Shown in pieces: positions 1-64,000 of a DNA stretch of 64,000 bases (position 1 is the stretch's first letter; each line of letters begins with the position of its first letter). The notes below the pieces were generated by a model. That model was not told the DNA's origin. It was given only the letters and a program-made list of their open reading frames with translations, and did no database searches. The stretch is from the IMG/VR virus record IMGVR_UViG_3300028840_002691, positions 32,001 through 96,000 of that record. One strand, 5' to 3'. Source of the stretch: a virus. The position numbers and the translations under genes were made by a program.

Positions 1-118
1 ATGATTTTAGGTAAAGGCGTAGACCTGTTAGTGAGGAGATGTAAGCCTATGCAGCAGTATGGTAGCGATTTCCGTTTGAGCTTAGAATCCTGTCGTTAAA
101 ACGACAGGAGTACGTCAA
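1..118 (+). mobile_element. tnpB: Right end of an IS200/IS605-family (TnpB) element, including the tnpB 3' end (1-99) and the omega-RNA scaffold region
   Basis: GAATCCTGTCGT-TAAA-ACGACAGGAGTACGTCAA (85-118) is a subterminal hairpin followed by GAGTACGTCAA, the typical IS605/IS1341 right end. Frame 1 reads MILGKG..., resembling the TnpB C-terminal NILxxG motif. Confidence 0.7.
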
Positions 119-129
119 TTTAGTAAAAG

Positions 130-585
130 TTTAAGGCAGACAGACATGTAAAAGTGAAAGAGACAGAAAGGAGATAGATATGTACTTAAAGATAGCATGG
201 CATGTGGAAGAGGATGGAATTATAGTGCCGTCGAGTTTTGAAACTGCCCCGCCTACGTTGGTGGCACCTAGACAGCACTATATGTTTGAAACTGACAGAG
301 CCAGGTACAAAAAAGCCCGGGTTTTATCAATGAACGCATTTTGGGAATGGTTGATGAAATCCTTCCGGCGTAGTCATCATGTGGTGGGGCCGGAAATACC
401 GCAAGAATTGTCAGAGGGAGAGGGTTTTGAGTTCCTTGTTATTGATATCCCAAATGCTCTTGAGGACAGTGGTTGGGAAACTATCTTAGCTCCTAACTGT
501 TCATTATATGTGATGAATAGTAAGGGAAAGACGATCGATACGTTGATTTGTAGTCCATAGATGTGAAGTGTCTGTTTGCCTTAAA
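130..585. repeat. 18-bp imperfect inverted repeat pair (130-147 / 568-585)
   Basis: TTTAAGGCAGACAGACAT versus GTGTCTGTTTGCCTTAAA: 16/18 Watson-Crick pairs, and both mismatches are G-U compatible. Confidence 0.75.
180..560 (+). CDS. Hypothetical phage protein flanked by inverted repeats
   Basis: 126-aa ORF with AAGGAG RBS. The C-terminal YVMNxxGKTID motif is of a type seen in phage hypothetical proteins. Confidence 0.7.
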   Translation: MYLKIAWHVEEDGIIVPSSFETAPPTLVAPRQHYMFETDRARYKKARVLSMNAFWEWLMKSFRRSHHVVGPEIPQELSEGEGFEFLVIDIPNALEDSGWETILAPNCSLYVMNSKGKTIDTLICSP

Positions 586-876
586 AACCCTAGCAAGACG
601 GTGGAGGAGGTAGGTAAGTAATGAGCTACAAAGGGGATCTACATCGGACAATATTGAGCATGAGAGAGGTTATATGTAATTATCCACCATTCCCGTATCT
701 TTATTGGGACAAGTTTGCTGTAATGCGTTTTTTAGAGAAGAGGGGCTTAGATATAAAAAACCTCTCATAAGATTTACAGACCCATTAGCAAGAGACATAG
801 TGTTCTTGCAAGAAAGTGTGGGTATGAGAGGAAAGAAGGGAAATGGGTGAGCCACGAGTGAGAAAGAGGAAGAAAA

Positions 877-1806
877 GTGAAAACACTAGTCACCGGAGGA
901 GCAGGGTTCATAGGCTCGGCATTGGCTAGGAGGCTGCTACGGCTGGGGCACGAGGTGTATGTTGTAGACGACCTCTCCAACAGCACCAGAGAAAACGTAC
1001 CGGAAGGCGTGAAAGAGTTCTGGCGCATGGACTTCTTTGACGTTGCTGCTTACAATGCTGTGCAGTTTGACTGCATATTTCACCTGGCTGCACCATCTTC
1101 CGGAAGCAAGTCTTTTGAGAACCCACATAAGGAGCTGGAAGAGCATGTTTGGAAAACTTACGAGCTTCTCGAGTGGGCTTACAGTGTGAGCTCAAGGATG
1201 AAGTTCATCTACACAAGCTCTGCCACCGTGTACGGCAACCAAGCTGAGCCAGTGGACGAACTAGAGCCTCTGAGCCCAAAGACACCATACGCTGCAGGCA
1301 AGGCTGCTGCGGAGGCCTACGTGAAGTATTTTGCCAACAGAGGGCTACAGGCCAATGTGGTGCGGCTGCCTGCGGTCTACGGGCCTGGGCAGAACCTCCA
1401 AAACCGAGAGCAGGGCATGGTGAGCATCTACCTCTCATACATTCTAGCCAAGAAGCGGGTGCTAGTAAAAGGGCTGCCGATACGGTACAGGGACTTCATC
1501 TACGTAGAGGATGCGGTGGAGGGGATGCTGGCCGTGATGGACAACACCATGTGCCGACGCACCTACAACCTCTCGACAGGCATCGGCACAACGGTGCACG
1601 ACCTGCTAATGCTGATGTTCCGGATCTCCGGTCACCAGGAGGGCTACGAGGTTGACGAGAGGGGCACTCCTGGTGACCAGTTCGGCATAGTGCTTGATCC
1701 TGCCAGGGCAAGGGACGAGCTGGACTGGGAGGCTAAGACTGATCTTATTACTGGGTTGAAGCTGATGTATGCTTTTGAAAAAGAAAGGAGTGAGCAAAAT
1801 GGCTAA
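877..1806 (+). CDS. NAD-dependent epimerase/dehydratase (extended SDR, GalE-like)
   Basis: TGGAGFIG Rossmann motif, HLAA, YTSSATVYG, catalytic YAAGK (YxxxK), VYGPGQ, RDFIYVED. Confidence 0.95.
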   Translation: MKTLVTGGAGFIGSALARRLLRLGHEVYVVDDLSNSTRENVPEGVKEFWRMDFFDVAAYNAVQFDCIFHLAAPSSGSKSFENPHKELEEHVWKTYELLEWAYSVSSRMKFIYTSSATVYGNQAEPVDELEPLSPKTPYAAGKAAAEAYVKYFANRGLQANVVRLPAVYGPGQNLQNREQGMVSIYLSYILAKKRVLVKGLPIRYRDFIYVEDAVEGMLAVMDNTMCRRTYNLSTGIGTTVHDLLMLMFRISGHQEGYEVDERGTPGDQFGIVLDPARARDELDWEAKTDLITGLKLMYAFEKERSEQNG

Positions 1807-2749
1807 ATGTCCATTGTGCAAAAGTGAGGATATGTTCCTGATAACAAATAAGGTCAGGTTCGGCAAAGAGGCTGACGTTTACCGTTGCAATGACTGCTCC
1901 CTGGTGTTTCTGGACCAGGATTCGTTTGAGTTCCCGAAGGACTTCTATGAGAAGGAGTACCACCAGACCTACCTGACCCATGTGGAGCCTGATGCCTTGG
2001 ACCCCGAGAAGTATTTTGAGAAGGCCAGCAAGACGACCAAGAAGTGGGCTGATAAATTCTTATATCAGTTCCCACATTGTATGGAAGCAACAGTGCTCGA
2101 CGTTGGATGCTCTACTGGTCATTTCATGTGCCAGATAAAACCAAAAGTGAGAGCCGTTATAGGTGTAGAGCTGAACGAGAAGGAGCTGAAGTTCTGTAAG
2201 GAGGAAAAGAAGCTGGAAGTGTATAATGTTATAAAGACGGTTTTGGCAAACAAGCACTTCATCACCATGATCTATGTTCTGGAGCACATAGCGGACCCAG
2301 TGACTTTCTTGAAAGACTGCAGGAAGAAACTTATAGTCCCGAACGGTAGAATCGTGCTCCTGGTGCCATGTATAAATGATGCTCTGCTGTGGCTGTACAA
2401 GATACCTGAGTACAAAGAGTTCCACTTCTGCATTGAGCACCTGTACTACTTCAACAAAAAGACTCTGAATCTGGTTCTGGAGCAGGCTGGCTTCAATGAC
2501 ATACAGATAGAGATGCTTCAGGAGTACCCGTTGACAAACCACCTGAAGTGGCTGTACCAACGAGCACCTGGAGGCCTGTTGGAGTCAAGGGAAGGTGAGC
2601 CACCTATACATCCGAGCATGTTTCTGGATACCACAGATGTTGAAACGGCATGGACTCAACTATGGGCCAGGTTCAACATTGACTACAAACACTTCTTATG
2701 GCGTTTTGGATACGGAGACAGATTATGGGCAACAGCAAGCTACGCATAG
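1799..2749 (+). CDS. Class I SAM-dependent methyltransferase with N-terminal Zn finger
   Basis: CPLC...CNDC, VLDVGCSTGHF (motif I), YVLEHIADP, EHLYYF. This type is common in polysaccharide loci. Confidence 0.9.
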   Translation: MAKCPLCKSEDMFLITNKVRFGKEADVYRCNDCSLVFLDQDSFEFPKDFYEKEYHQTYLTHVEPDALDPEKYFEKASKTTKKWADKFLYQFPHCMEATVLDVGCSTGHFMCQIKPKVRAVIGVELNEKELKFCKEEKKLEVYNVIKTVLANKHFITMIYVLEHIADPVTFLKDCRKKLIVPNGRIVLLVPCINDALLWLYKIPEYKEFHFCIEHLYYFNKKTLNLVLEQAGFNDIQIEMLQEYPLTNHLKWLYQRAPGGLLESREGEPPIHPSMFLDTTDVETAWTQLWARFNIDYKHFLWRFGYGDRLWATASYA

Positions 2750-3774
2750 CAATTACAGGCCTAGGTAATAGGGCTTTGCCAAAAGACCCAGACAGCAGCA
2801 ACTGGGATGGCTGGGTGAAGCAGATCCAAAATCATCCCGGCTATGAGTTGATAGCAGCCCACGATCCTGTTGAGAAGAACATTGATTGCAGACAATACGA
2901 GCACCTTTCACACATGCTCTTTGTGGAGAGTGTGGATGTGCTATTGGTGTGCAGCCCCATCAGATATCACGACTCAGGAATACTGGCTGCGCTGAACAGT
3001 CTGCGTGAGCGTGGCAGTCGGCCAACAGGACTGATAGTGGAGAAGCCATTCTGCTGGAATATCCATCAGGGCGAAGTGCTGTTGGAAGACATCAAGGAAC
3101 TGGGCGTAAAGACCTGTATTGTGCAGAACTGGCGCTTCAAGGACGTGGGCCAAACACTAAGAGCCAATCTGAAGAATGAGGAAGTAGCTCACATATTCTT
3201 CTGTTACACAAGAAACAGAGAAAACCCAAACTACCCAGACTACATATTCAAGGAACCTTATCCACCACTGTACGCTATGGGCATACACCACCTGGACTTG
3301 TTCCGGTACATTCTGCGGGATGAGGTTGAGTGGGTCACTGGGCAGGCTTTTAGGCCGGAGTGGTCGCTGTATGAGTCTTATACGGGAGTAAACCTGTTTC
3401 TGCAGATGAAGAGCGGAGTGCCTGTGGTTTATACTAGTACGTTTTCCAGCCCTGGATACGATTTGAATCAAGAGAACCTGCTCATCGAAGGAAGGGGTTT
3501 TGATTGGAATTTGTTGGGAGATTGGGGTGACGGATATTTGTTCATGAGCACTAGCCAAATGAATACTCCGCCAAAATGTCTTCCTTTTGAGAAAACAAAA
3601 GAACAGTACGACAAAGCAGACAAATATATCTTGGACAGCTTTTACGAAACCATGATACACGGAGCACCAGAGATCTGCTCGGCTGAGGACGCCTTCAAGT
3701 CTGTGCTAGTGGTGGAGGCGGCTAGAAAGGCTTGCGAAACAGGGGAGAAAGTCTACATAAAGGAGTTAAGCTAA
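2725..3774 (+). CDS. Gfo/Idh/MocA family oxidoreductase
   Basis: IAITGLGNRA, VEKPF, QNWRF, MGIHHLDL motifs. Confidence 0.9.
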   Translation: MGNSKLRIAITGLGNRALPKDPDSSNWDGWVKQIQNHPGYELIAAHDPVEKNIDCRQYEHLSHMLFVESVDVLLVCSPIRYHDSGILAALNSLRERGSRPTGLIVEKPFCWNIHQGEVLLEDIKELGVKTCIVQNWRFKDVGQTLRANLKNEEVAHIFFCYTRNRENPNYPDYIFKEPYPPLYAMGIHHLDLFRYILRDEVEWVTGQAFRPEWSLYESYTGVNLFLQMKSGVPVVYTSTFSSPGYDLNQENLLIEGRGFDWNLLGDWGDGYLFMSTSQMNTPPKCLPFEKTKEQYDKADKYILDSFYETMIHGAPEICSAEDAFKSVLVVEAARKACETGEKVYIKELS

Positions 3775-4292
3775 TGTACTGGTTCACAGCCGACGAGCAC
3801 TACAAACACAGCAGGATCATAGACTACTGCAACAGGCCATTTGACTCAATAGATGAGAATGATTTAATGTTAATGGCTAACCACAATAGTGTAGTGAGTA
3901 AAGATGATACTACTGTGCATGTTGGGGACTTTGGCTTTTTCAGGACAAAGAAGGAGGCTGGAGAGTACATACGATGCCTGAACGGCAATCACATCTTTGT
4001 CAGGGGTAGTCATGATCGCTGGGCACCAAAGTCTATGCGTGAGATATGGAAGAACAAGATAGATGGGCAGACAGTAGTAGCCTGCCATTATGCTATGCGC
4101 ACTTGGCCTGCATCCCATCACAACAGCTGGCTCCTCTATGGCCACAGCCATGGCAGGCTGCCTCCGCAGGGCAAGAGCTGGGACGTTGGGGTTGACTGCA
4201 ATGGGTATTTTCCTGTCTCCTGGGACACGGTGAAGAAAATAATGGAGGGGAGGCCGGACAACTTTAACTATGTTCACAAAACTAAAGCATAA
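3774..4292 (+). CDS. Calcineurin-like metallophosphoesterase
   Basis: TADEH, HVGDF, GSHD, CHY, YGHSH, DVGVD motifs. The start overlaps the upstream stop (TAATG). Confidence 0.9.
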   Translation: MYWFTADEHYKHSRIIDYCNRPFDSIDENDLMLMANHNSVVSKDDTTVHVGDFGFFRTKKEAGEYIRCLNGNHIFVRGSHDRWAPKSMREIWKNKIDGQTVVACHYAMRTWPASHHNSWLLYGHSHGRLPPQGKSWDVGVDCNGYFPVSWDTVKKIMEGRPDNFNYVHKTKA

Positions 4293-5094
4293 GCTGGCTA
4301 TCTGGTCTATCAGAAAAGCCTTAAAAGAACAGAACCTCATGCCCATTTACGAGGAGCTGGAAGAGATCTTGCCCGACATCAGAGACCAGTACTCGTTTGC
4401 CGAGGTCAACTCGGAGTACAAGATCACCAATATAAGGGCGATGCATGCGTTTCAGATGGACTTTTTGTCAAAGGCAATAGAAAGGGTAGGGGAAAGGGCG
4501 ATCGTCGTTTCTATGGTGTCTGAGGACGTCTCAGGGGCTTTGAAGGGTATCGATATCGGAGACAGCTCAGGCAACCACACTCTGTATCTGAAAGGGCTGT
4601 TTCCGGCCACCAGGTTCAAGATGCTCAGCGTGAACGCCGACGAGAACGCTGTGAACAAGATCGCTGCAAAAGGCCTGAACGCCATATTGTGCTCGCTGGA
4701 AGATCTGGTGATGTTTGAGAAGTACGAGCCGTATGACTTCGGGATGATGTTTGAGGTTCTGGAGCACATAGAGAATCCGGTGGACGTGCTGCGGAAGCTG
4801 AAAAAGATGTGCATAGACAAGTTCATAATCACGGTGCCCTACCTGAGAAAGAGCCGAGTCGGGCTGCACCAGATACGGCAAGGCTCTGGTGGGTACAATT
4901 TGGAGAATACGCATATCTTTGAATTGTGCCCAGAGGATTGGAAGCTGCTGTTCGCCTACACGGGATGGGAGGTGGTAAGAGAAGCTGTCTATTTGCAGTA
5001 CCCGAGGTGGTGTCTGCCGCTGAGATACTTGTGGCGGAAGAAGGACTTTGAGGGCTTTTGGGGATGTGTGCTGGGAAGGAAAGATGAAACTTAA
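4270..5094 (+). CDS. SAM-dependent methyltransferase-like protein
   Basis: DIGDSSG (motif I variant), FEVLEHIENP, IITVPY. Confidence 0.8.
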   Translation: MFTKLKHKLAIWSIRKALKEQNLMPIYEELEEILPDIRDQYSFAEVNSEYKITNIRAMHAFQMDFLSKAIERVGERAIVVSMVSEDVSGALKGIDIGDSSGNHTLYLKGLFPATRFKMLSVNADENAVNKIAAKGLNAILCSLEDLVMFEKYEPYDFGMMFEVLEHIENPVDVLRKLKKMCIDKFIITVPYLRKSRVGLHQIRQGSGGYNLENTHIFELCPEDWKLLFAYTGWEVVREAVYLQYPRWCLPLRYLWRKKDFEGFWGCVLGRKDET

Positions 5095-5198
5095 CGACGC
5101 TGATAAAGCACTATGAGCGGATGTATTTTCGAGGACTGGTGAAGACCTTCGTCTTCATAGTGCTAATATTGGCGCTGCTGGTATTTGGGAAGATGTTC

Positions 5199-5592
5199 TG
5201 AAAGGCAGGTGATGCTGGAAATGAGTTGGTGGGTAGATCTCAGCGACGAAAATGGCATTGTCCAAGTGGACAGGCACAGCGAAGGAGGCACGTACGCTCT
5301 TGGTGGTACTCCTCAAGCTGATCTTAACATCACCTACAACTACTCTGAGCACTATTATAAGCACTTGAACGAAGAAGAGGGTCTGCAGTGGTTGCACGGA
5401 AAAAGGGCCAAAGACACAATAGCTGCTCTGGAGAGCGCCGTCAACAAGTTAGGCACGAAAACCAGTTCAGATTATTGGAAGCCCACGAAAGGCAACGCTG
5501 GCTATGCTTTGTCTATTCTGCTTTCTTGGGCCAGGCAGTATCCAGAAGCAGTTTGGGACGTTAGTTGAAAGGCAGGTGATACTGAAAATGAG
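5199..5592 (+). repeat. 27-bp direct repeat (5199-5225, 5566-5592) made of stop + RBS + start, bracketing one gene
   Basis: TGAAAGGCAGGTGATGCTGGAAATGAG versus TGAAAGGCAGGTGATACTGAAAATGAG, 25/27 identical. Confidence 0.85.
5221..5568 (+). CDS. Conserved phage hypothetical protein (NITYNYS type)
   Basis: RBS GGCAGGTGA precedes the ATG at 5221. Motifs LNITYNYS, DYWKPTKGNAG. Confidence 0.7.
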   Translation: MSWWVDLSDENGIVQVDRHSEGGTYALGGTPQADLNITYNYSEHYYKHLNEEEGLQWLHGKRAKDTIAALESAVNKLGTKTSSDYWKPTKGNAGYALSILLSWARQYPEAVWDVS

Positions 5593-5685
5593 CAAACCGT
5601 TATCGGTGTTGTTGCAGTTGGTGGGGCTGGTCTGGGTGGTGTGGGCGGCAGAGATGCAACCTGAAGAAGTGGCAGAGGTGAGGGA

Positions 5686-5921
5686 ATGGCTAGGGTGAAG
5701 TTCCCACTGTGGCGCGAGTTGACATCAGTTGGTACAGCGAGCAGCACACCTTCTGGACTCATGCTAAGACTGAGGTGAGCGCCAAATGGCGCGCAGCATC
5801 CAAACTGGCCAAGCTGCTGGGCTGGGGACCTGGTGCTGTGTTCGCTAAGATGGAGACTGGCAGTGGGCCTGTACAATGCGAATGTTTTAAGAAGGAGAAG
5901 GAGGACATGAAATGCCTGTAA
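5686..5921 (+). pseudogene. Frameshifted paralog of the small gene starting at 49126
   Basis: MARVKFPLWR / VDISWYSEQHTFWTHAKT...LGW...VQCEC matches MAKQFPLWRVDISWYGEWHRFWTHAKT...LGW...VRCEC. Two extra nt near 5713 break the frame. Confidence 0.7.
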
Positions 5922-6946
5922 CCGTAGTCGTTGGCGGCCAATTTGGTTCGGAAGGCAAGGGCAAAGTCGCCCACTACCTTGCCAAAGAGATGAATGCCTC
6001 TGTGGCTATCCGATGCGGTGGGCCAAATTCGGGTCATACGGTCATCGATCCAAATGGCGAGCCAATCATTTTTCAACAACTCCCCGCAGCCTCAATACTG
6101 CCTGATATCAACATTGTCCTTTGTGCCGGCTCCTATATAGACATAGATATCTTAACAAAGGAAATCGAAATAGCTGGATTGAGTCCGGATCGTTTGTGGA
6201 TCGATCCCAACGCCATTGTCATTACCCCCGCAATGAAAAAGGCTGAGCAGCATGCAGGCCTGATGGATTCCATCGGTTCGACGGGTAGCGGAACAGGCGA
6301 GGCTGTTATACAAAGAATTCGGAGAGAAAATCTGCGGTTACTTGCCGAATCGTTTCCCGACCTCACTCCTTTGGTCAAAGAAACCAAACCTTTTCTGAGA
6401 TGCTATCTCGAAAATAGAGAGAGGATTATCATTGAAGGAACGCAAGGTTTTGGCCTTTCTCTACTGCATTCGCAACATTATCCTTATGTCACTAGTCGCG
6501 ACACAACAGCGGCAGCATTTGTATCTGAGGCTGGCTTGAGTCCCTTAGATGTTGATGATGTGGTGCTGACTATTAGAGCATTACCGATACGCGTGGCTGG
6601 AAATTCAGGCCCATTAGCGGATGAAATCGATTGGGAGACGGTCACTGTGGAAGGCGGTGGTAGTCAACTCATCGAAGAGATAACAAGTGTTACAAAATGC
6701 GTTCGCAGAGTCGGCAGATTTAATCCGGAAGTTGTGCGGACAGCTATTGAGGTTAATAGGCCAACAAGAATCGTGCTCAATCATCTTGATTGCATAGATT
6801 GGAGTGCGAGATCCGAAGGACCGACTTTCAAAATCCTTCAGTTTGTTAAACAGGTGAATTCTCTCATCGGACGGTCTGTCGACTATTGTGGTTATGGTCC
6901 AAGTTCAGATGCTCTCCAAGCCTCAGCCATTTGGCTTCGAAACTAA
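5912..6946 (+). CDS. purZ: PurZ/PurZ0-like adenylosuccinate synthetase homolog (putative 2-amino-deoxyadenylosuccinate synthetase)
   Basis: GGQFGSEGKGK has Ser where PurA has the catalytic Asp13. Also GPNSGHT, EGTQG, YPYVTSRD, PIRVAGNSGPL, TSVTKCVRRVG (PurA R303 position not Arg) and NHLD. The 344-aa length is the short type. Confidence 0.75.
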   Translation: MPVTVVVGGQFGSEGKGKVAHYLAKEMNASVAIRCGGPNSGHTVIDPNGEPIIFQQLPAASILPDINIVLCAGSYIDIDILTKEIEIAGLSPDRLWIDPNAIVITPAMKKAEQHAGLMDSIGSTGSGTGEAVIQRIRRENLRLLAESFPDLTPLVKETKPFLRCYLENRERIIIEGTQGFGLSLLHSQHYPYVTSRDTTAAAFVSEAGLSPLDVDDVVLTIRALPIRVAGNSGPLADEIDWETVTVEGGGSQLIEEITSVTKCVRRVGRFNPEVVRTAIEVNRPTRIVLNHLDCIDWSARSEGPTFKILQFVKQVNSLIGRSVDYCGYGPSSDALQASAIWLRN

Positions 6947-6988
6947 TGTCCTCTTAAGGACAAATCATAAAATAAGGCGGACATTGCC

Positions 6989-7204
6989 ATGAATACCGTT
7001 TTAAACGATTTAGATTATGCCAAAGACACAATAGCTGCTCTGGAGAGCGCCGTCAACAAGTTAGGCACGAAAACCAGTTGGGTGGTGTGGGCGGCAGGCG
7101 TGTTCGGCAATGGGCACATTGTCAAGGGCATTTGGTACGTGGCAGTGGGTTTGGGGTTTGTGGCTGTTGGGGGCATAGGGTTCCGGAGGAGGATAAAGAG
7201 GTGA
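6989..7204 (+). pseudogene. Chimeric ORF: donor gene start + duplicated phage fragment + 3' half of an interrupted membrane protein gene
   Basis: MNTVLNDLDY, then AKDTIAALESAVNKLGTKTS (copy of the 5221 gene), then WVVWAAG...FRRRIKR (continuation of the gene starting at 5588). Confidence 0.7.
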
Positions 7205-7354
7205 AGCGCAAGAACAGAAGCCGAAAGAGCAGAAAGCACCGCAGCCACGTGAACGGGCCACGGGGCAGCAACCTGTTCCTGGAGCGTCTGGTGGCTAAGT
7301 TGGCTCGCCGAGAGCGTTATCTGATGAAACAAAAGAAAAGGAGGCAACAACAAA

Positions 7355-7615
7355 ATGAAAAAGCTAATTGAATGTGCTGACAAAGAAGGCTTGGAAAAGT
7401 TAGTGGGGGAACGTATTACCCTGTTTTGCATGAACTACATCTATACAGGCAAACTTGTGGGTATCAATGACAACTGTGTGCTGCTCAAAGGCCCTGCTAT
7501 AGTGTATGAGACAGGACCGTTTTCAGAAAAGGACTGGAAGGATGCCCAGTTTTTGCCTAACGATGAGTGGTATGTGATGCTTTCTGCGGTTGAGAGTTTT
7601 GGGGTGATGAAATGA
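7355..7615 (+). CDS. Small conserved phage beta-rich protein (possibly Sm-like)
   Basis: AGGAGG RBS. Pattern LFCMNYIYTGKLVGINDNCVLL...AIVYETG. Confidence 0.75.
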   Translation: MKKLIECADKEGLEKLVGERITLFCMNYIYTGKLVGINDNCVLLKGPAIVYETGPFSEKDWKDAQFLPNDEWYVMLSAVESFGVMK

Positions 7616-7767
7616 TAAGAAGTAAAAGACAAAAGCGGTCTTGGTCTTGGTCTGGGTCTCGGTCTCGGTCTTGGTCTTGGTCTGGGTCTCGGTCTCGGTC
7701 TGGGTCTTGGTCTGGGTCTGGGTCTTGGTCTGGGTCTCGGTCTCGGTCTTGGTCTTGGTCTTGCTAA
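7612..7767 (+). CDS. 51-aa Ser-(Trp/Arg/Gly) dipeptide-repeat protein, missed by the ORF track
   Basis: ATGA overlap with the upstream gene. Translates as MIRSKRQKR(S-W/R/G)20SC. Confidence 0.65.
   Translation: MIRSKRQKRSWSWSGSRSRSWSWSGSRSRSGSWSGSGSWSGSRSRSWSWSC
7639..7761. repeat. Hexanucleotide tandem repeat (TCTBGG), about 20 units
   Basis: TCT-[T/C/G]GG units read directly. Confidence 0.95.
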
Positions 7768-7819
7768 AAATAAATACAAAAACAATACAGAAACACCCTA
7801 AAAAGAAGGTCAAAAGAAT

Positions 7820-8419
7820 ATGCCGAAGAAAAAAGAAATAAAACGCCGTAAGCCAGGCACCACAATGGATCGCAGAAAAAAGAACCCAGGCCGACCGAGT
7901 TTAATTGACCTGGAGGAGTTGACCGACGAAATGAGAGCGCTGGCGAAGTTGAAAGCCAGAGGGGTGAGCGACAAGTACATTCGGGAGCGCCTCAACCTCA
8001 GCAAGTACAAGGTGACCACCTATCTGGGACACCCGCTGGTGCAGGAGAAGATCCACGAGTACGCCCAAGAGGCCCAGGAGGAGGACATTGAGCGTTTCTG
8101 CCGCAAGCACGACGAGGCCCTGGACCACCTTATGGACAGCCTTATACGGCAGGCCGATGAGGACAAAGTGTCGCCTACAACCATAAAGGGCTTCATGGAT
8201 GACAAGATAGCCAGCTTCAAGCTCAAGGACCCCGAGGAGCAAGAGACGCAGACACTGCAGATCACGGCCACAAAGAAGAGGATGATCACGGGGGACATAA
8301 CGCCGGAGGAGAGAAAGCGGCTGCTGCCAGCGGACGCGGTGATACCGGAGGACACAGACGAGCCACTGGACGCCGAGTTCGAGGAAGAAGAAGGGACAGA
8401 AGACGATGAAGGCGATTAG
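7820..8419 (+). CDS. Putative terminase small subunit
   Basis: Basic N-terminus with GRPS, an HTH-like segment, a helical middle and an acidic tail. Lies upstream of terL. Confidence 0.6.
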   Translation: MPKKKEIKRRKPGTTMDRRKKNPGRPSLIDLEELTDEMRALAKLKARGVSDKYIRERLNLSKYKVTTYLGHPLVQEKIHEYAQEAQEEDIERFCRKHDEALDHLMDSLIRQADEDKVSPTTIKGFMDDKIASFKLKDPEEQETQTLQITATKKRMITGDITPEERKRLLPADAVIPEDTDEPLDAEFEEEEGTEDDEGD

Positions 8420-8702
8420 ACTGGGCACCACGGAGCACGGAGTATTCCTAAGCCAGACAAAACGGCAGAGGGAAAAGAACCTCTTCCGCATACAGGTGAC
8501 AGAGGCAGGCACAGAACGGATAAGGGCGGTGTGGCCGGTGGAGATGCTGGTGTCTGTGTTGGTGCTGATCAGCAGGCAGCCAGGTTCACTAAAGGAAACA
8601 ATGCGGGAGATGCTGGAGGTGACCACGGAGGTGGGCTGCTGGGGGAGGATAGCCGCCATACTTCAAGATCCAGAAATCAGGCGGCTGAACTGGGATGAAT
8701 AG
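8406..8702 (+). CDS. Hypothetical protein
   Basis: ORF overlapping the upstream stop, with phage-like codon usage. Confidence 0.5.
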   Translation: MKAIRLGTTEHGVFLSQTKRQREKNLFRIQVTEAGTERIRAVWPVEMLVSVLVLISRQPGSLKETMREMLEVTTEVGCWGRIAAILQDPEIRRLNWDE

Positions 8703-8907
8703 GGAGATTAAAATAAATATAGGCTTCGGTTTGTGCCTGGCCACCATGATTAGCGGTGCGTTTACTATTCTCAATCTATGGTGGTTTGTGCCCACCTGTG
8801 TACTGGCTCTAGTTACAAGGCAGTACGTTAGGGCACAGTGTACGGGAAAGAAAAGAGAAGGGAGGAGCAGCAAAGAGGACAAAGGAAGAGGGTGTGACAT
8901 TGGATAA
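8695..8907 (+). CDS. Small membrane protein
   Basis: Two hydrophobic segments. Translationally coupled to the upstream gene. Confidence 0.45.
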   Translation: MNREIKINIGFGLCLATMISGAFTILNLWWFVPTCVLALVTRQYVRAQCTGKKREGRSSKEDKGRGCDIG

Positions 8908-9687
8908 GGCAATGGATGGGTTGGAGGAGAAGAAGGCTAAGTATCTGTTTATGGCTAACTGTGTATATCAATAGTGCTGGGCTATGTGCAGAAGTCTATT
9001 ATGTACAAGCTGAAGGAGGAGGCACTGGATAGGTATGATCCTTATCGAGATATGTAGAGAATGTTGGGGAATAAAATAAAGAGGGAGGACTAAAGAGATG
9101 ACGTTCACAATTTGGGCAGCGGCACTACTGGCTCTGCTACTTGTCGGGGTGCCGTTTGCGGTGTGGTTGGTATATGTGTTGGATGATGACAATGATCCAG
9201 GGCAGGTACACGGATTCGATTGTTGAGAATGTGCAGGGAAAAGAAAGGAGAACTGAAAGAGAGATGACACTACTGGAGTGGATAGCGGCAGGGGATGTGT
9301 TCTGGATGGCTTTCTGGCTGGGGTTTCTGCTGTAAAAGGAGAACAGATATGAGCTACGCCTGACTGAGGAAGGACAAAGAGAGAGAGAAGGCAGGCCAGA
9401 AACAGAAGGAAGAACCGCAGTGACAAAGAGGGAAGGGGGCTAAGAGATAGTGCTAACACAATAGCAGTGGTAATGATAGCAGTGTGCTGCTCTGGGGTAT
9501 TATGGGGACACGCTGATGGCCCTGTTGGTGATGATTAGGTTGGGTTTGTTGTAGTGAGTAGAAATATAAAAGGGGATAGGGTAGAAATGAACTGGGTTCT
9601 GGGTGCTGATATCTGTGGGCGGATCTGGCCATGACCCACACAGCCCAACCCCCACCCCTCAACCAGCAGGAAGAAGGGGAACCAAGA

Positions 9688-9894
9688 ATGCCGACGAACA
9701 CAGAAACAGAAGGTAAGGAGTCCAGGGTAGTGGTGGTGCCGGACATCAGGTGCTCAGAGTGCGGTGGGCAGTTGAGTTATAGTGCTGTGTTCCGCAGAGG
9801 AGTCTGGACCCTGGAGGTGGACCCCTGCCAGCGCTGTGTTCAGAAGTCTTATAAAGAAGGTCAGGTGTCGTGGGGAGCGCCCTGGAATGGATAG
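9688..9894 (+). CDS. Small zinc-ribbon protein
   Basis: CSECGG...VDPCQRC. Probable start is MPTNT after AAGGGG. Confidence 0.55.
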   Translation: MPTNTETEGKESRVVVVPDIRCSECGGQLSYSAVFRRGVWTLEVDPCQRCVQKSYKEGQVSWGAPWNG

Positions 9895-10516
9895 TCTGAG
9901 GTGTTTTGGTTGGGGGAGGCTTTGTGGTGGATCTGTGCGTTTGGTCTTGGTGTCTGTTTGCTGGTGCTGATGTGGGGAGAATGAGTGGGCACGGGGTTGG
10001 GGGGCGGGGTGTTGGAAAACTTTTGACGGTCGGCGGGCCTGGGTGGGGGAGGTTGAATTTGCAGAATTTGAATTTTTTTGCTTAAACCCCAAAAACTGAA
10101 AATATAATATAGGAATTTTTTTGACAGAAAAAGGGAGGACTCAAAAAGATGAAAACAACAGCCTCAGTATAGGGAGAGGGACTTGAGGACACGATGACTA
10201 CCTCCGAAAAACTCTACCTACTGCTCTGGTACCTGAACAGGGAACTGCGTCTCAGGGTTGCCGTATGGTGGTCTGAGTATCGGTGGGCTGTTGTGCTGGT
10301 GGTTCACTCTTTTTCTTTCTGTAGACTTTCTGCTTTTTCTCTATTCATAAACCTGCTGCCACAGAGTGGAGGTTGTGACACTATGAAAGAAGCGCTCAAA
10401 ATCATTTTATCGGTTTTCGTGTTCATCATTCTTCTGCCGCTGTGGGTGGTGGTGTGGCTGCTGTTCAGCTACGACCTCCACTGGCACCTGACTAGGGAAG
10501 GAGGGCTGTACAGGAG

Positions 10517-10795
10517 ATGACCACCTGGCAGGACCTGGTCAACGGCACCTTTGAACTGAGCGGTGGGGCGTTCATACTGATGAGCATACTCAGAGTTTTG
10601 AAGGACAAAGCGGTGCATGGCGTCAACTGGGTGCACCCGGCGTTTTTCAGCGCCTGGGGCTTCTGGAACCTCTACTACTACCCGCACCTGGGCCAGTGGC
10701 TCAGCTTCTGGGGTGGAGCTGGAGTGGTCACCGCCAACACCGTGTGGGTCATTTTGCTGATTCGGTACAGGGGGAGGGAAAATGATGAGTATTGA
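10517..10795 (+). CDS. PQ-loop/SemiSWEET-like three-TM membrane protein
   Basis: Three hydrophobic helices, KDKAVHGVNW loop, WNLYYYP. Confidence 0.55.
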   Translation: MTTWQDLVNGTFELSGGAFILMSILRVLKDKAVHGVNWVHPAFFSAWGFWNLYYYPHLGQWLSFWGGAGVVTANTVWVILLIRYRGRENDEY

Positions 10796-10973
10796 AGAAG
10801 TCCTAGAACAAATGCGCTACATAGACTGCAAATACTACCAGAGCAATTTCCGAGATTTTGATGGTTGCCCAGGTTTAGACTATGCTGGGGATGATGAGGA
10901 CTGTGGTGACTGCCCCTACAGGCTGTTCAAAGTTCAATCAGCACCAGAAAGAGGGTCTGGGCGGCTGATGTGA
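10782..10973 (+). CDS. Small Cys-containing hypothetical protein
   Basis: GGGGAGG RBS. Motifs CKYY...CPG...CGDCPY. Confidence 0.5.
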   Translation: MMSIEEVLEQMRYIDCKYYQSNFRDFDGCPGLDYAGDDEDCGDCPYRLFKVQSAPERGSGRLM

Positions 10974-11012
10974 TATTAGTGTAGTGATCTAGCAAGGATG
11001 ACGGATTAGAAA

Positions 11013-11276
11013 ATGACCCCAGAAGAGCAACAGCTCATGGAGTTCATACGGGATGTGGTCACAGAGAACATCAAGCTCCACCTGCGCGAGATCGTGAAGC
11101 TCACCATCGAAAAAGGGGCCGAGGAAATGAGCAAAGCCGTGCACGAGAACTACACCGCACACCTGGAGAACCTGCTGGGCCGATTGGAGATGCTGGAGCT
11201 GCAGGTGCGCCAGCTCCAGAGCATCATCGACCAGGAGGCAAAAGAAGAGTTCCGGAGGTACTACAAGCTGCAATGA
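11013..11276 (+). CDS. Coiled-coil hypothetical protein coupled to terL
   Basis: ATGA overlap with terL. Heptad-rich sequence. Confidence 0.65.
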
Positions 11277-12964
11277 GAGACAAACCCACAGACGAGCTAA
11301 TAGGCTTTCTAATCAGCTATATGAAGAGGCCGCCCACCGATGCCCGTGACCGCAGCGTGCTCAACTCGGCCATCGGAGCATTTTACAGCCGTGAGGTCAC
11401 CGCCGGAGAGCTGAAAGCCCTGTGGAACGCTTTCGGCGAGCACGGCATTTATCATTCTGATCTGTTGCACTTCTACATACGGGTGTTCCTGGGCTACGAC
11501 ATACCGCGCAAGAGGTTCTGCCGTCAGCACATTGCTCCCTTTACCTTCATAGAGCAGATGTTCTTTGAGCGAGTGAGGAACGCCATCGCCTTCGCCAATC
11601 GCACGGGGGGCAAGACCATCAACGTGGCCATTCTCAACCACCTGAACATGCGCTTCAAGCCGGAGTGCGAGATAGCCTCCGCGGGGGCCATTCAGGCGCA
11701 GGCCGACCGCATGTACGGGTACTTCCAGAGCTTCCACAAGGGGGAGCTGTTTGCCCCGCTGCTGGACGGCGACATGACCAAGAGTAGGAGCTTTTACCAG
11801 AACGGCTCAAAGATAGAGATCATCACGGGCAGCGTCAAGGGCCTAAACAGCCCCCATCCGCACAAGGCAATCATAGACGAGGTGGAGCTGATGGACTGGG
11901 CCGTGCTGCAGGAGGGCCTGAGCATGACTATCAGCTCCAAAGACATCATGGCGCAGCAGATCTTCTGCTCCACCCGCAAGTACGAGCTGGGCACCTTCCA
12001 GCGCTTATTAGACAAGGCCAAGAAGACCTCGGGTGAGCAGGGCTACGTCATATTCAAGTGGTGCATTTGGGAGATACTGGAGAAGTGCAGAAGGAAATGC
12101 AAAAAGGACCCGCGCTACGGCGACTGCCCCATTGAGCACGTCTGCCACGGCAGGGCGCACAAGTGTTCTGGTTTCTATGATCTTTCTGATTTCATAGATA
12201 AGGTGCTCACACTGGACAAGGACACTCTGGACGCGCAGTGGTTCAACCGTAGACCATCAAGGAGTCTGCTGGTCTACGGCGACTACTGGAACAAGGCAGT
12301 GCACTTTATACCCCGCAGGCAGATCCAGGGCACGGTGGTGAAGATCGCTTCCTTGGACTTCGGCTCCAGCCCAGGGCACGACTTCGTGTTTCAGGTGTGG
12401 GAGGTGGACGTAAGCAAACTAAAGGCCCAGCTGGAGGAGCTGGGGCCTGGAGAGATACCCACCGCCAAGCCTGTGTTCTACCTCACTTACGAGTACAGGG
12501 CCGGAGGCTCTCCGCTGGAGAACCATGCGCGGTGGATAAAGAGCTGTCCGTTTTGGGATGAGGACTTGATCATATTCGCCGACCCTTCGGCCAAGCAGCA
12601 GCGCCTGGACCTGGAGGCCACCTACGGCATCAGCACCTTTGAGGCCAACAACGCCGTGACCGCAGGCATAGACTCCGTGCGCAGCCACATGCAGATCCGT
12701 GGCGACAATGAGACCTACTTCTACATCTTCAACGACTACCTGGACAAGACCGATAAGAAGCTCAAGGGCACGCATGAGGAGTTCGCCCTTTACCGATACA
12801 AGATAACCCCAGACGGCAGGCCTGATCCCGAGAAGCCCATGCAGGTGAACGATCACGGCATGGACGCCACTCGGTACGCCATAGCCAGCGCCGTGCCCTA
12901 CTTTGTGGAGATGTTTACCCCAGTGTTTGAGGACATCGTTGAAGACGAGGAGTGGCCATTCTGA
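11273..12964 (+). CDS. terL: Terminase large subunit
   Basis: Walker A ANRTGGKT, Walker B AIIDEVE, nuclease motifs SLDFG, ADPS and [11 protein letters not shown]. Confidence 0.92.
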
Positions 12965-13563
12965 TGAATGAAGAACTGAAAGCCGAGTGCGCAGAACTGA
13001 TCCGAAAGTACCAGTGCTACAAATATGAGTCTTACAAGGTGAGGTGTAGGAATGCGTTGTTTGTAAAAATGCAGCCTTGGATGACAAAGTGGATTAAGAA
13101 AATATGTGTCTCCTGGAATAAGCGCGAAACCAATGAGGAAGTGCTCTCTTTGAGTTGGGACGCCTTCTACTACTGTCTGGAAAACTACAAATGGGGTGGC
13201 AACAACATACCTGAACACTTTTACAAGTACACTCGCTATTGGATGCTCAACCACTACGCAGTGAAAGACACCGTGAGAGTACCGTTAGAGGAATTTGAGG
13301 AAATAATGAAACTGGCCGAAGAGCCAGCAACTAGAGCTTTTTCAATCTTGGCCAAGCTGCATAGGCTAAAGTTGGCGGTTCCTGAGAAGTACAGAGTGAT
13401 GTTGGATGATGCTCTCCTTTCTTTACATAATGAATCTGTTTATTCTAATAAAGGAAAGAAGTCAAAATGCCCAGGAGTTAGGAGTTCTGCGTATTATGAA
13501 ATAAAGGAGATTTTTAAAAGCATTATAACTACTTATGTATTAGGAATAAAGAAGACAAAATAG
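12964..13563 (+). CDS. Putative phage sigma-factor-like protein (sigma70 region 2-like)
   Basis: EEVLSLSWDAFYYCLENYK...HFYKYTRYWMLNHY resembles region 2.2-2.4. Basic C-terminal helix. Confidence 0.5.
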   Translation: MNEELKAECAELIRKYQCYKYESYKVRCRNALFVKMQPWMTKWIKKICVSWNKRETNEEVLSLSWDAFYYCLENYKWGGNNIPEHFYKYTRYWMLNHYAVKDTVRVPLEEFEEIMKLAEEPATRAFSILAKLHRLKLAVPEKYRVMLDDALLSLHNESVYSNKGKKSKCPGVRSSAYYEIKEIFKSIITTYVLGIKKTK

Positions 13564-13647
13564 GTAAACAGCGTTTTTTCTTTTATATTATCAAAAGAGG
13601 GTATTTCTTTTGGTATTTTTTTGTCCTAAGAGCAGGAAATGAAATAG

Positions 13648-15240
13648 ATGCTTAAAAACATAAAGGGATCACTCAAGCTCAGGCGTGCACAGAAGCAGCT
13701 TGAGCTGAAGCAAGCCGAGTACGCCACAAAGCAGTACGAGCTGGCTATTGAGCAAATTACCGAGGCCACCAACATAGTCCAGGACGAAGACCGCATGTCT
13801 GGGTGGTTTGCCCACGGAGAGAGCGGCAACGTCGGCATGAGCGTCGAGGAGCACAGCGACATGCTCCAGAACGCCTACAGGCTCTACCACAACAATCCGC
13901 ACGCCAGGGCCGTGGTGCGCAACCTTTCCAAGTTCATTCTGGGCAAGGGGCCGAACGTCATCCCCGAGGACGACAACGAGAGCAACCGCAAGAAGGCCCA
14001 GGAAGCCTGGACAGAGTTCCGCAAACTCAACAAGTTCAACCGCAGGGAAAAGGAACTGGTCAACCGCCTGTTCAGGGACGGAGAGGTGTTTCTGCGCTGC
14101 TTTGAGGACACTGCGGAAGGTGCTGTGAAGATCCGCTTTATCAGAGCAGACCTTGTAGCCGAACCACGAGACAAGAAGAACGTTATAAAGAACGGCTCCT
14201 TTGGCATCGTCACGGACCCAGACGACATCGAGGAGGTGCTCGGCTACATACGCTGCGACCGTGAGGGCAACTACAAGGAGCGGCTGAAACCTGAGGAAGT
14301 GATCCACATAAAGATCTTCTGCGACTCCGACCAGAAGCGCGGCGTGTCGGTCTACAGGGTCTGTGCCAAGCGCCTGAAGCAGTACGAGGAGTGGCTTGAG
14401 GATCGAGTGGTGCTGAACAAGATACGCAGCGCCATAGCACTGGTCAGGCAGATAGACAGCTCCGCAGCAAAGGTCAAGGCCATAAGGGACGAGAGCCTCA
14501 GTGACCAGTACTCCACAGGCAAGCGCCGAGTGCGAACTCCGCATCGAGGCACTGTGATCACTGCCTCCAAGGGCATAGAGTACAAAATGCTCACCCCGAA
14601 CATCAACGCCAGCGACTCCGCAGATGATGGCAAGGCCATACTGCTAGCGGTGGCCGCTGCGGTAGGGTTTCCTGAGCAGATACTCACTGGAGACTACTCT
14701 AACATCAATTACAGCTCCTCGCTGGTGGCGCAGAACCCGTTCGTGCGGGAGATAGAGGACTGGCAGGACTTCCTCAGCGACTTCTACACCGATATGTATG
14801 AGCGGGTGATCAAGGCGAAAATCAAAGCAAACAAACTCCCCAACAACACCAAGGCTACATGCAAGGTCGAGTTCCCGCCGATGATACTGGCCGAGCTGGA
14901 GAAGCTGGCCAAGGCTTATGAGATAATGTTCAAGTACAAGATCATCAGCAAGAAGACCTGGCGCGGCAAACAGGGCCTGGATGATGAGGTAGAGAGCCAG
15001 AACATCGAGGATGAGGAAGGCGATGAGGTCTACGGACAGCCGCCAGCAGGACACCCGAACCAGTACCCAATGGGCAGGCCTGGACCTGGCGGGCAGTTTA
15101 ACATGCCTTTGGCACCTATGAACCAACTCGGCAAAGCAGTTGTGCAACTTTGGGAGGCGTTTAGGAGGGAGGATTGGGACAAGGTGATAGAGATAGGGGA
15201 GGAGCTGAAAGGGACTGCCAATGCGGAGACTAATGAGTGA
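13648..15240 (+). CDS. Portal protein
   Basis: Follows terL. Motifs RDGEVF, EEVIHIKI...QKRGVS, GDYSNINYSS are lambda-type portal patterns. Confidence 0.88.
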   Translation: MLKNIKGSLKLRRAQKQLELKQAEYATKQYELAIEQITEATNIVQDEDRMSGWFAHGESGNVGMSVEEHSDMLQNAYRLYHNNPHARAVVRNLSKFILGKGPNVIPEDDNESNRKKAQEAWTEFRKLNKFNRREKELVNRLFRDGEVFLRCFEDTAEGAVKIRFIRADLVAEPRDKKNVIKNGSFGIVTDPDDIEEVLGYIRCDREGNYKERLKPEEVIHIKIFCDSDQKRGVSVYRVCAKRLKQYEEWLEDRVVLNKIRSAIALVRQIDSSAAKVKAIRDESLSDQYSTGKRRVRTPHRGTVITASKGIEYKMLTPNINASDSADDGKAILLAVAAAVGFPEQILTGDYSNINYSSSLVAQNPFVREIEDWQDFLSDFYTDMYERVIKAKIKANKLPNNTKATCKVEFPPMILAELEKLAKAYEIMFKYKIISKKTWRGKQGLDDEVESQNIEDEEGDEVYGQPPAGHPNQYPMGRPGPGGQFNMPLAPMNQLGKAVVQLWEAFRREDWDKVIEIGEELKGTANAETNE

Positions 15241-15317
15241 TGAAGCGATTGAGCTTCGTGCTGATGTTGAGAAGACTGCTGAAAGCTCTTTTCTGCCTAC
15301 GGAGGGAAAGACCACCA

Positions 15318-16013
15318 ATGGCTGCTACTGAATACTGCCCAGATCCAACCTGTGCTATTGATTTTTGGGCTTCTAAGGGGATTGGTTGGTCGCATGATGC
15401 TGCGAATAATGAGTTTGATTGTGATGGATCGATGCCAGGTTTTCCACCCGGTCTGACTACAACACTGAGTGTTTATAATCTTCCGACCGATGATAGCAAT
15501 GTAAATATTGGTGGTACGTTTAGGACAGAGTTTACAGTCAGGAATTATGTTTCTGGGACTATATGGTTTGAAATAGCAGCGGAGGACGGAACTGTTCGGT
15601 CAGCCAATGGCACTTATATTGAAGACATAACAGACCCTGGTGGTAGACGCTATGGTTTTTGGGGTATTACCGGAGATGGTGATTTTGTAGGCAGTATCAC
15701 TAATATCCACATTCAACTTTACTCTGAACTGTACGGCTGTGACACGGAGTCAGATGTTGGTCGACTACGGTTGCTGACTGGGTTGTGTAGAGGCAGTGAG
15801 GTCGAACTCTTCACGAACGAGGAGCTGGAGCAGGTGCTTTCTATCAGTGATGATGATATTGATATGGCTGCTGCTGCAGTAATGGCCAGCAAGGCAGCCA
15901 GAAGGGCAGAAAGTACTTGCAGTTTGTCTTTGGGCAAGCAGGATCTTGACGTTGATAGGTGCACGTCAACAGAGCAAATGATAAAGACAAGGAAGCAGTT
16001 TTTTGATAAATGA
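15318..16013 (+). CDS. Beta-rich domain fused to a head-tail-adaptor-like domain
   Basis: The C-terminal ~95 aa are clearly similar to the protein at 30020-30421. Confidence 0.6.
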   Translation: MAATEYCPDPTCAIDFWASKGIGWSHDAANNEFDCDGSMPGFPPGLTTTLSVYNLPTDDSNVNIGGTFRTEFTVRNYVSGTIWFEIAAEDGTVRSANGTYIEDITDPGGRRYGFWGITGDGDFVGSITNIHIQLYSELYGCDTESDVGRLRLLTGLCRGSEVELFTNEELEQVLSISDDDIDMAAAAVMASKAARRAESTCSLSLGKQDLDVDRCTSTEQMIKTRKQFFDK

Positions 16014-16118
16014 ATCTGATGATTGTTGATGGGACGGAGACTTGTCTGGTGTGATACAGGGCTTTGGCTGAGCGGATGACAGGCACATATCCTAAAGTGT
16101 AAACAGAGAGGGGGAATA

Positions 16119-17447
16119 ATGAAACAACTCATACTCGCAATCGGGCTGGTGCTGGTGCTGGCGTGTTCGGCCAACTCAACAACATATTATGTTGATGAAA
16201 CACAAGCACTTGAGCAGGTTATAGCTAATCTTGTCTCTGGCGATCATGTGCTGTTTAAGCGTGGGGATAGATGGGCTGGGCAGGTTGAGGTTCCTTGCTC
16301 CAATCTTACATTCGGCTCTTATGGAGTAGGCCCAAAACCCATCATTGACGGTGAAAACAACATCAACTGGATATTCAAGATTGTTGATGTATCAGACATT
16401 ACGATTGACGGCCTTGAGTTGATGAATGTTGATAGTCCCACTCAGTCTGGAAATCTTATCTATGTGGGTGCCTTTAAGTTTACTCGGTCTTCTAACAATA
16501 TTCACCTAAAGAACCTCACTCTTCATGGCGCTAAGACCCGTGGCATCGCTCTCATGGGTTACAGTGAAACAGATTATGCTGACGGCATAGTGATTGAGAA
16601 TTGCGAGATATACGATATCGGTGATTGGGGAGATACTGCCGCTGCTGATATTTGTATCATGCACCATGTCAGGGCGGTAACGATTAGAAATTGTCTGCTC
16701 TACGGGAACGCTCTTGATAGAGGCGTAGATGGTATAACATTTGATATGACACAGGCTTCTGGGCATCTGATTGAAAACAACCATATCTGGGGCCATGAAG
16801 AAAACGAGCTGGACTTCAAGTGGGTATTTGAGGCTGGGAATGAGGGCAGGACACAGGTTGTCAACAACCATTTGAGCAACACTAAGAATACGACAATAGT
16901 TATCCACCGTGGCTCAAACGGGATTGATTTTGTTGGTAATCGGCTTTCGGGAGCCAATCTTGGCGTTGCTATTATAAACCATGACAGTCCTGCCTACGAA
17001 TACTGTGATGGTCAAGAGGGAGACATCTTGTTTGAGTGCAATATCGTCACCAACATGCTTCGCTCACCATTCTTTGACACTGGCCTGACGGCTGGTGGTA
17101 ATAGGCTTTACAACAATATCTTTGCCAACAACGGTACCCAATACAATCCTACGTCTTGGTATGTGAATATCAACTCGCCTAACTGGACTGTTCGAGGCAA
17201 TGCCTTTTACAAGAATGGTCAGGGAAGAGTGGATGCTGGCAAGATGGCTTATCAGGTATGGTGTAGAGTCGATGAGGGTTTAGTAATGTCAAATAACCTG
17301 TACTGGCACCCGAACGAACAAACTGGACAAGGTGTGATTCGTCACAGTGGCGTAAGAACTTTGGCCTGGATGCAGGACAATACACCGTTCTGCGCTGGCT
17401 CTGTTGAGGCCAATCCCGCCTTTGTTGGTTGTGTTTTAGGAGAGTGA
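16119..17447 (+). CDS. Secreted right-handed parallel beta-helix protein (pectate-lyase-like fold)
   Basis: Signal peptide MKQLILAIGLVLVLACSANS, TTYYVD, GDHVLFKRGD, YGVGPKPII, repeated IENCEIYD/IENNHIW rungs. Confidence 0.8.
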   Translation: MKQLILAIGLVLVLACSANSTTYYVDETQALEQVIANLVSGDHVLFKRGDRWAGQVEVPCSNLTFGSYGVGPKPIIDGENNINWIFKIVDVSDITIDGLELMNVDSPTQSGNLIYVGAFKFTRSSNNIHLKNLTLHGAKTRGIALMGYSETDYADGIVIENCEIYDIGDWGDTAAADICIMHHVRAVTIRNCLLYGNALDRGVDGITFDMTQASGHLIENNHIWGHEENELDFKWVFEAGNEGRTQVVNNHLSNTKNTTIVIHRGSNGIDFVGNRLSGANLGVAIINHDSPAYEYCDGQEGDILFECNIVTNMLRSPFFDTGLTAGGNRLYNNIFANNGTQYNPTSWYVNINSPNWTVRGNAFYKNGQGRVDAGKMAYQVWCRVDEGLVMSNNLYWHPNEQTGQGVIRHSGVRTLAWMQDNTPFCAGSVEANPAFVGCVLGE

Positions 17448-17449
17448 AC

Positions 17450-18508
17450 ATGCTAAAGAAACTCGGTTTGATCTTACTATTGCTGCTCTTGCCAGCTTTT
17501 TGCTCTGCTGCTGATAAAACTGTTGGATCGGCTGGTGCGGACTACACACAGGTTGGAACGGCCCTTACGAGTCATGCTTTTATGCCTGGGGATACAATTA
17601 CGCTTATTACAGACGTAACTGAGGCGAATAAGTGTCTTTGGGGAAATATGGACGACGGGGCAGCCGGGGTCTACGTTACTCTCGATCTAAATAGTTACAC
17701 TTGGGACATGACGGCAGCCGATGATTATATACTGGGACTGGCTGCTACAACCTACACAAGGATAAAAGGGCCTGGAACAGTTAAAACCACTGCCTCCACG
17801 AATGGCGCAATAGAAATAAGTGGGGGTAATAACATTATTATTGAAAACTGCACGATAGAGTACGTTGCTGGTGACTGGAGCGATTCCGGCATTAGGCTTC
17901 GGGCTTCTGCCGATACAACCACTATACAAAGAGTAATCTTTACTAGCCTGACTGCGGATAGTGGTGTTGGGGTGTTTGTAAGAGATGACTCAAACAATAC
18001 CACAGTTAAGTATTGTCTTTTCAATAATTGCTCCAGGGGTGTTTATTTCTACGACGTTGACGGAGTGAATCCCCCAACCGGTTTGTTTCTTTACAACAAT
18101 ACACTTTACGATTATGATTTGGCTGGTCTTTGGATAGACGCCAACACGGATGCGTCTGAGGTTACTGCTCGGAATAATATTTTTTACGGCGACGGCTCCT
18201 GTAACGGCGTTGATGATGATGGAGCAAATGAAGCTGATCTCAACTACAATTGCTACTACAACAACGCGACTGATGTGGCTGGATCAAGCTCGGTTGGCGG
18301 AAACGGTTTAGCGAACACCGATCCACTTATGGTTGATCCCGCAAACGGCAACTACCGCTTGCAGGCGTTGTCACCGTGCAGGGATAATGGTGACGCCACG
18401 CTAGGTTTAACCAGCGACATCACAGGCCGACTTGTGCCACTAGGCTCTGCTCCAGACATAGGAGCGTATGAGTACATGAAGCCGAGATGGTGGAGGTTCT
18501 GGAGATAA
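17450..18508 (+). CDS. Secreted beta-helix protein with choice-of-anchor-Q-like C-terminus
   Basis: Signal peptide, NNTLY/RNNIF rungs, DPLMVDPANGNYRLQALSPCRDNG...PDIGAYE. Confidence 0.8.
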   Translation: MLKKLGLILLLLLLPAFCSAADKTVGSAGADYTQVGTALTSHAFMPGDTITLITDVTEANKCLWGNMDDGAAGVYVTLDLNSYTWDMTAADDYILGLAATTYTRIKGPGTVKTTASTNGAIEISGGNNIIIENCTIEYVAGDWSDSGIRLRASADTTTIQRVIFTSLTADSGVGVFVRDDSNNTTVKYCLFNNCSRGVYFYDVDGVNPPTGLFLYNNTLYDYDLAGLWIDANTDASEVTARNNIFYGDGSCNGVDDDGANEADLNYNCYYNNATDVAGSSSVGGNGLANTDPLMVDPANGNYRLQALSPCRDNGDATLGLTSDITGRLVPLGSAPDIGAYEYMKPRWWRFWR

Positions 18509-18534
18509 ATGAATGCAAATAGGAGAACATAATC

Positions 18535-18858
18535 ATGGCTGTAACAGCAGTTTGCAACGCTAACGTTATTCACGTTACAAATCTCAATGCGGATTGGGCC
18601 TGGTCTACGACCTTGCCAGCGAGAGGCAGTGGAATACGGGTAGAGAGCATACAGTTTAACCCGACTGCCGCCTCTGATAGGTGTGTTATGCTGGATGGGG
18701 CCAGTGGTACCACCATAATGGATGTCACCTGCGCTGATACAACCGATTCCAGGGTGAAGTATTTCTATGGGCAGAAGTTGAGGCCTGTTTTTGACTTCTC
18801 GCAGAGCGTTATCAGTGGCACTTCCACCGACGGTCACATTATCATCATGACGAGGTAA
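18535..18858 (+). CDS. Small putative virion (head decoration) protein
   Basis: AGGAG RBS. Beta-rich and located in the head module. Confidence 0.55.
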   Translation: MAVTAVCNANVIHVTNLNADWAWSTTLPARGSGIRVESIQFNPTAASDRCVMLDGASGTTIMDVTCADTTDSRVKYFYGQKLRPVFDFSQSVISGTSTDGHIIIMTR

Positions 18859-18888
18859 GGCAGCTGGTGATTCTGTTGAAAGGGCTAA

Positions 18889-19947
18889 ATGGCAAAGACA
18901 GCGAATGAGATCTTTAGGGACTGGCTCTTACGTCACTCACACTACTTGGGCAGGGTTGAAAATGGGGCAATCCGCGAGATGGTTGCTCCGTACCAGCGAG
19001 CGAGGCAGGAGATATATGACAGGCTGGCAGATCAAGCAAAATGGACAGGCAGGACACGAGAATGGAGAATAGCACGGCTCAATGCTCAGCTTGCGGAGGT
19101 GGAGGGTGCTCTGCAGGCTGCGGCGCTGGACTCGGCTGGCTCACTGCAGCAGACTCTGAGGGAGCTGGCCTATACGGAGGCCGACCTGCAGGCTGCGATG
19201 CTTGCTGGGCCATTTGGACGGGTGGGGGTGGATATCGTCAGCCTGCCCTATGCGCAAATAGAGCAGATACTGGACGAACCGTTGATATACCAATACAGGG
19301 GCATGACTCCAGCAGACAGTATGCTCTGGGGCAACAAGAAGGCTGTTGACGCTATGAGGCAGGAGCTGACACAGGCTGTTATTTCTGGGGAGGATATGGC
19401 TAGGGCTTCTAAAAGACTTGTGAACCCACTGACTGCAACTATGAAAGGTGTTGCCTACGAACAAATAGCACGGAGGGCGACGATAATAGCACGCTCTGAG
19501 ATAATGCACGTGAGTAACTCGGTGTCCAGAAGGGTCTTTAACGAGAACCAGGACGTCATGAAGGGCTGCATGTACACAGCCACTCTTGACAGGAGGACTT
19601 GTTTGATCTGCGCTTCTGACGATGGTCGGTTCTTTCCATACAAGGACGGCATCGATCACGAAGGTCCACTTTTGCCTAGGCATCCGCTGTGTCGGTGCTG
19701 TTACAGCCCCGTGACTAAATCCTGGACTGAACTCGGCGCAGACGCTAAAACTCAGACAGGCAAGGATTACTTCTCAGGCAAGAGGCCAGAGGTGATCACC
19801 TACAGTGACTGGCTGAAGAAGCAGCCTGATGATGTGCTGAAGGAGATACTTGGGCCTGCAAGAATGAAGCTCTGGAAGGAAGGCAAGATCACTCTTTCCA
19901 AGATGGCTACTGACAAGAAAGTGATTGCTGTAAAGGATTTGAAATAA
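18889..19947 (+). CDS. Minor head morphogenesis protein (SPP1 gp7/Mu gpF family)
   Basis: IARSE, ATLDRRTCLICASDDG, PRHPLCRC, TYSDWLKKQ, ILGPAR. Confidence 0.9.
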   Translation: MAKTANEIFRDWLLRHSHYLGRVENGAIREMVAPYQRARQEIYDRLADQAKWTGRTREWRIARLNAQLAEVEGALQAAALDSAGSLQQTLRELAYTEADLQAAMLAGPFGRVGVDIVSLPYAQIEQILDEPLIYQYRGMTPADSMLWGNKKAVDAMRQELTQAVISGEDMARASKRLVNPLTATMKGVAYEQIARRATIIARSEIMHVSNSVSRRVFNENQDVMKGCMYTATLDRRTCLICASDDGRFFPYKDGIDHEGPLLPRHPLCRCCYSPVTKSWTELGADAKTQTGKDYFSGKRPEVITYSDWLKKQPDDVLKEILGPARMKLWKEGKITLSKMATDKKVIAVKDLK

Positions 19948-19979
19948 TGCCAGTCCACACAGGAAAAGACAACAATTAA

Positions 19980-20885
19980 ATGATTAAAAAGAAAAAATAT
20001 CGTAAACTCAAAATGAGACTTTGCCAATGTGGATGCGGCCAAGCTTGCTATAATAGATTTGTCAAAGGTCATGCAAATAAAGGTAAAAAATTTTCCAAGC
20101 TACATAAAGATAGAATAGCTATCTCTCATAAGAAAAGATCCAAAGAAACAAGTAGACGTGTAAAAGCTCAATGGGAGGATGATAATTATAGAAGTAGAAT
20201 TTGTAAATCTATGAGTATTTATGCTCAAAATAGATCTAATCACCATAAATTTAATTTACAAAAATCTATTTCGACAGAGGAATGTAAAAATAAACAATCT
20301 ATTGAGGCTAAAAGACGGTGGAAAGATCCTGATTATCGGAATAGAGTGTCTTTAGGGGTATCACAATCTGTTAAAAAAAATTGGGATGATAATCCTGACA
20401 GGAAAATTAAAACTAGCAGAAGGATGAAAGAACTGTGGGCTGATCCAGATAGTATTTATAATTCAGATTGGTTTCATAATATGAATTCTAAGAAAGTAAC
20501 TAATTTGTATATTGAAGGTAAACTTTGCAAAGTTGGCAAAGGTAAATCAGGCTATTTCTTTTCCAAAAAGAACAATAAAAAACTTTGGTATAGATCTTCT
20601 TACGAATTAATAGCTTATGAATTGTTAGAACAATTATCTAAAGTGAAAAGTTATGAAGTAGAACCATTTAGTATTCAATATGAATGGAAAAATTCAATCC
20701 ATAGAACTATACCAGATATTTTGGTTACTTATATTGATAATAGTAAGGAATTAATTGAAGTTAAACCACGTTTTAAATTTGATATTAAGAAAGAACAGAT
20801 TAAATTAAATGCTATGAAAGAATATGCAGAAAATCAAGATTGGTCTTTTTCTATATGGTCTGAAAAGGAATTAGATGCCGGTTGA
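19980..20885 (+). CDS. Free-standing homing-type endonuclease (CxCGCG + NUMOD-like repeats + TnsA-like PD-(D/E)xK domain)
   Basis: CQCGCG, YRSSYE, YEVEPF...IPDILV...LIEVKP. Markedly AT-rich compared with its flanks. Confidence 0.8.
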   Translation: MIKKKKYRKLKMRLCQCGCGQACYNRFVKGHANKGKKFSKLHKDRIAISHKKRSKETSRRVKAQWEDDNYRSRICKSMSIYAQNRSNHHKFNLQKSISTEECKNKQSIEAKRRWKDPDYRNRVSLGVSQSVKKNWDDNPDRKIKTSRRMKELWADPDSIYNSDWFHNMNSKKVTNLYIEGKLCKVGKGKSGYFFSKKNNKKLWYRSSYELIAYELLEQLSKVKSYEVEPFSIQYEWKNSIHRTIPDILVTYIDNSKELIEVKPRFKFDIKKEQIKLNAMKEYAENQDWSFSIWSEKELDAG

Positions 20886-21381
20886 GGTTGGTAATGATAG
20901 TAGGGGATGTTTTGCAAGATGGGGTAATAGCGGGAAGAAGTACTACTACTCATGCGGCAACACAGCAGCCATGGACAAGGCCAAGCAAAAGGCTCATATA
21001 CAGGGTGCAGCAATAGGAAAGGAAACAATGAAGGAAGCTGAACTCAAAGAAGCAGAACTTGAACTCACAGCGGAAGGCTATCTGGTTGAGGCCACAAGGC
21101 CACAGGACAAGCCAGGTGGCTCCAGTGTGGGCAAGTACAAAGGGGTGAAGACATTTTGTGGGCCAGCCGGAGGAGCACCAAAGGGCAGCTTTCCGGTGAA
21201 TACTCGTAAACGAGCGGTCGCGGCATTGGCCTATGCACGCAACGCTCCCAACCCAGCAGGCATAAAGGCTTGCGTCTGTAGGCACTATCCGGATCTGCCT
21301 GCCTGCAAGAAGAAGGCAACGGCTAGTGAGAAACCTGATCTAATCGTGGAGGCAATAAGCAGAGGGAACTGGAATGGCTAA
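20875..21381 (+). CDS. Head-module hypothetical protein
   Basis: MPV...RWGNSGKKYYY and FCGPAGGAPKGSFPVNTRKRAVAALAYAR motifs, of a type seen in phage head modules. Confidence 0.7.
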   Translation: MPVEVGNDSRGCFARWGNSGKKYYYSCGNTAAMDKAKQKAHIQGAAIGKETMKEAELKEAELELTAEGYLVEATRPQDKPGGSSVGKYKGVKTFCGPAGGAPKGSFPVNTRKRAVAALAYARNAPNPAGIKACVCRHYPDLPACKKKATASEKPDLIVEAISRGNWNG

Positions 21382-21819
21382 GTGCTTATGCAGTTATGGT
21401 TGTGGTAGGGTTGGAAGATATTTGTTCAAGAATGGCAAATGGTGTTGTGAGAAAAATGCTGCACAGTGTCCAGTTTCACCGAGGAGCACCAACATAAAAT
21501 GAGAAAGGCATTTTCACTTAAACCGAACAAACCAGAAAGGAAGTTAAATCGGATCTTACAAAAAATGTTTCCAAATGAGTATAGATATGTTGGTGACTTC
21601 CAATTTTTTCTTGGTGGGAAGAACCCAGACTTTATGAATATAAACGGACAGAAAAAGTTGATTGAAGTTTTTGGCGATTATTGGCACAGAAATGATAATC
21701 CTGAAGACAGGATAAATCATTTCAAAAAATATGGCTTTAGCACTTTGGTTATTTGGCAAAGAGAATTAGAGAATAAGGAACATTTGGTGAAAACTTTAAC
21801 TGAATTTCATAAGAGGTAA
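21374..21819 (+). pseudogene. Broken Vsr/DUF559-like homing endonuclease
   Basis: A 42-aa CSYGCG...WCC...CP zinc domain (21374-21502) is out of frame with the nuclease part (PNKPE...KNPDF...LIEVFGDYWH...TLVIWQ). Confidence 0.7.
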
Positions 21820-21824
21820 GGGGA

Positions 21825-23225
21825 ATGGATAAAAAAGTTTTACAAACAAGGGAGATGACTGAGGAAGTAGAAGCCCCTTTTTCTGCTGTAACTGAAGCAG
21901 GTATAGATACTGATAACCACATGCTTAGCGGTGTGTGTATTTTTGGGACTAAAAAGAGCAAAAACAATCGTATCTATACAAACAAAGCAGTAGAATCTCT
22001 GGCTTCTCTTACAGAGGGAGCAAAATGTTATGTTGACCATCCTACACATGACGAGTTAAAGCAGCGGGACGGAACTCGTTCGATTAAGGACTGGATCGGT
22101 GTGTTTGAATCTTCTAGAAGGCAGGGAGACAAAGTTTTTGCAAACCTTCGCTGTAGAGAAGCATATTTCGATCTCCTTAAGGACGTTGCGTTACTCCAGC
22201 CTAAAGGCGTCGGAATGAGTATTAATGCTCGTGTAAAGGTTTTTGCTGATGAAAAGGGCATGGAAAGTGTTGAAGATATTGATTTTTTGAAGTCGGCAGA
22301 TTTAGTTTCGTCAGCGGCCTGCACATCTTCTATCTGGGAGGGTCTACAAGAAAAAGTAGAAGAAGAGAACAATAAACCTGAACAAAGGGAACGTCTTGTC
22401 ATTGTGCCCGAGGCAGTGGAGCGGAACGTTGAGTTGCTCTTCGTGCAGGAGGGCATCATACAGGACAAGTTGAACAATGACAAAATCAGAAGCGAGATAA
22501 ACGATATCGCTTACACGGCCAACAGGCTCATAGAAAATATCGTTTACGACGAGAAGCTCTCAATCACTGACAAGAAGAAGAAGGTGATCGCAGTGTTTGA
22601 CGACCTGAGCAAGGAAGTCAAGAAGAGGGTTTCTGGAATCAAGGAGTCTAAGGACTACTACGAAGAGGAGGATGAAGAGATGGATCTAAATAAACTGAAG
22701 ACTGAACATCAGGACCTTGTCGAGGCAATCATCGCTGAGTACAAGGAGACCGAAGAGGTCAAGAGCATGAAAGCTGATCTCTCCGAGGCCCAGGATCAAC
22801 TGAAGGCCAAGGACGAGACCATTGAAACACAAACCAAACAGATCGAGGAGCTCAAGAAAGAGAACACCGATCTGAAGACTCGTATGGACGAGATTGAGCT
22901 TCAGGAGAAGGTCTCCGAGAAGAAAGATCTCATGAACCGCCTCATCAAGGAAGCACAGCTCAAGGACGAGTATGTGTCCGACATCTTCATGGCTAACCTT
23001 ATGGCCCTGGAGGAGTACAAGAACGATGAGGAAGAGGCTGTTACGGTCGAAGAGCAGGCCAAGGCCATGATCACCGACCGCAAGCAGCTGGCCGAGAGCG
23101 GCTCCGGCAAGGTCAAGGGCTCAGGTGACGAATTCACAGAGGGGAACGAGGACGAAAAAGAGAAAGCCCAAAAGGTCACCGAGCAGGATGTGGATGACTT
23201 TGCTGGCAAGATCAACAAACGCTAA
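21825..23225 (+). CDS. Prohead protease / scaffold fusion
   Basis: SKNNRIY, YVDHP, GMSINA and ADLVSSAA define a protease domain, followed by an acidic coiled coil. Confidence 0.8.
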   Translation: MDKKVLQTREMTEEVEAPFSAVTEAGIDTDNHMLSGVCIFGTKKSKNNRIYTNKAVESLASLTEGAKCYVDHPTHDELKQRDGTRSIKDWIGVFESSRRQGDKVFANLRCREAYFDLLKDVALLQPKGVGMSINARVKVFADEKGMESVEDIDFLKSADLVSSAACTSSIWEGLQEKVEEENNKPEQRERLVIVPEAVERNVELLFVQEGIIQDKLNNDKIRSEINDIAYTANRLIENIVYDEKLSITDKKKKVIAVFDDLSKEVKKRVSGIKESKDYYEEEDEEMDLNKLKTEHQDLVEAIIAEYKETEEVKSMKADLSEAQDQLKAKDETIETQTKQIEELKKENTDLKTRMDEIELQEKVSEKKDLMNRLIKEAQLKDEYVSDIFMANLMALEEYKNDEEEAVTVEEQAKAMITDRKQLAESGSGKVKGSGDEFTEGNEDEKEKAQKVTEQDVDDFAGKINKR

Positions 23226-23276
23226 ACCACACTGGATAGATACTCTCTTAATAGGGGATACTATCTCTGTTATTCG

Positions 23277-23969
23277 GTATCGTGGTTTAAGTGATTCTAT
23301 TCTAGGAGGTTGAAAGAAACGACTATGTCAGGAAACAACAGACATCTCAGAGGAGATGTAAACGCTATCAAGATGCCCGTCCACGGCGCTACGGTTGTGG
23401 AGCCTGGGGATTTGCTGGTCTACGGTGGCGATACAAACATCTGGACCGCTCACAGCGACTCCAGGGCCGACTACTATGCGTATCCGGTCAGCGGCATCAC
23501 CGGCTCAGCTGGTATGGGCGGCACGGGAACGCTTTGCATCGCTAAGAACCATTTCTGCGGCATTGCCCTGTCAGGTTCGAAGAGTGGCACCACAGAGGAC
23601 ATCACGGTGGCTCTTACGGGTACGTTCCGCTATCCGCTGCGCAACATACCAGGCAAGGACGGCTCCAAGACCTGCGGCACCACAGTGGGGCTGAAGGTAT
23701 CGATGGTGACTCCGGCCTCCGTCACGGTGGCTGGGCCTTCGGACCAGGCTGTGTGCATCGCTACTCACAGCGGCACCAGTGCCTACATCGGCTACTGCAT
23801 TATGAACAGCAGCGGCGGTGGCACAAAGGGTGGTACCAGCTATGTGGACTTCGTGCTGAAGAGCAAGTGGGGTCTTGGGCTGGCTACCTAAGCAGTGAAG
23901 AATAGGTACTTAATAGGAGATGCTTTTTCTATTCAAGTATCGTGGTTTAAGTGATTCTATTCTAGGAGG
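23277..23969 (+). repeat. Duplicated 33-bp leader/RBS (23277-23309, 23937-23969)
   Basis: GTATCGTGGTTTAAGTGATTCTATTCTAGGAGG is identical in both copies, with further similarity upstream. Confidence 0.9.
23325..23891 (+). CDS. Capsid decoration/cement-like protein, paralog 1
   Basis: Lies between the scaffold and MCP genes. Motifs VEPGDL, FCGIAL, VALTGTFRYPL. Confidence 0.65.
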   Translation: MSGNNRHLRGDVNAIKMPVHGATVVEPGDLLVYGGDTNIWTAHSDSRADYYAYPVSGITGSAGMGGTGTLCIAKNHFCGIALSGSKSGTTEDITVALTGTFRYPLRNIPGKDGSKTCGTTVGLKVSMVTPASVTVAGPSDQAVCIATHSGTSAYIGYCIMNSSGGGTKGGTSYVDFVLKSKWGLGLAT

Positions 23970-23977
23970 AAAAGAAA

Positions 23978-24565
23978 ATGTCAGGAAACAACCGATATCT
24001 CAAAGGAGATATCAATTCAATTAAGCTACCAGTCCACGGAGCCACTGTGGTGGAACCTGGTGACTTGCTTATATTGGGAGCTACTACGGAGACCCAACAG
24101 CACCGTAAAGCAGAGGGTGTGGCTGATTACTATGCGTATCCGTTCAGCGGTGTCACCCGTGAAACTGGTGAGGGAGTCATCCGACTCTGTAAGAACTGGT
24201 TCATCGGTGTGGCGATGAGCGGCTCGGCAAGTGGCACTACCAATGAGGTTACAGTGGCCACTTCGGGCATGTTCCGCTATCCGCTGCGTAACATTACTGC
24301 CAAAGAGGGTGCTTTGACCTGCGGCACAACGGTTGGCTACATAGTCAGTGCTGCTACGCCTACGGCTTCCACAACGAGTGGCTGTTCGGCGCAGGCGGTA
24401 ATGATCCAAGGCCATGGCGGGGCGTCGGCTGCTGTTGATGGTGGTTCTACTGCCTTCTTAGGCTACTGTGTGATCACCAAGCCAGCAGGCACCAAGACTG
24501 GCGGCGCAAGCTATGTGGACTTCACTATCAGGACCAAGTACGGGCCTGGAGGACTGGTAACGTAA
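23978..24565 (+). CDS. Capsid decoration/cement-like protein, paralog 2
   Basis: Closely similar to 23325-23891. Confidence 0.65.
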   Translation: MSGNNRYLKGDINSIKLPVHGATVVEPGDLLILGATTETQQHRKAEGVADYYAYPFSGVTRETGEGVIRLCKNWFIGVAMSGSASGTTNEVTVATSGMFRYPLRNITAKEGALTCGTTVGYIVSAATPTASTTSGCSAQAVMIQGHGGASAAVDGGSTAFLGYCVITKPAGTKTGGASYVDFTIRTKYGPGGLVT

Positions 24566-24569
24566 GAAG

Positions 24570-25088
24570 ATGGCTAATGTTCAACGCTGGGACCACGGAG
24601 CAAAGCATGTAATTCACGTCACTGTGAAAAGTGGCACCACCGTGGAGACGGGGGACTTGATGTTCCTGGATGACACTGACGGTCTGCGTGAGGAGGGCGC
24701 TTCCACAGCAGACTTCAGCGCTTACCCTATGGAGCACCTGAGGCCGTCGGCAACTCTCAGCACAAACAAAGGCTACCTGGAAACGCGCTTTCTGGGTGTG
24801 GCATTGACCGACAAAGACGGTGGCACCAACAAGCCGCAGGAGGCAATGGCTATCGCCACGGGAGGTATTTTTGAGTTTGACCTCAAGCCAGCAAGAACTG
24901 TGAAGGTGGGTTACTATGCTGGGCCGTCGGGTACGACGAGCGGGTCAAACATGTTCAACCAGAAGATGATGGTTGAAGCAGAAGCAAATAAAGCCCACTG
25001 TTATGGATATTTCGTTGAGTACAAGACCCATGCCCAATCGGCTTTGGTCGAAATAAAAACGCAACATGGGGATGGGATGATATCGTAA
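24570..25088 (+). CDS. Capsid decoration/cement-like protein, paralog 3
   Basis: VETGDL, AYP, FLGVAL and IATGGIFEF match paralogs 1 and 2. Confidence 0.6.
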   Translation: MANVQRWDHGAKHVIHVTVKSGTTVETGDLMFLDDTDGLREEGASTADFSAYPMEHLRPSATLSTNKGYLETRFLGVALTDKDGGTNKPQEAMAIATGGIFEFDLKPARTVKVGYYAGPSGTTSGSNMFNQKMMVEAEANKAHCYGYFVEYKTHAQSALVEIKTQHGDGMIS

Positions 25089-25106
25089 CAAGGAGGGTAT
25101 AGAACA

Positions 25107-26183
25107 ATGGCACTAAATCCTACAGGTTCTCCGATCAAGGAGCTTGTGGAATCGAAAGGGGCGCAAGGTGCTCAGGAAGTGATCCGCGAGGGTCTGAAGC
25201 AGAAGAAGTTCCAGCCGGAGCACTTCTCACTTCAAGAGATCTGGGAAGCCACCTGCGGGCCTGTGAGTCAAATACAGGAGCAAGTGGTTGCGGACTCCTT
25301 TCCGAAGATCACCGGAGAGCTTATCAACGCAAAGATCATCGCTGGCTACGACAGCGTGGCGATGATTGGCGACCAGCTCTGCACCACGGTTCCAAGCAAG
25401 CTGAAGACCGAGACCGTAGCAGGCTTTACGGATGCTGAGGTTCCGGACTTCATTCCTGAAGCCGGAGAGTACAACGACTCCACAGTGACAGAGAAATACG
25501 TCACCATGCGCAATAAAAAGTATGGGAAGTTGATCTCCATCACCGAGGAGATGATCCTCTTCGATCAGTCTGGTCAGGTGATGACCAGAGCGCAGAGGAT
25601 CGGCGAGAAGGCAGCGCAGTACAGAGAGAAGACCATAGTGGAGGGCGTTCAGGACATCAACAGCTCAGTCTGGAACCCATCCGGCGTGGCTACGGCTTTC
25701 TACAGCGCCACCAACGGCAACCTCGCCACCAGCAACGCTTTCAATGAAGGCGGGCTGGAAGCCGTGCGCAAGCTGATGCAGCAGATGAAGGACGACTCCG
25801 AGCACAGCGACAGCAACGACTACATCCTCATCAACGAGGCCAACATGATCCTGTTGGTTCCTGTGGATCTGGAGCTTGAGGCGTGGCAGATGGTTAACTC
25901 TACTCTGACGCCCGAGTCGGCTGAGAATGCGTCCAACTTTTTCCGTGGGCGGTATCGGGTGCTGACCAGTCCTTACGTCACAAACCAAAGCGCCACCACG
26001 TGGTTCCTGGGCGACTTTAGGCAGGACTTCTGGTGGAGCGAGGTATGGCCGCTGCAGACATTTTCACGCGCGGCTGGCAACAGCGACGAGTTCAAGCGAG
26101 ACATCAAGAGCATGCACAAGGTCCGCTACTATGGCACGATCGGTGCCGTGGACGTAAGGCATAGCTTCAAATCTACTGCTTAA
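25107..26183 (+). CDS. Major capsid protein (Mu gpT-like, HK97 fold)
   Basis: 358 aa. Motifs KYGKLISITEEMILFD, LLVPVDLE, VLTSPY...TTWFLGD. Position after the protease gene. Confidence 0.88.
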   Translation: MALNPTGSPIKELVESKGAQGAQEVIREGLKQKKFQPEHFSLQEIWEATCGPVSQIQEQVVADSFPKITGELINAKIIAGYDSVAMIGDQLCTTVPSKLKTETVAGFTDAEVPDFIPEAGEYNDSTVTEKYVTMRNKKYGKLISITEEMILFDQSGQVMTRAQRIGEKAAQYREKTIVEGVQDINSSVWNPSGVATAFYSATNGNLATSNAFNEGGLEAVRKLMQQMKDDSEHSDSNDYILINEANMILLVPVDLELEAWQMVNSTLTPESAENASNFFRGRYRVLTSPYVTNQSATTWFLGDFRQDFWWSEVWPLQTFSRAAGNSDEFKRDIKSMHKVRYYGTIGAVDVRHSFKSTA

Positions 26184-26220
26184 TCTCGTGTAGCTGTGTG
26201 TTACACGTAGGCAAGAGAGA

Positions 26221-26290
26221 TAGGGAGGAGTTTTGTAGCCGGAACTTCACTCTGTGCGGCTGGGCTTCTTCTCCTTCCTAGTCTTTCTTT
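26221..26290 (+). terminator. Long hairpin after the MCP gene (terminator or stability element)
   Basis: TAGGGAGGAG...CTCCTTCCTA outer stem, TAGCCG/CGGCTG inner stem, T-rich tail. Confidence 0.5.
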
Positions 26291-26334
26291 ACAGCAATTA
26301 GAAGAAGACAACATAGCACGAGGAGGACTATATT

Positions 26335-26847
26335 ATGGCTAGACGAGGACCAGGACGAGGATCTCGCATGGGCAAGGGTGTGCTTTCGGGCAGCACTCTG
26401 GCTGTGCACCCGTCCGGCGTAACGATAGACAAACAGGGTATCGAGTATACTGCTGGTGTTGTTGTAACTCCAACTGAACTTGGTTACTTGGATGGGCAGG
26501 CGGGGTATGGGCTTGCTTATACTTCAGCAGCAGGGTACAGAATTGCCTATGGACTGACGGACTTCGCAGGCAGCGGCAAGCCTCTTGAAGGCACCCTGTC
26601 CGTGAGCAACGTGCTGTCCGTAGACACAGGGCTGACAACGGTGTTGGGTTTTTGGCCTAGCATTTATGATGCCACTTCTGACATGCACAAGCTGTCGGCA
26701 AGTGCATTTCTGACCTGGCAGAAGAACCTGACCACGACTTCAGAGGTGACGGTGATCTCTTTGATTGATGCTGGTGCGGCAGGCACAACGCCGTACTTCT
26801 TGTTCAATAAGGGAGTTTCCTGTTCGTGGATCGCTTTCGGCACATAA
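26335..26847 (+). CDS. Putative virion protein, paralog A
   Basis: Strong RBS. Arg/Gly-rich N-terminus, VDTGLTTV, C-terminal SWIAFGT. Confidence 0.7.
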   Translation: MARRGPGRGSRMGKGVLSGSTLAVHPSGVTIDKQGIEYTAGVVVTPTELGYLDGQAGYGLAYTSAAGYRIAYGLTDFAGSGKPLEGTLSVSNVLSVDTGLTTVLGFWPSIYDATSDMHKLSASAFLTWQKNLTTTSEVTVISLIDAGAAGTTPYFLFNKGVSCSWIAFGT

Positions 26848-26865
26848 TACAAGGAGGACTACATT

Positions 26866-27393
26866 ATGGCGAGTACATGGAGAAGAGGCCCTGGACGTGG
26901 ATCACGTATGGGCAAAGGTGTGCTTTCGGGCAGCACTCTCGCTGTGGTGCCTTCGGGTGTTACGATCGACAAACAGGGCATTGAGTATTCAGCAGGCACG
27001 TTCATAACACCTACTGAAATCGGATATCTAGACGGTCAGGCTGGCTACGGGGTCGCCTACACCACTGCGGCAGGGTACAGAGTGGCCTATGGGTTGACAG
27101 ATGTGGCTAACAGCGGTGTAAGCCAGGGCACTGGCTCTGTGAGCAGTATTCTGGAAGTGGCCACTGGGTTGACAACGGTGCTTGGCTTTTGGGGTAGTGT
27201 TTACGATGCCACTTCAGATATGCACAAGTCATCTGTTAGCATATACCTGGATTGGCAGAAGAACGCGACATACACTTCCAGGGTGACTGTGGTGACCGCT
27301 GTAGAGGCTGCTGCAGCTGGTACTGGTGGTGCAACTCCGTACAATTTGTTCAACACAGGGGTGTCACTGTCTTGGCTGGCTTTTGGGACATAA
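26866..27393 (+). CDS. Putative virion protein, paralog B
   Basis: Tandem near-duplicate of 26335-26847. Confidence 0.7.
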   Translation: MASTWRRGPGRGSRMGKGVLSGSTLAVVPSGVTIDKQGIEYSAGTFITPTEIGYLDGQAGYGVAYTTAAGYRVAYGLTDVANSGVSQGTGSVSSILEVATGLTTVLGFWGSVYDATSDMHKSSVSIYLDWQKNATYTSRVTVVTAVEAAAAGTGGATPYNLFNTGVSLSWLAFGT

Positions 27394-27401
27394 ACCACAG
27401 C

Positions 27402-27439
27402 GCAGAGAACCACAGTCTGTGCACACTGTGGTTCTCTGC
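27402..27439 (+). terminator. Perfect 15-bp hairpin
   Basis: GCAGAGAACCACAGT, 8-nt loop, ACTGTGGTTCTCTGC. Followed by AT-rich sequence. Confidence 0.65.
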
Positions 27440-27488
27440 TTAATATATATCTGAACTGCTGGTTGCATGTTTTTGAAGGGGGGCAAAA

Positions 27489-29573
27489 TTGGAATGGGTA
27501 CTTGCTTGTTTTACACTGACGCTGATAGCAGCACCTCTGGTGTTTGCTCCGTTGAAGTTTATTGATGGCTACATATTACCACAGCTGGCAGTGCACGCCA
27601 TTGGGTTGGGGGTTGCCTTTGTGGGCATGGTGCAGTTGGGAGTGTTCCCACTGAGCTTGCTGTCATTGCTGGTATGTCTTTACTTTGTCTATATGGTTAT
27701 GACTACTTTCTGGTCTACAGCTACTCACGCCTCTTTACGGGATCTGCCTCTCGTGTTCAACGGGTTGGCTGCCTTTCTTGTGGCCTCTGTGCTCTTCCGC
27801 AGTAGCGCGCTGAACATGGTCACGGTTTCCTTGGGTGTTTTCTTTGTTAGCACTATCACTTGTATTTACTGCATTGGGCAGCGGTTGCGTATTGATCCTG
27901 TGTTCAAGGAGCGGCTGGTGTCAGCGGCGGTGGACTTCAAAGGCTTGCCCAGACAGAGGATACCCAAGTGGTTCAGGAACAAGAACTTTATTGACTCCAG
28001 ACCGATAGGCACGATAGGCAATACGAATTTTGTCTCAGGTTACTTGGGCTCTACTGTACCGTTCTTGGTTTTTTTGTCTGTGGAGGTGTCGCCGTGGTTC
28101 CTGTTGAGCATTCTGTTGGTTGTGGTCACTGTAACTATGGCCGAATGCAGGGCGGCGCTGCTGGGCATGTTTTGTAGTGGTCTGGTATTTCTGCTGATTG
28201 CCTCAAGGGCAGGGCTGGTGATTGACTTTGTGGTGTGGTTGTTTTCTTTTGAGTTGGTGCGACTGCTTTCTGTAATCGGTGCAGTGTATGTGCTGTTGTT
28301 TCTTGTGGATGCGATATGCAGGCTGCACAAGGGAGGAGTGTTCAGGATGTTGAACGCAGAGACTCCTCTCACCTCGGAGTTGTCAGTGGAGAGCGAGGAC
28401 CAGGAGGACCTTGTGGCTCACTTGCGGTACAGGTTCCGCTATTGGAAGGCGGCGTGGGAGTTGCTGAAGCAGAAACCGTTGCAGGGTTTTGGGCTCAGGA
28501 CGTTTAGGAAAGAAGTATATCAAGCACAAGCAACTTTACACAACAGGGACGGCAAGTTCTTAGGTCTTGGCTACCAGACTCCACAGCCCAGGGAGTGCCA
28601 CAATGACTATGTGGAGAACTTTGTTGAAGGTGGGTTGGTCGGTGGGTTGATGTTTCTGGCTATACTTGCGGTTGTGTTTTACAATGCCTGGGTCTACTTG
28701 TCTTCGGTGGTTGCGGTAGACTTCTTGCTGGTGGCTGGAGTGCTGTCTGGTTTCCTCTGCCTGCTTGTGGTGGCGTTCTTCTTTTTCCCGTTCAGGCTAC
28801 CAGCATCAGCGGTGCTGTTCTGGGTTGGGCTGGCGTTGCTGGACTCCATGACTACCGATGTAGCAATAGTGACATTTGAGTCGAACATCTTTCTGACTCT
28901 GCTGGTGGCTGGTGTGTTGGCTGCGCTGTTGTGGGAGGGGAGCATAAAGCCGAACGCAGCGAACTTCTACTTCAACAAGTACAGCTTCTCACGTGACATG
29001 ATGCTGCGGGAGAAGTTTCTGATAAAGGCGACGGACTTCTCGCCTAGAGAAACGATATTCAGAACTCATGCTGCGGTAAACTACTCGGAGACAGTGCCGT
29101 CGTTTGCCGAAAAGCATGCCAATGTGATGAGCTACTTCTATGACGGCATGACTCCGGCTTGGATGATGTTCTACAATGTGGCTATGGTGAAGGCAGCCAA
29201 TGGTAAGTTTGAAGAGGCCATAGAATATTTGAACCATTCACTTTACTACTTTCCGAGGTTTAAGCCCGCCTTGCAGTTCATGCAGATGATCTGGGCTGAA
29301 GCAAAGATGCCAGAAAGGAGGATCTTGATGAAGAGGATGACTAAGGAGGGCCTGCTTGCTATCAAGCTGCATCGCACGGAGGCCGAAAAGCACAACATGG
29401 CGATAGAGAACATCATCTTGCAGGAGAAGGTGAAATCGAACATACCGATAGAGTGGTCCTTTGACCTGAAGGAGGGTGTATTTCTGACTCCTACTGAAGC
29501 AGAAAACCTACGTAGAGAGAGACAGAAAGAAATGGGCGGAGGATTGAGTCTGGTACCTGGAACAAATGCTTAG
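27489..29573 (+). CDS. O-antigen ligase / O-oligosaccharyltransferase-like (Wzy_C) polytopic membrane protein with TPR-like C-terminus
   Basis: More than 10 TM segments. GTIGNTNF, CRAALLG, RFRYWKAAWELLKQKPLQGFG and CHNDYVE...EGGLVG match the WaaL/PglL signature. TPR-like FYNVA...FEEAIEYL. Confidence 0.88.
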   Translation: MEWVLACFTLTLIAAPLVFAPLKFIDGYILPQLAVHAIGLGVAFVGMVQLGVFPLSLLSLLVCLYFVYMVMTTFWSTATHASLRDLPLVFNGLAAFLVASVLFRSSALNMVTVSLGVFFVSTITCIYCIGQRLRIDPVFKERLVSAAVDFKGLPRQRIPKWFRNKNFIDSRPIGTIGNTNFVSGYLGSTVPFLVFLSVEVSPWFLLSILLVVVTVTMAECRAALLGMFCSGLVFLLIASRAGLVIDFVVWLFSFELVRLLSVIGAVYVLLFLVDAICRLHKGGVFRMLNAETPLTSELSVESEDQEDLVAHLRYRFRYWKAAWELLKQKPLQGFGLRTFRKEVYQAQATLHNRDGKFLGLGYQTPQPRECHNDYVENFVEGGLVGGLMFLAILAVVFYNAWVYLSSVVAVDFLLVAGVLSGFLCLLVVAFFFFPFRLPASAVLFWVGLALLDSMTTDVAIVTFESNIFLTLLVAGVLAALLWEGSIKPNAANFYFNKYSFSRDMMLREKFLIKATDFSPRETIFRTHAAVNYSETVPSFAEKHANVMSYFYDGMTPAWMMFYNVAMVKAANGKFEEAIEYLNHSLYYFPRFKPALQFMQMIWAEAKMPERRILMKRMTKEGLLAIKLHRTEAEKHNMAIENIILQEKVKSNIPIEWSFDLKEGVFLTPTEAENLRRERQKEMGGGLSLVPGTNA

Positions 29574-29600
29574 AAAGAGAAAGGAAGGAGACACGAGAAA

Positions 29601-30023
29601 ATGACCTTGATGGATGATTTGAGAGAAAAGGCAGCCAAGGGAACAAAAATCACTTCCGAAGAGCTGGAAGAGGCCCGCAAGGAGATGGCAATAGGCAATG
29701 CGGCTGACGCTAAGGAGGAGAAAGAAGAAAACCAGAAAGAGGAGCAAAAACCTGAGAAGGCACCACCTCCTCCTGAGCCAGAACCCGAGAAGCCTATAGT
29801 GTTTTCCTTTGACGAGTTTGTGCAGAAGAACTTAGGCACATTTAACAGGGTTACACGTTCCGTGTGGAGGAGCAACGTCACGCTGCTGGCTAATATGTTC
29901 CTCTCCATAGAGATAAGAAATGAGTTGAAGGCTATCAGACGTCTTTTGGAAGTAAAGCAAACCACAAAGCCAGAAGAATTAGCAACAGGAAAGGAGAAGC
30001 CAAAAAGGAAACCTAAAAAATGA
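29601..30023 (+). CDS. Hypothetical charged protein
   Basis: AAGGAG RBS, and ATGA coupling to the adaptor gene. Confidence 0.65.
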   Translation: MTLMDDLREKAAKGTKITSEELEEARKEMAIGNAADAKEEKEENQKEEQKPEKAPPPPEPEPEKPIVFSFDEFVQKNLGTFNRVTRSVWRSNVTLLANMFLSIEIRNELKAIRRLLEVKQTTKPEELATGKEKPKRKPKK

Positions 30024-30421
30024 GCTATACTCATTCACCAGAGACCGACGAGGGGCGTCTCCGTATACTTTTATATGACGTAGTACCAAGCGGAACCAGC
30101 GCAGCTATAGGCTCAAACTACCACTTTGAGGACGCCGATCTGTCTGCCCTGCTGGATATGAACAGTGACGACCTTTGGGCTAGTGCTGCTGATGGATGCC
30201 GAGCTATGGCTGCAAAGCTCGCTGACGAGGCCATAGCCTTGGGACTTGGAAAGACAGACATCTACGTAGACAAGAGAAAGAAGCCGGACTTTTACCTAAA
30301 ACTGGCAGCAGAGTACCAGGAACGTTCCTACACTGACGTTGACGAGTACATTGACTCAATAAACTACGGCGTGAGCTACACGGGATTTGACGATACAGAG
30401 TACTTTGGTGACTACGAATAA
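30020..30421 (+). CDS. Head-tail adaptor
   Basis: GRLRILLYD...FEDADLSALL...AADGCRAMAAK. Position in the neck module. Confidence 0.7.
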   Translation: MSYTHSPETDEGRLRILLYDVVPSGTSAAIGSNYHFEDADLSALLDMNSDDLWASAADGCRAMAAKLADEAIALGLGKTDIYVDKRKKPDFYLKLAAEYQERSYTDVDEYIDSINYGVSYTGFDDTEYFGDYE

Positions 30422-30831
30422 TGTCGATACTGACTTCTCAGGAGATAGCGGACATCACAAGCGACATACATGAGATAGTGACTGATGTCGAGCTGAGCAC
30501 CAGGATCACTTACAGGCTGGCTGGGGTGACAGCGGAGACCTCCTACGATCCGACCACTCAAGCCATACCGAGCATGTTTTCGACCAGCTCCGTGAGCGCG
30601 TTCAAGGGCACTTACAGCCTGGACGAGGCTGCCCAGTCAGGCGGACTGATAGAGTATGGGGATGTGAAGTTCATCGTAATGCGCTCTCATGTCACTGGTA
30701 TTTTGGGCACAATAGACCAGGTGTTCGAGAGCGGCAGCAGCGTGCAGAGCGGCACCACATACCAGGTAGTTGGTTCGCTGAGCTATGATCCGTTGAAGAT
30801 CTGCTACTTCATACATTGCAGGGCGGTATGA
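30421..30831 (+). CDS. Head closure/stopper protein
   Basis: SYDPTT, GLIEYGDVKF, DPLK. Synteny with other neck genes. Confidence 0.65.
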   Translation: MSILTSQEIADITSDIHEIVTDVELSTRITYRLAGVTAETSYDPTTQAIPSMFSTSSVSAFKGTYSLDEAAQSGGLIEYGDVKFIVMRSHVTGILGTIDQVFESGSSVQSGTTYQVVGSLSYDPLKICYFIHCRAV

Positions 30832-31310
30832 AAGTTACCATTGATGTTGAGACGGAAAAGTTTAACAGGAAACTGAAAAAGTTTTTGAAGAACAGCAATG
30901 TTGAGGTAGGAAAAGGAGTAAGAAAAGCAGCTTTGGATTTGCTCTTTATGATTCATAGGCCAAAACCTCACGGCACTCATCCGGTCGAGACCGGTAGAGC
31001 GAGAGGCGCTTGGGCAGCATCGATGGAGGGTCTTGGTGGCAGGTTCAATTACCATAAAGGAGTAGATCCATCAAGAGATCAAGTAGCCATGGGGAGAAAA
31101 GAAGGCGGCTTCGTAAACAAACTCAAGAACAAGTACTTCAAATATGTGGAGCTTATAAATGGCTGCCCATACATCATATATCTTGAATACGGACATAGCA
31201 AGAGCGCCCCTGCTGGAATGGTCAGGATATCTTTACGCGAGATGCGGGGTATGAAAATCACCGACAAGTACTTCAAGCCAGTTTTTCTGAAGGAGTGGAA
31301 TAAACTGTAA
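30828..31310 (+). CDS. HK97 gp10-like neck/tail completion protein
   Basis: PVETGRARGAW, YIIYLEYGHSKSAPAGMVR. Confidence 0.85.
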   Translation: MKVTIDVETEKFNRKLKKFLKNSNVEVGKGVRKAALDLLFMIHRPKPHGTHPVETGRARGAWAASMEGLGGRFNYHKGVDPSRDQVAMGRKEGGFVNKLKNKYFKYVELINGCPYIIYLEYGHSKSAPAGMVRISLREMRGMKITDKYFKPVFLKEWNKL

Positions 31311-31801
31311 TGGCACTGGACATACTGGCAGAACGAGCAAACGTAAAGCGCAGCCTTGAGAGCTACTTTCATGGTATCTTTGGTCCCTCCGGCAAGGACT
31401 TCTACGTGGACTACGAGGGCGTGCCGTTTGAGACGAAAGAGAAGCGTGAGTGGCTGCAGCCACGAGTGATGGACTTCAGCGGCGAGTTCCTGCGACAAGG
31501 CTCCGCAACACAGTACGCCACCAATGTGAACATGATGTTCAATGTGAATATACTGGTTACAAAAAGCGGCACCACAATAGCCGACAGACACTACGTGCTC
31601 AGGGACAAAGTCGTAGAGCATTTTAAGATAGGGCAGACCATAAACATACGCAACTGGACCAGCGGCACCACTCCGCTGGCGATTTTAGGCAAGATGAAAG
31701 TGAGGCAGCTGATAACCGACCGCCCAATCGAGGATGAGCATTTTCTGCAGTACTCACTAACGTGGGAACTTGATTGGTTAGATTTAACAACTAATCCATA
31801 A
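31310..31801 (+). CDS. Tail terminator-like protein
   Basis: Size and synteny, directly before the tail tube genes. Confidence 0.6.
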   Translation: MALDILAERANVKRSLESYFHGIFGPSGKDFYVDYEGVPFETKEKREWLQPRVMDFSGEFLRQGSATQYATNVNMMFNVNILVTKSGTTIADRHYVLRDKVVEHFKIGQTINIRNWTSGTTPLAILGKMKVRQLITDRPIEDEHFLQYSLTWELDWLDLTTNP

Positions 31802-31816
31802 GGGAGATGTAATAAA

Positions 31817-32020
31817 ATGATAGAGCAAAGTGAACTCGTAAACCTACTGGCAGGCAACTCTGGCTTTTCGACAAAGCGCTGTGTGAAGACAGCCCAGACA
31901 ATGCTGGCTCCACTCAACAAACTGATCGATGAGAAGCTTGCTAAGAAGAAGAGGATAGTAAAGAAGACAAGGACAGAGGACATCACCGAACCACTCAGTG
32001 AAGTGAAGAAACAAGAGTAG
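31817..32020 (+). CDS. Small hypothetical protein
   Basis: GGGAG RBS. Fills the gap in the operon. Confidence 0.5.
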   Translation: MIEQSELVNLLAGNSGFSTKRCVKTAQTMLAPLNKLIDEKLAKKKRIVKKTRTEDITEPLSEVKKQE

Positions 32021-32045
32021 CATAAACACAGGGGAGGGAAGAAAA

Positions 32046-32672
32046 ATGCTTTTTCAAGGACGAGATGGAGAACTAAGGATATATGAGCACGGTACCAGCG
32101 GTGCCACATATTATCTAAAACTCCTATTCTGTGATATGAATATGACTTGCCCGATCGGCAGGCCGCAGAGGGAGGAGATGCTGGTTTTCAACAGAACCAG
32201 GTACGATTCCAATGCCCACATGATTACTGGCGGAGATGAGATGGCTTATGGCCCAATACCTACGTCGTTCAGCTGCAGGATTGCTGACACCGACGCCAAC
32301 CAGAACATCTTCTGGTGGCTGGGTAGCGGGGCTACTTCTCTAGCAAAACGCCATGTGCGCGTGGCTGCTGGGAGCACTGTTACCATTCAGAGCAGGAAAG
32401 GGAAATCCGCTGGTATTCACGGCAATACGCTGCCGGATTTTGTGGGCAGTGGCACCAGCAAGTTTGCCTTTCTGGTGCAGGTAAGGTGGGACGGCAGCAC
32501 AGACTTCGGCATTTCTATGGACGAGGTATGGTTCCCGCCGCAGGATCAGTCAATAACTGAGGCTGAAGACAGCCTCACTCTGAACATGACTGGACATATT
32601 TTTGGCGGTGTTTCCAGGATTACTGGTTTCACTGGCGGCACAAATAACTTCGGTGTAACCGTTTGCGCATAA
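32046..32672 (+). CDS. Putative tail tube protein, paralog 1
   Basis: Synteny before the chaperone and TMP genes. FQGRDGELR, ITEAEDSLTLNMTG. Confidence 0.6.
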   Translation: MLFQGRDGELRIYEHGTSGATYYLKLLFCDMNMTCPIGRPQREEMLVFNRTRYDSNAHMITGGDEMAYGPIPTSFSCRIADTDANQNIFWWLGSGATSLAKRHVRVAAGSTVTIQSRKGKSAGIHGNTLPDFVGSGTSKFAFLVQVRWDGSTDFGISMDEVWFPPQDQSITEAEDSLTLNMTGHIFGGVSRITGFTGGTNNFGVTVCA

Positions 32673-32702
32673 ACAGACTGTATGTAGAGGGGGGATGTAG
32701 AG

Positions 32703-33308
32703 ATGATTTTTCAAGGACGTGATGGCGAAATGAGACTCATAGAATATGGGGACAGTGCTGGCACCACTTATTACCTGTCCATATTGTTTCATGATATGAA
32801 TCTCTCTTGCCCAATAGGAAGACCACAAAGAGACGAGACTCTGGTTCTAAATAGGACTAGGTTTGACTCCCATGCAACTACGCTTCTCGGAGATGATTAT
32901 ACTAGGTATGGTCCGCTGCCGATTAGTTTCACTTGCCGTCTGGATGATAAGATGTACACAAAGAAGCTGATAGACATAATGGCTGGCACTACGGTTGGAG
33001 CTAACTTTCAGGTCGGCGGCGTCACTAGCATTTACAGCACAAAGGGACACACAGATGACTGGGGAGGCTCTGGCAGCAGTCTGCCGTCGTTTGTTCAGTC
33101 TGGAAAGAAGCTCGCTGTCAATGTTGAGGTTCTTTGGGACGGCACGCAGGACATGGGAATCAGGATGGCTGAGGTGCACTTTCCTCCTAACCAGCAGACG
33201 ATAACTGAGTCCGAGGATGGTTTAGCTCTCAACTGCAACGGTGAGATATACGGAGGAGTGAGCAGGATAACAGCGTTTGACGCACGTTCAGGACTAACAG
33301 CAATGTAG
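32703..33308 (+). CDS. Putative tail tube protein, paralog 2
   Basis: Full-length similarity to 32046-32672. Confidence 0.6.
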   Translation: MIFQGRDGEMRLIEYGDSAGTTYYLSILFHDMNLSCPIGRPQRDETLVLNRTRFDSHATTLLGDDYTRYGPLPISFTCRLDDKMYTKKLIDIMAGTTVGANFQVGGVTSIYSTKGHTDDWGGSGSSLPSFVQSGKKLAVNVEVLWDGTQDMGIRMAEVHFPPNQQTITESEDGLALNCNGEIYGGVSRITAFDARSGLTAM

Positions 33309-33345
33309 TAAGTGAAGCAGCACAAAGAAAGGGGGAGTTTTTACC

Positions 33346-33900
33346 ATGACTGATGATTATGATGAAGGAAAAGAAGTACATGAGCCGCAGAAGATCAAGA
33401 CCATACGCTTGAAGGAGATCAAACGCGGTGAGGATCTGTTCCGCAGTTCAGGCATAAGCAAGATAAAGGTGACGAAAGACAGCGAAGTCATGATTGTGGA
33501 GATACCTATCCAGTCCACAGGAGTGGCGGAGCTCATAGACACCTTCAACAAGGACAGGCCTAAGCCTCCGTCGAAGGACAGAAAGATAGAACCTGATTCG
33601 GAGATCGGCAAAGACCTTGGTATCACAAAAACCAGATGGATGAAGATTCCTGACGTTACCGATGAAGGCTACCTGGAGGAAAAGGAGAAGTTTGAGTCAG
33701 ACCTTGGCACCGCTATTGTGCTGAAGGGCTTGGCTCTGGACATCGTTGACGAGGAAGGCAACCTGATAGAAGAGGAAAAGAAGAAGATAAACACTCTGCG
33801 TGATATGGGTATGAGCGGCGACCAGTTCACGCAAGTAGTAAACGACATCACCAACCTCACCAAGTGGACCGAGGAGGAAGAGCGCCGTTTTTTCGGATAG
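33346..33900 (+). CDS. Tail assembly chaperone (G-like)
   Basis: Acidic protein before the TMP gene, ending in the slippery site T TTT TTC. Confidence 0.75.
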   Translation: MTDDYDEGKEVHEPQKIKTIRLKEIKRGEDLFRSSGISKIKVTKDSEVMIVEIPIQSTGVAELIDTFNKDRPKPPSKDRKIEPDSEIGKDLGITKTRWMKIPDVTDEGYLEEKEKFESDLGTAIVLKGLALDIVDEEGNLIEEEKKKINTLRDMGMSGDQFTQVVNDITNLTKWTEEEERRFFG

Positions 33901-34133
33901 AGATGGGTCTGGTCGATAAGCCCAAGTATGACTTGATGACCCATCTGGAAACTGAAATGTTCATTTGCTCAGAGTATTTACACTGTACACACACTGAATT
34001 TGAGAAGCTACCTAGGACAGAGAAATTGAAGTGGTTTTTGTTTCTGGAGATGAAGAGCAGGCGTGAGAAACATGAGGAGCTTAAGCGTCAGGACCTACAA
34101 GTAGCACATCAGAGTAAACCTTATAGGGAGTAG
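33888..34133 (+). other. Programmed -1 frameshift site and GT-like chaperone extension
   Basis: In-frame heptamer T_TTT_TTC at 33888-33894. The -1 frame is open to 34133. Confidence 0.8.
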
Positions 34134-34139
34134 TAGACT

Positions 34140-37100
34140 TTGGCTACTGAAGATCTAAAAGTAAGAATCGGTGCAGATGTCAGAGGCTTCAATGCAGCTC
34201 TGGCTCAAGTGCAGAATAAAACTAAGGCATTTGCTACTGGGGCTTCAAGGTCTTTTGACAGTTTGAAAAACTCTGTCTTGTCTGTAAAGACTGCCGTTAT
34301 TGCTCTCGCTGGTGCTTACGCTACTGTGAAGGTAGCCCAACAGATAAAAGAATCTGCTCTGCTTGCTGCCAGATACGAAACTCTTGGTATAGTGATGGAA
34401 ACCGTAGGGAAGAATGTCGGCTACACTGCTGACGAGATGCATCGTTTCGCAAAGGGAGTTGAAGCCCAAGGCATCACTATGAATGCTTCTAGGCTCATAG
34501 TGACTCGCCTTGCTCAAGCGCAGTTAGATCTCAGTCAGTCTACAAGATTAGCCCGTATTGCTCAGGATGCCGCTGTCATTGGCATGATCAACTCCACAGA
34601 AGCCTTTGAGAGGATGATTCATGGCATCATCTCCGGTAATGTGCTCATACTAAGAAATATAGGTATCCAAGTTCAGTTTGAAGAAGCGTATAAGAAAGGA
34701 GCAAAGGCATTAGGCAAGACCACAGAAGAACTTACGGCTGTGGAGAAAACACAGCTACGAATGAACGAGGTGATGAAGGCTGGAGAGAATATAGCAGGCA
34801 CCTATGTAAATGCTATGGAGACTGTTGGCAAAAAATGGACTTCATTCGTGAGGTATGTGGAGAACTTTTGGACTAAATTTGGAAGTATTTTTAATGAATC
34901 ATTTGGACTGATTGTTGATACAGCAACCCTTTTCATGAAGAACCTTAATAAGTCTATTGATGATATGGGTAAGTCAGGCGAGCTGGAGAAGTGGGCTCAC
35001 AGGACCACTCTGGCTATTTTGTCCTTTGTTCAGGAATCTATAAAAGCGCTGAAGTTTTTGGGCGATGCAATAGTATCTCTTATCTTTTCCTGGTCAAAGT
35101 GGGTAGAGTTTGTAAACAAAGGAGCTGCAATAACACTCAGAGCATACGCTTCTATAACAGAAGCCTATGCAAAGTTAGTCAAACTCATTGCTTACGCCAC
35201 TGGGAACATGACTCTGTTAGGGCATGCACAAGATGCCCTTGTTGGAGTTGAGAAAATCAGAAGTTGGGCTGACACCTATGAAGGAATTGGAGAACTATAC
35301 GCAAAGCAGGCAGAAGACGCCTGGGCAGCTTATGGCGACATCATAAATGCACTGGACTCTGCAGAAGACAAGGTAAAAGAACTCTATAAAGAGGCTTCAG
35401 ATCGAGCATGGTTAAATAAACAATCTGCTGCTTGGGAAGCTTATTCTTCTGTAGTAGAAAACACGGTGAAGAAGATAGAAAATGAGGTAAATAAAATTGA
35501 TCCGCTGTTTGATCCTGTGGAAAGAGCAAAACAATGGAAAGATCTCATTGAAAGAATGAAGCAAATGGCCCAGGCCGAAGCTCCATCATTAGGCATAGTA
35601 ACAGAAGAAGAAGCAAAGAAAGAGCTTGAACTAAATGAAAAGCTTATCAAGGAAAGGCTAGAAGCTCAGAAAGAAGCAAACGATAAACTCCTCAAAGAGC
35701 AAGAGCACTTCTACGAGAGAATGCATGATGCCACAGCTGACTGGACTTATGAGATTCTGGATGGACAAATAAGATCCTGGGGTGATGCCTGGAGCAAGAT
35801 AATGGACATAGTGAAGCATGCCATCGCCGAGATGGTGGCTTACGCTATAGCCAGGCCAATAGTAGTCCCTATTGTGGCTTCAATGATGGGAGCAGCAGGC
35901 CTAGGTGGACTTGTTCCAAGCGGCGTTGGTGGGGCTGTACAAACAGCAGGTCTTCTTGGTACTGCAGGAAAGTACATTTCCAAAGTTCCAGGTATGAGTT
36001 GGCTTGCTGGTGGTTTAGGTGGAGTTTCACAGTTTCTTTCTTCCCCGATATTGACTACTTCTGTTGCTCCTGGTCTTGCAGGAGCAGCTGCACCTGGCAT
36101 TGCTGGTTGGGGCGCTGCGAGCTGGGGCAGTGTTCTTGGGGCTGGTGGTCTTGGCTATTTGGGAGCTGATTTACTTTTTGGTGGCAAGGGACAGTCTGCA
36201 TTAGGTGGCGGGCTTGGTGCAGCACTTGGCATGTTCAGTCCTCTTGGGCCTCTGGGAGCAGTAATCGGAGGACTTGGTGGTGGTTTTCTTGGATCGCTGT
36301 TTGGTGCAGAAAAACCTCATAAGTTCAGAGCACAGTACGGTTTCGATCCTCTTGGGAATATAACAGGTAGCACCTGGGGACGTGGCTCTTATCCTTCTCT
36401 TTACACAGGGGTACAGCAACAGCTCCAAGCCACCTACGGCGGGCAGATGCAGCAGGTACAGAGCTACATAGACGTCATAAGGCAGATGTCCGGCAGGCGT
36501 GGAGGCGCTGGCGTAGATCTGCCTTCTATCATTCTGCGCACTAGGGACTTTGAGAACGCGGGCAAACAGGCTGTAGAAAAGATGGGAAAGGCCATGGAGA
36601 AGTATATGGTTGATGTGGCCAAGGATATGGGCTTTGCCACAGTGGAGGCTTTTGTAGAGTACGCTCAGAAGATGGAGGAGAGGGCACAGGCATCTGCAGC
36701 TTTAATAGGTAGTGCATTCGCGGATATCGTGGAGACAGGTGATTGGGGCAGTTTCATACGGCAGATGAAGAACAGTCTCTACACCAATGTAAAGGAAGCA
36801 GTGATAGCCTCCTTTATGGAATCGGCGGCCTTTAGAACAGCCCTAGCTCCATTCTACCAGGCGTTGGAAAGAGGGTTGGGGGGCAAGAAGTTCAGCGAGC
36901 AGCGTTTCTGGCGCTATATGACACCTGCTTTGGAAGATTTGGATAAGATGCTCGGCACGTTGCAGCCAATGTTCAATCAGGTGAATCAGTTGCTCATCGG
37001 GGTCTCGCAGGCCATGCCATACCAGAGTGGTGGGTATGTGCCTTCTAAACGCTTCGCTATATTGCACCCGTCAGAAGGCGTGCTGAACAAGATGGCCACA

Positions 37101-37301
37101 GAGTCGGTGGGGGGTAGAGAGGGCATAAGGGCTTTGAACCAGGGCACGGTGGCTCCTACCTCAATACAGATGCAGAGTATGCCAATACGGGTTTCTGTAG
37201 AATTGGATGGCGATGTGATAGGGGAGAAACTGGTGGATGCGGCCAGGGACGGACGCTGGAAGTACGGCAGCGTCAGACGACGAGGTGTGGTGAGCTTATG
37301 A
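34140..37301 (+). CDS. Tail tape measure protein
   Basis: 1053 aa, helical and Ala-rich. LKVRIGADV N-terminus, Gly-rich hydrophobic region, YQSGGYVP...ILHPSEGVL. Confidence 0.9.
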   Translation: MATEDLKVRIGADVRGFNAALAQVQNKTKAFATGASRSFDSLKNSVLSVKTAVIALAGAYATVKVAQQIKESALLAARYETLGIVMETVGKNVGYTADEMHRFAKGVEAQGITMNASRLIVTRLAQAQLDLSQSTRLARIAQDAAVIGMINSTEAFERMIHGIISGNVLILRNIGIQVQFEEAYKKGAKALGKTTEELTAVEKTQLRMNEVMKAGENIAGTYVNAMETVGKKWTSFVRYVENFWTKFGSIFNESFGLIVDTATLFMKNLNKSIDDMGKSGELEKWAHRTTLAILSFVQESIKALKFLGDAIVSLIFSWSKWVEFVNKGAAITLRAYASITEAYAKLVKLIAYATGNMTLLGHAQDALVGVEKIRSWADTYEGIGELYAKQAEDAWAAYGDIINALDSAEDKVKELYKEASDRAWLNKQSAAWEAYSSVVENTVKKIENEVNKIDPLFDPVERAKQWKDLIERMKQMAQAEAPSLGIVTEEEAKKELELNEKLIKERLEAQKEANDKLLKEQEHFYERMHDATADWTYEILDGQIRSWGDAWSKIMDIVKHAIAEMVAYAIARPIVVPIVASMMGAAGLGGLVPSGVGGAVQTAGLLGTAGKYISKVPGMSWLAGGLGGVSQFLSSPILTTSVAPGLAGAAAPGIAGWGAASWGSVLGAGGLGYLGADLLFGGKGQSALGGGLGAALGMFSPLGPLGAVIGGLGGGFLGSLFGAEKPHKFRAQYGFDPLGNITGSTWGRGSYPSLYTGVQQQLQATYGGQMQQVQSYIDVIRQMSGRRGGAGVDLPSIILRTRDFENAGKQAVEKMGKAMEKYMVDVAKDMGFATVEAFVEYAQKMEERAQASAALIGSAFADIVETGDWGSFIRQMKNSLYTNVKEAVIASFMESAAFRTALAPFYQALERGLGGKKFSEQRFWRYMTPALEDLDKMLGTLQPMFNQVNQLLIGVSQAMPYQSGGYVPSKRFAILHPSEGVLNKMATESVGGREGIRALNQGTVAPTSIQMQSMPIRVSVELDGDVIGEKLVDAARDGRWKYGSVRRRGVVSL

Positions 37302-39037
37302 CCAACTGCATATTCATGTACAACAACCTGATTGATGATTCTGGTGCCTCGATTACTCCTAGCAGTGCAGTAAGCACCTTCCCTATTGGCAATTTACAGA
37401 ATCCTTTCCGCACGAAGGTAGCTAGGGTTTCTGGAGTGGCTGAGTGGTACGGCACCAATCTTGTAGCTGATGGTGGTATGGAAGAGCTTGGTGGATGGGA
37501 CCAATATGGCACTCCGGCAAATGAACAGAGAACAGCTACTGAGTATTATGAGGGCAGTTACAGTTGGTACTTTGAGTCCAATGGAGCCAATGACGGGGTG
37601 AGCAACGTTACAGCTTGGACACAAACTACTGGGAAAACTTATCTTTGTAGTGGTTATGTTCTTCCGGATAGTGGTACTACGGTAAATGTGAAAGTTTTGC
37701 GTGGTGATGGCGCAGCAGCAGCGTACGATGTCCAACACACGGACTTAACGCAGAGTGCTTGGAACCACATTGAGTTTGTTTATACAGATATCAGTGGTGG
37801 GGCTGCTGCCGAGATAGCTTTCTATGACGGCGACGGAGACACTGGCGACTGGTACGTGGACAAGGTTCAAGTATTTGAAGGGTTGGTTACTAATGGTGGC
37901 TTTGAGATCGGTGGTACGGGGGATAACTTTAATGGCGGTGCCGAGGTGGACGATGGCACTAGTGACACTTTTACTGGTTGGACGAATGTTAGCGTCAATG
38001 ATGGTGCTGGGGACAAGATTGAGGCAACTGCCACAAAAAAGACACAAAGTTACGCTGTGAAATTGACAAGAACAACGCAGACAACTTATATGTATCAGTA
38101 TATATCTGTAACAGCAGGAAGGGTTTACAAGTTGTCATTCTGGGCTCGCGGTGATGGGGCAAATGCTGGCGAATATAGGCTGTACGATGTCCAAAATGCA
38201 GCTTGGATAATCTCTACTACTTCTACGGGAGTTTCTGGAGCTACTTATACAGAGGTGACTGTAGTATTTACAGTTCCTTCTGGATGCACTCAGGTTAGTA
38301 TCCATTTGCGTTCGACTTCTGTTGCTGGGACAGCTTACTTTGACTGCGTTCACGTGCAGGAGGTTATTACAGGGTATATAACATTTGATTTAGGCTCGCA
38401 TGGGTTGACAGACATCGATTGTGTTGCCTTAGCAAATTATAGTTGGGGCAGTAATCCTGGACGCGTGACTCTTGAACATAATACGTCTGCACAGAATACT
38501 TCTTGGTGCAATCCGGAAACAACTGCTGATCTCACTTGGGCGCTACGGCCAACAGCCAACGGCAACGAGGCTTGTATAGTTAGTCAATTCACTGATACTA
38601 GTGATCAGTATTTCCGTCTGGTTTTTAGTGATGGTGCAAGTACTTCGGTCTACAATTCAGATATCGGTAGGATTTATATAGGACCAAGTTTTACTCCTAC
38701 ACTCGACTATGAGCATAGTGGTTATGAGCTGGACTTCAATGACCCATCTATGCTCAGCCAGACACCAGACGGTCAAAAACACCTTGATGAGCTTACAGCT
38801 TACAGGTATGTCAAGTTCAACTTCAAAGTCACCACGCAAGCGCAACTGGAGTCGTTCCAGAAGATGTGGAACGAAGTGCGAATGCGCAAGAACCTCTTCG
38901 TTGCTTTCGACTACGACAACGAGGCCAATGAGATGACTATTTACGGGATGTTTGTTACTCCGATGCGCACTTTTCACTCAGATCCAGAATGGCCTGATTT
39001 GAGAAGGGTTTACTTAGAATTTGAGGAGGCTCGATAA
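37298..39037 (+). CDS. Distal tail-like protein with two inserted carbohydrate-binding modules
   Basis: Follows the TMP gene. CBM-like starts LVADGGME and LVTNGGFE, with YKLSFWAR and AYFDCV. Dit-like C-terminus IGRIYIG. Confidence 0.65.
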   Translation: MTNCIFMYNNLIDDSGASITPSSAVSTFPIGNLQNPFRTKVARVSGVAEWYGTNLVADGGMEELGGWDQYGTPANEQRTATEYYEGSYSWYFESNGANDGVSNVTAWTQTTGKTYLCSGYVLPDSGTTVNVKVLRGDGAAAAYDVQHTDLTQSAWNHIEFVYTDISGGAAAEIAFYDGDGDTGDWYVDKVQVFEGLVTNGGFEIGGTGDNFNGGAEVDDGTSDTFTGWTNVSVNDGAGDKIEATATKKTQSYAVKLTRTTQTTYMYQYISVTAGRVYKLSFWARGDGANAGEYRLYDVQNAAWIISTTSTGVSGATYTEVTVVFTVPSGCTQVSIHLRSTSVAGTAYFDCVHVQEVITGYITFDLGSHGLTDIDCVALANYSWGSNPGRVTLEHNTSAQNTSWCNPETTADLTWALRPTANGNEACIVSQFTDTSDQYFRLVFSDGASTSVYNSDIGRIYIGPSFTPTLDYEHSGYELDFNDPSMLSQTPDGQKHLDELTAYRYVKFNFKVTTQAQLESFQKMWNEVRMRKNLFVAFDYDNEANEMTIYGMFVTPMRTFHSDPEWPDLRRVYLEFEEAR

Positions 39038-41007
39038 TGGCAGACGCCTACATATATGGGGCTATAGAGTTTACGGGTGGCGGTCGCAGCTCACTGGACA
39101 ATATAGACGGTAATGACTTGCAAGAGAATGATGCTGCATTCGTAATAAAAGACGGCTTCTTTTATGCATATAGACTCAATGCTTCCTCAGCGGCTTCTGA
39201 AAGTGTACCTCATGTAATTTCACCAGATGTAAATGCTGGGGATAAGCGTTGGGAACTGCAGTCGGGGAATCTCGCTTACCTGATTGATCCGACAGAATCT
39301 GACCAGGGAGCAGCAGGCAACGGACGCACATTGAAGGACATTGCTAATTCTGTTGGCACTTCGAAGCATGTGGAAGTTTGGTTCACGAATGTGGGTGGGG
39401 CAACAGGTAATACTACACCATACTATCTCGATACGTCTTTAGACCTCTCATCGTATACCAATATGCATTTCCGTTTCATGTCTGGGGCTTACTTGGACCA
39501 GGTGACAGGGGATGAGGTTTTAACTGTTCCTTCCCCACAGCACATTATAGCCCTACCTGTTACAAAAATTGCAGACGGCAATATGCTCGCCTTTGCTGCC
39601 GGTGGTACTGCTTACCCTGAATGGCTAGGTGTCGACAGTACCAGTGGTGAAACAGCAATTAACGCAATAATAGCAAGGCTCTTTGCTGCTGGTGGTGGAA
39701 TTTGCCACCTCCAACCGAAGACCTACACTATAGACGGGAAGATCATCGTATACGAAGACGTAATTCTACAGGGAGTGTTGAACAACTACGGTGGAGCAGC
39801 ACATATAACAGGCACAATGATAACCCTCGCAGACTCATCAGACTGCGACATGGTGCAGACAACCCTATCTGCTGCGACCTACCATAATGGTGGCATCAGG
39901 CAGGTAGCATTTGATGGTAACTCGGCAAACCAGGCAAGTGGTAAAGGGCTTGTTGATGACGCAAAGAACGTGGTCTTTGAGGATGTGTTTGTAGTTGACT
40001 GTAAGGAGGAAGGCATAAATGAGTCTGGTGGATTTGCCAGCTTCACCAGGGTGCACTCCATAAACAACACAGAGGAGAACATTTCTATTGGTGGTGCTGA
40101 TTGTAACTTTACTGACTGTGAGTTTCAAAATCCAGACATAGGAGATTCTGGAACCTATGCTAATATTTATCTCAACGGCACTCATAACAGGTTCTTAAAT
40201 TGCAGGATTGGATCAAGCAATTCTACAAGTACGCATGGGGTACACATTCAGGCTGCAGCTTATTATAATGATTTTACGGGTTGTGAGTTTAGGTTCTCTG
40301 AAGAATGGGGTATTAAAGATGAGGGCGGGGCAACTTCTATTACTGGATGCACATTCCAAAATAATAAAAGTGGAGGAATACAGGTTCTTGCCAACAGTGT
40401 GTCAATTACAGGTGGTGAGATCAGGTGTGATAGTGCCACTAAAGCCACTGTAGAACTTGGGTCGGCTGGCACACAGGTAGATTATATAAACATCGTCGGT
40501 GTTGCAGAACTAAACGGATATGTCCAGTGTGTTAATGTTGGAAGCCATATTGTCATTCAAACAGACAAAACCAACAATACTCTTGAGATTGATAATTCAA
40601 ATGTTGCCACATCGGGGTTGGGAGAGGACACACTACAGGCCAAGGGTATCGAAGCAAAGTATATGGGTGATACTTCCGGCATTCGCATAACTGCCGCAGG
40701 AACCATATCTGGTGCAAACGATACCAAGACAATTAGGCTCTATTTTGGCGCTACAAGCGTTACGGTAATATCAGCAGCTGCGGGAGATGAGACAGATTGG
40801 AGAATAGTTGCGGATATTTGGAATACAGCCACTAATGCACAGAGATGGTCGTGGACGGGTGTAGAATCTGACGGCACAATCACATCCGGTTATGATACTT
40901 CAGCCATAGATACTACCGCCGCTGTTACGTTAAAACTTTCTGGGGAGTGCGCTAATGTTAATGATACAATCACGCAAACAATGTGGGTAGTAGAATCTAT
41001 TAGATAA
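39037..41007 (+). CDS. Tailspike / depolymerase-like beta-helix protein
   Basis: PEWLGV...TAINAII...GGGICHL (pectate-lyase-3-like start), FDGNSANQ, repeated FTGCEF rungs. Confidence 0.7.
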   Translation: MADAYIYGAIEFTGGGRSSLDNIDGNDLQENDAAFVIKDGFFYAYRLNASSAASESVPHVISPDVNAGDKRWELQSGNLAYLIDPTESDQGAAGNGRTLKDIANSVGTSKHVEVWFTNVGGATGNTTPYYLDTSLDLSSYTNMHFRFMSGAYLDQVTGDEVLTVPSPQHIIALPVTKIADGNMLAFAAGGTAYPEWLGVDSTSGETAINAIIARLFAAGGGICHLQPKTYTIDGKIIVYEDVILQGVLNNYGGAAHITGTMITLADSSDCDMVQTTLSAATYHNGGIRQVAFDGNSANQASGKGLVDDAKNVVFEDVFVVDCKEEGINESGGFASFTRVHSINNTEENISIGGADCNFTDCEFQNPDIGDSGTYANIYLNGTHNRFLNCRIGSSNSTSTHGVHIQAAAYYNDFTGCEFRFSEEWGIKDEGGATSITGCTFQNNKSGGIQVLANSVSITGGEIRCDSATKATVELGSAGTQVDYINIVGVAELNGYVQCVNVGSHIVIQTDKTNNTLEIDNSNVATSGLGEDTLQAKGIEAKYMGDTSGIRITAAGTISGANDTKTIRLYFGATSVTVISAAAGDETDWRIVADIWNTATNAQRWSWTGVESDGTITSGYDTSAIDTTAAVTLKLSGECANVNDTITQTMWVVESIR

Positions 41008-41028
41008 AAGTGTAAAAGAAAAGAAGGA

Positions 41029-43020
41029 ATGGCGGCATATTTCAAATATACATCAGGAACGTTCTTCAGAGACACTGCAGGAGTGGCTTGGAGCCACAGG
41101 TGGGATCCTACGAGCTACTTTACTGATTTCAAAGACGAGGTAACTAGCGAAAAGGTATTTCTGGCCGAGATACAAGTGGCTGAGAAGGTCACTGGCTGGA
41201 CACAGTACCCAGCGTCTTCTGCTTACTACAAGAGCTACCTGAATGAAACCATCACACTGGCCGACGAGAACAGCTCCACAGAAACCGTAAGAAAAGAAGT
41301 AGTGGCTGTTGAAGAGGACGGTACTGCATTGACAGAAAAAAGCAGCGTGGCGAATGTTGTAGCCAACGCAGGCAGTTTCTACCACGACACTGACGCTGGT
41401 ACCTTGTACGTGCATACCTCTGGCAGCGATACTCCTGATGACCACACGATAATTGCGTACTTCTGGTTGTACTTCGGCACAAAGGGCATAGAGCTGAACG
41501 GCAAGTTTTACGAGCCCTACATCCACGAACGTGGTATTCCAACCCTGAAGCAGCGCAACGCCAACATCCACTGGGGCATATCAGAGATCAGTAGCGGCAA
41601 CCTGGTGCTCATAAACAACCGTGGGTACTTTGATCAGATTTCTAGGAAATTCATTTGGCGCAACAAGAAAGTCAAGCTGCTTCTGGGTGGTAATGATTTA
41701 GCCTACGGAGAGTACGAGACTCTATTCACTGGGATCATAGTGGATAAGGTATTTACCCGCAGGGAAGTCACCTTGAGGCTGAAATCTACTGCTTTTAGGC
41801 TGTTGGAAAGTATACCTACAACCTTTTTCGACACGACCACTTATCCAAATATGGACCCGAACAAAGCTGGTTGGGCCATGCCCATCTACTACGGCAACTA
41901 CGACTCCAGGATAAGCCCCATCGTCACCTGCGTAGACAACCCAGGAGTGAATCAGTACATTTTTAGGGTGGCAGTGCATTCACTGAAGTCGATAAGTGGT
42001 GCGTCGATTTCTTACAGTGGCAGCTCAACTTTTAATACTATCGCTATGGACAGCTACAGCGAGTCCGACGCCACGGTGCAGTTGACTGCTGCTGGCTATG
42101 TGAATGGTTACTCAAAGGTCAGGGTGGCTTTCGAGGGCAAGGCAGACGCCTCAGGCAACCTGATAGAGAGCGGAGTTAGCATTGTTGAGGATTTGCTCAC
42201 TAGTTATTGTGGCTACTCTTCGGCAGATATAGATGCTACTTCCTCCACTTGCTCAGCTGCCATAGCCGAGTTCAACCTCAATGTACCAATAGAAGCAGAA
42301 GTACAGGCACTGGCAGTGATAGAGAGGGTTTGTGTCAGCGAGCTGGCTTACTTCGACGAGGATGGTGATGGTCAGTTGCGGTACAGGGTGTGGGAGCCTA
42401 CGATAACTCCCAGCGCCCCGAAAGTTGACGATATTGATTTTCTGGAGCCTACTCCAGTGATCCAGGATGACAGCGAGTGGCTGTTCTACAAAGTGCGGAT
42501 AGGACACTCATACAGGTGCTGGTCTGGTGGCTGGATCTACGATGACTACTACAACGCTGACAGCCAGTACAAGTACGGCATAGACGACGAGCTGACGGTG
42601 AACACATATCTCAGGAGCAGTAACGACGGAGACACCCTGGCAAGAAGAATGACTATTCTCACCAGAGACCCTTCGCCTATTTTAACAGGTCGGTTCAAAA
42701 CTCCTATCATAAACAGACTGCTTGGAGATAAATTACAAATCACTTTGGACAGGGCTCCGTACGAGACCGCCGGGGGCTATGATGATAGGGTGTTTGAGAT
42801 CTTCGGCTCCGAGCTGTCCTTCTTCCCACTGGAGCACAAGATACAGGCCCGAGACCTAGTGGACTATGGCAAGGGACAGGGCTTCTGGATGGCTACAGGT
42901 TCGCCTACTTACGGTGCTTGCACCCAGCAGCAAAGGGACAACAGTGGCTTCTGGTGCGACACTAGTGGCTATGCAGAAACTGCAGACAAAGACTCACTGG
43001 ACAAATCACGGTGGTGGTAA
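41029..43020 (+). CDS. Tail tip / baseplate hub protein
   Basis: MPIYYG, DGDGQLRY, GDKLQIT, plus synteny. Confidence 0.6.
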   Translation: MAAYFKYTSGTFFRDTAGVAWSHRWDPTSYFTDFKDEVTSEKVFLAEIQVAEKVTGWTQYPASSAYYKSYLNETITLADENSSTETVRKEVVAVEEDGTALTEKSSVANVVANAGSFYHDTDAGTLYVHTSGSDTPDDHTIIAYFWLYFGTKGIELNGKFYEPYIHERGIPTLKQRNANIHWGISEISSGNLVLINNRGYFDQISRKFIWRNKKVKLLLGGNDLAYGEYETLFTGIIVDKVFTRREVTLRLKSTAFRLLESIPTTFFDTTTYPNMDPNKAGWAMPIYYGNYDSRISPIVTCVDNPGVNQYIFRVAVHSLKSISGASISYSGSSTFNTIAMDSYSESDATVQLTAAGYVNGYSKVRVAFEGKADASGNLIESGVSIVEDLLTSYCGYSSADIDATSSTCSAAIAEFNLNVPIEAEVQALAVIERVCVSELAYFDEDGDGQLRYRVWEPTITPSAPKVDDIDFLEPTPVIQDDSEWLFYKVRIGHSYRCWSGGWIYDDYYNADSQYKYGIDDELTVNTYLRSSNDGDTLARRMTILTRDPSPILTGRFKTPIINRLLGDKLQITLDRAPYETAGGYDDRVFEIFGSELSFFPLEHKIQARDLVDYGKGQGFWMATGSPTYGACTQQQRDNSGFWCDTSGYAETADKDSLDKSRWW

Positions 43021-43335
43021 ATGGGTAACGAGAAATTGACGCCTATAAACAAGATAAACCTGAACGGCAAGACCATAAAGAAGGTTTTCTTTGCCCACAT
43101 TTCTGGTGGCGACAAGATGTACATCGTATTCACAGATGCCACCGTTCTGGTGATGCCAGTGCACAGAACGTGCCCTGTGCAGGCTGGCAGGTTTGAAGAC
43201 TTCCTGGAAGACCGTGAAGAGGTGGTCAACCAGATGAGAGTGGAGATGCAGGTGTTCTGCACCGAGCATCAAAAGATTATAGATTTCTTGACAAAGGAAG
43301 TGGACAATGGCTTGGACGGCAAGCAATCTGGTTAG
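43021..43335 (+). CDS. Hypothetical protein
   Basis: Contiguous ORF within the tail operon. Confidence 0.6.
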   Translation: MGNEKLTPINKINLNGKTIKKVFFAHISGGDKMYIVFTDATVLVMPVHRTCPVQAGRFEDFLEDREEVVNQMRVEMQVFCTEHQKIIDFLTKEVDNGLDGKQSG

Positions 43336-44005
43336 CGTCAGCGATGCCACAGAGAAGGACCACTACGACAAGCTCTGGGACAATGCCGATTACCTGAAAG
43401 ATGCCCGTGACGACACCGACGAGGACTCTTACGCTGCCTTTGTGGCTGACGATCACTACAAAGTGCAGATAAACAGCAAGGACGCGGCGTGCTTTAAAAC
43501 CACAGGAGTCTCTCTTGGCTGGCACATAAACTCGGCAGACTTGTTTGATCTCTCACAGTACGGCATGACGCTTCATACCACCACTAAGGTCTACTCACAC
43601 CTGACTCCGGACACTCCACAGGCCATCGCCAGTGACGAATGGACGCTGGTGCAGTTCAACTCTGAAGCCAGTGGGTATGATAACTTGAGCGAGTACAACA
43701 CAGGCACTTACACCTGGACCTGTTCTGAGGCTGGCTACTACCTGTTTACGTCTTATCTGGGGATAAAGGACGCAGACGATGCCATTGGCTATGGGGTGGC
43801 TTTCAAGAACAGCGCAGTGACAAAGGCAGCAGCAATGCAGGTCTCTGGAGCTACAGACTCAAGGATAGCCGTTGGGGTGAATTGCATTCTGTCTGTGGCT
43901 GCAGGGGTAACAATACAGACTTACTGTTACTGTGGTGGCACTGGAGACAAGAACATCCTCTCCGGAGTGACGGAAACTTACTTTATGGTACACAGGTTAT
44001 CTTGA
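43307..44005 (+). CDS. C1q-like domain tail/receptor-binding protein, paralog 1
   Basis: MAWT start, VQFNSE...YNTGTYTWTCSEAGYYLF, C-terminal FMVHRLS. Confidence 0.6.
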   Translation: MAWTASNLVSVSDATEKDHYDKLWDNADYLKDARDDTDEDSYAAFVADDHYKVQINSKDAACFKTTGVSLGWHINSADLFDLSQYGMTLHTTTKVYSHLTPDTPQAIASDEWTLVQFNSEASGYDNLSEYNTGTYTWTCSEAGYYLFTSYLGIKDADDAIGYGVAFKNSAVTKAAAMQVSGATDSRIAVGVNCILSVAAGVTIQTYCYCGGTGDKNILSGVTETYFMVHRLS

Positions 44006-44006
44006 C

Positions 44007-44717
44007 ATGGCTTGGACTACAGCAAACCCAGTGAGCATAGGCGCTCCGACCAGGAAGTCTCAGTACGACAAGCTCTGGGACAATGTTCAGTACCTGAAGG
44101 ACGTTAGGGACGATAGCGATGATGATTCCTACGTGTCCTTCCCTAATGATGATCAGAGGAAACTGCTGATAGCTTCCACGGATGATTGGTGCTTCACTAC
44201 TACTGGTGTTTCTTTAGGATACCAACTGCCTGCACCAGACGCCACTGTGTTCAGTTTGTCTCAGTATGGGATGACTTTGAGGACCAGCAGGATAAGTGCT
44301 TATGACACGGCAGATTACCCTGGTGGAGCATCTTTCATTGAGGTTGATTTTGACAGTGAACATTTCGATACTCTTAGTGAGTATGATACTACACCTTGCG
44401 AGTTCACTTCTAGTGAGGCTGGGTATTATCTTTGTATTTGTCAGAACACTTTGAGGGGCTATGAAGCAGTGGACGGTCTCAAGATTGCTTCTTGTATTTA
44501 TAGGGGGCTTCCGCATCACGAAGCGTATTATACTAATGTGTGCTCAATTGGAGCTACTGGGGTTACTTGTTCAGTGTCTGTTATGGCGGTCATTTATTTG
44601 TCTGCTGCTTCTGCAGATTGGTGCGGAGGTGTGTCACATTCAGCAGGAATGGGTGTAAGCTTGGATTTTGTTGGTCAGGATGAGTGGAGTTTTTTTCAGA
44701 TGCATAGACTTTCCTAA
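44007..44717 (+). CDS. C1q-like domain tail/receptor-binding protein, paralog 2
   Basis: Similar to paralog 1. FTSSEAGYYL, FQMHRLS. Confidence 0.6.
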   Translation: MAWTTANPVSIGAPTRKSQYDKLWDNVQYLKDVRDDSDDDSYVSFPNDDQRKLLIASTDDWCFTTTGVSLGYQLPAPDATVFSLSQYGMTLRTSRISAYDTADYPGGASFIEVDFDSEHFDTLSEYDTTPCEFTSSEAGYYLCICQNTLRGYEAVDGLKIASCIYRGLPHHEAYYTNVCSIGATGVTCSVSVMAVIYLSAASADWCGGVSHSAGMGVSLDFVGQDEWSFFQMHRLS

Positions 44718-44731
44718 GGAGACTGTAAGAC

Positions 44732-44950
44732 ATGGGGATCATAAATATAACATTGACGGCAGAGGAGGAGAAGGCTTTGACCTGGCGATATGGCAGCGCT
44801 GCAGCCTGGGCGCAGAGCTACCTGAAACACCTGGCAGGACAGGCGATAAACTCCTTCGTAGAGGAGTTCAGTGATTATCAGGCTCGTAAGAAGACAGCGG
44901 AAGAAAAAGATACGATAGTCAGCAACACCACAGTTGATAAAAAAATATAA
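44732..44950 (+). CDS. Small hypothetical protein
   Basis: AAGGAG RBS. Confidence 0.6.
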   Translation: MGIINITLTAEEEKALTWRYGSAAAWAQSYLKHLAGQAINSFVEEFSDYQARKKTAEEKDTIVSNTTVDKKI

Positions 44951-44964
44951 AATGGAGACTCTTT

Positions 44965-45354
44965 ATGGATGTGAACATTGCTCAAGTTGCTATTTCTGCT
45001 ATCGGAGTTGTTGTGGCTGCTGGAGTTTCTGGAGTTCTAGTCAGGTTTATTCTGGCTGGACACGCAACACAGATCGCAAAATTGGAAGACTTCAAGGGGA
45101 AGGTAAAGATGCCAAATGTCGGAGAGAGCATGTGTGACGCACGGCACGGTAAGCACGAGGAAATGTGTACTGAACGGCGTGACCAGATCGAGAGAGGCAT
45201 AAAATTTCTGTTCGACGAGCACAAAACGCTAATTTCAGAAATAAAGAGAGACCACGACGTGGTGACCATAGTCAGGACCAAGCTTGACAGCTTTAACAAG
45301 AGGTTTGACGGCATAGACAGAAAGCTAGATAAGCTGAACAACAAAGATGCCTAA
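44965..45354 (+). CDS. Membrane-anchored coiled-coil protein (lysis-associated)
   Basis: N-terminal TM segment, C-terminal IDRKLDKL coiled coil. Confidence 0.55.
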   Translation: MDVNIAQVAISAIGVVVAAGVSGVLVRFILAGHATQIAKLEDFKGKVKMPNVGESMCDARHGKHEEMCTERRDQIERGIKFLFDEHKTLISEIKRDHDVVTIVRTKLDSFNKRFDGIDRKLDKLNNKDA

Positions 45355-45559
45355 ACGTAAAGATCCAGACTTCACCGTAGACCAGATTGAGCACCTGCGG
45401 CACATGTGCCTAAACGAGCTGGTGGTGGACTTCAGCCAGTGCAAGTGCTTCCACGAGTGTTGTCTGCTGAATGCCTTTGAGGCCAGAATGAAGAAGAAAC
45501 TGGACGATCTGATGAAGGCGGCAAAGAAGTATGAGCGAACTAAGAGAGAAACAAAATAG
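45347..45559 (+). CDS. Small Cys-rich protein
   Basis: Coupled ORF containing C..CKCFHECC. Confidence 0.5.
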   Translation: MPKRKDPDFTVDQIEHLRHMCLNELVVDFSQCKCFHECCLLNAFEARMKKKLDDLMKAAKKYERTKRETK

Positions 45560-45851
45560 ATTCGCCAGGATGTATGCACAGCTAATATTGTATGCTCAGG
45601 AGCTTGGCTATACGCTGGCGCTGGCGGACTGATACCGCAGTCCGCGTATGGAGCCGTGGTACGGCAACCCAAACTCCTGTCACAAGATAAAACTGGCTGG
45701 TGATCTGGACATATTCAAAGGTGAAGAGTATTTGACCAAAACTGCCGATCATGAACCTCTAGGCAAATTCTGGGAGTCAATGGGTGGCTCTTGGGGCGGA
45801 CGGTTCAATGACGGCGATCACTATTCAGTTTCCTACAAAGGAAGGAGGTAA
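45531..45851 (+). CDS. M15-family peptidase endolysin with an in-frame TGA at 45630-45632
   Basis: Translates as MSELREKQNRFARMYAQLILYAQELGYTLALAD*YRSP...NSCHKIKLAGDLD...LGKFWESMGGSWGGRFNDGDHYS. The Zn ligands SxHxxxxAxD and DxxH are intact. Confidence 0.8.
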
Positions 45852-45857
45852 AGAGAG

Positions 45858-46292
45858 ATGAGAAAACTTTCCGTATTGGCAATTGCAGCCTGCTTTTTGC
45901 TCACAGCTTGTGCAGGCATTGGCATCAACTTACAGCCAGAGGCCACAGACGTAGCCATGGAAGTGGTGGCGTTTACATTCGGGTACAAGGGTGTGGAGAA
46001 GTACCCCTCGGATTTTCAAGAAGCTGGGGTAATAGCCCGAGAGGGCTTAGAACTTCTGGAGGCAGACGAGCTCACCTTGAACGAGCTGGTAGAGAACCTG
46101 CGGGAAAAGGTGGTGCAGGAAGTCACGGAAGACCCGCTGCTCCAGTACCAGGTGAAGAAGCTGCTCAGCCTGGTGGAAGTGGACATCGACGCCGAGAACC
46201 CGATAGACATCCCAGGCGACAAGGACGAGCTGGTGAAGAAGATGCTCGCTGCGTTTGCCGAGGGCGTGGAGGCGCAGACCGTTGTCCAGTAG
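45858..46292 (+). CDS. Lipoprotein
   Basis: Signal peptide with lipobox LTAC. Confidence 0.75.
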   Translation: MRKLSVLAIAACFLLTACAGIGINLQPEATDVAMEVVAFTFGYKGVEKYPSDFQEAGVIAREGLELLEADELTLNELVENLREKVVQEVTEDPLLQYQVKKLLSLVEVDIDAENPIDIPGDKDELVKKMLAAFAEGVEAQTVVQ

Positions 46293-46797
46293 CCCCTATA
46301 CGGACGCTGTCAGAGAGGAGATTAAAACAGGAGACTGCATACAGTGGCAGTCTAACAGCATACTAGGAAAATTGATACGGATTTTCAGTCCGCAGATCAA
46401 TCACTCCTCTCTGGCACTTCGCTTGGACTACAAGGGGTTGGAGGACAGGCGCTTTCTGCTAGAGGCGCTGGAGATGGGCATAGACATGAACCTGCTCTCG
46501 ATGCGTCTGGACGACTACGACGGCAAGGCCTGGTGGTACAAGTTGCACAGCAAGTTCGACAGTCTGCGTGAGCACATTGGCGCTTGGGCACTGAAGCGTG
46601 TGGGCACACCGTACGACTACGGCAGCCTGTTCAAGAACATGATGGGCAGAGTGTCTGCGGATGCCAACAAGTTCTTCTGCTCCGAGTATGTGTACCTCTG
46701 CTACTTGGAGCACCGCATTGTGCCGCGCATGAAGGCACCGAGACCAGGTGACCTAATACACCTCCCGATATGGGAGCGGATAGAAAGGATACGCTGA
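46282..46797 (+). CDS. Permuted papain-like amidase (YiiX/YaeF, NlpC/P60 superfamily)
   Basis: IKTGD, NHSSL, GTPYDY, FFCSEYV, PRPGDL. Confidence 0.85.
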   Translation: MSSSPYTDAVREEIKTGDCIQWQSNSILGKLIRIFSPQINHSSLALRLDYKGLEDRRFLLEALEMGIDMNLLSMRLDDYDGKAWWYKLHSKFDSLREHIGAWALKRVGTPYDYGSLFKNMMGRVSADANKFFCSEYVYLCYLEHRIVPRMKAPRPGDLIHLPIWERIERIR

Positions 46798-46798
46798 T

Positions 46799-47011
46799 AT
46801 GAAAGGATGGAAGACAAAACTGGGAGCGATTTTCGTGGCTGTGGGCGGCGCTTGCCTGGCTGGAGCCAAGGTGATACCGGACCCAGTCGTTGCACCGTGG
46901 CTCACGTTCGTGGGCGTGGTGCTGACTACTATGGGCGGCGGCACTGCAGCCTGGGGCTTAGGGCACAAGATTGAGAAGGCAACCACCAATAACCAACCAA
47001 AGAAGGAGTGA
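46799..47011 (+). CDS. Putative holin (two TM)
   Basis: MKGWKT start, two TM helices, charged tail GLGHKIEK. Confidence 0.6.
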   Translation: MKGWKTKLGAIFVAVGGACLAGAKVIPDPVVAPWLTFVGVVLTTMGGGTAAWGLGHKIEKATTNNQPKKE

Positions 47012-47149
47012 AAACTAAGTTGAGGGAAGGGATGTACTGGGCACTGTTTGTGCTGTCACTGTTGGCGCTTGCTGCTGCTGGCGAACTTGTGCTGTTTGCA
47101 TTGGGAGGGGGTTCGCTGCTTCTGCTCCTTTCTCTTGGCTTGAAGGACA

Positions 47150-47455
47150 GTGGTGATGAGACACAGAGAGCTAGAGAAGCTGTACGTGGGAGCGTTCCTG
47201 ATGGCGGACGTGGAGCTGGACATGGCAACGGAGACAATAATGTCAGGGGTGATGAGCACTGAAAGTGGTGGATCGTATGTGCGTTCCACCATCGAGCACG
47301 ACGAGCACGCACTGCCCGCGCTGATTGAGTTCTGCGACTACATTTCTTCCGAGAAGCAGTTGAGTTGGAGGCTGTTGCTGTTTGACGAGAACGGCATAAC
47401 GGAGCTGGACAAGAACGTGTACCGTGGGATGACTTTCTCCACAGAGTTCCACTGA
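47150..47455 (+). CDS. Hypothetical protein
   Basis: ORF with phage-like codon usage. The start is uncertain. Confidence 0.5.
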   Translation: MVMRHRELEKLYVGAFLMADVELDMATETIMSGVMSTESGGSYVRSTIEHDEHALPALIEFCDYISSEKQLSWRLLLFDENGITELDKNVYRGMTFSTEFH

Positions 47456-47500
47456 GCGTACTCCGGTTCCACTGGTGTTCACCCTAGGCTGTGAGGAACC

Positions 47501-48469
47501 ATGACTGATGAAAAGAAGTGGATCTACGCAAGAGAAGCTGCAAAAGTACTTGACTATAAGGACACGGCGTCCGTAAGCCGACTGGCTGCCAAGAACAATG
47601 TGCGCACCAGAAAAGGCAAGCGCAGCTGGACGCTCTACCACAAGGGAGACCTGGAAAAGGCAAGAGAGAAATCAGAACTGCAATGTGTTCCGTACAAGAA
47701 CCTCTACACTCCACCAGAGTACAACACGTTCCCGAGGCTGAAAGGGGACTGGATGGTGATCGCGGACTGTCACTGTCCGCTGGTGGACTGGGCACTCTGG
47801 GAGGAGAGCCTGCGGGTGCGGGACAAACTGAAGCTGAAGAACTTGGTGCTGGCCGGAGACACTCTGAACTGCACGGCTTTCAGTCGCTTCTATGAGATAG
47901 TGCGAATACCGTGGGAGGTCGAAAAGGAGTCAGCAGCGGAGTTGATCTGCGCTGCCTGCAAGGAGTACGACAAGGTGGTGATGCTGACAGCGAACCACGA
48001 GCTGCGCTACCTGCGGCGGCTGTGGATAGACTACTCGGAGCGCGTGCTCAAGGAAGGGCAAATGCTTGACGTGTGGCAGCAGGTGACGGCCAACGTAGAG
48101 AAGGAGTACAAGAGTCGGCTGAGGATAACCATCTTCCCGTACTGCGTGATAAACGAGAAACCTGGTCCTGGATGGCGGATAATACACCCGAGCGCCTACA
48201 GAAAGATCCCACTGTCGCTGGGTCGGGAGATGGCGGCGCTGCACTACCAGAACATCATCACCACCCACGCACACATGAGCGCCTGGAGCTATGCGCCGAA
48301 CACTGAGCTGCAGTTGATAGACTGCGGAGTGTTTGCCAACCCGAAGACCTTCAGCTACAAGAACCTGCGCGTGACCGCGCATTTTCTCTGGTCGGAATCG
48401 TTTGTAGCCATAAAGGACAACGCAGGCTACCTGTTCAGGAAAGGAGACAAGTGGGCGGCAGTGTTATGA
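47501..48469 (+). CDS. HTH-fused metallophosphoesterase-like protein
   Basis: AREAAKVL HTH, followed by ADCH, LAGD, ANHE and THAH metal motifs. Confidence 0.7.
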   Translation: MTDEKKWIYAREAAKVLDYKDTASVSRLAAKNNVRTRKGKRSWTLYHKGDLEKAREKSELQCVPYKNLYTPPEYNTFPRLKGDWMVIADCHCPLVDWALWEESLRVRDKLKLKNLVLAGDTLNCTAFSRFYEIVRIPWEVEKESAAELICAACKEYDKVVMLTANHELRYLRRLWIDYSERVLKEGQMLDVWQQVTANVEKEYKSRLRITIFPYCVINEKPGPGWRIIHPSAYRKIPLSLGREMAALHYQNIITTHAHMSAWSYAPNTELQLIDCGVFANPKTFSYKNLRVTAHFLWSESFVAIKDNAGYLFRKGDKWAAVL

Positions 48470-48768
48470 CAAAGCAACAGGCGAACAATGTCCTCAAGGC
48501 TGCTTACAGGGACTTGAGAACGGGCGACATCACTGTGGTGTTCAAGAAGTTCAAGCGGGACGCTGGGCGCATTATGTTCGACGAGTCGCTGATACTGCTG
48601 AATCCGAAGCGCGACATCTTGGCCACCTTTTTGCATGAGTACGGTCACCACCGCAACCCACAGGCCAATGAGAAGACCATCAAGGCTTGGGAGAAGGAGA
48701 TCGTGAACCACCTCTCAGAGAGGCAATATCGTAATCTTTTCAAGCTGTTGGCTGCCGTTCTGCGGTGA
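48466..48768 (+). CDS. Small zincin-like HExxH protein
   Basis: TFLHEYGH...E. Confidence 0.6.
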   Translation: MTKQQANNVLKAAYRDLRTGDITVVFKKFKRDAGRIMFDESLILLNPKRDILATFLHEYGHHRNPQANEKTIKAWEKEIVNHLSERQYRNLFKLLAAVLR

Positions 48769-48778
48769 GCCTTCAACC

Positions 48779-48826
48779 GCCCACCGGAGTTTTTCTGCCT
48801 CCTTTCCCTCCGGTGGGCAAAAAAAA
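48779..48826. terminator. Hairpin ending the late operon
   Basis: 11-bp stem GCCCACCGGAG/CTCCGGTGGGC followed by an A-run. Confidence 0.6.
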
Positions 48827-48831
48827 TTTTG

Positions 48832-48856
48832 GAAATCCGGATTTTTAGTGTATAAT
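48832..48856 (+). promoter_or_regulatory. Promoter-like motif GAAATC-N13-TATAAT
   Basis: The same architecture occurs at 53377 and 60667. Confidence 0.6.
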
Positions 48857-49125
48857 GGTATTGAAAGGAAAAAATAAATTGAAAGCCACAGTGAAAGGCA
48901 TCGCTGGGCGCTACAGATGGATCGACGACACACGGCTGTCCACTCCGCTGAAGCAGCTCAAGGCGCAAATACTAAAAGAACAGAAGAAAGACAAGTCGAA
49001 TGGCTAACACAAGGGTCATGAAGATCGCAGTTTCAGCTTAGGCAGTCGCTGCCGTGGGAGTTGGGCATCCTGTCCTTCTCACTTGTGTCCACGGCACGCT
49101 GCCTATTACATTTCTCATTCTACCG

Positions 49126-49605
49126 ATGGCAAAACAGTTTCCGCTATGGCGCGTTGATATTTCTTGGTACGGGGAGTGGCATCGTTTCTGGACCCATGCC
49201 AAGACCGACACCAGCGCCACCTGGCACGCCGCCGCAAAGCTGGCCAGGATGCTGGGCTGGAACGTGGGCGCTGTGTTCGTGCGGCTGGAAGCCGACCGTG
49301 GACCTGTGCGCTGTGAGTGCCGTCTGTGGGCTGAGAGGAGGGAGAAAGATGGGCAATCTGTTGCAGTTCAGAGTGAAAAGGAACAAGAAATACTCGACAG
49401 TGAACCTCTCATGCGTAGAGGACAAGACGCTAAGTTGGAAGGCCAAGGGGCTGCACCTGTATCTGATGTCCAGACCACCGAACTGGCAGGTGCACACGTC
49501 GGAGCTGCAGAGCCGGTCCACAGACGGCCTAGGCAGCTTGCGTTCTGGTCTGAAGGAACTGCTGGAGAAACGGTACATATACCGCGCAGTGGAAAGAAAC
49601 ACTGA
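49126..49605 (+). CDS. Small hypothetical protein (intact paralog of 5686-5921), with its frame running into the initiator gene
   Basis: Similarity to the 5.7 kb copy over the first ~65 aa only. Confidence 0.5.
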   Translation: MAKQFPLWRVDISWYGEWHRFWTHAKTDTSATWHAAAKLARMLGWNVGAVFVRLEADRGPVRCECRLWAERREKDGQSVAVQSEKEQEILDSEPLMRRGQDAKLEGQGAAPVSDVQTTELAGAHVGAAEPVHRRPRQLAFWSEGTAGETVHIPRSGKKH

Positions 49606-50278
49606 AGGCCGCACCTCCATAAAGCGGTGGATGTACCTGGTGTTCGAGAAACCGACGCAGAAAGCCGAGGCCGAAGAAAACCTTCCAGAAGGCTATTTCT
49701 TATTTATCAAAAACTTAAAAGTTAAAAACGAAACCCATACTAATAATCAGAGTACTAAGGATAAACAGGATACTAAGGATAATGGTTCATTTTCTAACGA
49801 AAATGAAGCACTCCGTGCAAAACCGAGAAAACCTTCTTCTTCTGTAAAGCCGAGGAAGGTACCACGACCTGCCCAGAGTGTAGACCCACCTGCAAAAAAG
49901 AACAACAAACCCACTCCTGAAAACGTACGCCGCTGGAACAATGAGAAGGAGCTGACCACGACCCTGGCCAACGCCTATGCCAGCATCGTGCTCGGCAAGA
50001 AGCGGTATAGGTTCAACCACAACGGAAAGGAGAAGGCGAAGTGTCGTGCTGCGGCGTTGAAGCTCAAGACCTGCCTGGACATAAATGACAACCAGTTCTA
50101 CGGATTCGACTTCAAGAGCCTGGCCAAGGTCTTCGTCCGAGGCATGAAGCACTTCTCCGAGAAGAGCGGCATGGAGCTGACCCTGGGCACACTGAACAGC
50201 AACTGGTGGCAGCAGGAGGCTTTCTGCAAGTACATGCGCAGACAGTTCGGTGACTTCAAGATACCAGAGGATTTCTGA
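49349..50278 (+). CDS. Replication initiator / replisome organiser (winged HTH)
   Basis: LSWKAKGLHLYLMSRPPNW...STDG...SGLKEL...YI. Strong RBS, and lies upstream of the helicase. Confidence 0.8.
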   Translation: MGNLLQFRVKRNKKYSTVNLSCVEDKTLSWKAKGLHLYLMSRPPNWQVHTSELQSRSTDGLGSLRSGLKELLEKRYIYRAVERNTEGRTSIKRWMYLVFEKPTQKAEAEENLPEGYFLFIKNLKVKNETHTNNQSTKDKQDTKDNGSFSNENEALRAKPRKPSSSVKPRKVPRPAQSVDPPAKKNNKPTPENVRRWNNEKELTTTLANAYASIVLGKKRYRFNHNGKEKAKCRAAALKLKTCLDINDNQFYGFDFKSLAKVFVRGMKHFSEKSGMELTLGTLNSNWWQQEAFCKYMRRQFGDFKIPEDF

Positions 50279-51747
50279 TGCCGGAACGGAAGAAGATAGA
50301 CTATTCCATGGCGCTGAGCTCGCTGCCCAGCCTGGACGAGGCCTACGGGCAGTACTTTACGGATGCGCTGATGCTGCTGTGTATAACGGACACACGGTTC
50401 CTGAAGATGGCCCGAAACGTGTTCCCTGCCGAGTTCGCCACTGGCCGCACCCAGCAGGCCATGCTCCGAGTCTGGTATGACTACTGGGACAAGTTCTCTA
50501 CGGCTCCAGGCGACGACTACGAGATGGAGCTGAACTCAGCCCTGAACAGCAGGAAACTCACGGAGCAGGAGTACGCCCAGGCCATCGAGTACTGTACGCG
50601 GTTGGCGGAGACCGTGGACGTGAGCAACCCCGAGGCCATACTGGACAAGCTCGGGGAGTTCGCCTTGCAGCGTAGGTGGCTGGCCGCTGGGATCGCGTTC
50701 GTGCACAAGGTGCGGAGCGCAGACCTTGAGGGCGGAAGGAGCCTGATATACGAGTATCTGCGGGAGGGCACTAGCACTGTGCTGGACAGCGGGGTGGACA
50801 TCTTCAGCGAGGAGAGCATCTCCAATAGGGCTATGAGGAGGGCTTTCAGCAAGCCGAATCTGATGCGCCTGATGATCGGTCCATTCGACAAGGCTGGCAT
50901 AGGGCTCAACCGTGGGTGGTTGGTGCTGGGGGCCGCGCCCGAGAAATACGGCAAGACCTGGATGGGCATCCACGTGGCCAAGGTGGCACTGCTGCAGGGG
51001 CTGCGGGTGCTGTTCTGCTCCCATGGTGACTTGAGCACCGATGAGATGGAGGACCGTTTTGACCAGTGCTTTAGTGGGAGCTTCCACTGGCGCAAGAAAC
51101 CCCAGCGCAGGTACGAGACGAAGTGGTTCGACAGTGACGGGGAGCTGCGGATCTCGACGGTAAAGGTCAACTCCATAGAGGACATAAAGGTCATAAAGCA
51201 CGGAGTCAGCGTGATGAGTGGCTTCGGGGGCAAGTTGCGGGTTAAGTGGTGGCCGATGAACGCTTGCACCATTGGGATGATGGACGCCTACCTGGACCAC
51301 CTCGCCGTGAACGAGGGCTTCTACCCGGACGTGATCATAAACGACTACGCTGAGATCATGAAGCTCAGCTCCCAGGAGCGCTCAGGCGTGAACCTGATCT
51401 ACGAGGACCACAAGAGGATGGCTGGAGAACGGAAAGCTGTGGTGATGACATTTTCTCAAGTGAACAAGAAGGCCTACACGAAGAAGTGGATCACGATGGG
51501 TGATTTTGCCGAGGACAAGCGCAAGGCAGCGCACTGCGACCTGGCCTTCGCGCTGTGCATCACGCCGGAGGAGGAGAGGCAGAAGCTGGCGCGGATGGTG
51601 ATGTTCGTGGACAGGCATTTCGGCTTGAGGGGCTACTGCGCCGAGATGATACAGGACTACGCGATAGGGCAGTTCTGTAAATCAGCTCGCAAGGTGAAAA
51701 GGATAGAGGAAGAGAAGAAGGATGATAGTGAAGCCACTGAGTCCTAG
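50278..51747 (+). CDS. DnaB-like replicative helicase
   Basis: AAPEKYGKT, DVIINDYAEIM, TFSQVN, AEDKRKAAHCD. Confidence 0.85.
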   Translation: MPERKKIDYSMALSSLPSLDEAYGQYFTDALMLLCITDTRFLKMARNVFPAEFATGRTQQAMLRVWYDYWDKFSTAPGDDYEMELNSALNSRKLTEQEYAQAIEYCTRLAETVDVSNPEAILDKLGEFALQRRWLAAGIAFVHKVRSADLEGGRSLIYEYLREGTSTVLDSGVDIFSEESISNRAMRRAFSKPNLMRLMIGPFDKAGIGLNRGWLVLGAAPEKYGKTWMGIHVAKVALLQGLRVLFCSHGDLSTDEMEDRFDQCFSGSFHWRKKPQRRYETKWFDSDGELRISTVKVNSIEDIKVIKHGVSVMSGFGGKLRVKWWPMNACTIGMMDAYLDHLAVNEGFYPDVIINDYAEIMKLSSQERSGVNLIYEDHKRMAGERKAVVMTFSQVNKKAYTKKWITMGDFAEDKRKAAHCDLAFALCITPEEERQKLARMVMFVDRHFGLRGYCAEMIQDYAIGQFCKSARKVKRIEEEKKDDSEATES

Positions 51748-53113
51748 AGCCAGAAGGCATCCGTTGAAGGTGAAGCAGCTGAACCACAGCTACAGCAGGC
51801 TGTTCAGCTACGAGGACTATGAGCGCGTAAAGGACCACCTGAGCTACTGGAAGGTATTCTGGAGGAATGGGAAGAGGGAGTACAGGCAGTGGAGGATGGT
51901 GTACAAGAACTCGCTAAAGTTCGCTACTGGACTGATTCCGTACCTGGAGGAAGTATTCAAGGTGGACGTGGTGAACGGGCTGAATGGATTGGGAGTGAAG
52001 AAGCAGATGCCGGAGCTTGAGGGCATCACCTTTTTCAGGGACCAGGTGCAGGTGTTCGAGAGGGCAAGGGAACAGAAGAGGGGAGTGATAAAGGCTCCGA
52101 CAGGGAGCGGCAAGACGGTGGTGGGCGCAGGGCTCATAGACATGTACCAGCCAGCGAAGTGTTTGTTTCTAGTGCATACGCTGGACCTGCTGCACCAAAC
52201 GAGGCAGGAGTTTGAGAGACTGTTACAAGAGGACATCGGGCTCATTGGTGATGGCAACTTCGGCTGGCAGCGGGTGACTGTGGCCACCATGCAGACTCTG
52301 AAGGACGTGCTGCTGCAGAAGGAGGGCGTGGACATGGTGATCTGCGACGAGTGCCACCACTGTCCAAGTCCTACCTATAGAAAGATACTCAATAGGCTCA
52401 CGGGATGCAGCGTTCGGTATGGGCTGAGTGCCACACCTAGAAAGGACACCGAGGGCAAGCTCTGGACCCACGCTCTGCTGGGAGGGCGGATAGCCGATAT
52501 CAGTACGGAGGAGCTGATAAGACGGGGTCGGCTGTCCACTCCTACTGTGGAGTTTAGGAAGGTGCCGTTCAACTTCGACATCGCACAGCTAAATGAATAC
52601 CGTGACGCTTACAACCAGGGCATAGTTTACTACGATGTGAGGAACCGGATGATATGGGAGGCGGCGAAGGAGCTGGAACGGAAGGGCACGGTGCTGGTCA
52701 CGGTGAAGGAGGTGCGGCAGGGCGAGGAGCTGCAGAAGCTGGGTGTGGGTGTGTTTGTGCAGGGCAGCACAAAGACAGAAACTAGGGAAAGAATAAAGAC
52801 AGCGCTGAAGAACAAAAAGGTTAAGACGGTGATTTGCTCTCCGGTGTGGGATGAGGGCGTTGACGTGCCCAGCCTTGATGCCGTGATTGTGGCCGGAGGT
52901 GGGCTTTCGGAGATAAAGGCTCTGCAGAAGGTTGGCAGGGCGTTGAGGAGAACCAAGGACAAGAGCACGGTGAAGGTTGTGGACTTCCTAGACCTGCAGC
53001 ACGGGTGGTTAAGGAAGCATTCTAGGGAAAGACGAAAGGTCTACGCGGCCGAGGGCTGGGAGGTCGGAGGTGTGCCCGTGGAGCAGTTTGATGGAAGGAG
53101 GATGAGGAGATAA
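51722..53113 (+). CDS. Superfamily 2 helicase (UvsW-like)
   Basis: APTGSGKT, DECHH, GLSATP, EGVDVP, QKVGRALR. Confidence 0.92.
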   Translation: MIVKPLSPRARRHPLKVKQLNHSYSRLFSYEDYERVKDHLSYWKVFWRNGKREYRQWRMVYKNSLKFATGLIPYLEEVFKVDVVNGLNGLGVKKQMPELEGITFFRDQVQVFERAREQKRGVIKAPTGSGKTVVGAGLIDMYQPAKCLFLVHTLDLLHQTRQEFERLLQEDIGLIGDGNFGWQRVTVATMQTLKDVLLQKEGVDMVICDECHHCPSPTYRKILNRLTGCSVRYGLSATPRKDTEGKLWTHALLGGRIADISTEELIRRGRLSTPTVEFRKVPFNFDIAQLNEYRDAYNQGIVYYDVRNRMIWEAAKELERKGTVLVTVKEVRQGEELQKLGVGVFVQGSTKTETRERIKTALKNKKVKTVICSPVWDEGVDVPSLDAVIVAGGGLSEIKALQKVGRALRRTKDKSTVKVVDFLDLQHGWLRKHSRERRKVYAAEGWEVGGVPVEQFDGRRMRR

Positions 53114-53139
53114 AAACTGAAGGAGGAGGTATTTGCATT

Positions 53140-53364
53140 ATGGCAGTAGCGGTAAAGAGTCTGTACAGCGCCATGCCGGAGGAGGACCGTGCGGAGTGGG
53201 GAGTGCTGCAAGGGCAGCTGTTTAAGAGTCCTCCGGTGTGCGCCGAGGGCTGGGGCGCTGAGGACTGGAACGCCTGGTACGCCCAGCAGTCGAGGATCAG
53301 AGGGATGACCGATGACATTGAGTATAGGTACGGGGTGGTTGCAATAAAAAATGAGGGATTTTGA
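53140..53364 (+). CDS. Hypothetical protein
   Basis: Strong GGAGG RBS. Confidence 0.6.
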   Translation: MAVAVKSLYSAMPEEDRAEWGVLQGQLFKSPPVCAEGWGAEDWNAWYAQQSRIRGMTDDIEYRYGVVAIKNEGF

Positions 53365-53376
53365 AAAAAAATTTGT

Positions 53377-53401
53377 GAAATCAGAAAAAGTATGGTATAC
53401 T
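53377..53401 (+). promoter_or_regulatory. Promoter-like motif GAAATC-N13-TATACT
   Basis: Repeated motif, with extended -10 TGn. Confidence 0.6.
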
Positions 53402-53559
53402 GAAATAAAGGAGGTTAAGAAAACCGGACACAATGAAGGCTAACACCACGGCATACAGACAAAATCTTAAGAGAGCTCCAGAGTGGTTAATGTTTCTTGT
53501 CCGGTTTCATTGGCTGCCTGGGGCTTTCTTATTTTCTGAGAATGAAAGGAGAGTGGGCT

Positions 53560-54777
53560 ATGGAAAGAAGATTGGCAGTTGTTAGAAAAGGTGAAGAGGC
53601 TGTGATCCCTGTAATTGAGATTCCTAAGAAGCAAGAGTTATGGGCTGTTTCTGATCTTAGGCCAGATGAAAACCAAGCGCCAAGGAAAATGCCCCCAGAG
53701 AAGTTGAAGAGTCTTGGTGAGAGTTTGTTACAGAGACAAAAACACCCACTACAGGTTCTTCCAGATGGGATGATAGTAACAGGTGAGCGTCGTTGGAGAG
53801 CTGCCAAACTGGTCGGGATCAAAAGTTTGTGGTGTGTTGTTCTGGATGACTTACTTCAGTATGAAGGAGAGAAGCTCAAATCTGAGATTCGTTCTGAACA
53901 GGCTAGTGAGAACTGGCATCGTGGTGAAGAAGCTGGCGTTAAGTTGTCTGTTTATTTTGCTGAGATGTTCAAAGCCCAACAGCTTTACTACCGTACCCGC
54001 ACAAACGAAGAGCTGCTGGAGGAGGCTAGAGGTGCTGGTGTCGTACTTTTTTCAAAAAAAGTACGAAGGGGACAAGATGAAACTCGTTGGCTCACCAGAA
54101 TGCGGAAGGAAAATAGCTATTATAGCCTCATAGCCCACAAGTTCAGCATAATGGACAAGAGCGGGAAGCCGATGGCAACTGCTGTGAGGAAGAACATTTT
54201 GTTCAAGGATAGAACATCTGAGAAGGTGTATTCTAAGGCTGAAGACACATCTGTATCGCAGATTGAGGGAACATTAGGAAGTGAGGATTATTCTGATTGT
54301 CAGCTGAAGCAAATTGCAAAGGTGCAGGATGAGATTTGTTCTGACAGCAAGTTTTATGGTTCTGGTATTATGGTCAGGACTGTCATGCGGGCTATAAAGA
54401 ATGATGAATCTGATGAGGTAATTGAAAAAGTAAAGAAGGAGGTACGGAAGGGCAAGTACAAGAGTTCTGATCTTAACAAGGTTGAAGATCAGGATGCTTT
54501 GATTGCTGCTGTCAAAGAAGAGGTTGAGGGAAAGAAGAAAGAAGAAACTTTTGATGAGTATTTGAAAAAGGTTTCTAATGCTGCTGATGGGCTTATTAAC
54601 AAGTTGGGCATGCTTCTGGAACAGGTGAAGGAGAGTCCAGAGAGTGCCCAAATTATACTTGAAAACTGGGAGGTGATGGAGTCTCTGCTTTTATTGATCT
54701 CTACGATGCGTGAGGTGTTTGCGATTTCTGCTGTCAGTCAGAGGATGAAGAAGAACAATGTGAAACTCATGACCTAA
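53560..54777 (+). CDS. ParB/Srx N-terminal domain protein
   Basis: PDENQAPRK...LKSLGESL...QKHPLQV...IVTGERRWRAAKLVG...EN. Confidence 0.8.
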   Translation: MERRLAVVRKGEEAVIPVIEIPKKQELWAVSDLRPDENQAPRKMPPEKLKSLGESLLQRQKHPLQVLPDGMIVTGERRWRAAKLVGIKSLWCVVLDDLLQYEGEKLKSEIRSEQASENWHRGEEAGVKLSVYFAEMFKAQQLYYRTRTNEELLEEARGAGVVLFSKKVRRGQDETRWLTRMRKENSYYSLIAHKFSIMDKSGKPMATAVRKNILFKDRTSEKVYSKAEDTSVSQIEGTLGSEDYSDCQLKQIAKVQDEICSDSKFYGSGIMVRTVMRAIKNDESDEVIEKVKKEVRKGKYKSSDLNKVEDQDALIAAVKEEVEGKKKEETFDEYLKKVSNAADGLINKLGMLLEQVKESPESAQIILENWEVMESLLLLISTMREVFAISAVSQRMKKNNVKLMT

Positions 54778-54792
54778 AGAAAGGAGGTTACT

Positions 54793-55371
54793 ATGGGAGG
54801 TATTTATAGACTGAGAGAAAAGAGGTTGTGTGAGTATTGGAAGAGTAGCTTTATGAATGGGAACCATCGTATTAACAAAAAGAAAACTGCCCAAATTGTT
54901 TTTGCTACTGATGCTCCTACAAGAAAAGAGGTAGATTATGCTAATGGCATTATTAAGTGTGCTGCTAAGACTAGGTTTGAGGTCGAGTACGGTCTTACTT
55001 TGACTAGGTCTAGTAAGAGAAAGGGTGGATATAGAGTCTGCCAAAGTAATGGGGAGGTTGCAGTAGAGAGGCGTAGCCGCAAGCGCCGTGTTCTTACTTC
55101 TCTTGCAGCCTTAAAAAGGATTCATCCGTGTATAGATGAGAAGGTACTTCTTCCAGAAGAGAAGATAGTACATAATGAATACAGTAATGTTATCGACGGT
55201 GTGCGGCTTTCTATAGCACATGGTTTTGGAAGAATAGAAGATCAACTGTATGAGCTTGAGGATAAGAAAGAAAGAATTGATTACGATAATGAGGAAGATA
55301 CTTATGTGTACAAAGGAAGACGTTTTCCTTACAATAAGGATTTTCTTGCTAAGAAGTATGCTAGCAAGTAA
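54793..55371 (+). CDS. Hypothetical basic protein paired with the ParB-like gene
   Basis: AAGGAGG RBS. Shares the T-ending codon bias of the ParB-like gene. Confidence 0.65.
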   Translation: MGGIYRLREKRLCEYWKSSFMNGNHRINKKKTAQIVFATDAPTRKEVDYANGIIKCAAKTRFEVEYGLTLTRSSKRKGGYRVCQSNGEVAVERRSRKRRVLTSLAALKRIHPCIDEKVLLPEEKIVHNEYSNVIDGVRLSIAHGFGRIEDQLYELEDKKERIDYDNEEDTYVYKGRRFPYNKDFLAKKYASK

Positions 55372-55504
55372 TTGATTTTTAGTTGGACTAAATAGAGGAG
55401 TAGGGTGGCGACTGGCTGCTCCTGTCCAACTAGATTCTCCTAAGAGGGCTGTGGAGGTTACTAAGGGCATCTGGCGCAGTTCTCTTAGGGGAGAATTACA
55501 TTTT

Positions 55505-56440
55505 ATGAACCTAGAAGCCTACCTACAAGAACAGCTCGGATACCTACCAAAGCCGTCAGGCAGAGAGGGCAATCGTTTTTACAGATGCGAGTGCGTTGAC
55601 TGCAACTACGACGGCGACATAAGCCGTCAGCTCTGGATTAGGGCAGACGGACCAAGGCGGGGAAATTTTGGTTGCTGGCGTTGTGAGTCCCACGGGAATT
55701 TTGTGGGTTTGATCGCCCACCTGGAGCAGATCCCATACGGCAGGGCAAGGAAGAAGGCAGAACTCTACGAGAGCATCTACGGCGACGACATAGACGAGGA
55801 ATGCAGAAAGCTACTTGACAACCAGCCCAAACATGCCCACCAGGAGCCCTCAGACGCTGCTGAGAGGGACTTCATTCTAAGCTCGGTTGAATACCTTAGA
55901 CCAAAGACAAAAGCCTTCAGATATCTTCTGAGCAGGGGATTCACTGAAAAAGACATAGAGGACTGGGATCTCAAGTGGTGTACGGCGGGGAGACTAAAGG
56001 ACAGGATAGTGGTGCCGGTGAGAGATCCGAGTGGAAGATACATAAGGGCATGGCAGGGCAGGACCATTAGCAAGTACGGCAAGCCTCCGTACCTGGCAAC
56101 CTCAGAGCAGGAGGGCACGAACATAAAGCACCTGGTGCTGAACGTACACAGGGCGCAGGAGCCGTTGGTGCTGGTGGAGGGGCTGATGGACGCCATGGCC
56201 GTAGGAGCCCGAAATTCGCTTTGTTTTCTGGGCAAGGGTATTTCCCCGCAGCAGCTTGAGATCGTCCGTTCTCTGGGCGCTAAGGAGGTTCTAGTGGTAT
56301 TAGACGGTGATGTCCTTGATGACGACGTGCTGGGTGAGCTGCGGTGCTTCTGCGACGCCAGGGCCGTGAGGCTGCCGTATGGGGAAGATCCAGCCAGTCT
56401 TGGTAGAAAAAAGTTTTGGGAAATAGTGAAAAAACATTAA
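55505..56440 (+). CDS. DNA primase (Zn finger + TOPRIM)
   Basis: CVDC...CWRC, YLLSRG, RIVVPV, WQGRTI, LVEGLMDA, LDGD, DPASL. Confidence 0.9.
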   Translation: MNLEAYLQEQLGYLPKPSGREGNRFYRCECVDCNYDGDISRQLWIRADGPRRGNFGCWRCESHGNFVGLIAHLEQIPYGRARKKAELYESIYGDDIDEECRKLLDNQPKHAHQEPSDAAERDFILSSVEYLRPKTKAFRYLLSRGFTEKDIEDWDLKWCTAGRLKDRIVVPVRDPSGRYIRAWQGRTISKYGKPPYLATSEQEGTNIKHLVLNVHRAQEPLVLVEGLMDAMAVGARNSLCFLGKGISPQQLEIVRSLGAKEVLVVLDGDVLDDDVLGELRCFCDARAVRLPYGEDPASLGRKKFWEIVKKH

Positions 56441-56465
56441 AGGTTTCCACAAAAAATGCCGATAA
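56438..56465 (+). promoter_or_regulatory. Sigma28 (FliA/SigD)-like promoter
   Basis: TAAA-N16-GCCGATAA, with an exact -10 octamer, at a gene boundary. Confidence 0.55.
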
Positions 56466-56657
56466 TATAAATAAGGGATGAGAAAGAAAACCAACACAAG
56501 AAAGGAGATCGAGAAAATGAGAGAACTGACGGGGGGCGTAACGGCAGAGGAAAAGCGGGCACTGTGGAGCCTTTTGGATGAGGAGCCTGAAGACGAGCCG
56601 GAACTGATGGACGTTTATACTGATATTTGGTATGAGGTCTAGTGGGGGCCGCTTGTA

Positions 56658-57815
56658 ATGGATTGTGTTGATACTGATTTGACTTATTCTATTCGTGGAA
56701 AGCGTTATTATTATAGTGATGCTTATCTTAAGAGAAAGGGTTTGCTTGAGCGAAAGGCAGAGGTTGAAAAGCAAGAGTTACTTATAAGGAATAGGAGGTT
56801 AGCTGGAAGAGAAGAGAAAAAAAGGAAGAAAAGAGAGCAGTCTGAAGTAAAGGAAAGACTGAAATTGATCAAAGAAGAAGAGAGGCAGGAAAAGAAACAG
56901 AAACAAGTTGAATTGAGAAAAAGACGGAAGTTACTAAAATGGGAAGAAAGGCGTAGTAAAAAGAAGGAAAGAAGAGTACCTGAGAAGTTAGGTAGGGATG
57001 ATCTCTTTTGTTTTTTTGGTTGTGGTAGAAAGGCTAAGTATTTATTTGGTTCTGGAAATGTTTGCTGTGAGGTTCATCATAAAAAATGTCCAGCCGTTAA
57101 TGATCTGATGAAGGAGGTGGTTAGAAAGAAAAAGCGGTATTTGAAGTTGAAATGGGGAGATGATTTTAACAAGATATATCATAACTATTTGTGGTGGCAA
57201 AGATATCCGGATAATTACAACCCGAAATTTGAGCTTAATGAAAAGCAGGACTGGTGGAAGTTAGAGGAATCTTTAAGAGAAGATGATGTTGTTTGTTGTG
57301 AGGAATGTGGTACTTATTATAGTTCTACTTATGATCAATGTCCTTTTTGTGGTGATGGTATAGGAAATAGGATGTTTTTTCGTAGTAATGGTGATCCTAG
57401 AATACATTGGAATACATTATGTGGAACGTTATTTTCTGGGTACTCAGAAAGTTTCTTTTTATCGTTAGTTGCGTTTGTGTCTCCTTCTTCTGGCGATAGT
57501 TATTGTCATGTTTGGGAAGACGATGGGTATAAACAGTATATTTTTGAACGCGATGGGTACGAGTGTATAAACCCTCTTTGTAGAAAGAATGATGGAAGTA
57601 GAAAGCTTGTTAGGCATCATATAAACTATGATAAGTTTGATTGTTCTTATAAGAATATAGCTACGGTCTGTTTGAGTTGTAATTCTAGGGCAAATGGGAA
57701 TCGTGATCTTTGGCAGGCGTACTATCAAATGGTGATGAGAAGGCTTTACGGTTATAGTTATGATAGCCCTTTGAAACTTGATTATGATGGTTTTATGACT
57801 TTGTTGGAAAGTTGA
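56658..57815 (+). CDS. HNH homing endonuclease-like protein
   Basis: CFFGCG Zn domain, ERDGYECINPLC, LVRHHINYDK...N...CLSCN. AT-rich. Confidence 0.85.
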   Translation: MDCVDTDLTYSIRGKRYYYSDAYLKRKGLLERKAEVEKQELLIRNRRLAGREEKKRKKREQSEVKERLKLIKEEERQEKKQKQVELRKRRKLLKWEERRSKKKERRVPEKLGRDDLFCFFGCGRKAKYLFGSGNVCCEVHHKKCPAVNDLMKEVVRKKKRYLKLKWGDDFNKIYHNYLWWQRYPDNYNPKFELNEKQDWWKLEESLREDDVVCCEECGTYYSSTYDQCPFCGDGIGNRMFFRSNGDPRIHWNTLCGTLFSGYSESFFLSLVAFVSPSSGDSYCHVWEDDGYKQYIFERDGYECINPLCRKNDGSRKLVRHHINYDKFDCSYKNIATVCLSCNSRANGNRDLWQAYYQMVMRRLYGYSYDSPLKLDYDGFMTLLES

Positions 57816-57818
57816 AAG

Positions 57819-58073
57819 TGACAAAAAATGTCAACATTTTGACAAAAATTTACCTATATATTTTAACGTGTTAAGGTGCCTTTTTTGCAAAGTCTTTAGC
57901 CTGTAAGGTTTTTCCAATGCCAAAAAATGTCAATGAAAAGCATCTTTTTGACACAAGGTAGACTGATTTTCATAGGTTTGGTTGTTTTAAAAACGTAATA
58001 AAACTGACTGTTTAAAATTTTTTTAAGTTTTTTGACTTTTTAGCTTGACATTGGTACGGTTTTTTCATATGAT
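57819..58073 (+). promoter_or_regulatory. AT-rich control region with TG(A/C)CA-N5-TGTCA palindromes and overlapping sigma70 / sigma54-like promoters
   Basis: Palindromes at 57819-57833 and 57918-57932. TTGACA-N17-TATGAT at 58045-58073. TGGTACG-N4-TTTCA at 58052-58067. Confidence 0.6.
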
Positions 58074-58140
58074 ATGGGTAACAGGATCAAGAAAGGCCAG
58101 GTGGAAGATGGCTGAAATCCTAAAAACAAACAGAATGCTT

Positions 58141-58208
58141 AGAGCCCAGTTGCCACCCAGAGACTGCCTCAGTCTCTGTCTTCCAAGAATGGCGGCTGGG
58201 CTCTTTTT
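58141..58208 (+). terminator. Branched terminator/attenuator in a 5' leader
   Basis: AGAGCCCAGTTGCCA/TGGCGGCTGGGCTCT stem plus T-run, with inner hairpin CAGAGACTG/CAGTCTCTG. Confidence 0.65.
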
Positions 58209-58230
58209 CTTTGAAAGGGGTGATCTTGCA

Positions 58231-58377
58231 ATGAAGTCGTGGTTTGAGCACCGCTTCAACCCGCTGCACATCATGTGTCGGCTGGTGGAGTTGGGAATGG
58301 ACAGGGCAAGGGCACGTTGGCTTTCAATGCGTTACGAGAAATGGTACGATAAAGTCTGCTACTGGGAGGTGAGCTAA
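58231..58377 (+). CDS. Small protein of the NPLHxxCRL type
   Basis: GGGGTGATC RBS. HRFNPLHIMCRLVELG...YE. Confidence 0.6.
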   Translation: MKSWFEHRFNPLHIMCRLVELGMDRARARWLSMRYEKWYDKVCYWEVS

Positions 58378-58381
58378 AGAG

Positions 58382-58618
58382 ATGAGATTCGCAGAGATAC
58401 CAGAACGCATTGAGTTTGAGTGCATAGACAACACGCTCATGTGCTACTCCTGCGACCACCGACTGGCCACCCATTTTTGCAAGGTGGACAGCACGCTGAA
58501 GGTGCCGCTATGCGCAGAGTGCATGAACCTGGACGAGGTGGAGCTGAGGTTTCGGCTGGGCGTTATGAAGAAGCCCAATCTATTGATGATGGACTGTAGC
58601 GAGCTGCTTGTGGTTTAG
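58382..58618 (+). CDS. Small zinc-finger protein
   Basis: CYSC...ATHFC...PLCAEC. Confidence 0.65.
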   Translation: MRFAEIPERIEFECIDNTLMCYSCDHRLATHFCKVDSTLKVPLCAECMNLDEVELRFRLGVMKKPNLLMMDCSELLVV

Positions 58619-58703
58619 CTTTTGACTCTGCCCATCTGTTCTGGGGGCAGGTGGGTGGACTTGAGAGGCTAAATCCAAAAGAGAAAGAGAGGTGAACTAA
58701 GAG

Positions 58704-58946
58704 ATGAAAACCATTTTATCAATCTTCCTCATCTGTGGCTTTTTCTTGGCTGGGGGCTTCGCCAAGTACGACGGCCACGGCAAGGACAACTACACAGTCT
58801 ACGACGACAAGGGCAACCAGACGGGGAGGATCAGAAAGAACCACATCAATGGGGACTTTTACCTGTACGACAACAAGGGCAAGGTCAAGGGACGTATTCA
58901 CTGGAACCCAGTCGTGAACAGGTATGAAATTGAGAAAGGAGAGTGA
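58704..58946 (+). CDS. Small secreted protein with YDxKG repeats
   Basis: Signal peptide, and YDDKGNQTGRI / YDNKGKVKGRI repeats. Confidence 0.7.
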   Translation: MKTILSIFLICGFFLAGGFAKYDGHGKDNYTVYDDKGNQTGRIRKNHINGDFYLYDNKGKVKGRIHWNPVVNRYEIEKGE

Positions 58947-58952
58947 TCTTAA

Positions 58953-59891
58953 ATGAGGAAGAAATATGTATTGTTAAAGGATGATACCAAAACTGTTTTT
59001 GGAAAGACGTTGTTTAGGATTAAGGAGTATGTTTCATTCGGGGATGTTGGGGAAGGTGATATTGGTGGCTATGTAGAGAAAGAAGAAAATTTGAGTCATT
59101 ATGGAGATGCTTGGGTGTCTGGAGATGCTCAGGTGTATGGAAATGCTCGGGTGTATGGAAATGCTCAGGTGTCTGGAGATGCTCAGGTGTATGGAAATGC
59201 TCAGGTGTCTGGAGATGCTCAGGTGTATGGAGATGCTCAGGTGTATGGAGATGCTCAGGTGTCTGGAGATGCTTGGGTGTCTGGAGATGCTCAGGTGTCT
59301 GGAGATGCTCAGGTGTATGGAGATGCTTGGGTGTATGGAAATGCTCGGGTGTATGGAGATGCTCAGGTGTCTGGAGATGCTCGGGTGTCTGGAGATGCTC
59401 AGGTGTCTGGAGATGCTCAGGTGTCTGGAGATGCTCAGGTGTATGGAGATGCTTGGGTGTATGGAAATGCTCAGGTGTCTGGAGATGCTCAGGTGTATGG
59501 AGATGCTCAGGTGTCTGGAGATGCTCGGGTGTATGGAAATGCTCAGGTGTCTGGAGATGCTTGGGTGTATGGAGATGCTTGGGTGTATGGAGATGCTCGG
59601 GTGTATGGAAATGCTCGGGTGTATGGAAATGCTCGGGTGTCTGGAGATGCTTGGGTGTATGGAGATGCTCGGGTGGAAGGAGTAGTTTTGAATCTCCTTG
59701 GTGCTTGTTGCTTTTCTGTGACTGCTTATGGAAAGTATTTGCAGATAGGATGCAAACTGCATACGTTCGCCGAATGGAAAAGATTATTGAAAACAAACGG
59801 CTTAAAAGAAAAGTTTGATCTGTCAGAAAAGGAGTTTCAGGCTTGCGTTGCTGCTGGAGAATACTGTGAAAAGGTGCTGAAAGCGAGGTGA
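58953..59891 (+). CDS. Hexapeptide-repeat (left-handed beta-helix) phage protein
   Basis: KTLFRIK...[19 protein letters not shown], then 32 x [Y/S]G[D/N]A[W/Q/R]V, then IGCKLH...EW. Confidence 0.85.
59100..59675. repeat. 18-bp tandem repeat, 32 units
   Basis: T(A/C)T GGA (G/A)AT GCT (CAG/CGG/TGG) GTG. Confidence 0.95.
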
Positions 59892-59994
59892 TCTAGTATG
59901 TCAATAAGTCCGTTTTGGAGCTGGATGCTGATTGCGGCCATAGTGTGTGTGGCTGCGGTGGTTACAGAATGGGTAAAGTGAGGTGATCTGAATC

Positions 59995-60300
59995 ATGTCT
60001 AAAAAGAGGAAGAAGCCGGTAAGACATCCAGAGGCACTCTCAACAGAGGAGGTGGTAAGGAAGGTCGAGAACTACGTAGACCCAGCCGAGGCCAGAAGCA
60101 TGGGGGGCTACGTCTGGTGCAAGAAGAACGGGGAAAGGAGGCCGAGGCAGATACCAGTTTGTTCTTGCTTGGGCAGGGAGGCTAACGGTTGCAAGTACCT
60201 GAACAGGGCCAGCGCCAGTCCGTGCCGACCGCTGCTGGAGTTGATGTACTCCAGGGGCAGGGCCTGCAGGCTGCGGGCTAAGGTCTGGTGTGTGTTCTGA
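59995..60300 (+). CDS. Basic Cys-rich hypothetical protein
   Basis: GAGGTGATC RBS. Confidence 0.55.
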   Translation: MSKKRKKPVRHPEALSTEEVVRKVENYVDPAEARSMGGYVWCKKNGERRPRQIPVCSCLGREANGCKYLNRASASPCRPLLELMYSRGRACRLRAKVWCVF

Positions 60301-60316
60301 GAGGGGGTGGTGAGCT

Positions 60317-61297
60317 TTGGTAGGGCAGCTGCTACCTTTGGAATCTGATTCTAGTTTGCTTGGAACTGCTGATGTGATGCAGATGATTCCAAGGCGAACG
60401 ACGGTTGATGACATTAGGGAAGAGTATCGAGATGAGGAGTTCTACTTCGACTTCGAGAGGAAGCTCAGCTATGGGGCGTGCTTCGTGGTGGAGCTTTTCA
60501 TAGATCCGATAGAGGATGTTTTGTCTACTTTCCCTAATCTGGAATTAAAGTATGGTACCAATGGAAGTGGACTAACCCTTTTAGATGCCAAGAGATTCTT
60601 GAGAAAATCCCTTGGCTGGAAACATGAAAAGATAGAAAAAACGGTTAGAGAGATAAAAATTTTTTTGAAATCCAGAAATCTATGGTATGCTAATAATAAA
60701 AAGGAGGTAACACAAATGGCTAAGAGAAAGAGTACGGCAAAGGCAACGAAGAAAAAGGCAGTGGCTAAGAAGGCTGTAGCACCGAAGATCCCAGAGGGTT
60801 TGGAAAGAGTAGCCAAGGCACTTAATGTCAAGCTCACTGGGTCTGATGGGAATGAACATCGTGATCAACTTCTTGATGTCGTGTATAAGATGGATGAGGA
60901 TGAGTACGAGAAGCTACCTCAATATGTGCATGATTGGGCTACGGCTGCTGATGCGGTGAGGAAGTCGATGGACAAGGAAGCTGCTGATGCTGGGGAGAAG
61001 AAGGTTACCAAGGCTAAAGGCAAGAAGAAAAAGGCGGTTCAGAAGAAGAACATGAAGGAGGCCGCTGTATCTCCAAATGGCAATCCTTTCAAACAGGGTT
61101 CTAAGTACGCTTTTGTTTTCGATTGTCTTTCTAAGAAGCCTCATACGATTGAGGATCTTTCGAAGATTCTAACAAAGAAATATGGTGAGAAAACGGGAAA
61201 GAAAGGCAATGTCAGCGTGTATGTGAAAACGATTGGGACCAAGACTGGAAGACTTACTGGCGATTCGAAGGAAGGATTTCAGATTGCAGCATCTTAG
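60317..61297 (+). CDS. Hypothetical N-terminal domain reading in frame into a Lys/Ala-rich histone-like DNA-binding protein (internal start 60716)
   Basis: Internal promoter motif and AAGGAGG before MAKRKSTAKATKKKAVAKK. C-terminal NPFKQGSK winged-helix-like domain. Confidence 0.6.
   Translation: MVGQLLPLESDSSLLGTADVMQMIPRRTTVDDIREEYRDEEFYFDFERKLSYGACFVVELFIDPIEDVLSTFPNLELKYGTNGSGLTLLDAKRFLRKSLGWKHEKIEKTVREIKIFLKSRNLWYANNKKEVTQMAKRKSTAKATKKKAVAKKAVAPKIPEGLERVAKALNVKLTGSDGNEHRDQLLDVVYKMDEDEYEKLPQYVHDWATAADAVRKSMDKEAADAGEKKVTKAKGKKKKAVQKKNMKEAAVSPNGNPFKQGSKYAFVFDCLSKKPHTIEDLSKILTKKYGEKTGKKGNVSVYVKTIGTKTGRLTGDSKEGFQIAAS
60667..60691 (+). promoter_or_regulatory. Promoter-like motif GAAATC-N13-TATGCT
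   Basis: Third copy of the motif. Confidence 0.55.
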
Positions 61298-61319
61298 TCA
61301 TCATCAACTATTATCATTT

Positions 61320-61366
61320 GCCCAGGTGTATCAACCCATTGCGGTGAGATATGCCTGGGCTTTTTT
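61320..61366 (+). terminator. Rho-independent terminator
   Basis: GCCCAGGTGTATC/GATATGCCTGGGC stem followed by T6. Confidence 0.75.
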
Positions 61367-61377
61367 GTGGAGTTTTT

Positions 61378-61659
61378 ATGATTAGGACAGAAGACCTGGC
61401 TAAGAAATTCTTTGAAGTAAGCAAGGAGTTACAGCAGCTTTTTGCTAAGAAAAACTTTGACTATGGCAATGATCAGATCAAAGCTTTTGGTGACTTTGGT
61501 ATTCTTGTTCGTTCTTATGATAAGATTCAGAGGTTGAAAAACATTTATCAAAAGAAGGAGCTATCAGTCCCTGAAGAGACGATTGACGACACGTGGAGGG
61601 ATCTTGCTGTTTATGCTATTATGGCTGTCATGTATCGGAACGGGGAGTGGGAGAAGTAG
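61378..61659 (+). CDS. DUF1599 / nucleotide-modification-associated domain protein
   Basis: KKNFDYG...GILVRSYDKIQRL...ETIDDTWRDLAVYAI. Confidence 0.8.
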   Translation: MIRTEDLAKKFFEVSKELQQLFAKKNFDYGNDQIKAFGDFGILVRSYDKIQRLKNIYQKKELSVPEETIDDTWRDLAVYAIMAVMYRNGEWEK

Positions 61660-63000
61660 ATGTGCGGGTTGAACTTCTGTACGATTGATCCTGAGACTTA
61701 TATCCCTTTGATGAATGAAAAGATATCTTATAGGGGTATTCGTTCTAATTGGTATGTCTATGATGATCTTGGGTTTGGTCATGTTAGACTCCCAATACAA
61801 GGCGTCGATGAAAAATACGATCAGCCGTTTGAGTATAAGAACTGGATCATTCTTTATGTTGGAGAGATATTCAACTATAAGAAGATAGACCCGACTGCGA
61901 ATAGTGATATTGAAGTATTGGCCAAGTCTTGGGATCTGTATGGTGAAGGATGCTTTCATCTGTTTGATGGTTTTTGGTCAGTTGTAGTTTATGATAAACA
62001 GACAGGCGAGACTCATGTCTTTACAGATTTTCTTGCTAAGAAGCCGCTTTATATCCACAAGTACACGAGTTCTGTTTCTTCTGAGATAAAGTCCCTTTGT
62101 CCTTTTAATGGGTATAAGTATTGGCAGGACGAGTACTATTTTTCTTGTGTCAATAAATGGGGCTATTGCCTTAATGAGCATACTTTTATTTCTTCTGTTC
62201 GTAAGATTCCTCCTTGTACTCATCTTGTGATAAAGAACATGAAAGTGGTTTCCGAAAAGAGATACATGGGCATTTCTCCTAGAAAGATTCACCTAAGAGA
62301 AAAGATAGAAACTGCTGTCTATAATAGATTGGTTTCTGATATTCCTATCTCACTTGTATGTTCTGGTGGGTTGGATTCGTCTATTATTTATAAATTGGTA
62401 GAGAAGAAGACGCATGATTTTACTATCTTTCATATTGATAACAAGGAGGGTGAATATCTTAACTATCTGAAGATTCCTGGTGATATTAATGTTGTGATGC
62501 TTTCGTTGGATCAGTTTGATTTGAATGAAGTGCTTTACTATAATGAGGGACCAGTTGATCTAGGTTCTGTGTTTCCTCAATATGAAATGGCCAGTGCTAT
62601 TGCTGGTACCGGGTTGAGCGTCGCTCTTTCTGGTGATGGTGCTGATGAGTTGTTTGGTGGATATACTAGGATATCTGATTATGATTCTCAGTGGTCTGAT
62701 GTATTTGAGGAGTTGGTTTATTATCATTTGCCGAGACTTGATAAGTTAATGATGGCTAAGACAATCGAACTGCGCTGTCCTTATCTTTCTGAACCTGTGA
62801 TTGCTGGGGCGCTTTCACTTCCTTATAAAGACAGGATGAAAAAGAAAATCTTGAAAGAAATGTTTTCTGATATTCTTCCAAAACAGATTATTGAAAGGGA
62901 CAAGGTAGCTTTGAAGAGTAAAATGGTTTTGGAAGGTGGGTTGGAATGGCGATATTATCTTGTTAACAAATTCAGAGCGGAGGTATTTAATGAATATTGA
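61660..63000 (+). CDS. Asparagine-synthetase-like glutamine amidotransferase
   Basis: N-terminal MCG (Ntn Cys), GHVRLPI, GEIFNY, SDIEV, SGGLDSS, SGDGADELFGGY, RLDK...ELRCPYL. Confidence 0.92.
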   Translation: MCGLNFCTIDPETYIPLMNEKISYRGIRSNWYVYDDLGFGHVRLPIQGVDEKYDQPFEYKNWIILYVGEIFNYKKIDPTANSDIEVLAKSWDLYGEGCFHLFDGFWSVVVYDKQTGETHVFTDFLAKKPLYIHKYTSSVSSEIKSLCPFNGYKYWQDEYYFSCVNKWGYCLNEHTFISSVRKIPPCTHLVIKNMKVVSEKRYMGISPRKIHLREKIETAVYNRLVSDIPISLVCSGGLDSSIIYKLVEKKTHDFTIFHIDNKEGEYLNYLKIPGDINVVMLSLDQFDLNEVLYYNEGPVDLGSVFPQYEMASAIAGTGLSVALSGDGADELFGGYTRISDYDSQWSDVFEELVYYHLPRLDKLMMAKTIELRCPYLSEPVIAGALSLPYKDRMKKKILKEMFSDILPKQIIERDKVALKSKMVLEGGLEWRYYLVNKFRAEVFNEY

Positions 63001-63412
63001 TGACGCTGGGAGTGTTGTGGTACCGGAGCATGAAGATGATATGCTTAGATTGGTTTTTGCTAGACAGAGGGAGCTGATGGAGAAGTATCATCCGATTGAG
63101 AAAGAAAAGGGATTATTGCAGGATGAAAATATTCCTGTGAATATTGATTCTCATCTTGGACAAGCTAGGTTAAAAGACTTTGCCTGGCGTGTTACTGAAG
63201 AGATCGGTGAGGCGATGAATTGTTTGAAAAATAAACCTTGGAAACAGACTCAGATGCAGACAGATGTCCATCATTATTTAGAAGAGATTGTTGATGCCTT
63301 TCATTTCTTTATAGAACTTTGTATTCTTTCGGGGATGTCTGCTGAAGATCTTTTCACTTTTTACTTCAAGAAGAGTGAGGTCAATAAGTTTAGACAGCGG
63401 TCAAACTACTGA
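62990..63412 (+). CDS. Dimeric dUTPase / all-alpha NTP pyrophosphatase
   Basis: EEIGEA...KPWK...LEEIVDAFHFF...KKSEVNKFRQ. Confidence 0.85.
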   Translation: MNIDDAGSVVVPEHEDDMLRLVFARQRELMEKYHPIEKEKGLLQDENIPVNIDSHLGQARLKDFAWRVTEEIGEAMNCLKNKPWKQTQMQTDVHHYLEEIVDAFHFFIELCILSGMSAEDLFTFYFKKSEVNKFRQRSNY

Positions 63413-63927
63413 TGCGATCACTGAAACTTATAGAAAGATGTGTTCATAATTGCAGGAGGTGTGGTGATACCTTTGGCAACTCTGCCTGTGGTTTTGGCAA
63501 AGATGATAAGCCTTATGTCTTTTTTATAGGGACGAATCCGTGGGTTAAAGATCATGCTTTTGAGGATGGCAAGGGAATTTCTATTTTGAAAAGAAATCTG
63601 GCTGAATGGAAGTTTGATGATTTTTACTTTTGTAATATAGTAAAATGCCAAATGCCTTGGAATGGGAACCCGAGACAAGAACAGATCGATAACTGTAGGT
63701 CCTATTTGCTTGAACAAATAGAGGTTGTTAGACCAGGAATGCTGGTGTTTTTTGGTAAACAGGTTTCTGAATCGTTTGGTCTTCGATTTCTTCCTTGGAC
63801 TTTTGAGAATTTTGGTGAACGCGATGTCCTTATCGTCCCGCACTTTTCATCTATTTTATATGGTGGGACAATTGAGGATATCAAAAGATACTATAGAAGA
63901 TTGAAGGAGGATTTGGATATTGACTAA
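63412..63927 (+). CDS. Uracil-DNA glycosylase family 4-like (4Fe-4S)
   Basis: CRRC, FIGTNP, NIVKC...P...IDNCRSYL..QI..VRP, PHFS. Confidence 0.8.
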   Translation: MRSLKLIERCVHNCRRCGDTFGNSACGFGKDDKPYVFFIGTNPWVKDHAFEDGKGISILKRNLAEWKFDDFYFCNIVKCQMPWNGNPRQEQIDNCRSYLLEQIEVVRPGMLVFFGKQVSESFGLRFLPWTFENFGERDVLIVPHFSSILYGGTIEDIKRYYRRLKEDLDID

Positions 63928-64000
63928 ACCCAGGGCACTTGGTGTTACATGTGGGATTGGAAGTATGTTGATTGGTGCCAGACAAGCTGGGTTTGATATT
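63920..64000 (+). CDS. Probable C5 DNA methyltransferase-like gene, truncated by the window end
   Basis: TTG start after AAGGAGG. ALGVTCGIGSMLIGARQAGFDI resembles C5-MTase motif I. Confidence 0.55.
   Translation, partial: MTKPRALGVTCGIGSMLIGARQAGFDI

What the first reader, a model, noticed from the sequence alone, without database searches (positions are those of the whole stretch)
18535..44717. Candidate phage-encoded virion glycosylation system: an S-G-x-(T/S) motif across outer virion proteins plus an O-oligosaccharyltransferase-like gene inside the structural operon
Seen: by hand count about 35 strict S-G-x-[T/S] tetrapeptides (SGTT, SGVT, SGAT, SGTS, SGST, SGVS...) occur, plus many relaxed [A/G/T]-G-x-[T/S]. 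They fall in many mutually unrelated outer structural proteins: 18535 (2), decoration paralogs (3, 3, 2), 26335/26866 (2, 3), adaptor (1), stopper (2), terminator (2), tail tubes (3, 2), Dit (4), hub (3) and a C1q-like protein (2). I found none in terL, portal, protease/scaffold, MCP, the 1053-aa tape measure or the DnaB-like helicase. In the middle of these genes sits a WaaL/PglL-family (Wzy_C) protein with a TPR-like tail (27489-29573). The genome also has a sugar-tailoring cluster (877-5094). Established: PglL-type enzymes transfer lipid-linked glycans to Ser/Thr, and some mycobacteriophages glycosylate their virions. Inference: the motif is an acceptor sequon for a virion-wide glycan coat. 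Caveat: Wzy_C enzymes face the periplasm while virions assemble in the cytoplasm, so transfer would need membrane-associated assembly or post-holin access, or a different transferase outside this window uses the motif.
Basis: partly seen in the sequence, partly recalled or inferred. Interest (0 to 1): 0.9.

Follow-up and report, generated by a model that had tools for sequence, protein, structure and literature searches.

The report
Sugar-attachment motif coating phage virion proteins
An uncultured 105-kb phage and its relatives carry the four-residue motif Ser-Gly-(Val/Thr/Ala)-(Thr/Ser) about ten times too often, only on outward-facing particle proteins, together with a membrane sugar-transferase gene among the particle genes and a large phage sugar-synthesis cluster, so the motif is probably where the phage sugar-coats its own particle, though no chemistry shows this yet.

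Summary
S-G-x-[ST] occurs 36 times in the virion gene block, against 8.6±3.0 in per-protein shuffles. SGxT ranks first of 8,000 tested patterns (p=5e-10).

- **Refined motif:** S-G-[VTA]-[TS], with 25 observed against 2.2 expected. It is not a DNA word.
- **Lineage-wide:** about 27 related metagenomic loci show it (480 against 105).
- **Where it falls:** only in decoration, post-capsid, head-closure, terminator-like, tail-tube and distal-tail proteins. Portal, MuF, MCP, chaperones and tape measure are at chance.
- **Controls:** three unrelated phages and 13 MCP relatives without the Wzy_C gene show no enrichment.
- **The enzyme:** 27489-29573 has a WaaL-like fold, an intact catalytic loop and a true TPR domain. 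It is a fixed member of the head-tail module.
- **Glycan genes:** the phage also carries about 29 kb of nonulosonate and sulfated-glycan genes.

The reading as a virion glycosylation sequon is well supported. It remains unproven that the Wzy_C-TPR protein is the transferase. The acceptor proteins have no export signals, and the phage encodes no flippase or initiating transferase.

The parts
877..5094 (+). Last part of a glycan gene cluster of about 29 kb (epimerase/dehydratase, two methyltransferases, GFO/IDH/MocA oxidoreductase, metallophosphoesterase-like). The rest lies upstream of the window at genome 8.4-32 kb.
   Evidence: Pfam. The upstream part has 2 NeuB, 2 CMP-sugar cytidylyltransferases, 3 sulfotransferases, DegT and class III aminotransferases, WbqC, PIG-L, a PseG-like GT28, GT2 and GT4, plus a 524-aa GT-B-like protein.
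18535..18858 (+). Small protein of unknown role (107 aa) with 2 motifs.
   Evidence: The only homologue found is in L007.
23310..25088 (+). Three paralogous decoration-like proteins (23310-23891, 23978-24565, 24570-25088) with 3, 3 and 2 motifs.
   Evidence: Weak Phage_cement_2 hit. The families are 6.3-9.8x enriched across 8-19 orthologues each. One site is conserved in 22 of 24 sequences.
25107..26183 (+). Major capsid protein, motif-free. Included as the internal contrast.
   Evidence: Phage_capsid_4, E=1e-28. 0 motifs here and 0.9x across 22 orthologues.
26335..27393 (+). Two paralogous small post-capsid proteins (26335-26847, 26866-27393). This family has the highest motif density (2 and 3 here, 3.6-4 per orthologue).
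   Evidence: Two sites are conserved in 14-15 of 16 sequences. No family match.
27402..27439 (+). Perfect hairpin with a 15-bp stem, directly after the stop codon of the 26866 gene and before the Wzy_C gene. Possibly an attenuator or an mRNA-stabilising element.
   Evidence: free energy -32.7 kcal/mol, z-score -2.9.
27489..29573 (+). Membrane protein of 694 aa: 13 TM helices, a WaaL-like fold with the catalytic loop at 282-372, then a TPR domain (504-650) and a phage-specific C-terminal extension.
   Evidence: PF04932, E=1e-14. AF2 pLDDT 84. Best fold match is WaaL 7TPG, plus TPR domains. TPR by HMM, E=1e-5. R315, R340, H371-N-D, E376 and E380 are invariant. Same slot in all long related loci.
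30020..30831 (+). Connector proteins: 30020-30421 (1 motif; family at chance, 1.4x) and 30421-30831, head closure Hc1 (2 motifs; family 5.6x).
   Evidence: PHROG 161.
31310..31801 (+). The family is 13.7x enriched.
32046..33308 (+). Two paralogous tail tube proteins with 3 and 2 motifs. The families are 8.6-11.2x enriched.
   Evidence: AF2 model plus Foldseek hits to the T5, YSD1 and lambda tubes. Motifs lie at residues 18-21 (hairpin turn), 94-97 (loop after helix 85-93) and 135-138 (loop). Conserved sites are visible in alignment A2.
37298..44005 (+). Distal tail proteins: 37298-39037 (4 motifs), 39037-41007 (1), 41029-43020 (3) and 43307-44005 (2).
   Evidence: PHROG hits are only to families of unknown function or tail families. 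The labels Dit, hub and C1q-like were not verified.

Best explanation
S-G-[V/T/A]-[T/S] is an acceptor sequon for phage-directed O-glycosylation of the outward-facing virion proteins: decoration proteins, small post-capsid proteins, head closure, tail tube and distal tail. The glycan would be made by the phage's own gene cluster of about 29 kb and would probably contain a nonulosonic acid, possibly sulfated or methylated.

The most likely transferase is the Wzy_C-TPR membrane protein encoded inside the head-tail module. In this model its TPR domain holds the acceptor protein, and its WaaL-type loop (R315, R340, H371) moves a lipid-linked glycan onto the hydroxyl residue. That residue is probably position 4 of the motif.

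Shown: the motif statistics, its specificity, its distribution, its co-occurrence with the gene, the fold of the enzyme and the glycan genes. Inferred: that any glycan is attached, which enzyme does it, which residue accepts it, and how cytoplasmic virion proteins meet an enzyme whose relatives act in the periplasm.

My probabilities are about 0.6 that the motif is a glycosylation sequon and about 0.35-0.4 that Wzy_C-TPR is the enzyme. The confidence given for this explanation is for the sequon claim.
For: - **Enrichment.** 36 against 8.6±3.0; SGxT is first of 8000 patterns; the strict motif is 25 against 2.2 in the block and 0 against 0.8 elsewhere in the window.
- **Specificity over 509 instances.** S1 is 4.6x (no other residue above 2x; D 1.5x and N 0.9x, so it is not a generic beta-turn). 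G2 is 4.6x. Position 3 is V 19x, T 12x, A 9x, with charged and bulky residues depleted. Position 4 is T 5.9x and S 3.4x.
- **Protein-level selection.** 24 distinct 12-mers in 25 instances.
- **Lineage-wide.** 480 against 105 in about 27 loci.
- **Split by protein family.** The decoration, 26335/26866, 30421, 31310 and tube families are 5.6-13.7x. MCP, portal, MuF, the 21825 family, 30020, 30816, Wzy_C itself and the tail chaperone 33346 are at or below about 1.4x, except for small-number values (portal 2 vs 0.7; 20875 and 33864 with one motif each).
- **Site behaviour.** Conserved sites plus turnover. In decayed sites, position 4 keeps T/S in 44 of 52 variants.
- **Structure.** Motifs lie in turns and loops of the tube model.
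- **Controls.** RcKemmy, lambda and Shewanella 1/44 are at chance. The 13 Wzy_C-negative MCP relatives have 22 against 21.4, while Wzy_C-positive L081 has 29 against 2.1 strict motifs.
- **The Wzy_C-TPR protein.** Fixed slot in the module at 27-49% identity; WaaL fold and TPR; intact catalytic residues; catalytic loop and TPR on the same membrane side.
- **Glycan genes.**. NeuB is also present in 3 of 4 related phage records.
- **Precedents.** O-OTases are usually encoded beside their substrates, and PglS glycosylates the fourth residue of S-G-A-S in ComP. Mycobacteriophage capsid and tube C-termini carry glycans (cited in PMC12619734). The tube here has a conserved C-terminal F-T-S-G-x-[TS] site.
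Against: - There are no chemical data.
- Motif-bearing proteins have no signal peptides, whereas Wzy_C enzymes act on the periplasmic face.
- The phage has no flippase, PglC-type initiating transferase or Maf.
- Pfam found no PglL_A or Wzy_C_2 domain.
- Positive and negative loci are separate clades, so the co-occurrence may be a single historical event.
- The phage also has soluble GT2, GT4 and GT-B enzymes that could glycosylate proteins directly.
- Only one motif-bearing protein was modelled, at pLDDT 74.
Confidence: 0.55

Rival explanations
1. The motif is a glycosylation sequon, but it is read in the cytoplasm by one of the phage's soluble glycosyltransferases (GT2, GT4 or the 524-aa GT-B/LIC12162-like protein). 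This would be lipid-independent, like flagellin or mycobacteriophage virion glycosylation. The Wzy_C-TPR protein would do something else late in infection, for example attach the phage glycan to a host envelope component to mask receptors on lysed-cell debris.
For: - The acceptors lack export signals.
- Soluble GTs are present.
- There is no phage flippase or initiating transferase.
- The known phage virion glycosylation uses phage glycosyltransferases.
- Cytoplasmic O-glycosylation of flagellin with nonulosonic acids is established.
Against: - The Wzy_C-TPR gene holds a fixed place between head and connector genes across the whole lineage. That is not the place of known envelope-modifying phage genes.
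- A TPR domain on the catalytic side suggests a protein acceptor.
- No Maf-type enzyme is present.
- No integrase is present, so lysogenic conversion is unlikely.
Confidence: 0.2
2. The motif is a recognition site for something other than a glycan: another modification (the phage encodes three sulfotransferases and several methyltransferases), or a docking peptide for an assembly factor such as the TPR domain itself acting as a membrane-bound chaperone.
For: - The motif's sharp specificity and its restriction to a subset of virion proteins show a common reader, not its chemistry.
- TPR domains bind short peptides.
- Sulfotransferases are present.
Against: - The enzyme keeps every catalytic residue of Wzy_C transferases.
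- The sulfotransferases sit inside the sugar cluster, and carbohydrate sulfation is the simpler reading of them.
- Motif sites turn over like sequons, unlike a fixed docking site.
Confidence: 0.1
3. The motif has no reader. It is a structural preference (a Ser-Gly turn followed by a Thr-rich strand) that spread in the beta-rich surface proteins of this one clade by descent and drift.
For: - Motifs sit at turns and strand starts.
- Position +5 is often hydrophobic.
- Lambda structural proteins show a mild 2x excess of the loose pattern.
- The co-occurrence rests on one clade.
Against: - About ten unrelated protein families acquired the motif, while homologous decoration proteins in Wzy_C-negative relatives have 0-1.
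- The classic turn dipeptides D-G and N-G are not enriched, and position 3 is strongly restricted.
- The strict motif is at chance in three control phages.
- Beta-rich but internal or covered proteins (MCP, the tail-completion protein 30816) lack it.
Confidence: 0.1

Closest known systems
Protein O-oligosaccharyltransferases of the Wzy_C superfamily (PglS-ComP of Acinetobacter, PglL of Neisseria, TfpO/PilO of Pseudomonas)
   Same: - Wzy_C domain with a conserved His/Arg loop.
- The enzyme gene lies beside its presumed substrates.
- The PglS minimal sequon IASGAS*AATTN contains S-G-A-S with the fourth residue glycosylated (PMC8457361; PMC12645811).
   Different: - The known acceptors are exported pilins or periplasmic proteins. 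Here they are phage structural proteins without export signals.
- No PglL_A or Wzy_C_2 domain was detected.
- The protein has a C-terminal TPR domain.
- The tetrapeptide sequon is spread over about ten protein families.
- The gene is phage-encoded.
WaaL O-antigen ligase (Cupriavidus metallidurans, PDB 7TPG)
   Same: It is the best structural match of the membrane domain (Foldseek E=1e-4, TM-score 0.59 on the target). The catalytic loop residues are conserved.
   Different: WaaL has 12 TM helices, no TPR domain and lipid A-core as its acceptor. Identity is 13%. E. coli WaaL obeys the positive-inside rule and the phage family does not.
Virion glycosylation of mycobacteriophages (Freeman et al. 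2023, as summarised in PMC12619734; the paper itself is not held)
   Same: Phage-encoded glycosylation of capsid-associated and tail tube proteins. The glycans sit at C-termini, and the tube family here has a conserved motif in its C-terminal tail.
   Different: That system uses soluble glycosyltransferases. To my knowledge it has no membrane Wzy_C enzyme, no reported short sequon shared by many virion proteins, and no nonulosonate cluster.
Seroconversion Wzy/ligase genes of temperate phages (Pseudomonas phage D3 Wzy-beta, phi297, Variovorax phage VarioGold VG_p25; PMC9658991)
   Same: A phage-borne polytopic membrane protein of the Wzy_C family.
   Different: Those are moron-like genes of about 400 aa near the integrase or lysis genes. 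They are oriented against the late genes, are thought to be expressed in lysogeny, and have no TPR. Here the gene is co-oriented inside the head-tail operon, is conserved across the lineage, is 694 aa with a TPR, and the genome has no integrase.
Bacterial Wzy_C-TPR proteins of unknown function (Bacteroidota, Lentisphaerota, Acidobacteriota, Myxococcota)
   Same: Same architecture. The nearest atlas clusters are of this type. There are 5022 profile relatives. The TPR-proximal residues A514, P519, [YF]-D-G 551-553 and W558 are shared.
   Different: The cellular-like forms are 500-620 aa and lack the phage family's 85-residue C-terminal extension and its invariant M554, P556, K647, P653 and W656. 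The 46-residue basic loop at 133-178 is shorter in them.

Membership tests
Wzy_C superfamily (PF04932; WaaL, Wzy, PglL, PilO) | Pfam Wzy_C domain above the gathering score | tested here: met
   54.9 bits against a cut-off of 31.7, E=1.1e-14, residues 207-390. 59.4 bits in the six-frame search.
Wzy_C superfamily (PF04932; WaaL, Wzy, PglL, PilO) | Polytopic membrane fold like WaaL, with a large loop carrying conserved Arg and His | tested here: met
   The AF2 model has 13 TM helices. The top PDB hit is 7TPG. R315, R340 and H371 are invariant in 30 phage homologues, and H371 is present in 36 of 36 cellular-like relatives.
Protein O-oligosaccharyltransferase (PglL/PglS class) | Accessory PglL_A or Wzy_C_2 domains that separate O-OTases from WaaL | tested here: not met
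   Pfam scan at E<=0.01 returned Wzy_C only. These domains are also absent from the known TfpO and TfpM O-OTases (PMC12645811).
Protein O-oligosaccharyltransferase (PglL/PglS class) | Acceptor proteins are exported to the periplasm | tested here: not met
   No motif-bearing protein has a signal-like N-terminus (maximum 12-residue hydropathy 1.6 or less).
Protein O-oligosaccharyltransferase (PglL/PglS class) | Enzyme encoded next to its substrate genes | tested here: met
   The gene lies directly after the most motif-dense proteins (26335/26866) and among the other motif-bearing genes in all long related loci.
Protein O-oligosaccharyltransferase (PglL/PglS class) | Transfer of a lipid-linked glycan to Ser/Thr of a protein | not testable with these tools
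   This needs biochemistry. The phage lacks its own flippase and PglC-type initiating transferase. Host genes are unknown.
WaaL O-antigen ligase | Ligates O-antigen to lipid A-core; 12 TM helices without an extra soluble domain | tested here: not met
   It has 13 TM helices plus a 190-residue TPR domain on the catalytic side. The acceptor itself is not testable.
Phage seroconversion Wzy (D3 type) | Moron-like gene of a temperate phage, outside the late operon, near the integrase | tested here: not met
   The gene is co-oriented inside the head-tail module, at a conserved place. There is no Phage_integrase match in the 93%-complete genome. Comparison from PMC9658991.
Phage virion glycosylation (mycobacteriophage type) | Phage-encoded glycosyltransferases present | tested here: met
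   GT2, GT4 and a GT28-like protein, and a GT-B-like 524-aa protein.
Phage virion glycosylation (mycobacteriophage type) | Glycans demonstrated on capsid or tail proteins | not testable with these tools
   The phage is uncultured and no proteomic data are available here.
Maf-type flagellin-like nonulosonate glycosylation | Maf (MptE-like/DUF115, PF01973) transferase | tested here: not met
   No match at E<=0.1 in the genome.

The most novel reading that the evidence does not exclude
The phage Wzy_C-TPR enzyme glycosylates fully cytoplasmic, assembly-competent virion proteins in a way not known for any Wzy_C enzyme. There are two possibilities.

(a) It sits in the membrane with its catalytic loop and TPR domain facing the cytoplasm and uses the unflipped lipid-linked glycan. 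That would explain why the phage has no flippase. The catalytic side holds about 13 K/R in loops under 70 residues, against about 2.3 on the other side.

(b) It acts after holin or lysis opens the membrane. This is possible because the transfer needs no ATP.

Either way a four-residue O-sequon would direct a virion-wide coat of a sulfated nonulosonate glycan.
Probability: 0.12. Interest if true: 0.95.

Novelty: new variant of a known kind. Interest (0 to 1): 0.8.

Why it matters
Phage virion glycosylation is known only from mycobacteriophages, and bacterial O-glycosylation mostly lacks short sequons. Here a simple tetrapeptide marks, across a whole phage lineage, exactly the proteins that face outward. 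It travels with an O-oligosaccharyltransferase-like enzyme and a large glycan factory.

If this is confirmed, it would:
- give a defined, portable O-glycosylation tag and a new enzyme class;
- show that environmental phages invest about a quarter of their genome in coating themselves, for shielding from defence, grazing or adsorption to debris;
- raise a sharp topological question about how cytoplasmic proteins meet a Wzy_C enzyme.

All of this is directly testable by co-expressing two or three genes.

Tried and rejected
- **Generic beta-turn signature: rejected.** D-G and N-G are not enriched, and position 3 is restricted.
- **DNA word or restriction-type motif: rejected.** There are 24 distinct 12-mers in 25 instances, and the reverse-strand frames are at background.
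- **Artefact of paralogy or post-hoc choice: rejected**.
- **Property of all phage structural proteins or of the host clade: rejected** by three control phages and 13 MCP relatives.
- **Exported virion proteins, as earlier notes reported for other phage groups: not the case here**.
- **Inverted topology from the positive-inside rule: downgraded.** It looked striking against E. coli WaaL. Cellular-like Wzy_C-TPR relatives also have the more basic catalytic side (7.5 against 5.0), so the skew is largely a family trait.
- **Searches that found nothing.** No close phage in INPHARED by DNA or by the Wzy_C protein. No PHROG match for the Wzy_C, decoration or 26335/26866 proteins. No published description of this system in the held library.
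- **Tools and papers not available.** Freeman et al. 2023 is not held.
- **Host.** Only a weak Planctomycetota lead. The same ~111-kb phage contig is binned once with a Planctomycetota MAG and once with an 'archaeon', so binning is unreliable. More distant MCP relatives are prophages in Gemmatales contigs.

Full report
**What the DNA is.** The window is bases 32001-96000 of a single 105,094-bp IMG/VR virus record. CheckV rates it 93% complete. Nearly all genes are on the + strand. It has no close relative among cultured phages, by DNA or by the Wzy_C protein. The capsid protein is 25-28% identical to those of Rhodobacter RcKemmy-type phages and Methanoculleus viruses.

The structural module runs in this order:
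- TerL (11273) and a lambda-type portal (13648);
- two exported beta-helix proteins (16119 and 17429);
- a MuF-like protein (18889) and a conserved 466-aa protein (21825);
- three decoration-like paralogues (23310, 23978, 24570);
- MCP (25107; Phage_capsid_4, E=1e-28);
- two small paralogues (26335, 26866);
- the Wzy_C protein (27489-29573);
- connector proteins (30421 is Hc1, 30816 is Neck1);
- two tail tube paralogues (fold confirmed);
- chaperones, a 1053-aa tape measure and the distal tail proteins.

Shuffling each protein gives 8.6±2.95, with a maximum of 20 in 2000 shuffles. The rest of the window has 6 against 4.3, and the genome outside the window has 13 against 5.7.

The motif was chosen by eye, so I scanned all 8000 patterns of the form a-b-x-c. 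SGxT ranks first (23 against 4.5, p=5.4e-10). It is still first with one protein per paralogue pair (p=4.7e-8). It is also first in an independent relative, L081 (p=4e-13).

The motif is not a DNA word. The 25 strict instances use 24 different 12-mers, with Ser from both codon boxes, and the reverse-strand frames are at background.

**The motif is sharply defined.** These figures come from 509 instances in the window and its relatives.

| Position | Preferred | Enrichment | Others |
|---|---|---|---|
| 1 | Ser | 4.6x | next best His 2.0x; Asp 1.5x; Asn 0.9x |
| 2 | Gly | 4.6x | Ala 1.6x |
| 3 | Val, Thr, Ala | 19x, 12x, 9x | Lys, Asp, Arg, Tyr, Gln, Leu, Met depleted |
| 4 | Thr, Ser | 5.9x, 3.4x | nothing else above 1.3x |

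The refined motif S-G-[VTA]-[TS] occurs 25 times against 2.2 expected in the virion block, and 0 against 0.8 in the rest of the window. The classic beta-turn pairs D-G and N-G are not enriched, so this is not a general turn signal.

**It is a property of a whole phage lineage and of one class of proteins.** The Wzy_C protein has about 30 metagenomic homologues at 35-49% identity. Scans with their alignment fetched 19 viral and 49 metagenome loci from sediments and groundwater.

In every long locus the gene order is the same: decoration genes, MCP, small 26335-like proteins, Wzy_C, connector, tube. Wzy_C identity falls to 27% while MCP stays at 46-60%. In about 27 non-redundant loci the motif is 3.5-8x enriched, 480 against 105 in all.

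By orthologous family the split is clean:
- **Enriched:** decoration families 6.3-9.8x, 26335/26866 6.2-7.9x, Hc1 5.6x, the 31310 family 13.7x, tubes 8.6-11.2x.
- **At chance:** MCP 0.9x, the 21825 family 0.4x, MuF 1.2x, 30020 1.4x, Neck1 (30816) 1.1x, chaperone 1.0x, Wzy_C itself 0.5x.

So the motif marks proteins expected on the outside of the particle. It avoids internal, assembly-only or covered ones.

Within families a few sites are almost universal: tube 19-20 of 24, decoration 22 of 24, 26335-type 14-15 of 16. Many others are lineage-specific. This mix of conservation and turnover is what sequons show. Where a conserved site has decayed, position 4 keeps Thr/Ser in 44 of 52 cases, while Ser1 and Gly2 are kept in 19 each. 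That is a hint that the position-4 hydroxyl is the acceptor.

**Structure.** The tail tube model (pLDDT 74, pTM 0.71) matches the T5, YSD1 and lambda tubes. Its three motifs lie in the beta1-beta2 hairpin turn (18-21), in the flexible loop directly after helix 85-93 (94-97), and in the loop before strand 141 (135-138). The family also has a conserved motif in the C-terminal tail, F-T-S-G-x-[TS].

**Controls.** Structural proteins of RcKemmy, lambda and Shewanella phage 1/44 have the strict motif 2, 1 and 1 times, against 1.5, 1.7 and 1.2 expected.

A scan of prokaryotic genomes with an MCP alignment found two kinds of relative. The first is a 111-kb relative (L081 and L082, 49% MCP identity) that has the Wzy_C gene in the same slot and 29 strict motifs against 2.1. 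The second is 13 more distant MCP relatives, including prophages inside megabase Gemmatales contigs. These have no Wzy_C gene within 10 kb and no enrichment (22 against 21.4; strict 4 against 4.5). Their decoration homologues carry 0-1 motifs.

The limit of this test is that positives and negatives are separate clades, so it counts as one evolutionary event.

**The enzyme.**
- The 694-aa protein is the only polytopic membrane protein of the genome.
- Its model (pLDDT 84, pTM 0.79) has 13 TM helices, a 91-residue loop (282-372), and a C-terminal helical-repeat domain.
- The best PDB match is WaaL 7TPG. The C-terminal domain matches genuine TPR domains (TM-score up to 0.83) and consensus TPR by sequence (E=1e-5).
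- R315, Y318, R340, H371-N-D, E376 and E380 are invariant, and H371 is universal in wider relatives.
- Four TM helices separate the catalytic loop from the TPR domain, so both lie on the same side. That fits a protein acceptor.
- The nearest clusters are bacterial Wzy_C-TPR proteins of unknown function, and the profile finds 5022 relatives.
- The phage family adds an 85-residue C-terminal extension and its own invariant residues.
- A strong hairpin lies between the preceding gene and this one.

**The glycan genes.** Outside the window, at genome 8.4-32 kb, lie:
- two NeuB synthases and two CMP-sugar cytidylyltransferases;
- SDR dehydratases/epimerases;
- DegT and class III aminotransferases;
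- WbqC, PIG-L and a PseG-like GT28;
- three sulfotransferases;
- GT2 and GT4;
- a 524-aa GT-B-like protein.

The window's 877-5094 is the end of this cluster. NeuB is also present in three of four related phage records. The phage has no PglC-type initiating transferase, no Maf, no second polytopic protein that could be a flippase, and no integrase.

**The topological problem.** None of the motif-bearing proteins has an export signal. This differs from other phage groups in earlier notes of this scan.

In the canonical orientation the phage enzyme's cytoplasmic loops hold about 2.3-2.5 K/R. The catalytic side holds about 13, including a 46-residue loop with 9-10. E. coli WaaL obeys the positive-inside rule. 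Cellular-like Wzy_C-TPR relatives show the same skew in milder form (5.0 against 7.5). So an inverted topology is only weakly suggested. Action after membrane disruption is another possibility. I could not run a proper topology predictor.

**Comparison with what is known.**
- Known O-OTases are often encoded beside their substrates, and PglS glycosylates Ser82 in IASGAS*AATTN, the fourth residue of S-G-A-S.
- Mycobacteriophages carry glycans on capsid and tube C-termini.
- Phage Wzy_C genes described so far are seroconversion morons of temperate phages, placed and oriented differently.
- I found no published account of this system.
- The scan itself noted the same motif earlier on a 112-kb relative (e1-6008712).

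**Verdict.** A virion glycosylation sequon is the best reading (about 0.6). The Wzy_C-TPR protein is the leading but unproven candidate enzyme (about 0.35-0.4).

Noticed in passing
window 5912-6946: A short (344 aa) adenylosuccinate-synthetase homologue (PF00709, E=8e-45). It is PurZ-like in size, so the phage may make 2-aminoadenine DNA.
   Followed up: partly
window 16119-17447 and 17429-18508: Two right-handed beta-helix proteins (PF13229; the second also DUF5123) lie inside the head gene block. Both have lipoprotein- or signal-like N-termini and are motif-free. They may be exported polysaccharide-active enzymes.
   Followed up: partly
window 58953-59891: A 312-aa protein with about 30 tandem hexapeptide repeats, V-[YS]-G-[DN]-A-[QWR] (left-handed beta-helix type). 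It caused the strongest pattern excesses outside the virion block.
   Followed up: partly
window 27402-27439: A perfect hairpin with a 15-bp stem (-32.7 kcal/mol) directly after the 26866 gene stop. It is followed by an AU-rich stretch and a G-rich SD-like element before the TTG start of the Wzy_C gene.
   Followed up: partly
genome 12483-16782 (L001), upstream of the window: Three sulfotransferase-domain genes sit inside the nonulosonate cluster, with DNA N6/N4-methylase-like genes interleaved (genome 15380 and 23829).
   Followed up: no
L085, L086, L088, L090, L091 (Gemmatales/Planctomycetota contigs): Distant MCP relatives (31-35% identity) are prophages inside contigs of 0.17-5.8 Mb from Planctomycetota MAGs. 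This is a weak lead to the host range of the wider group.
   Followed up: partly
window 18535-44717, motif codons: Ser1 of the strict motif uses AGY codons in 18 of 25 cases, against about 40% AGY for Ser in the same genes.
   Followed up: no
L081:17071-19884: A 937-aa protein of the 111-kb relative carries 11 motifs (10 strict) against 2.4 expected. It has no homologue in the window.
   Followed up: no
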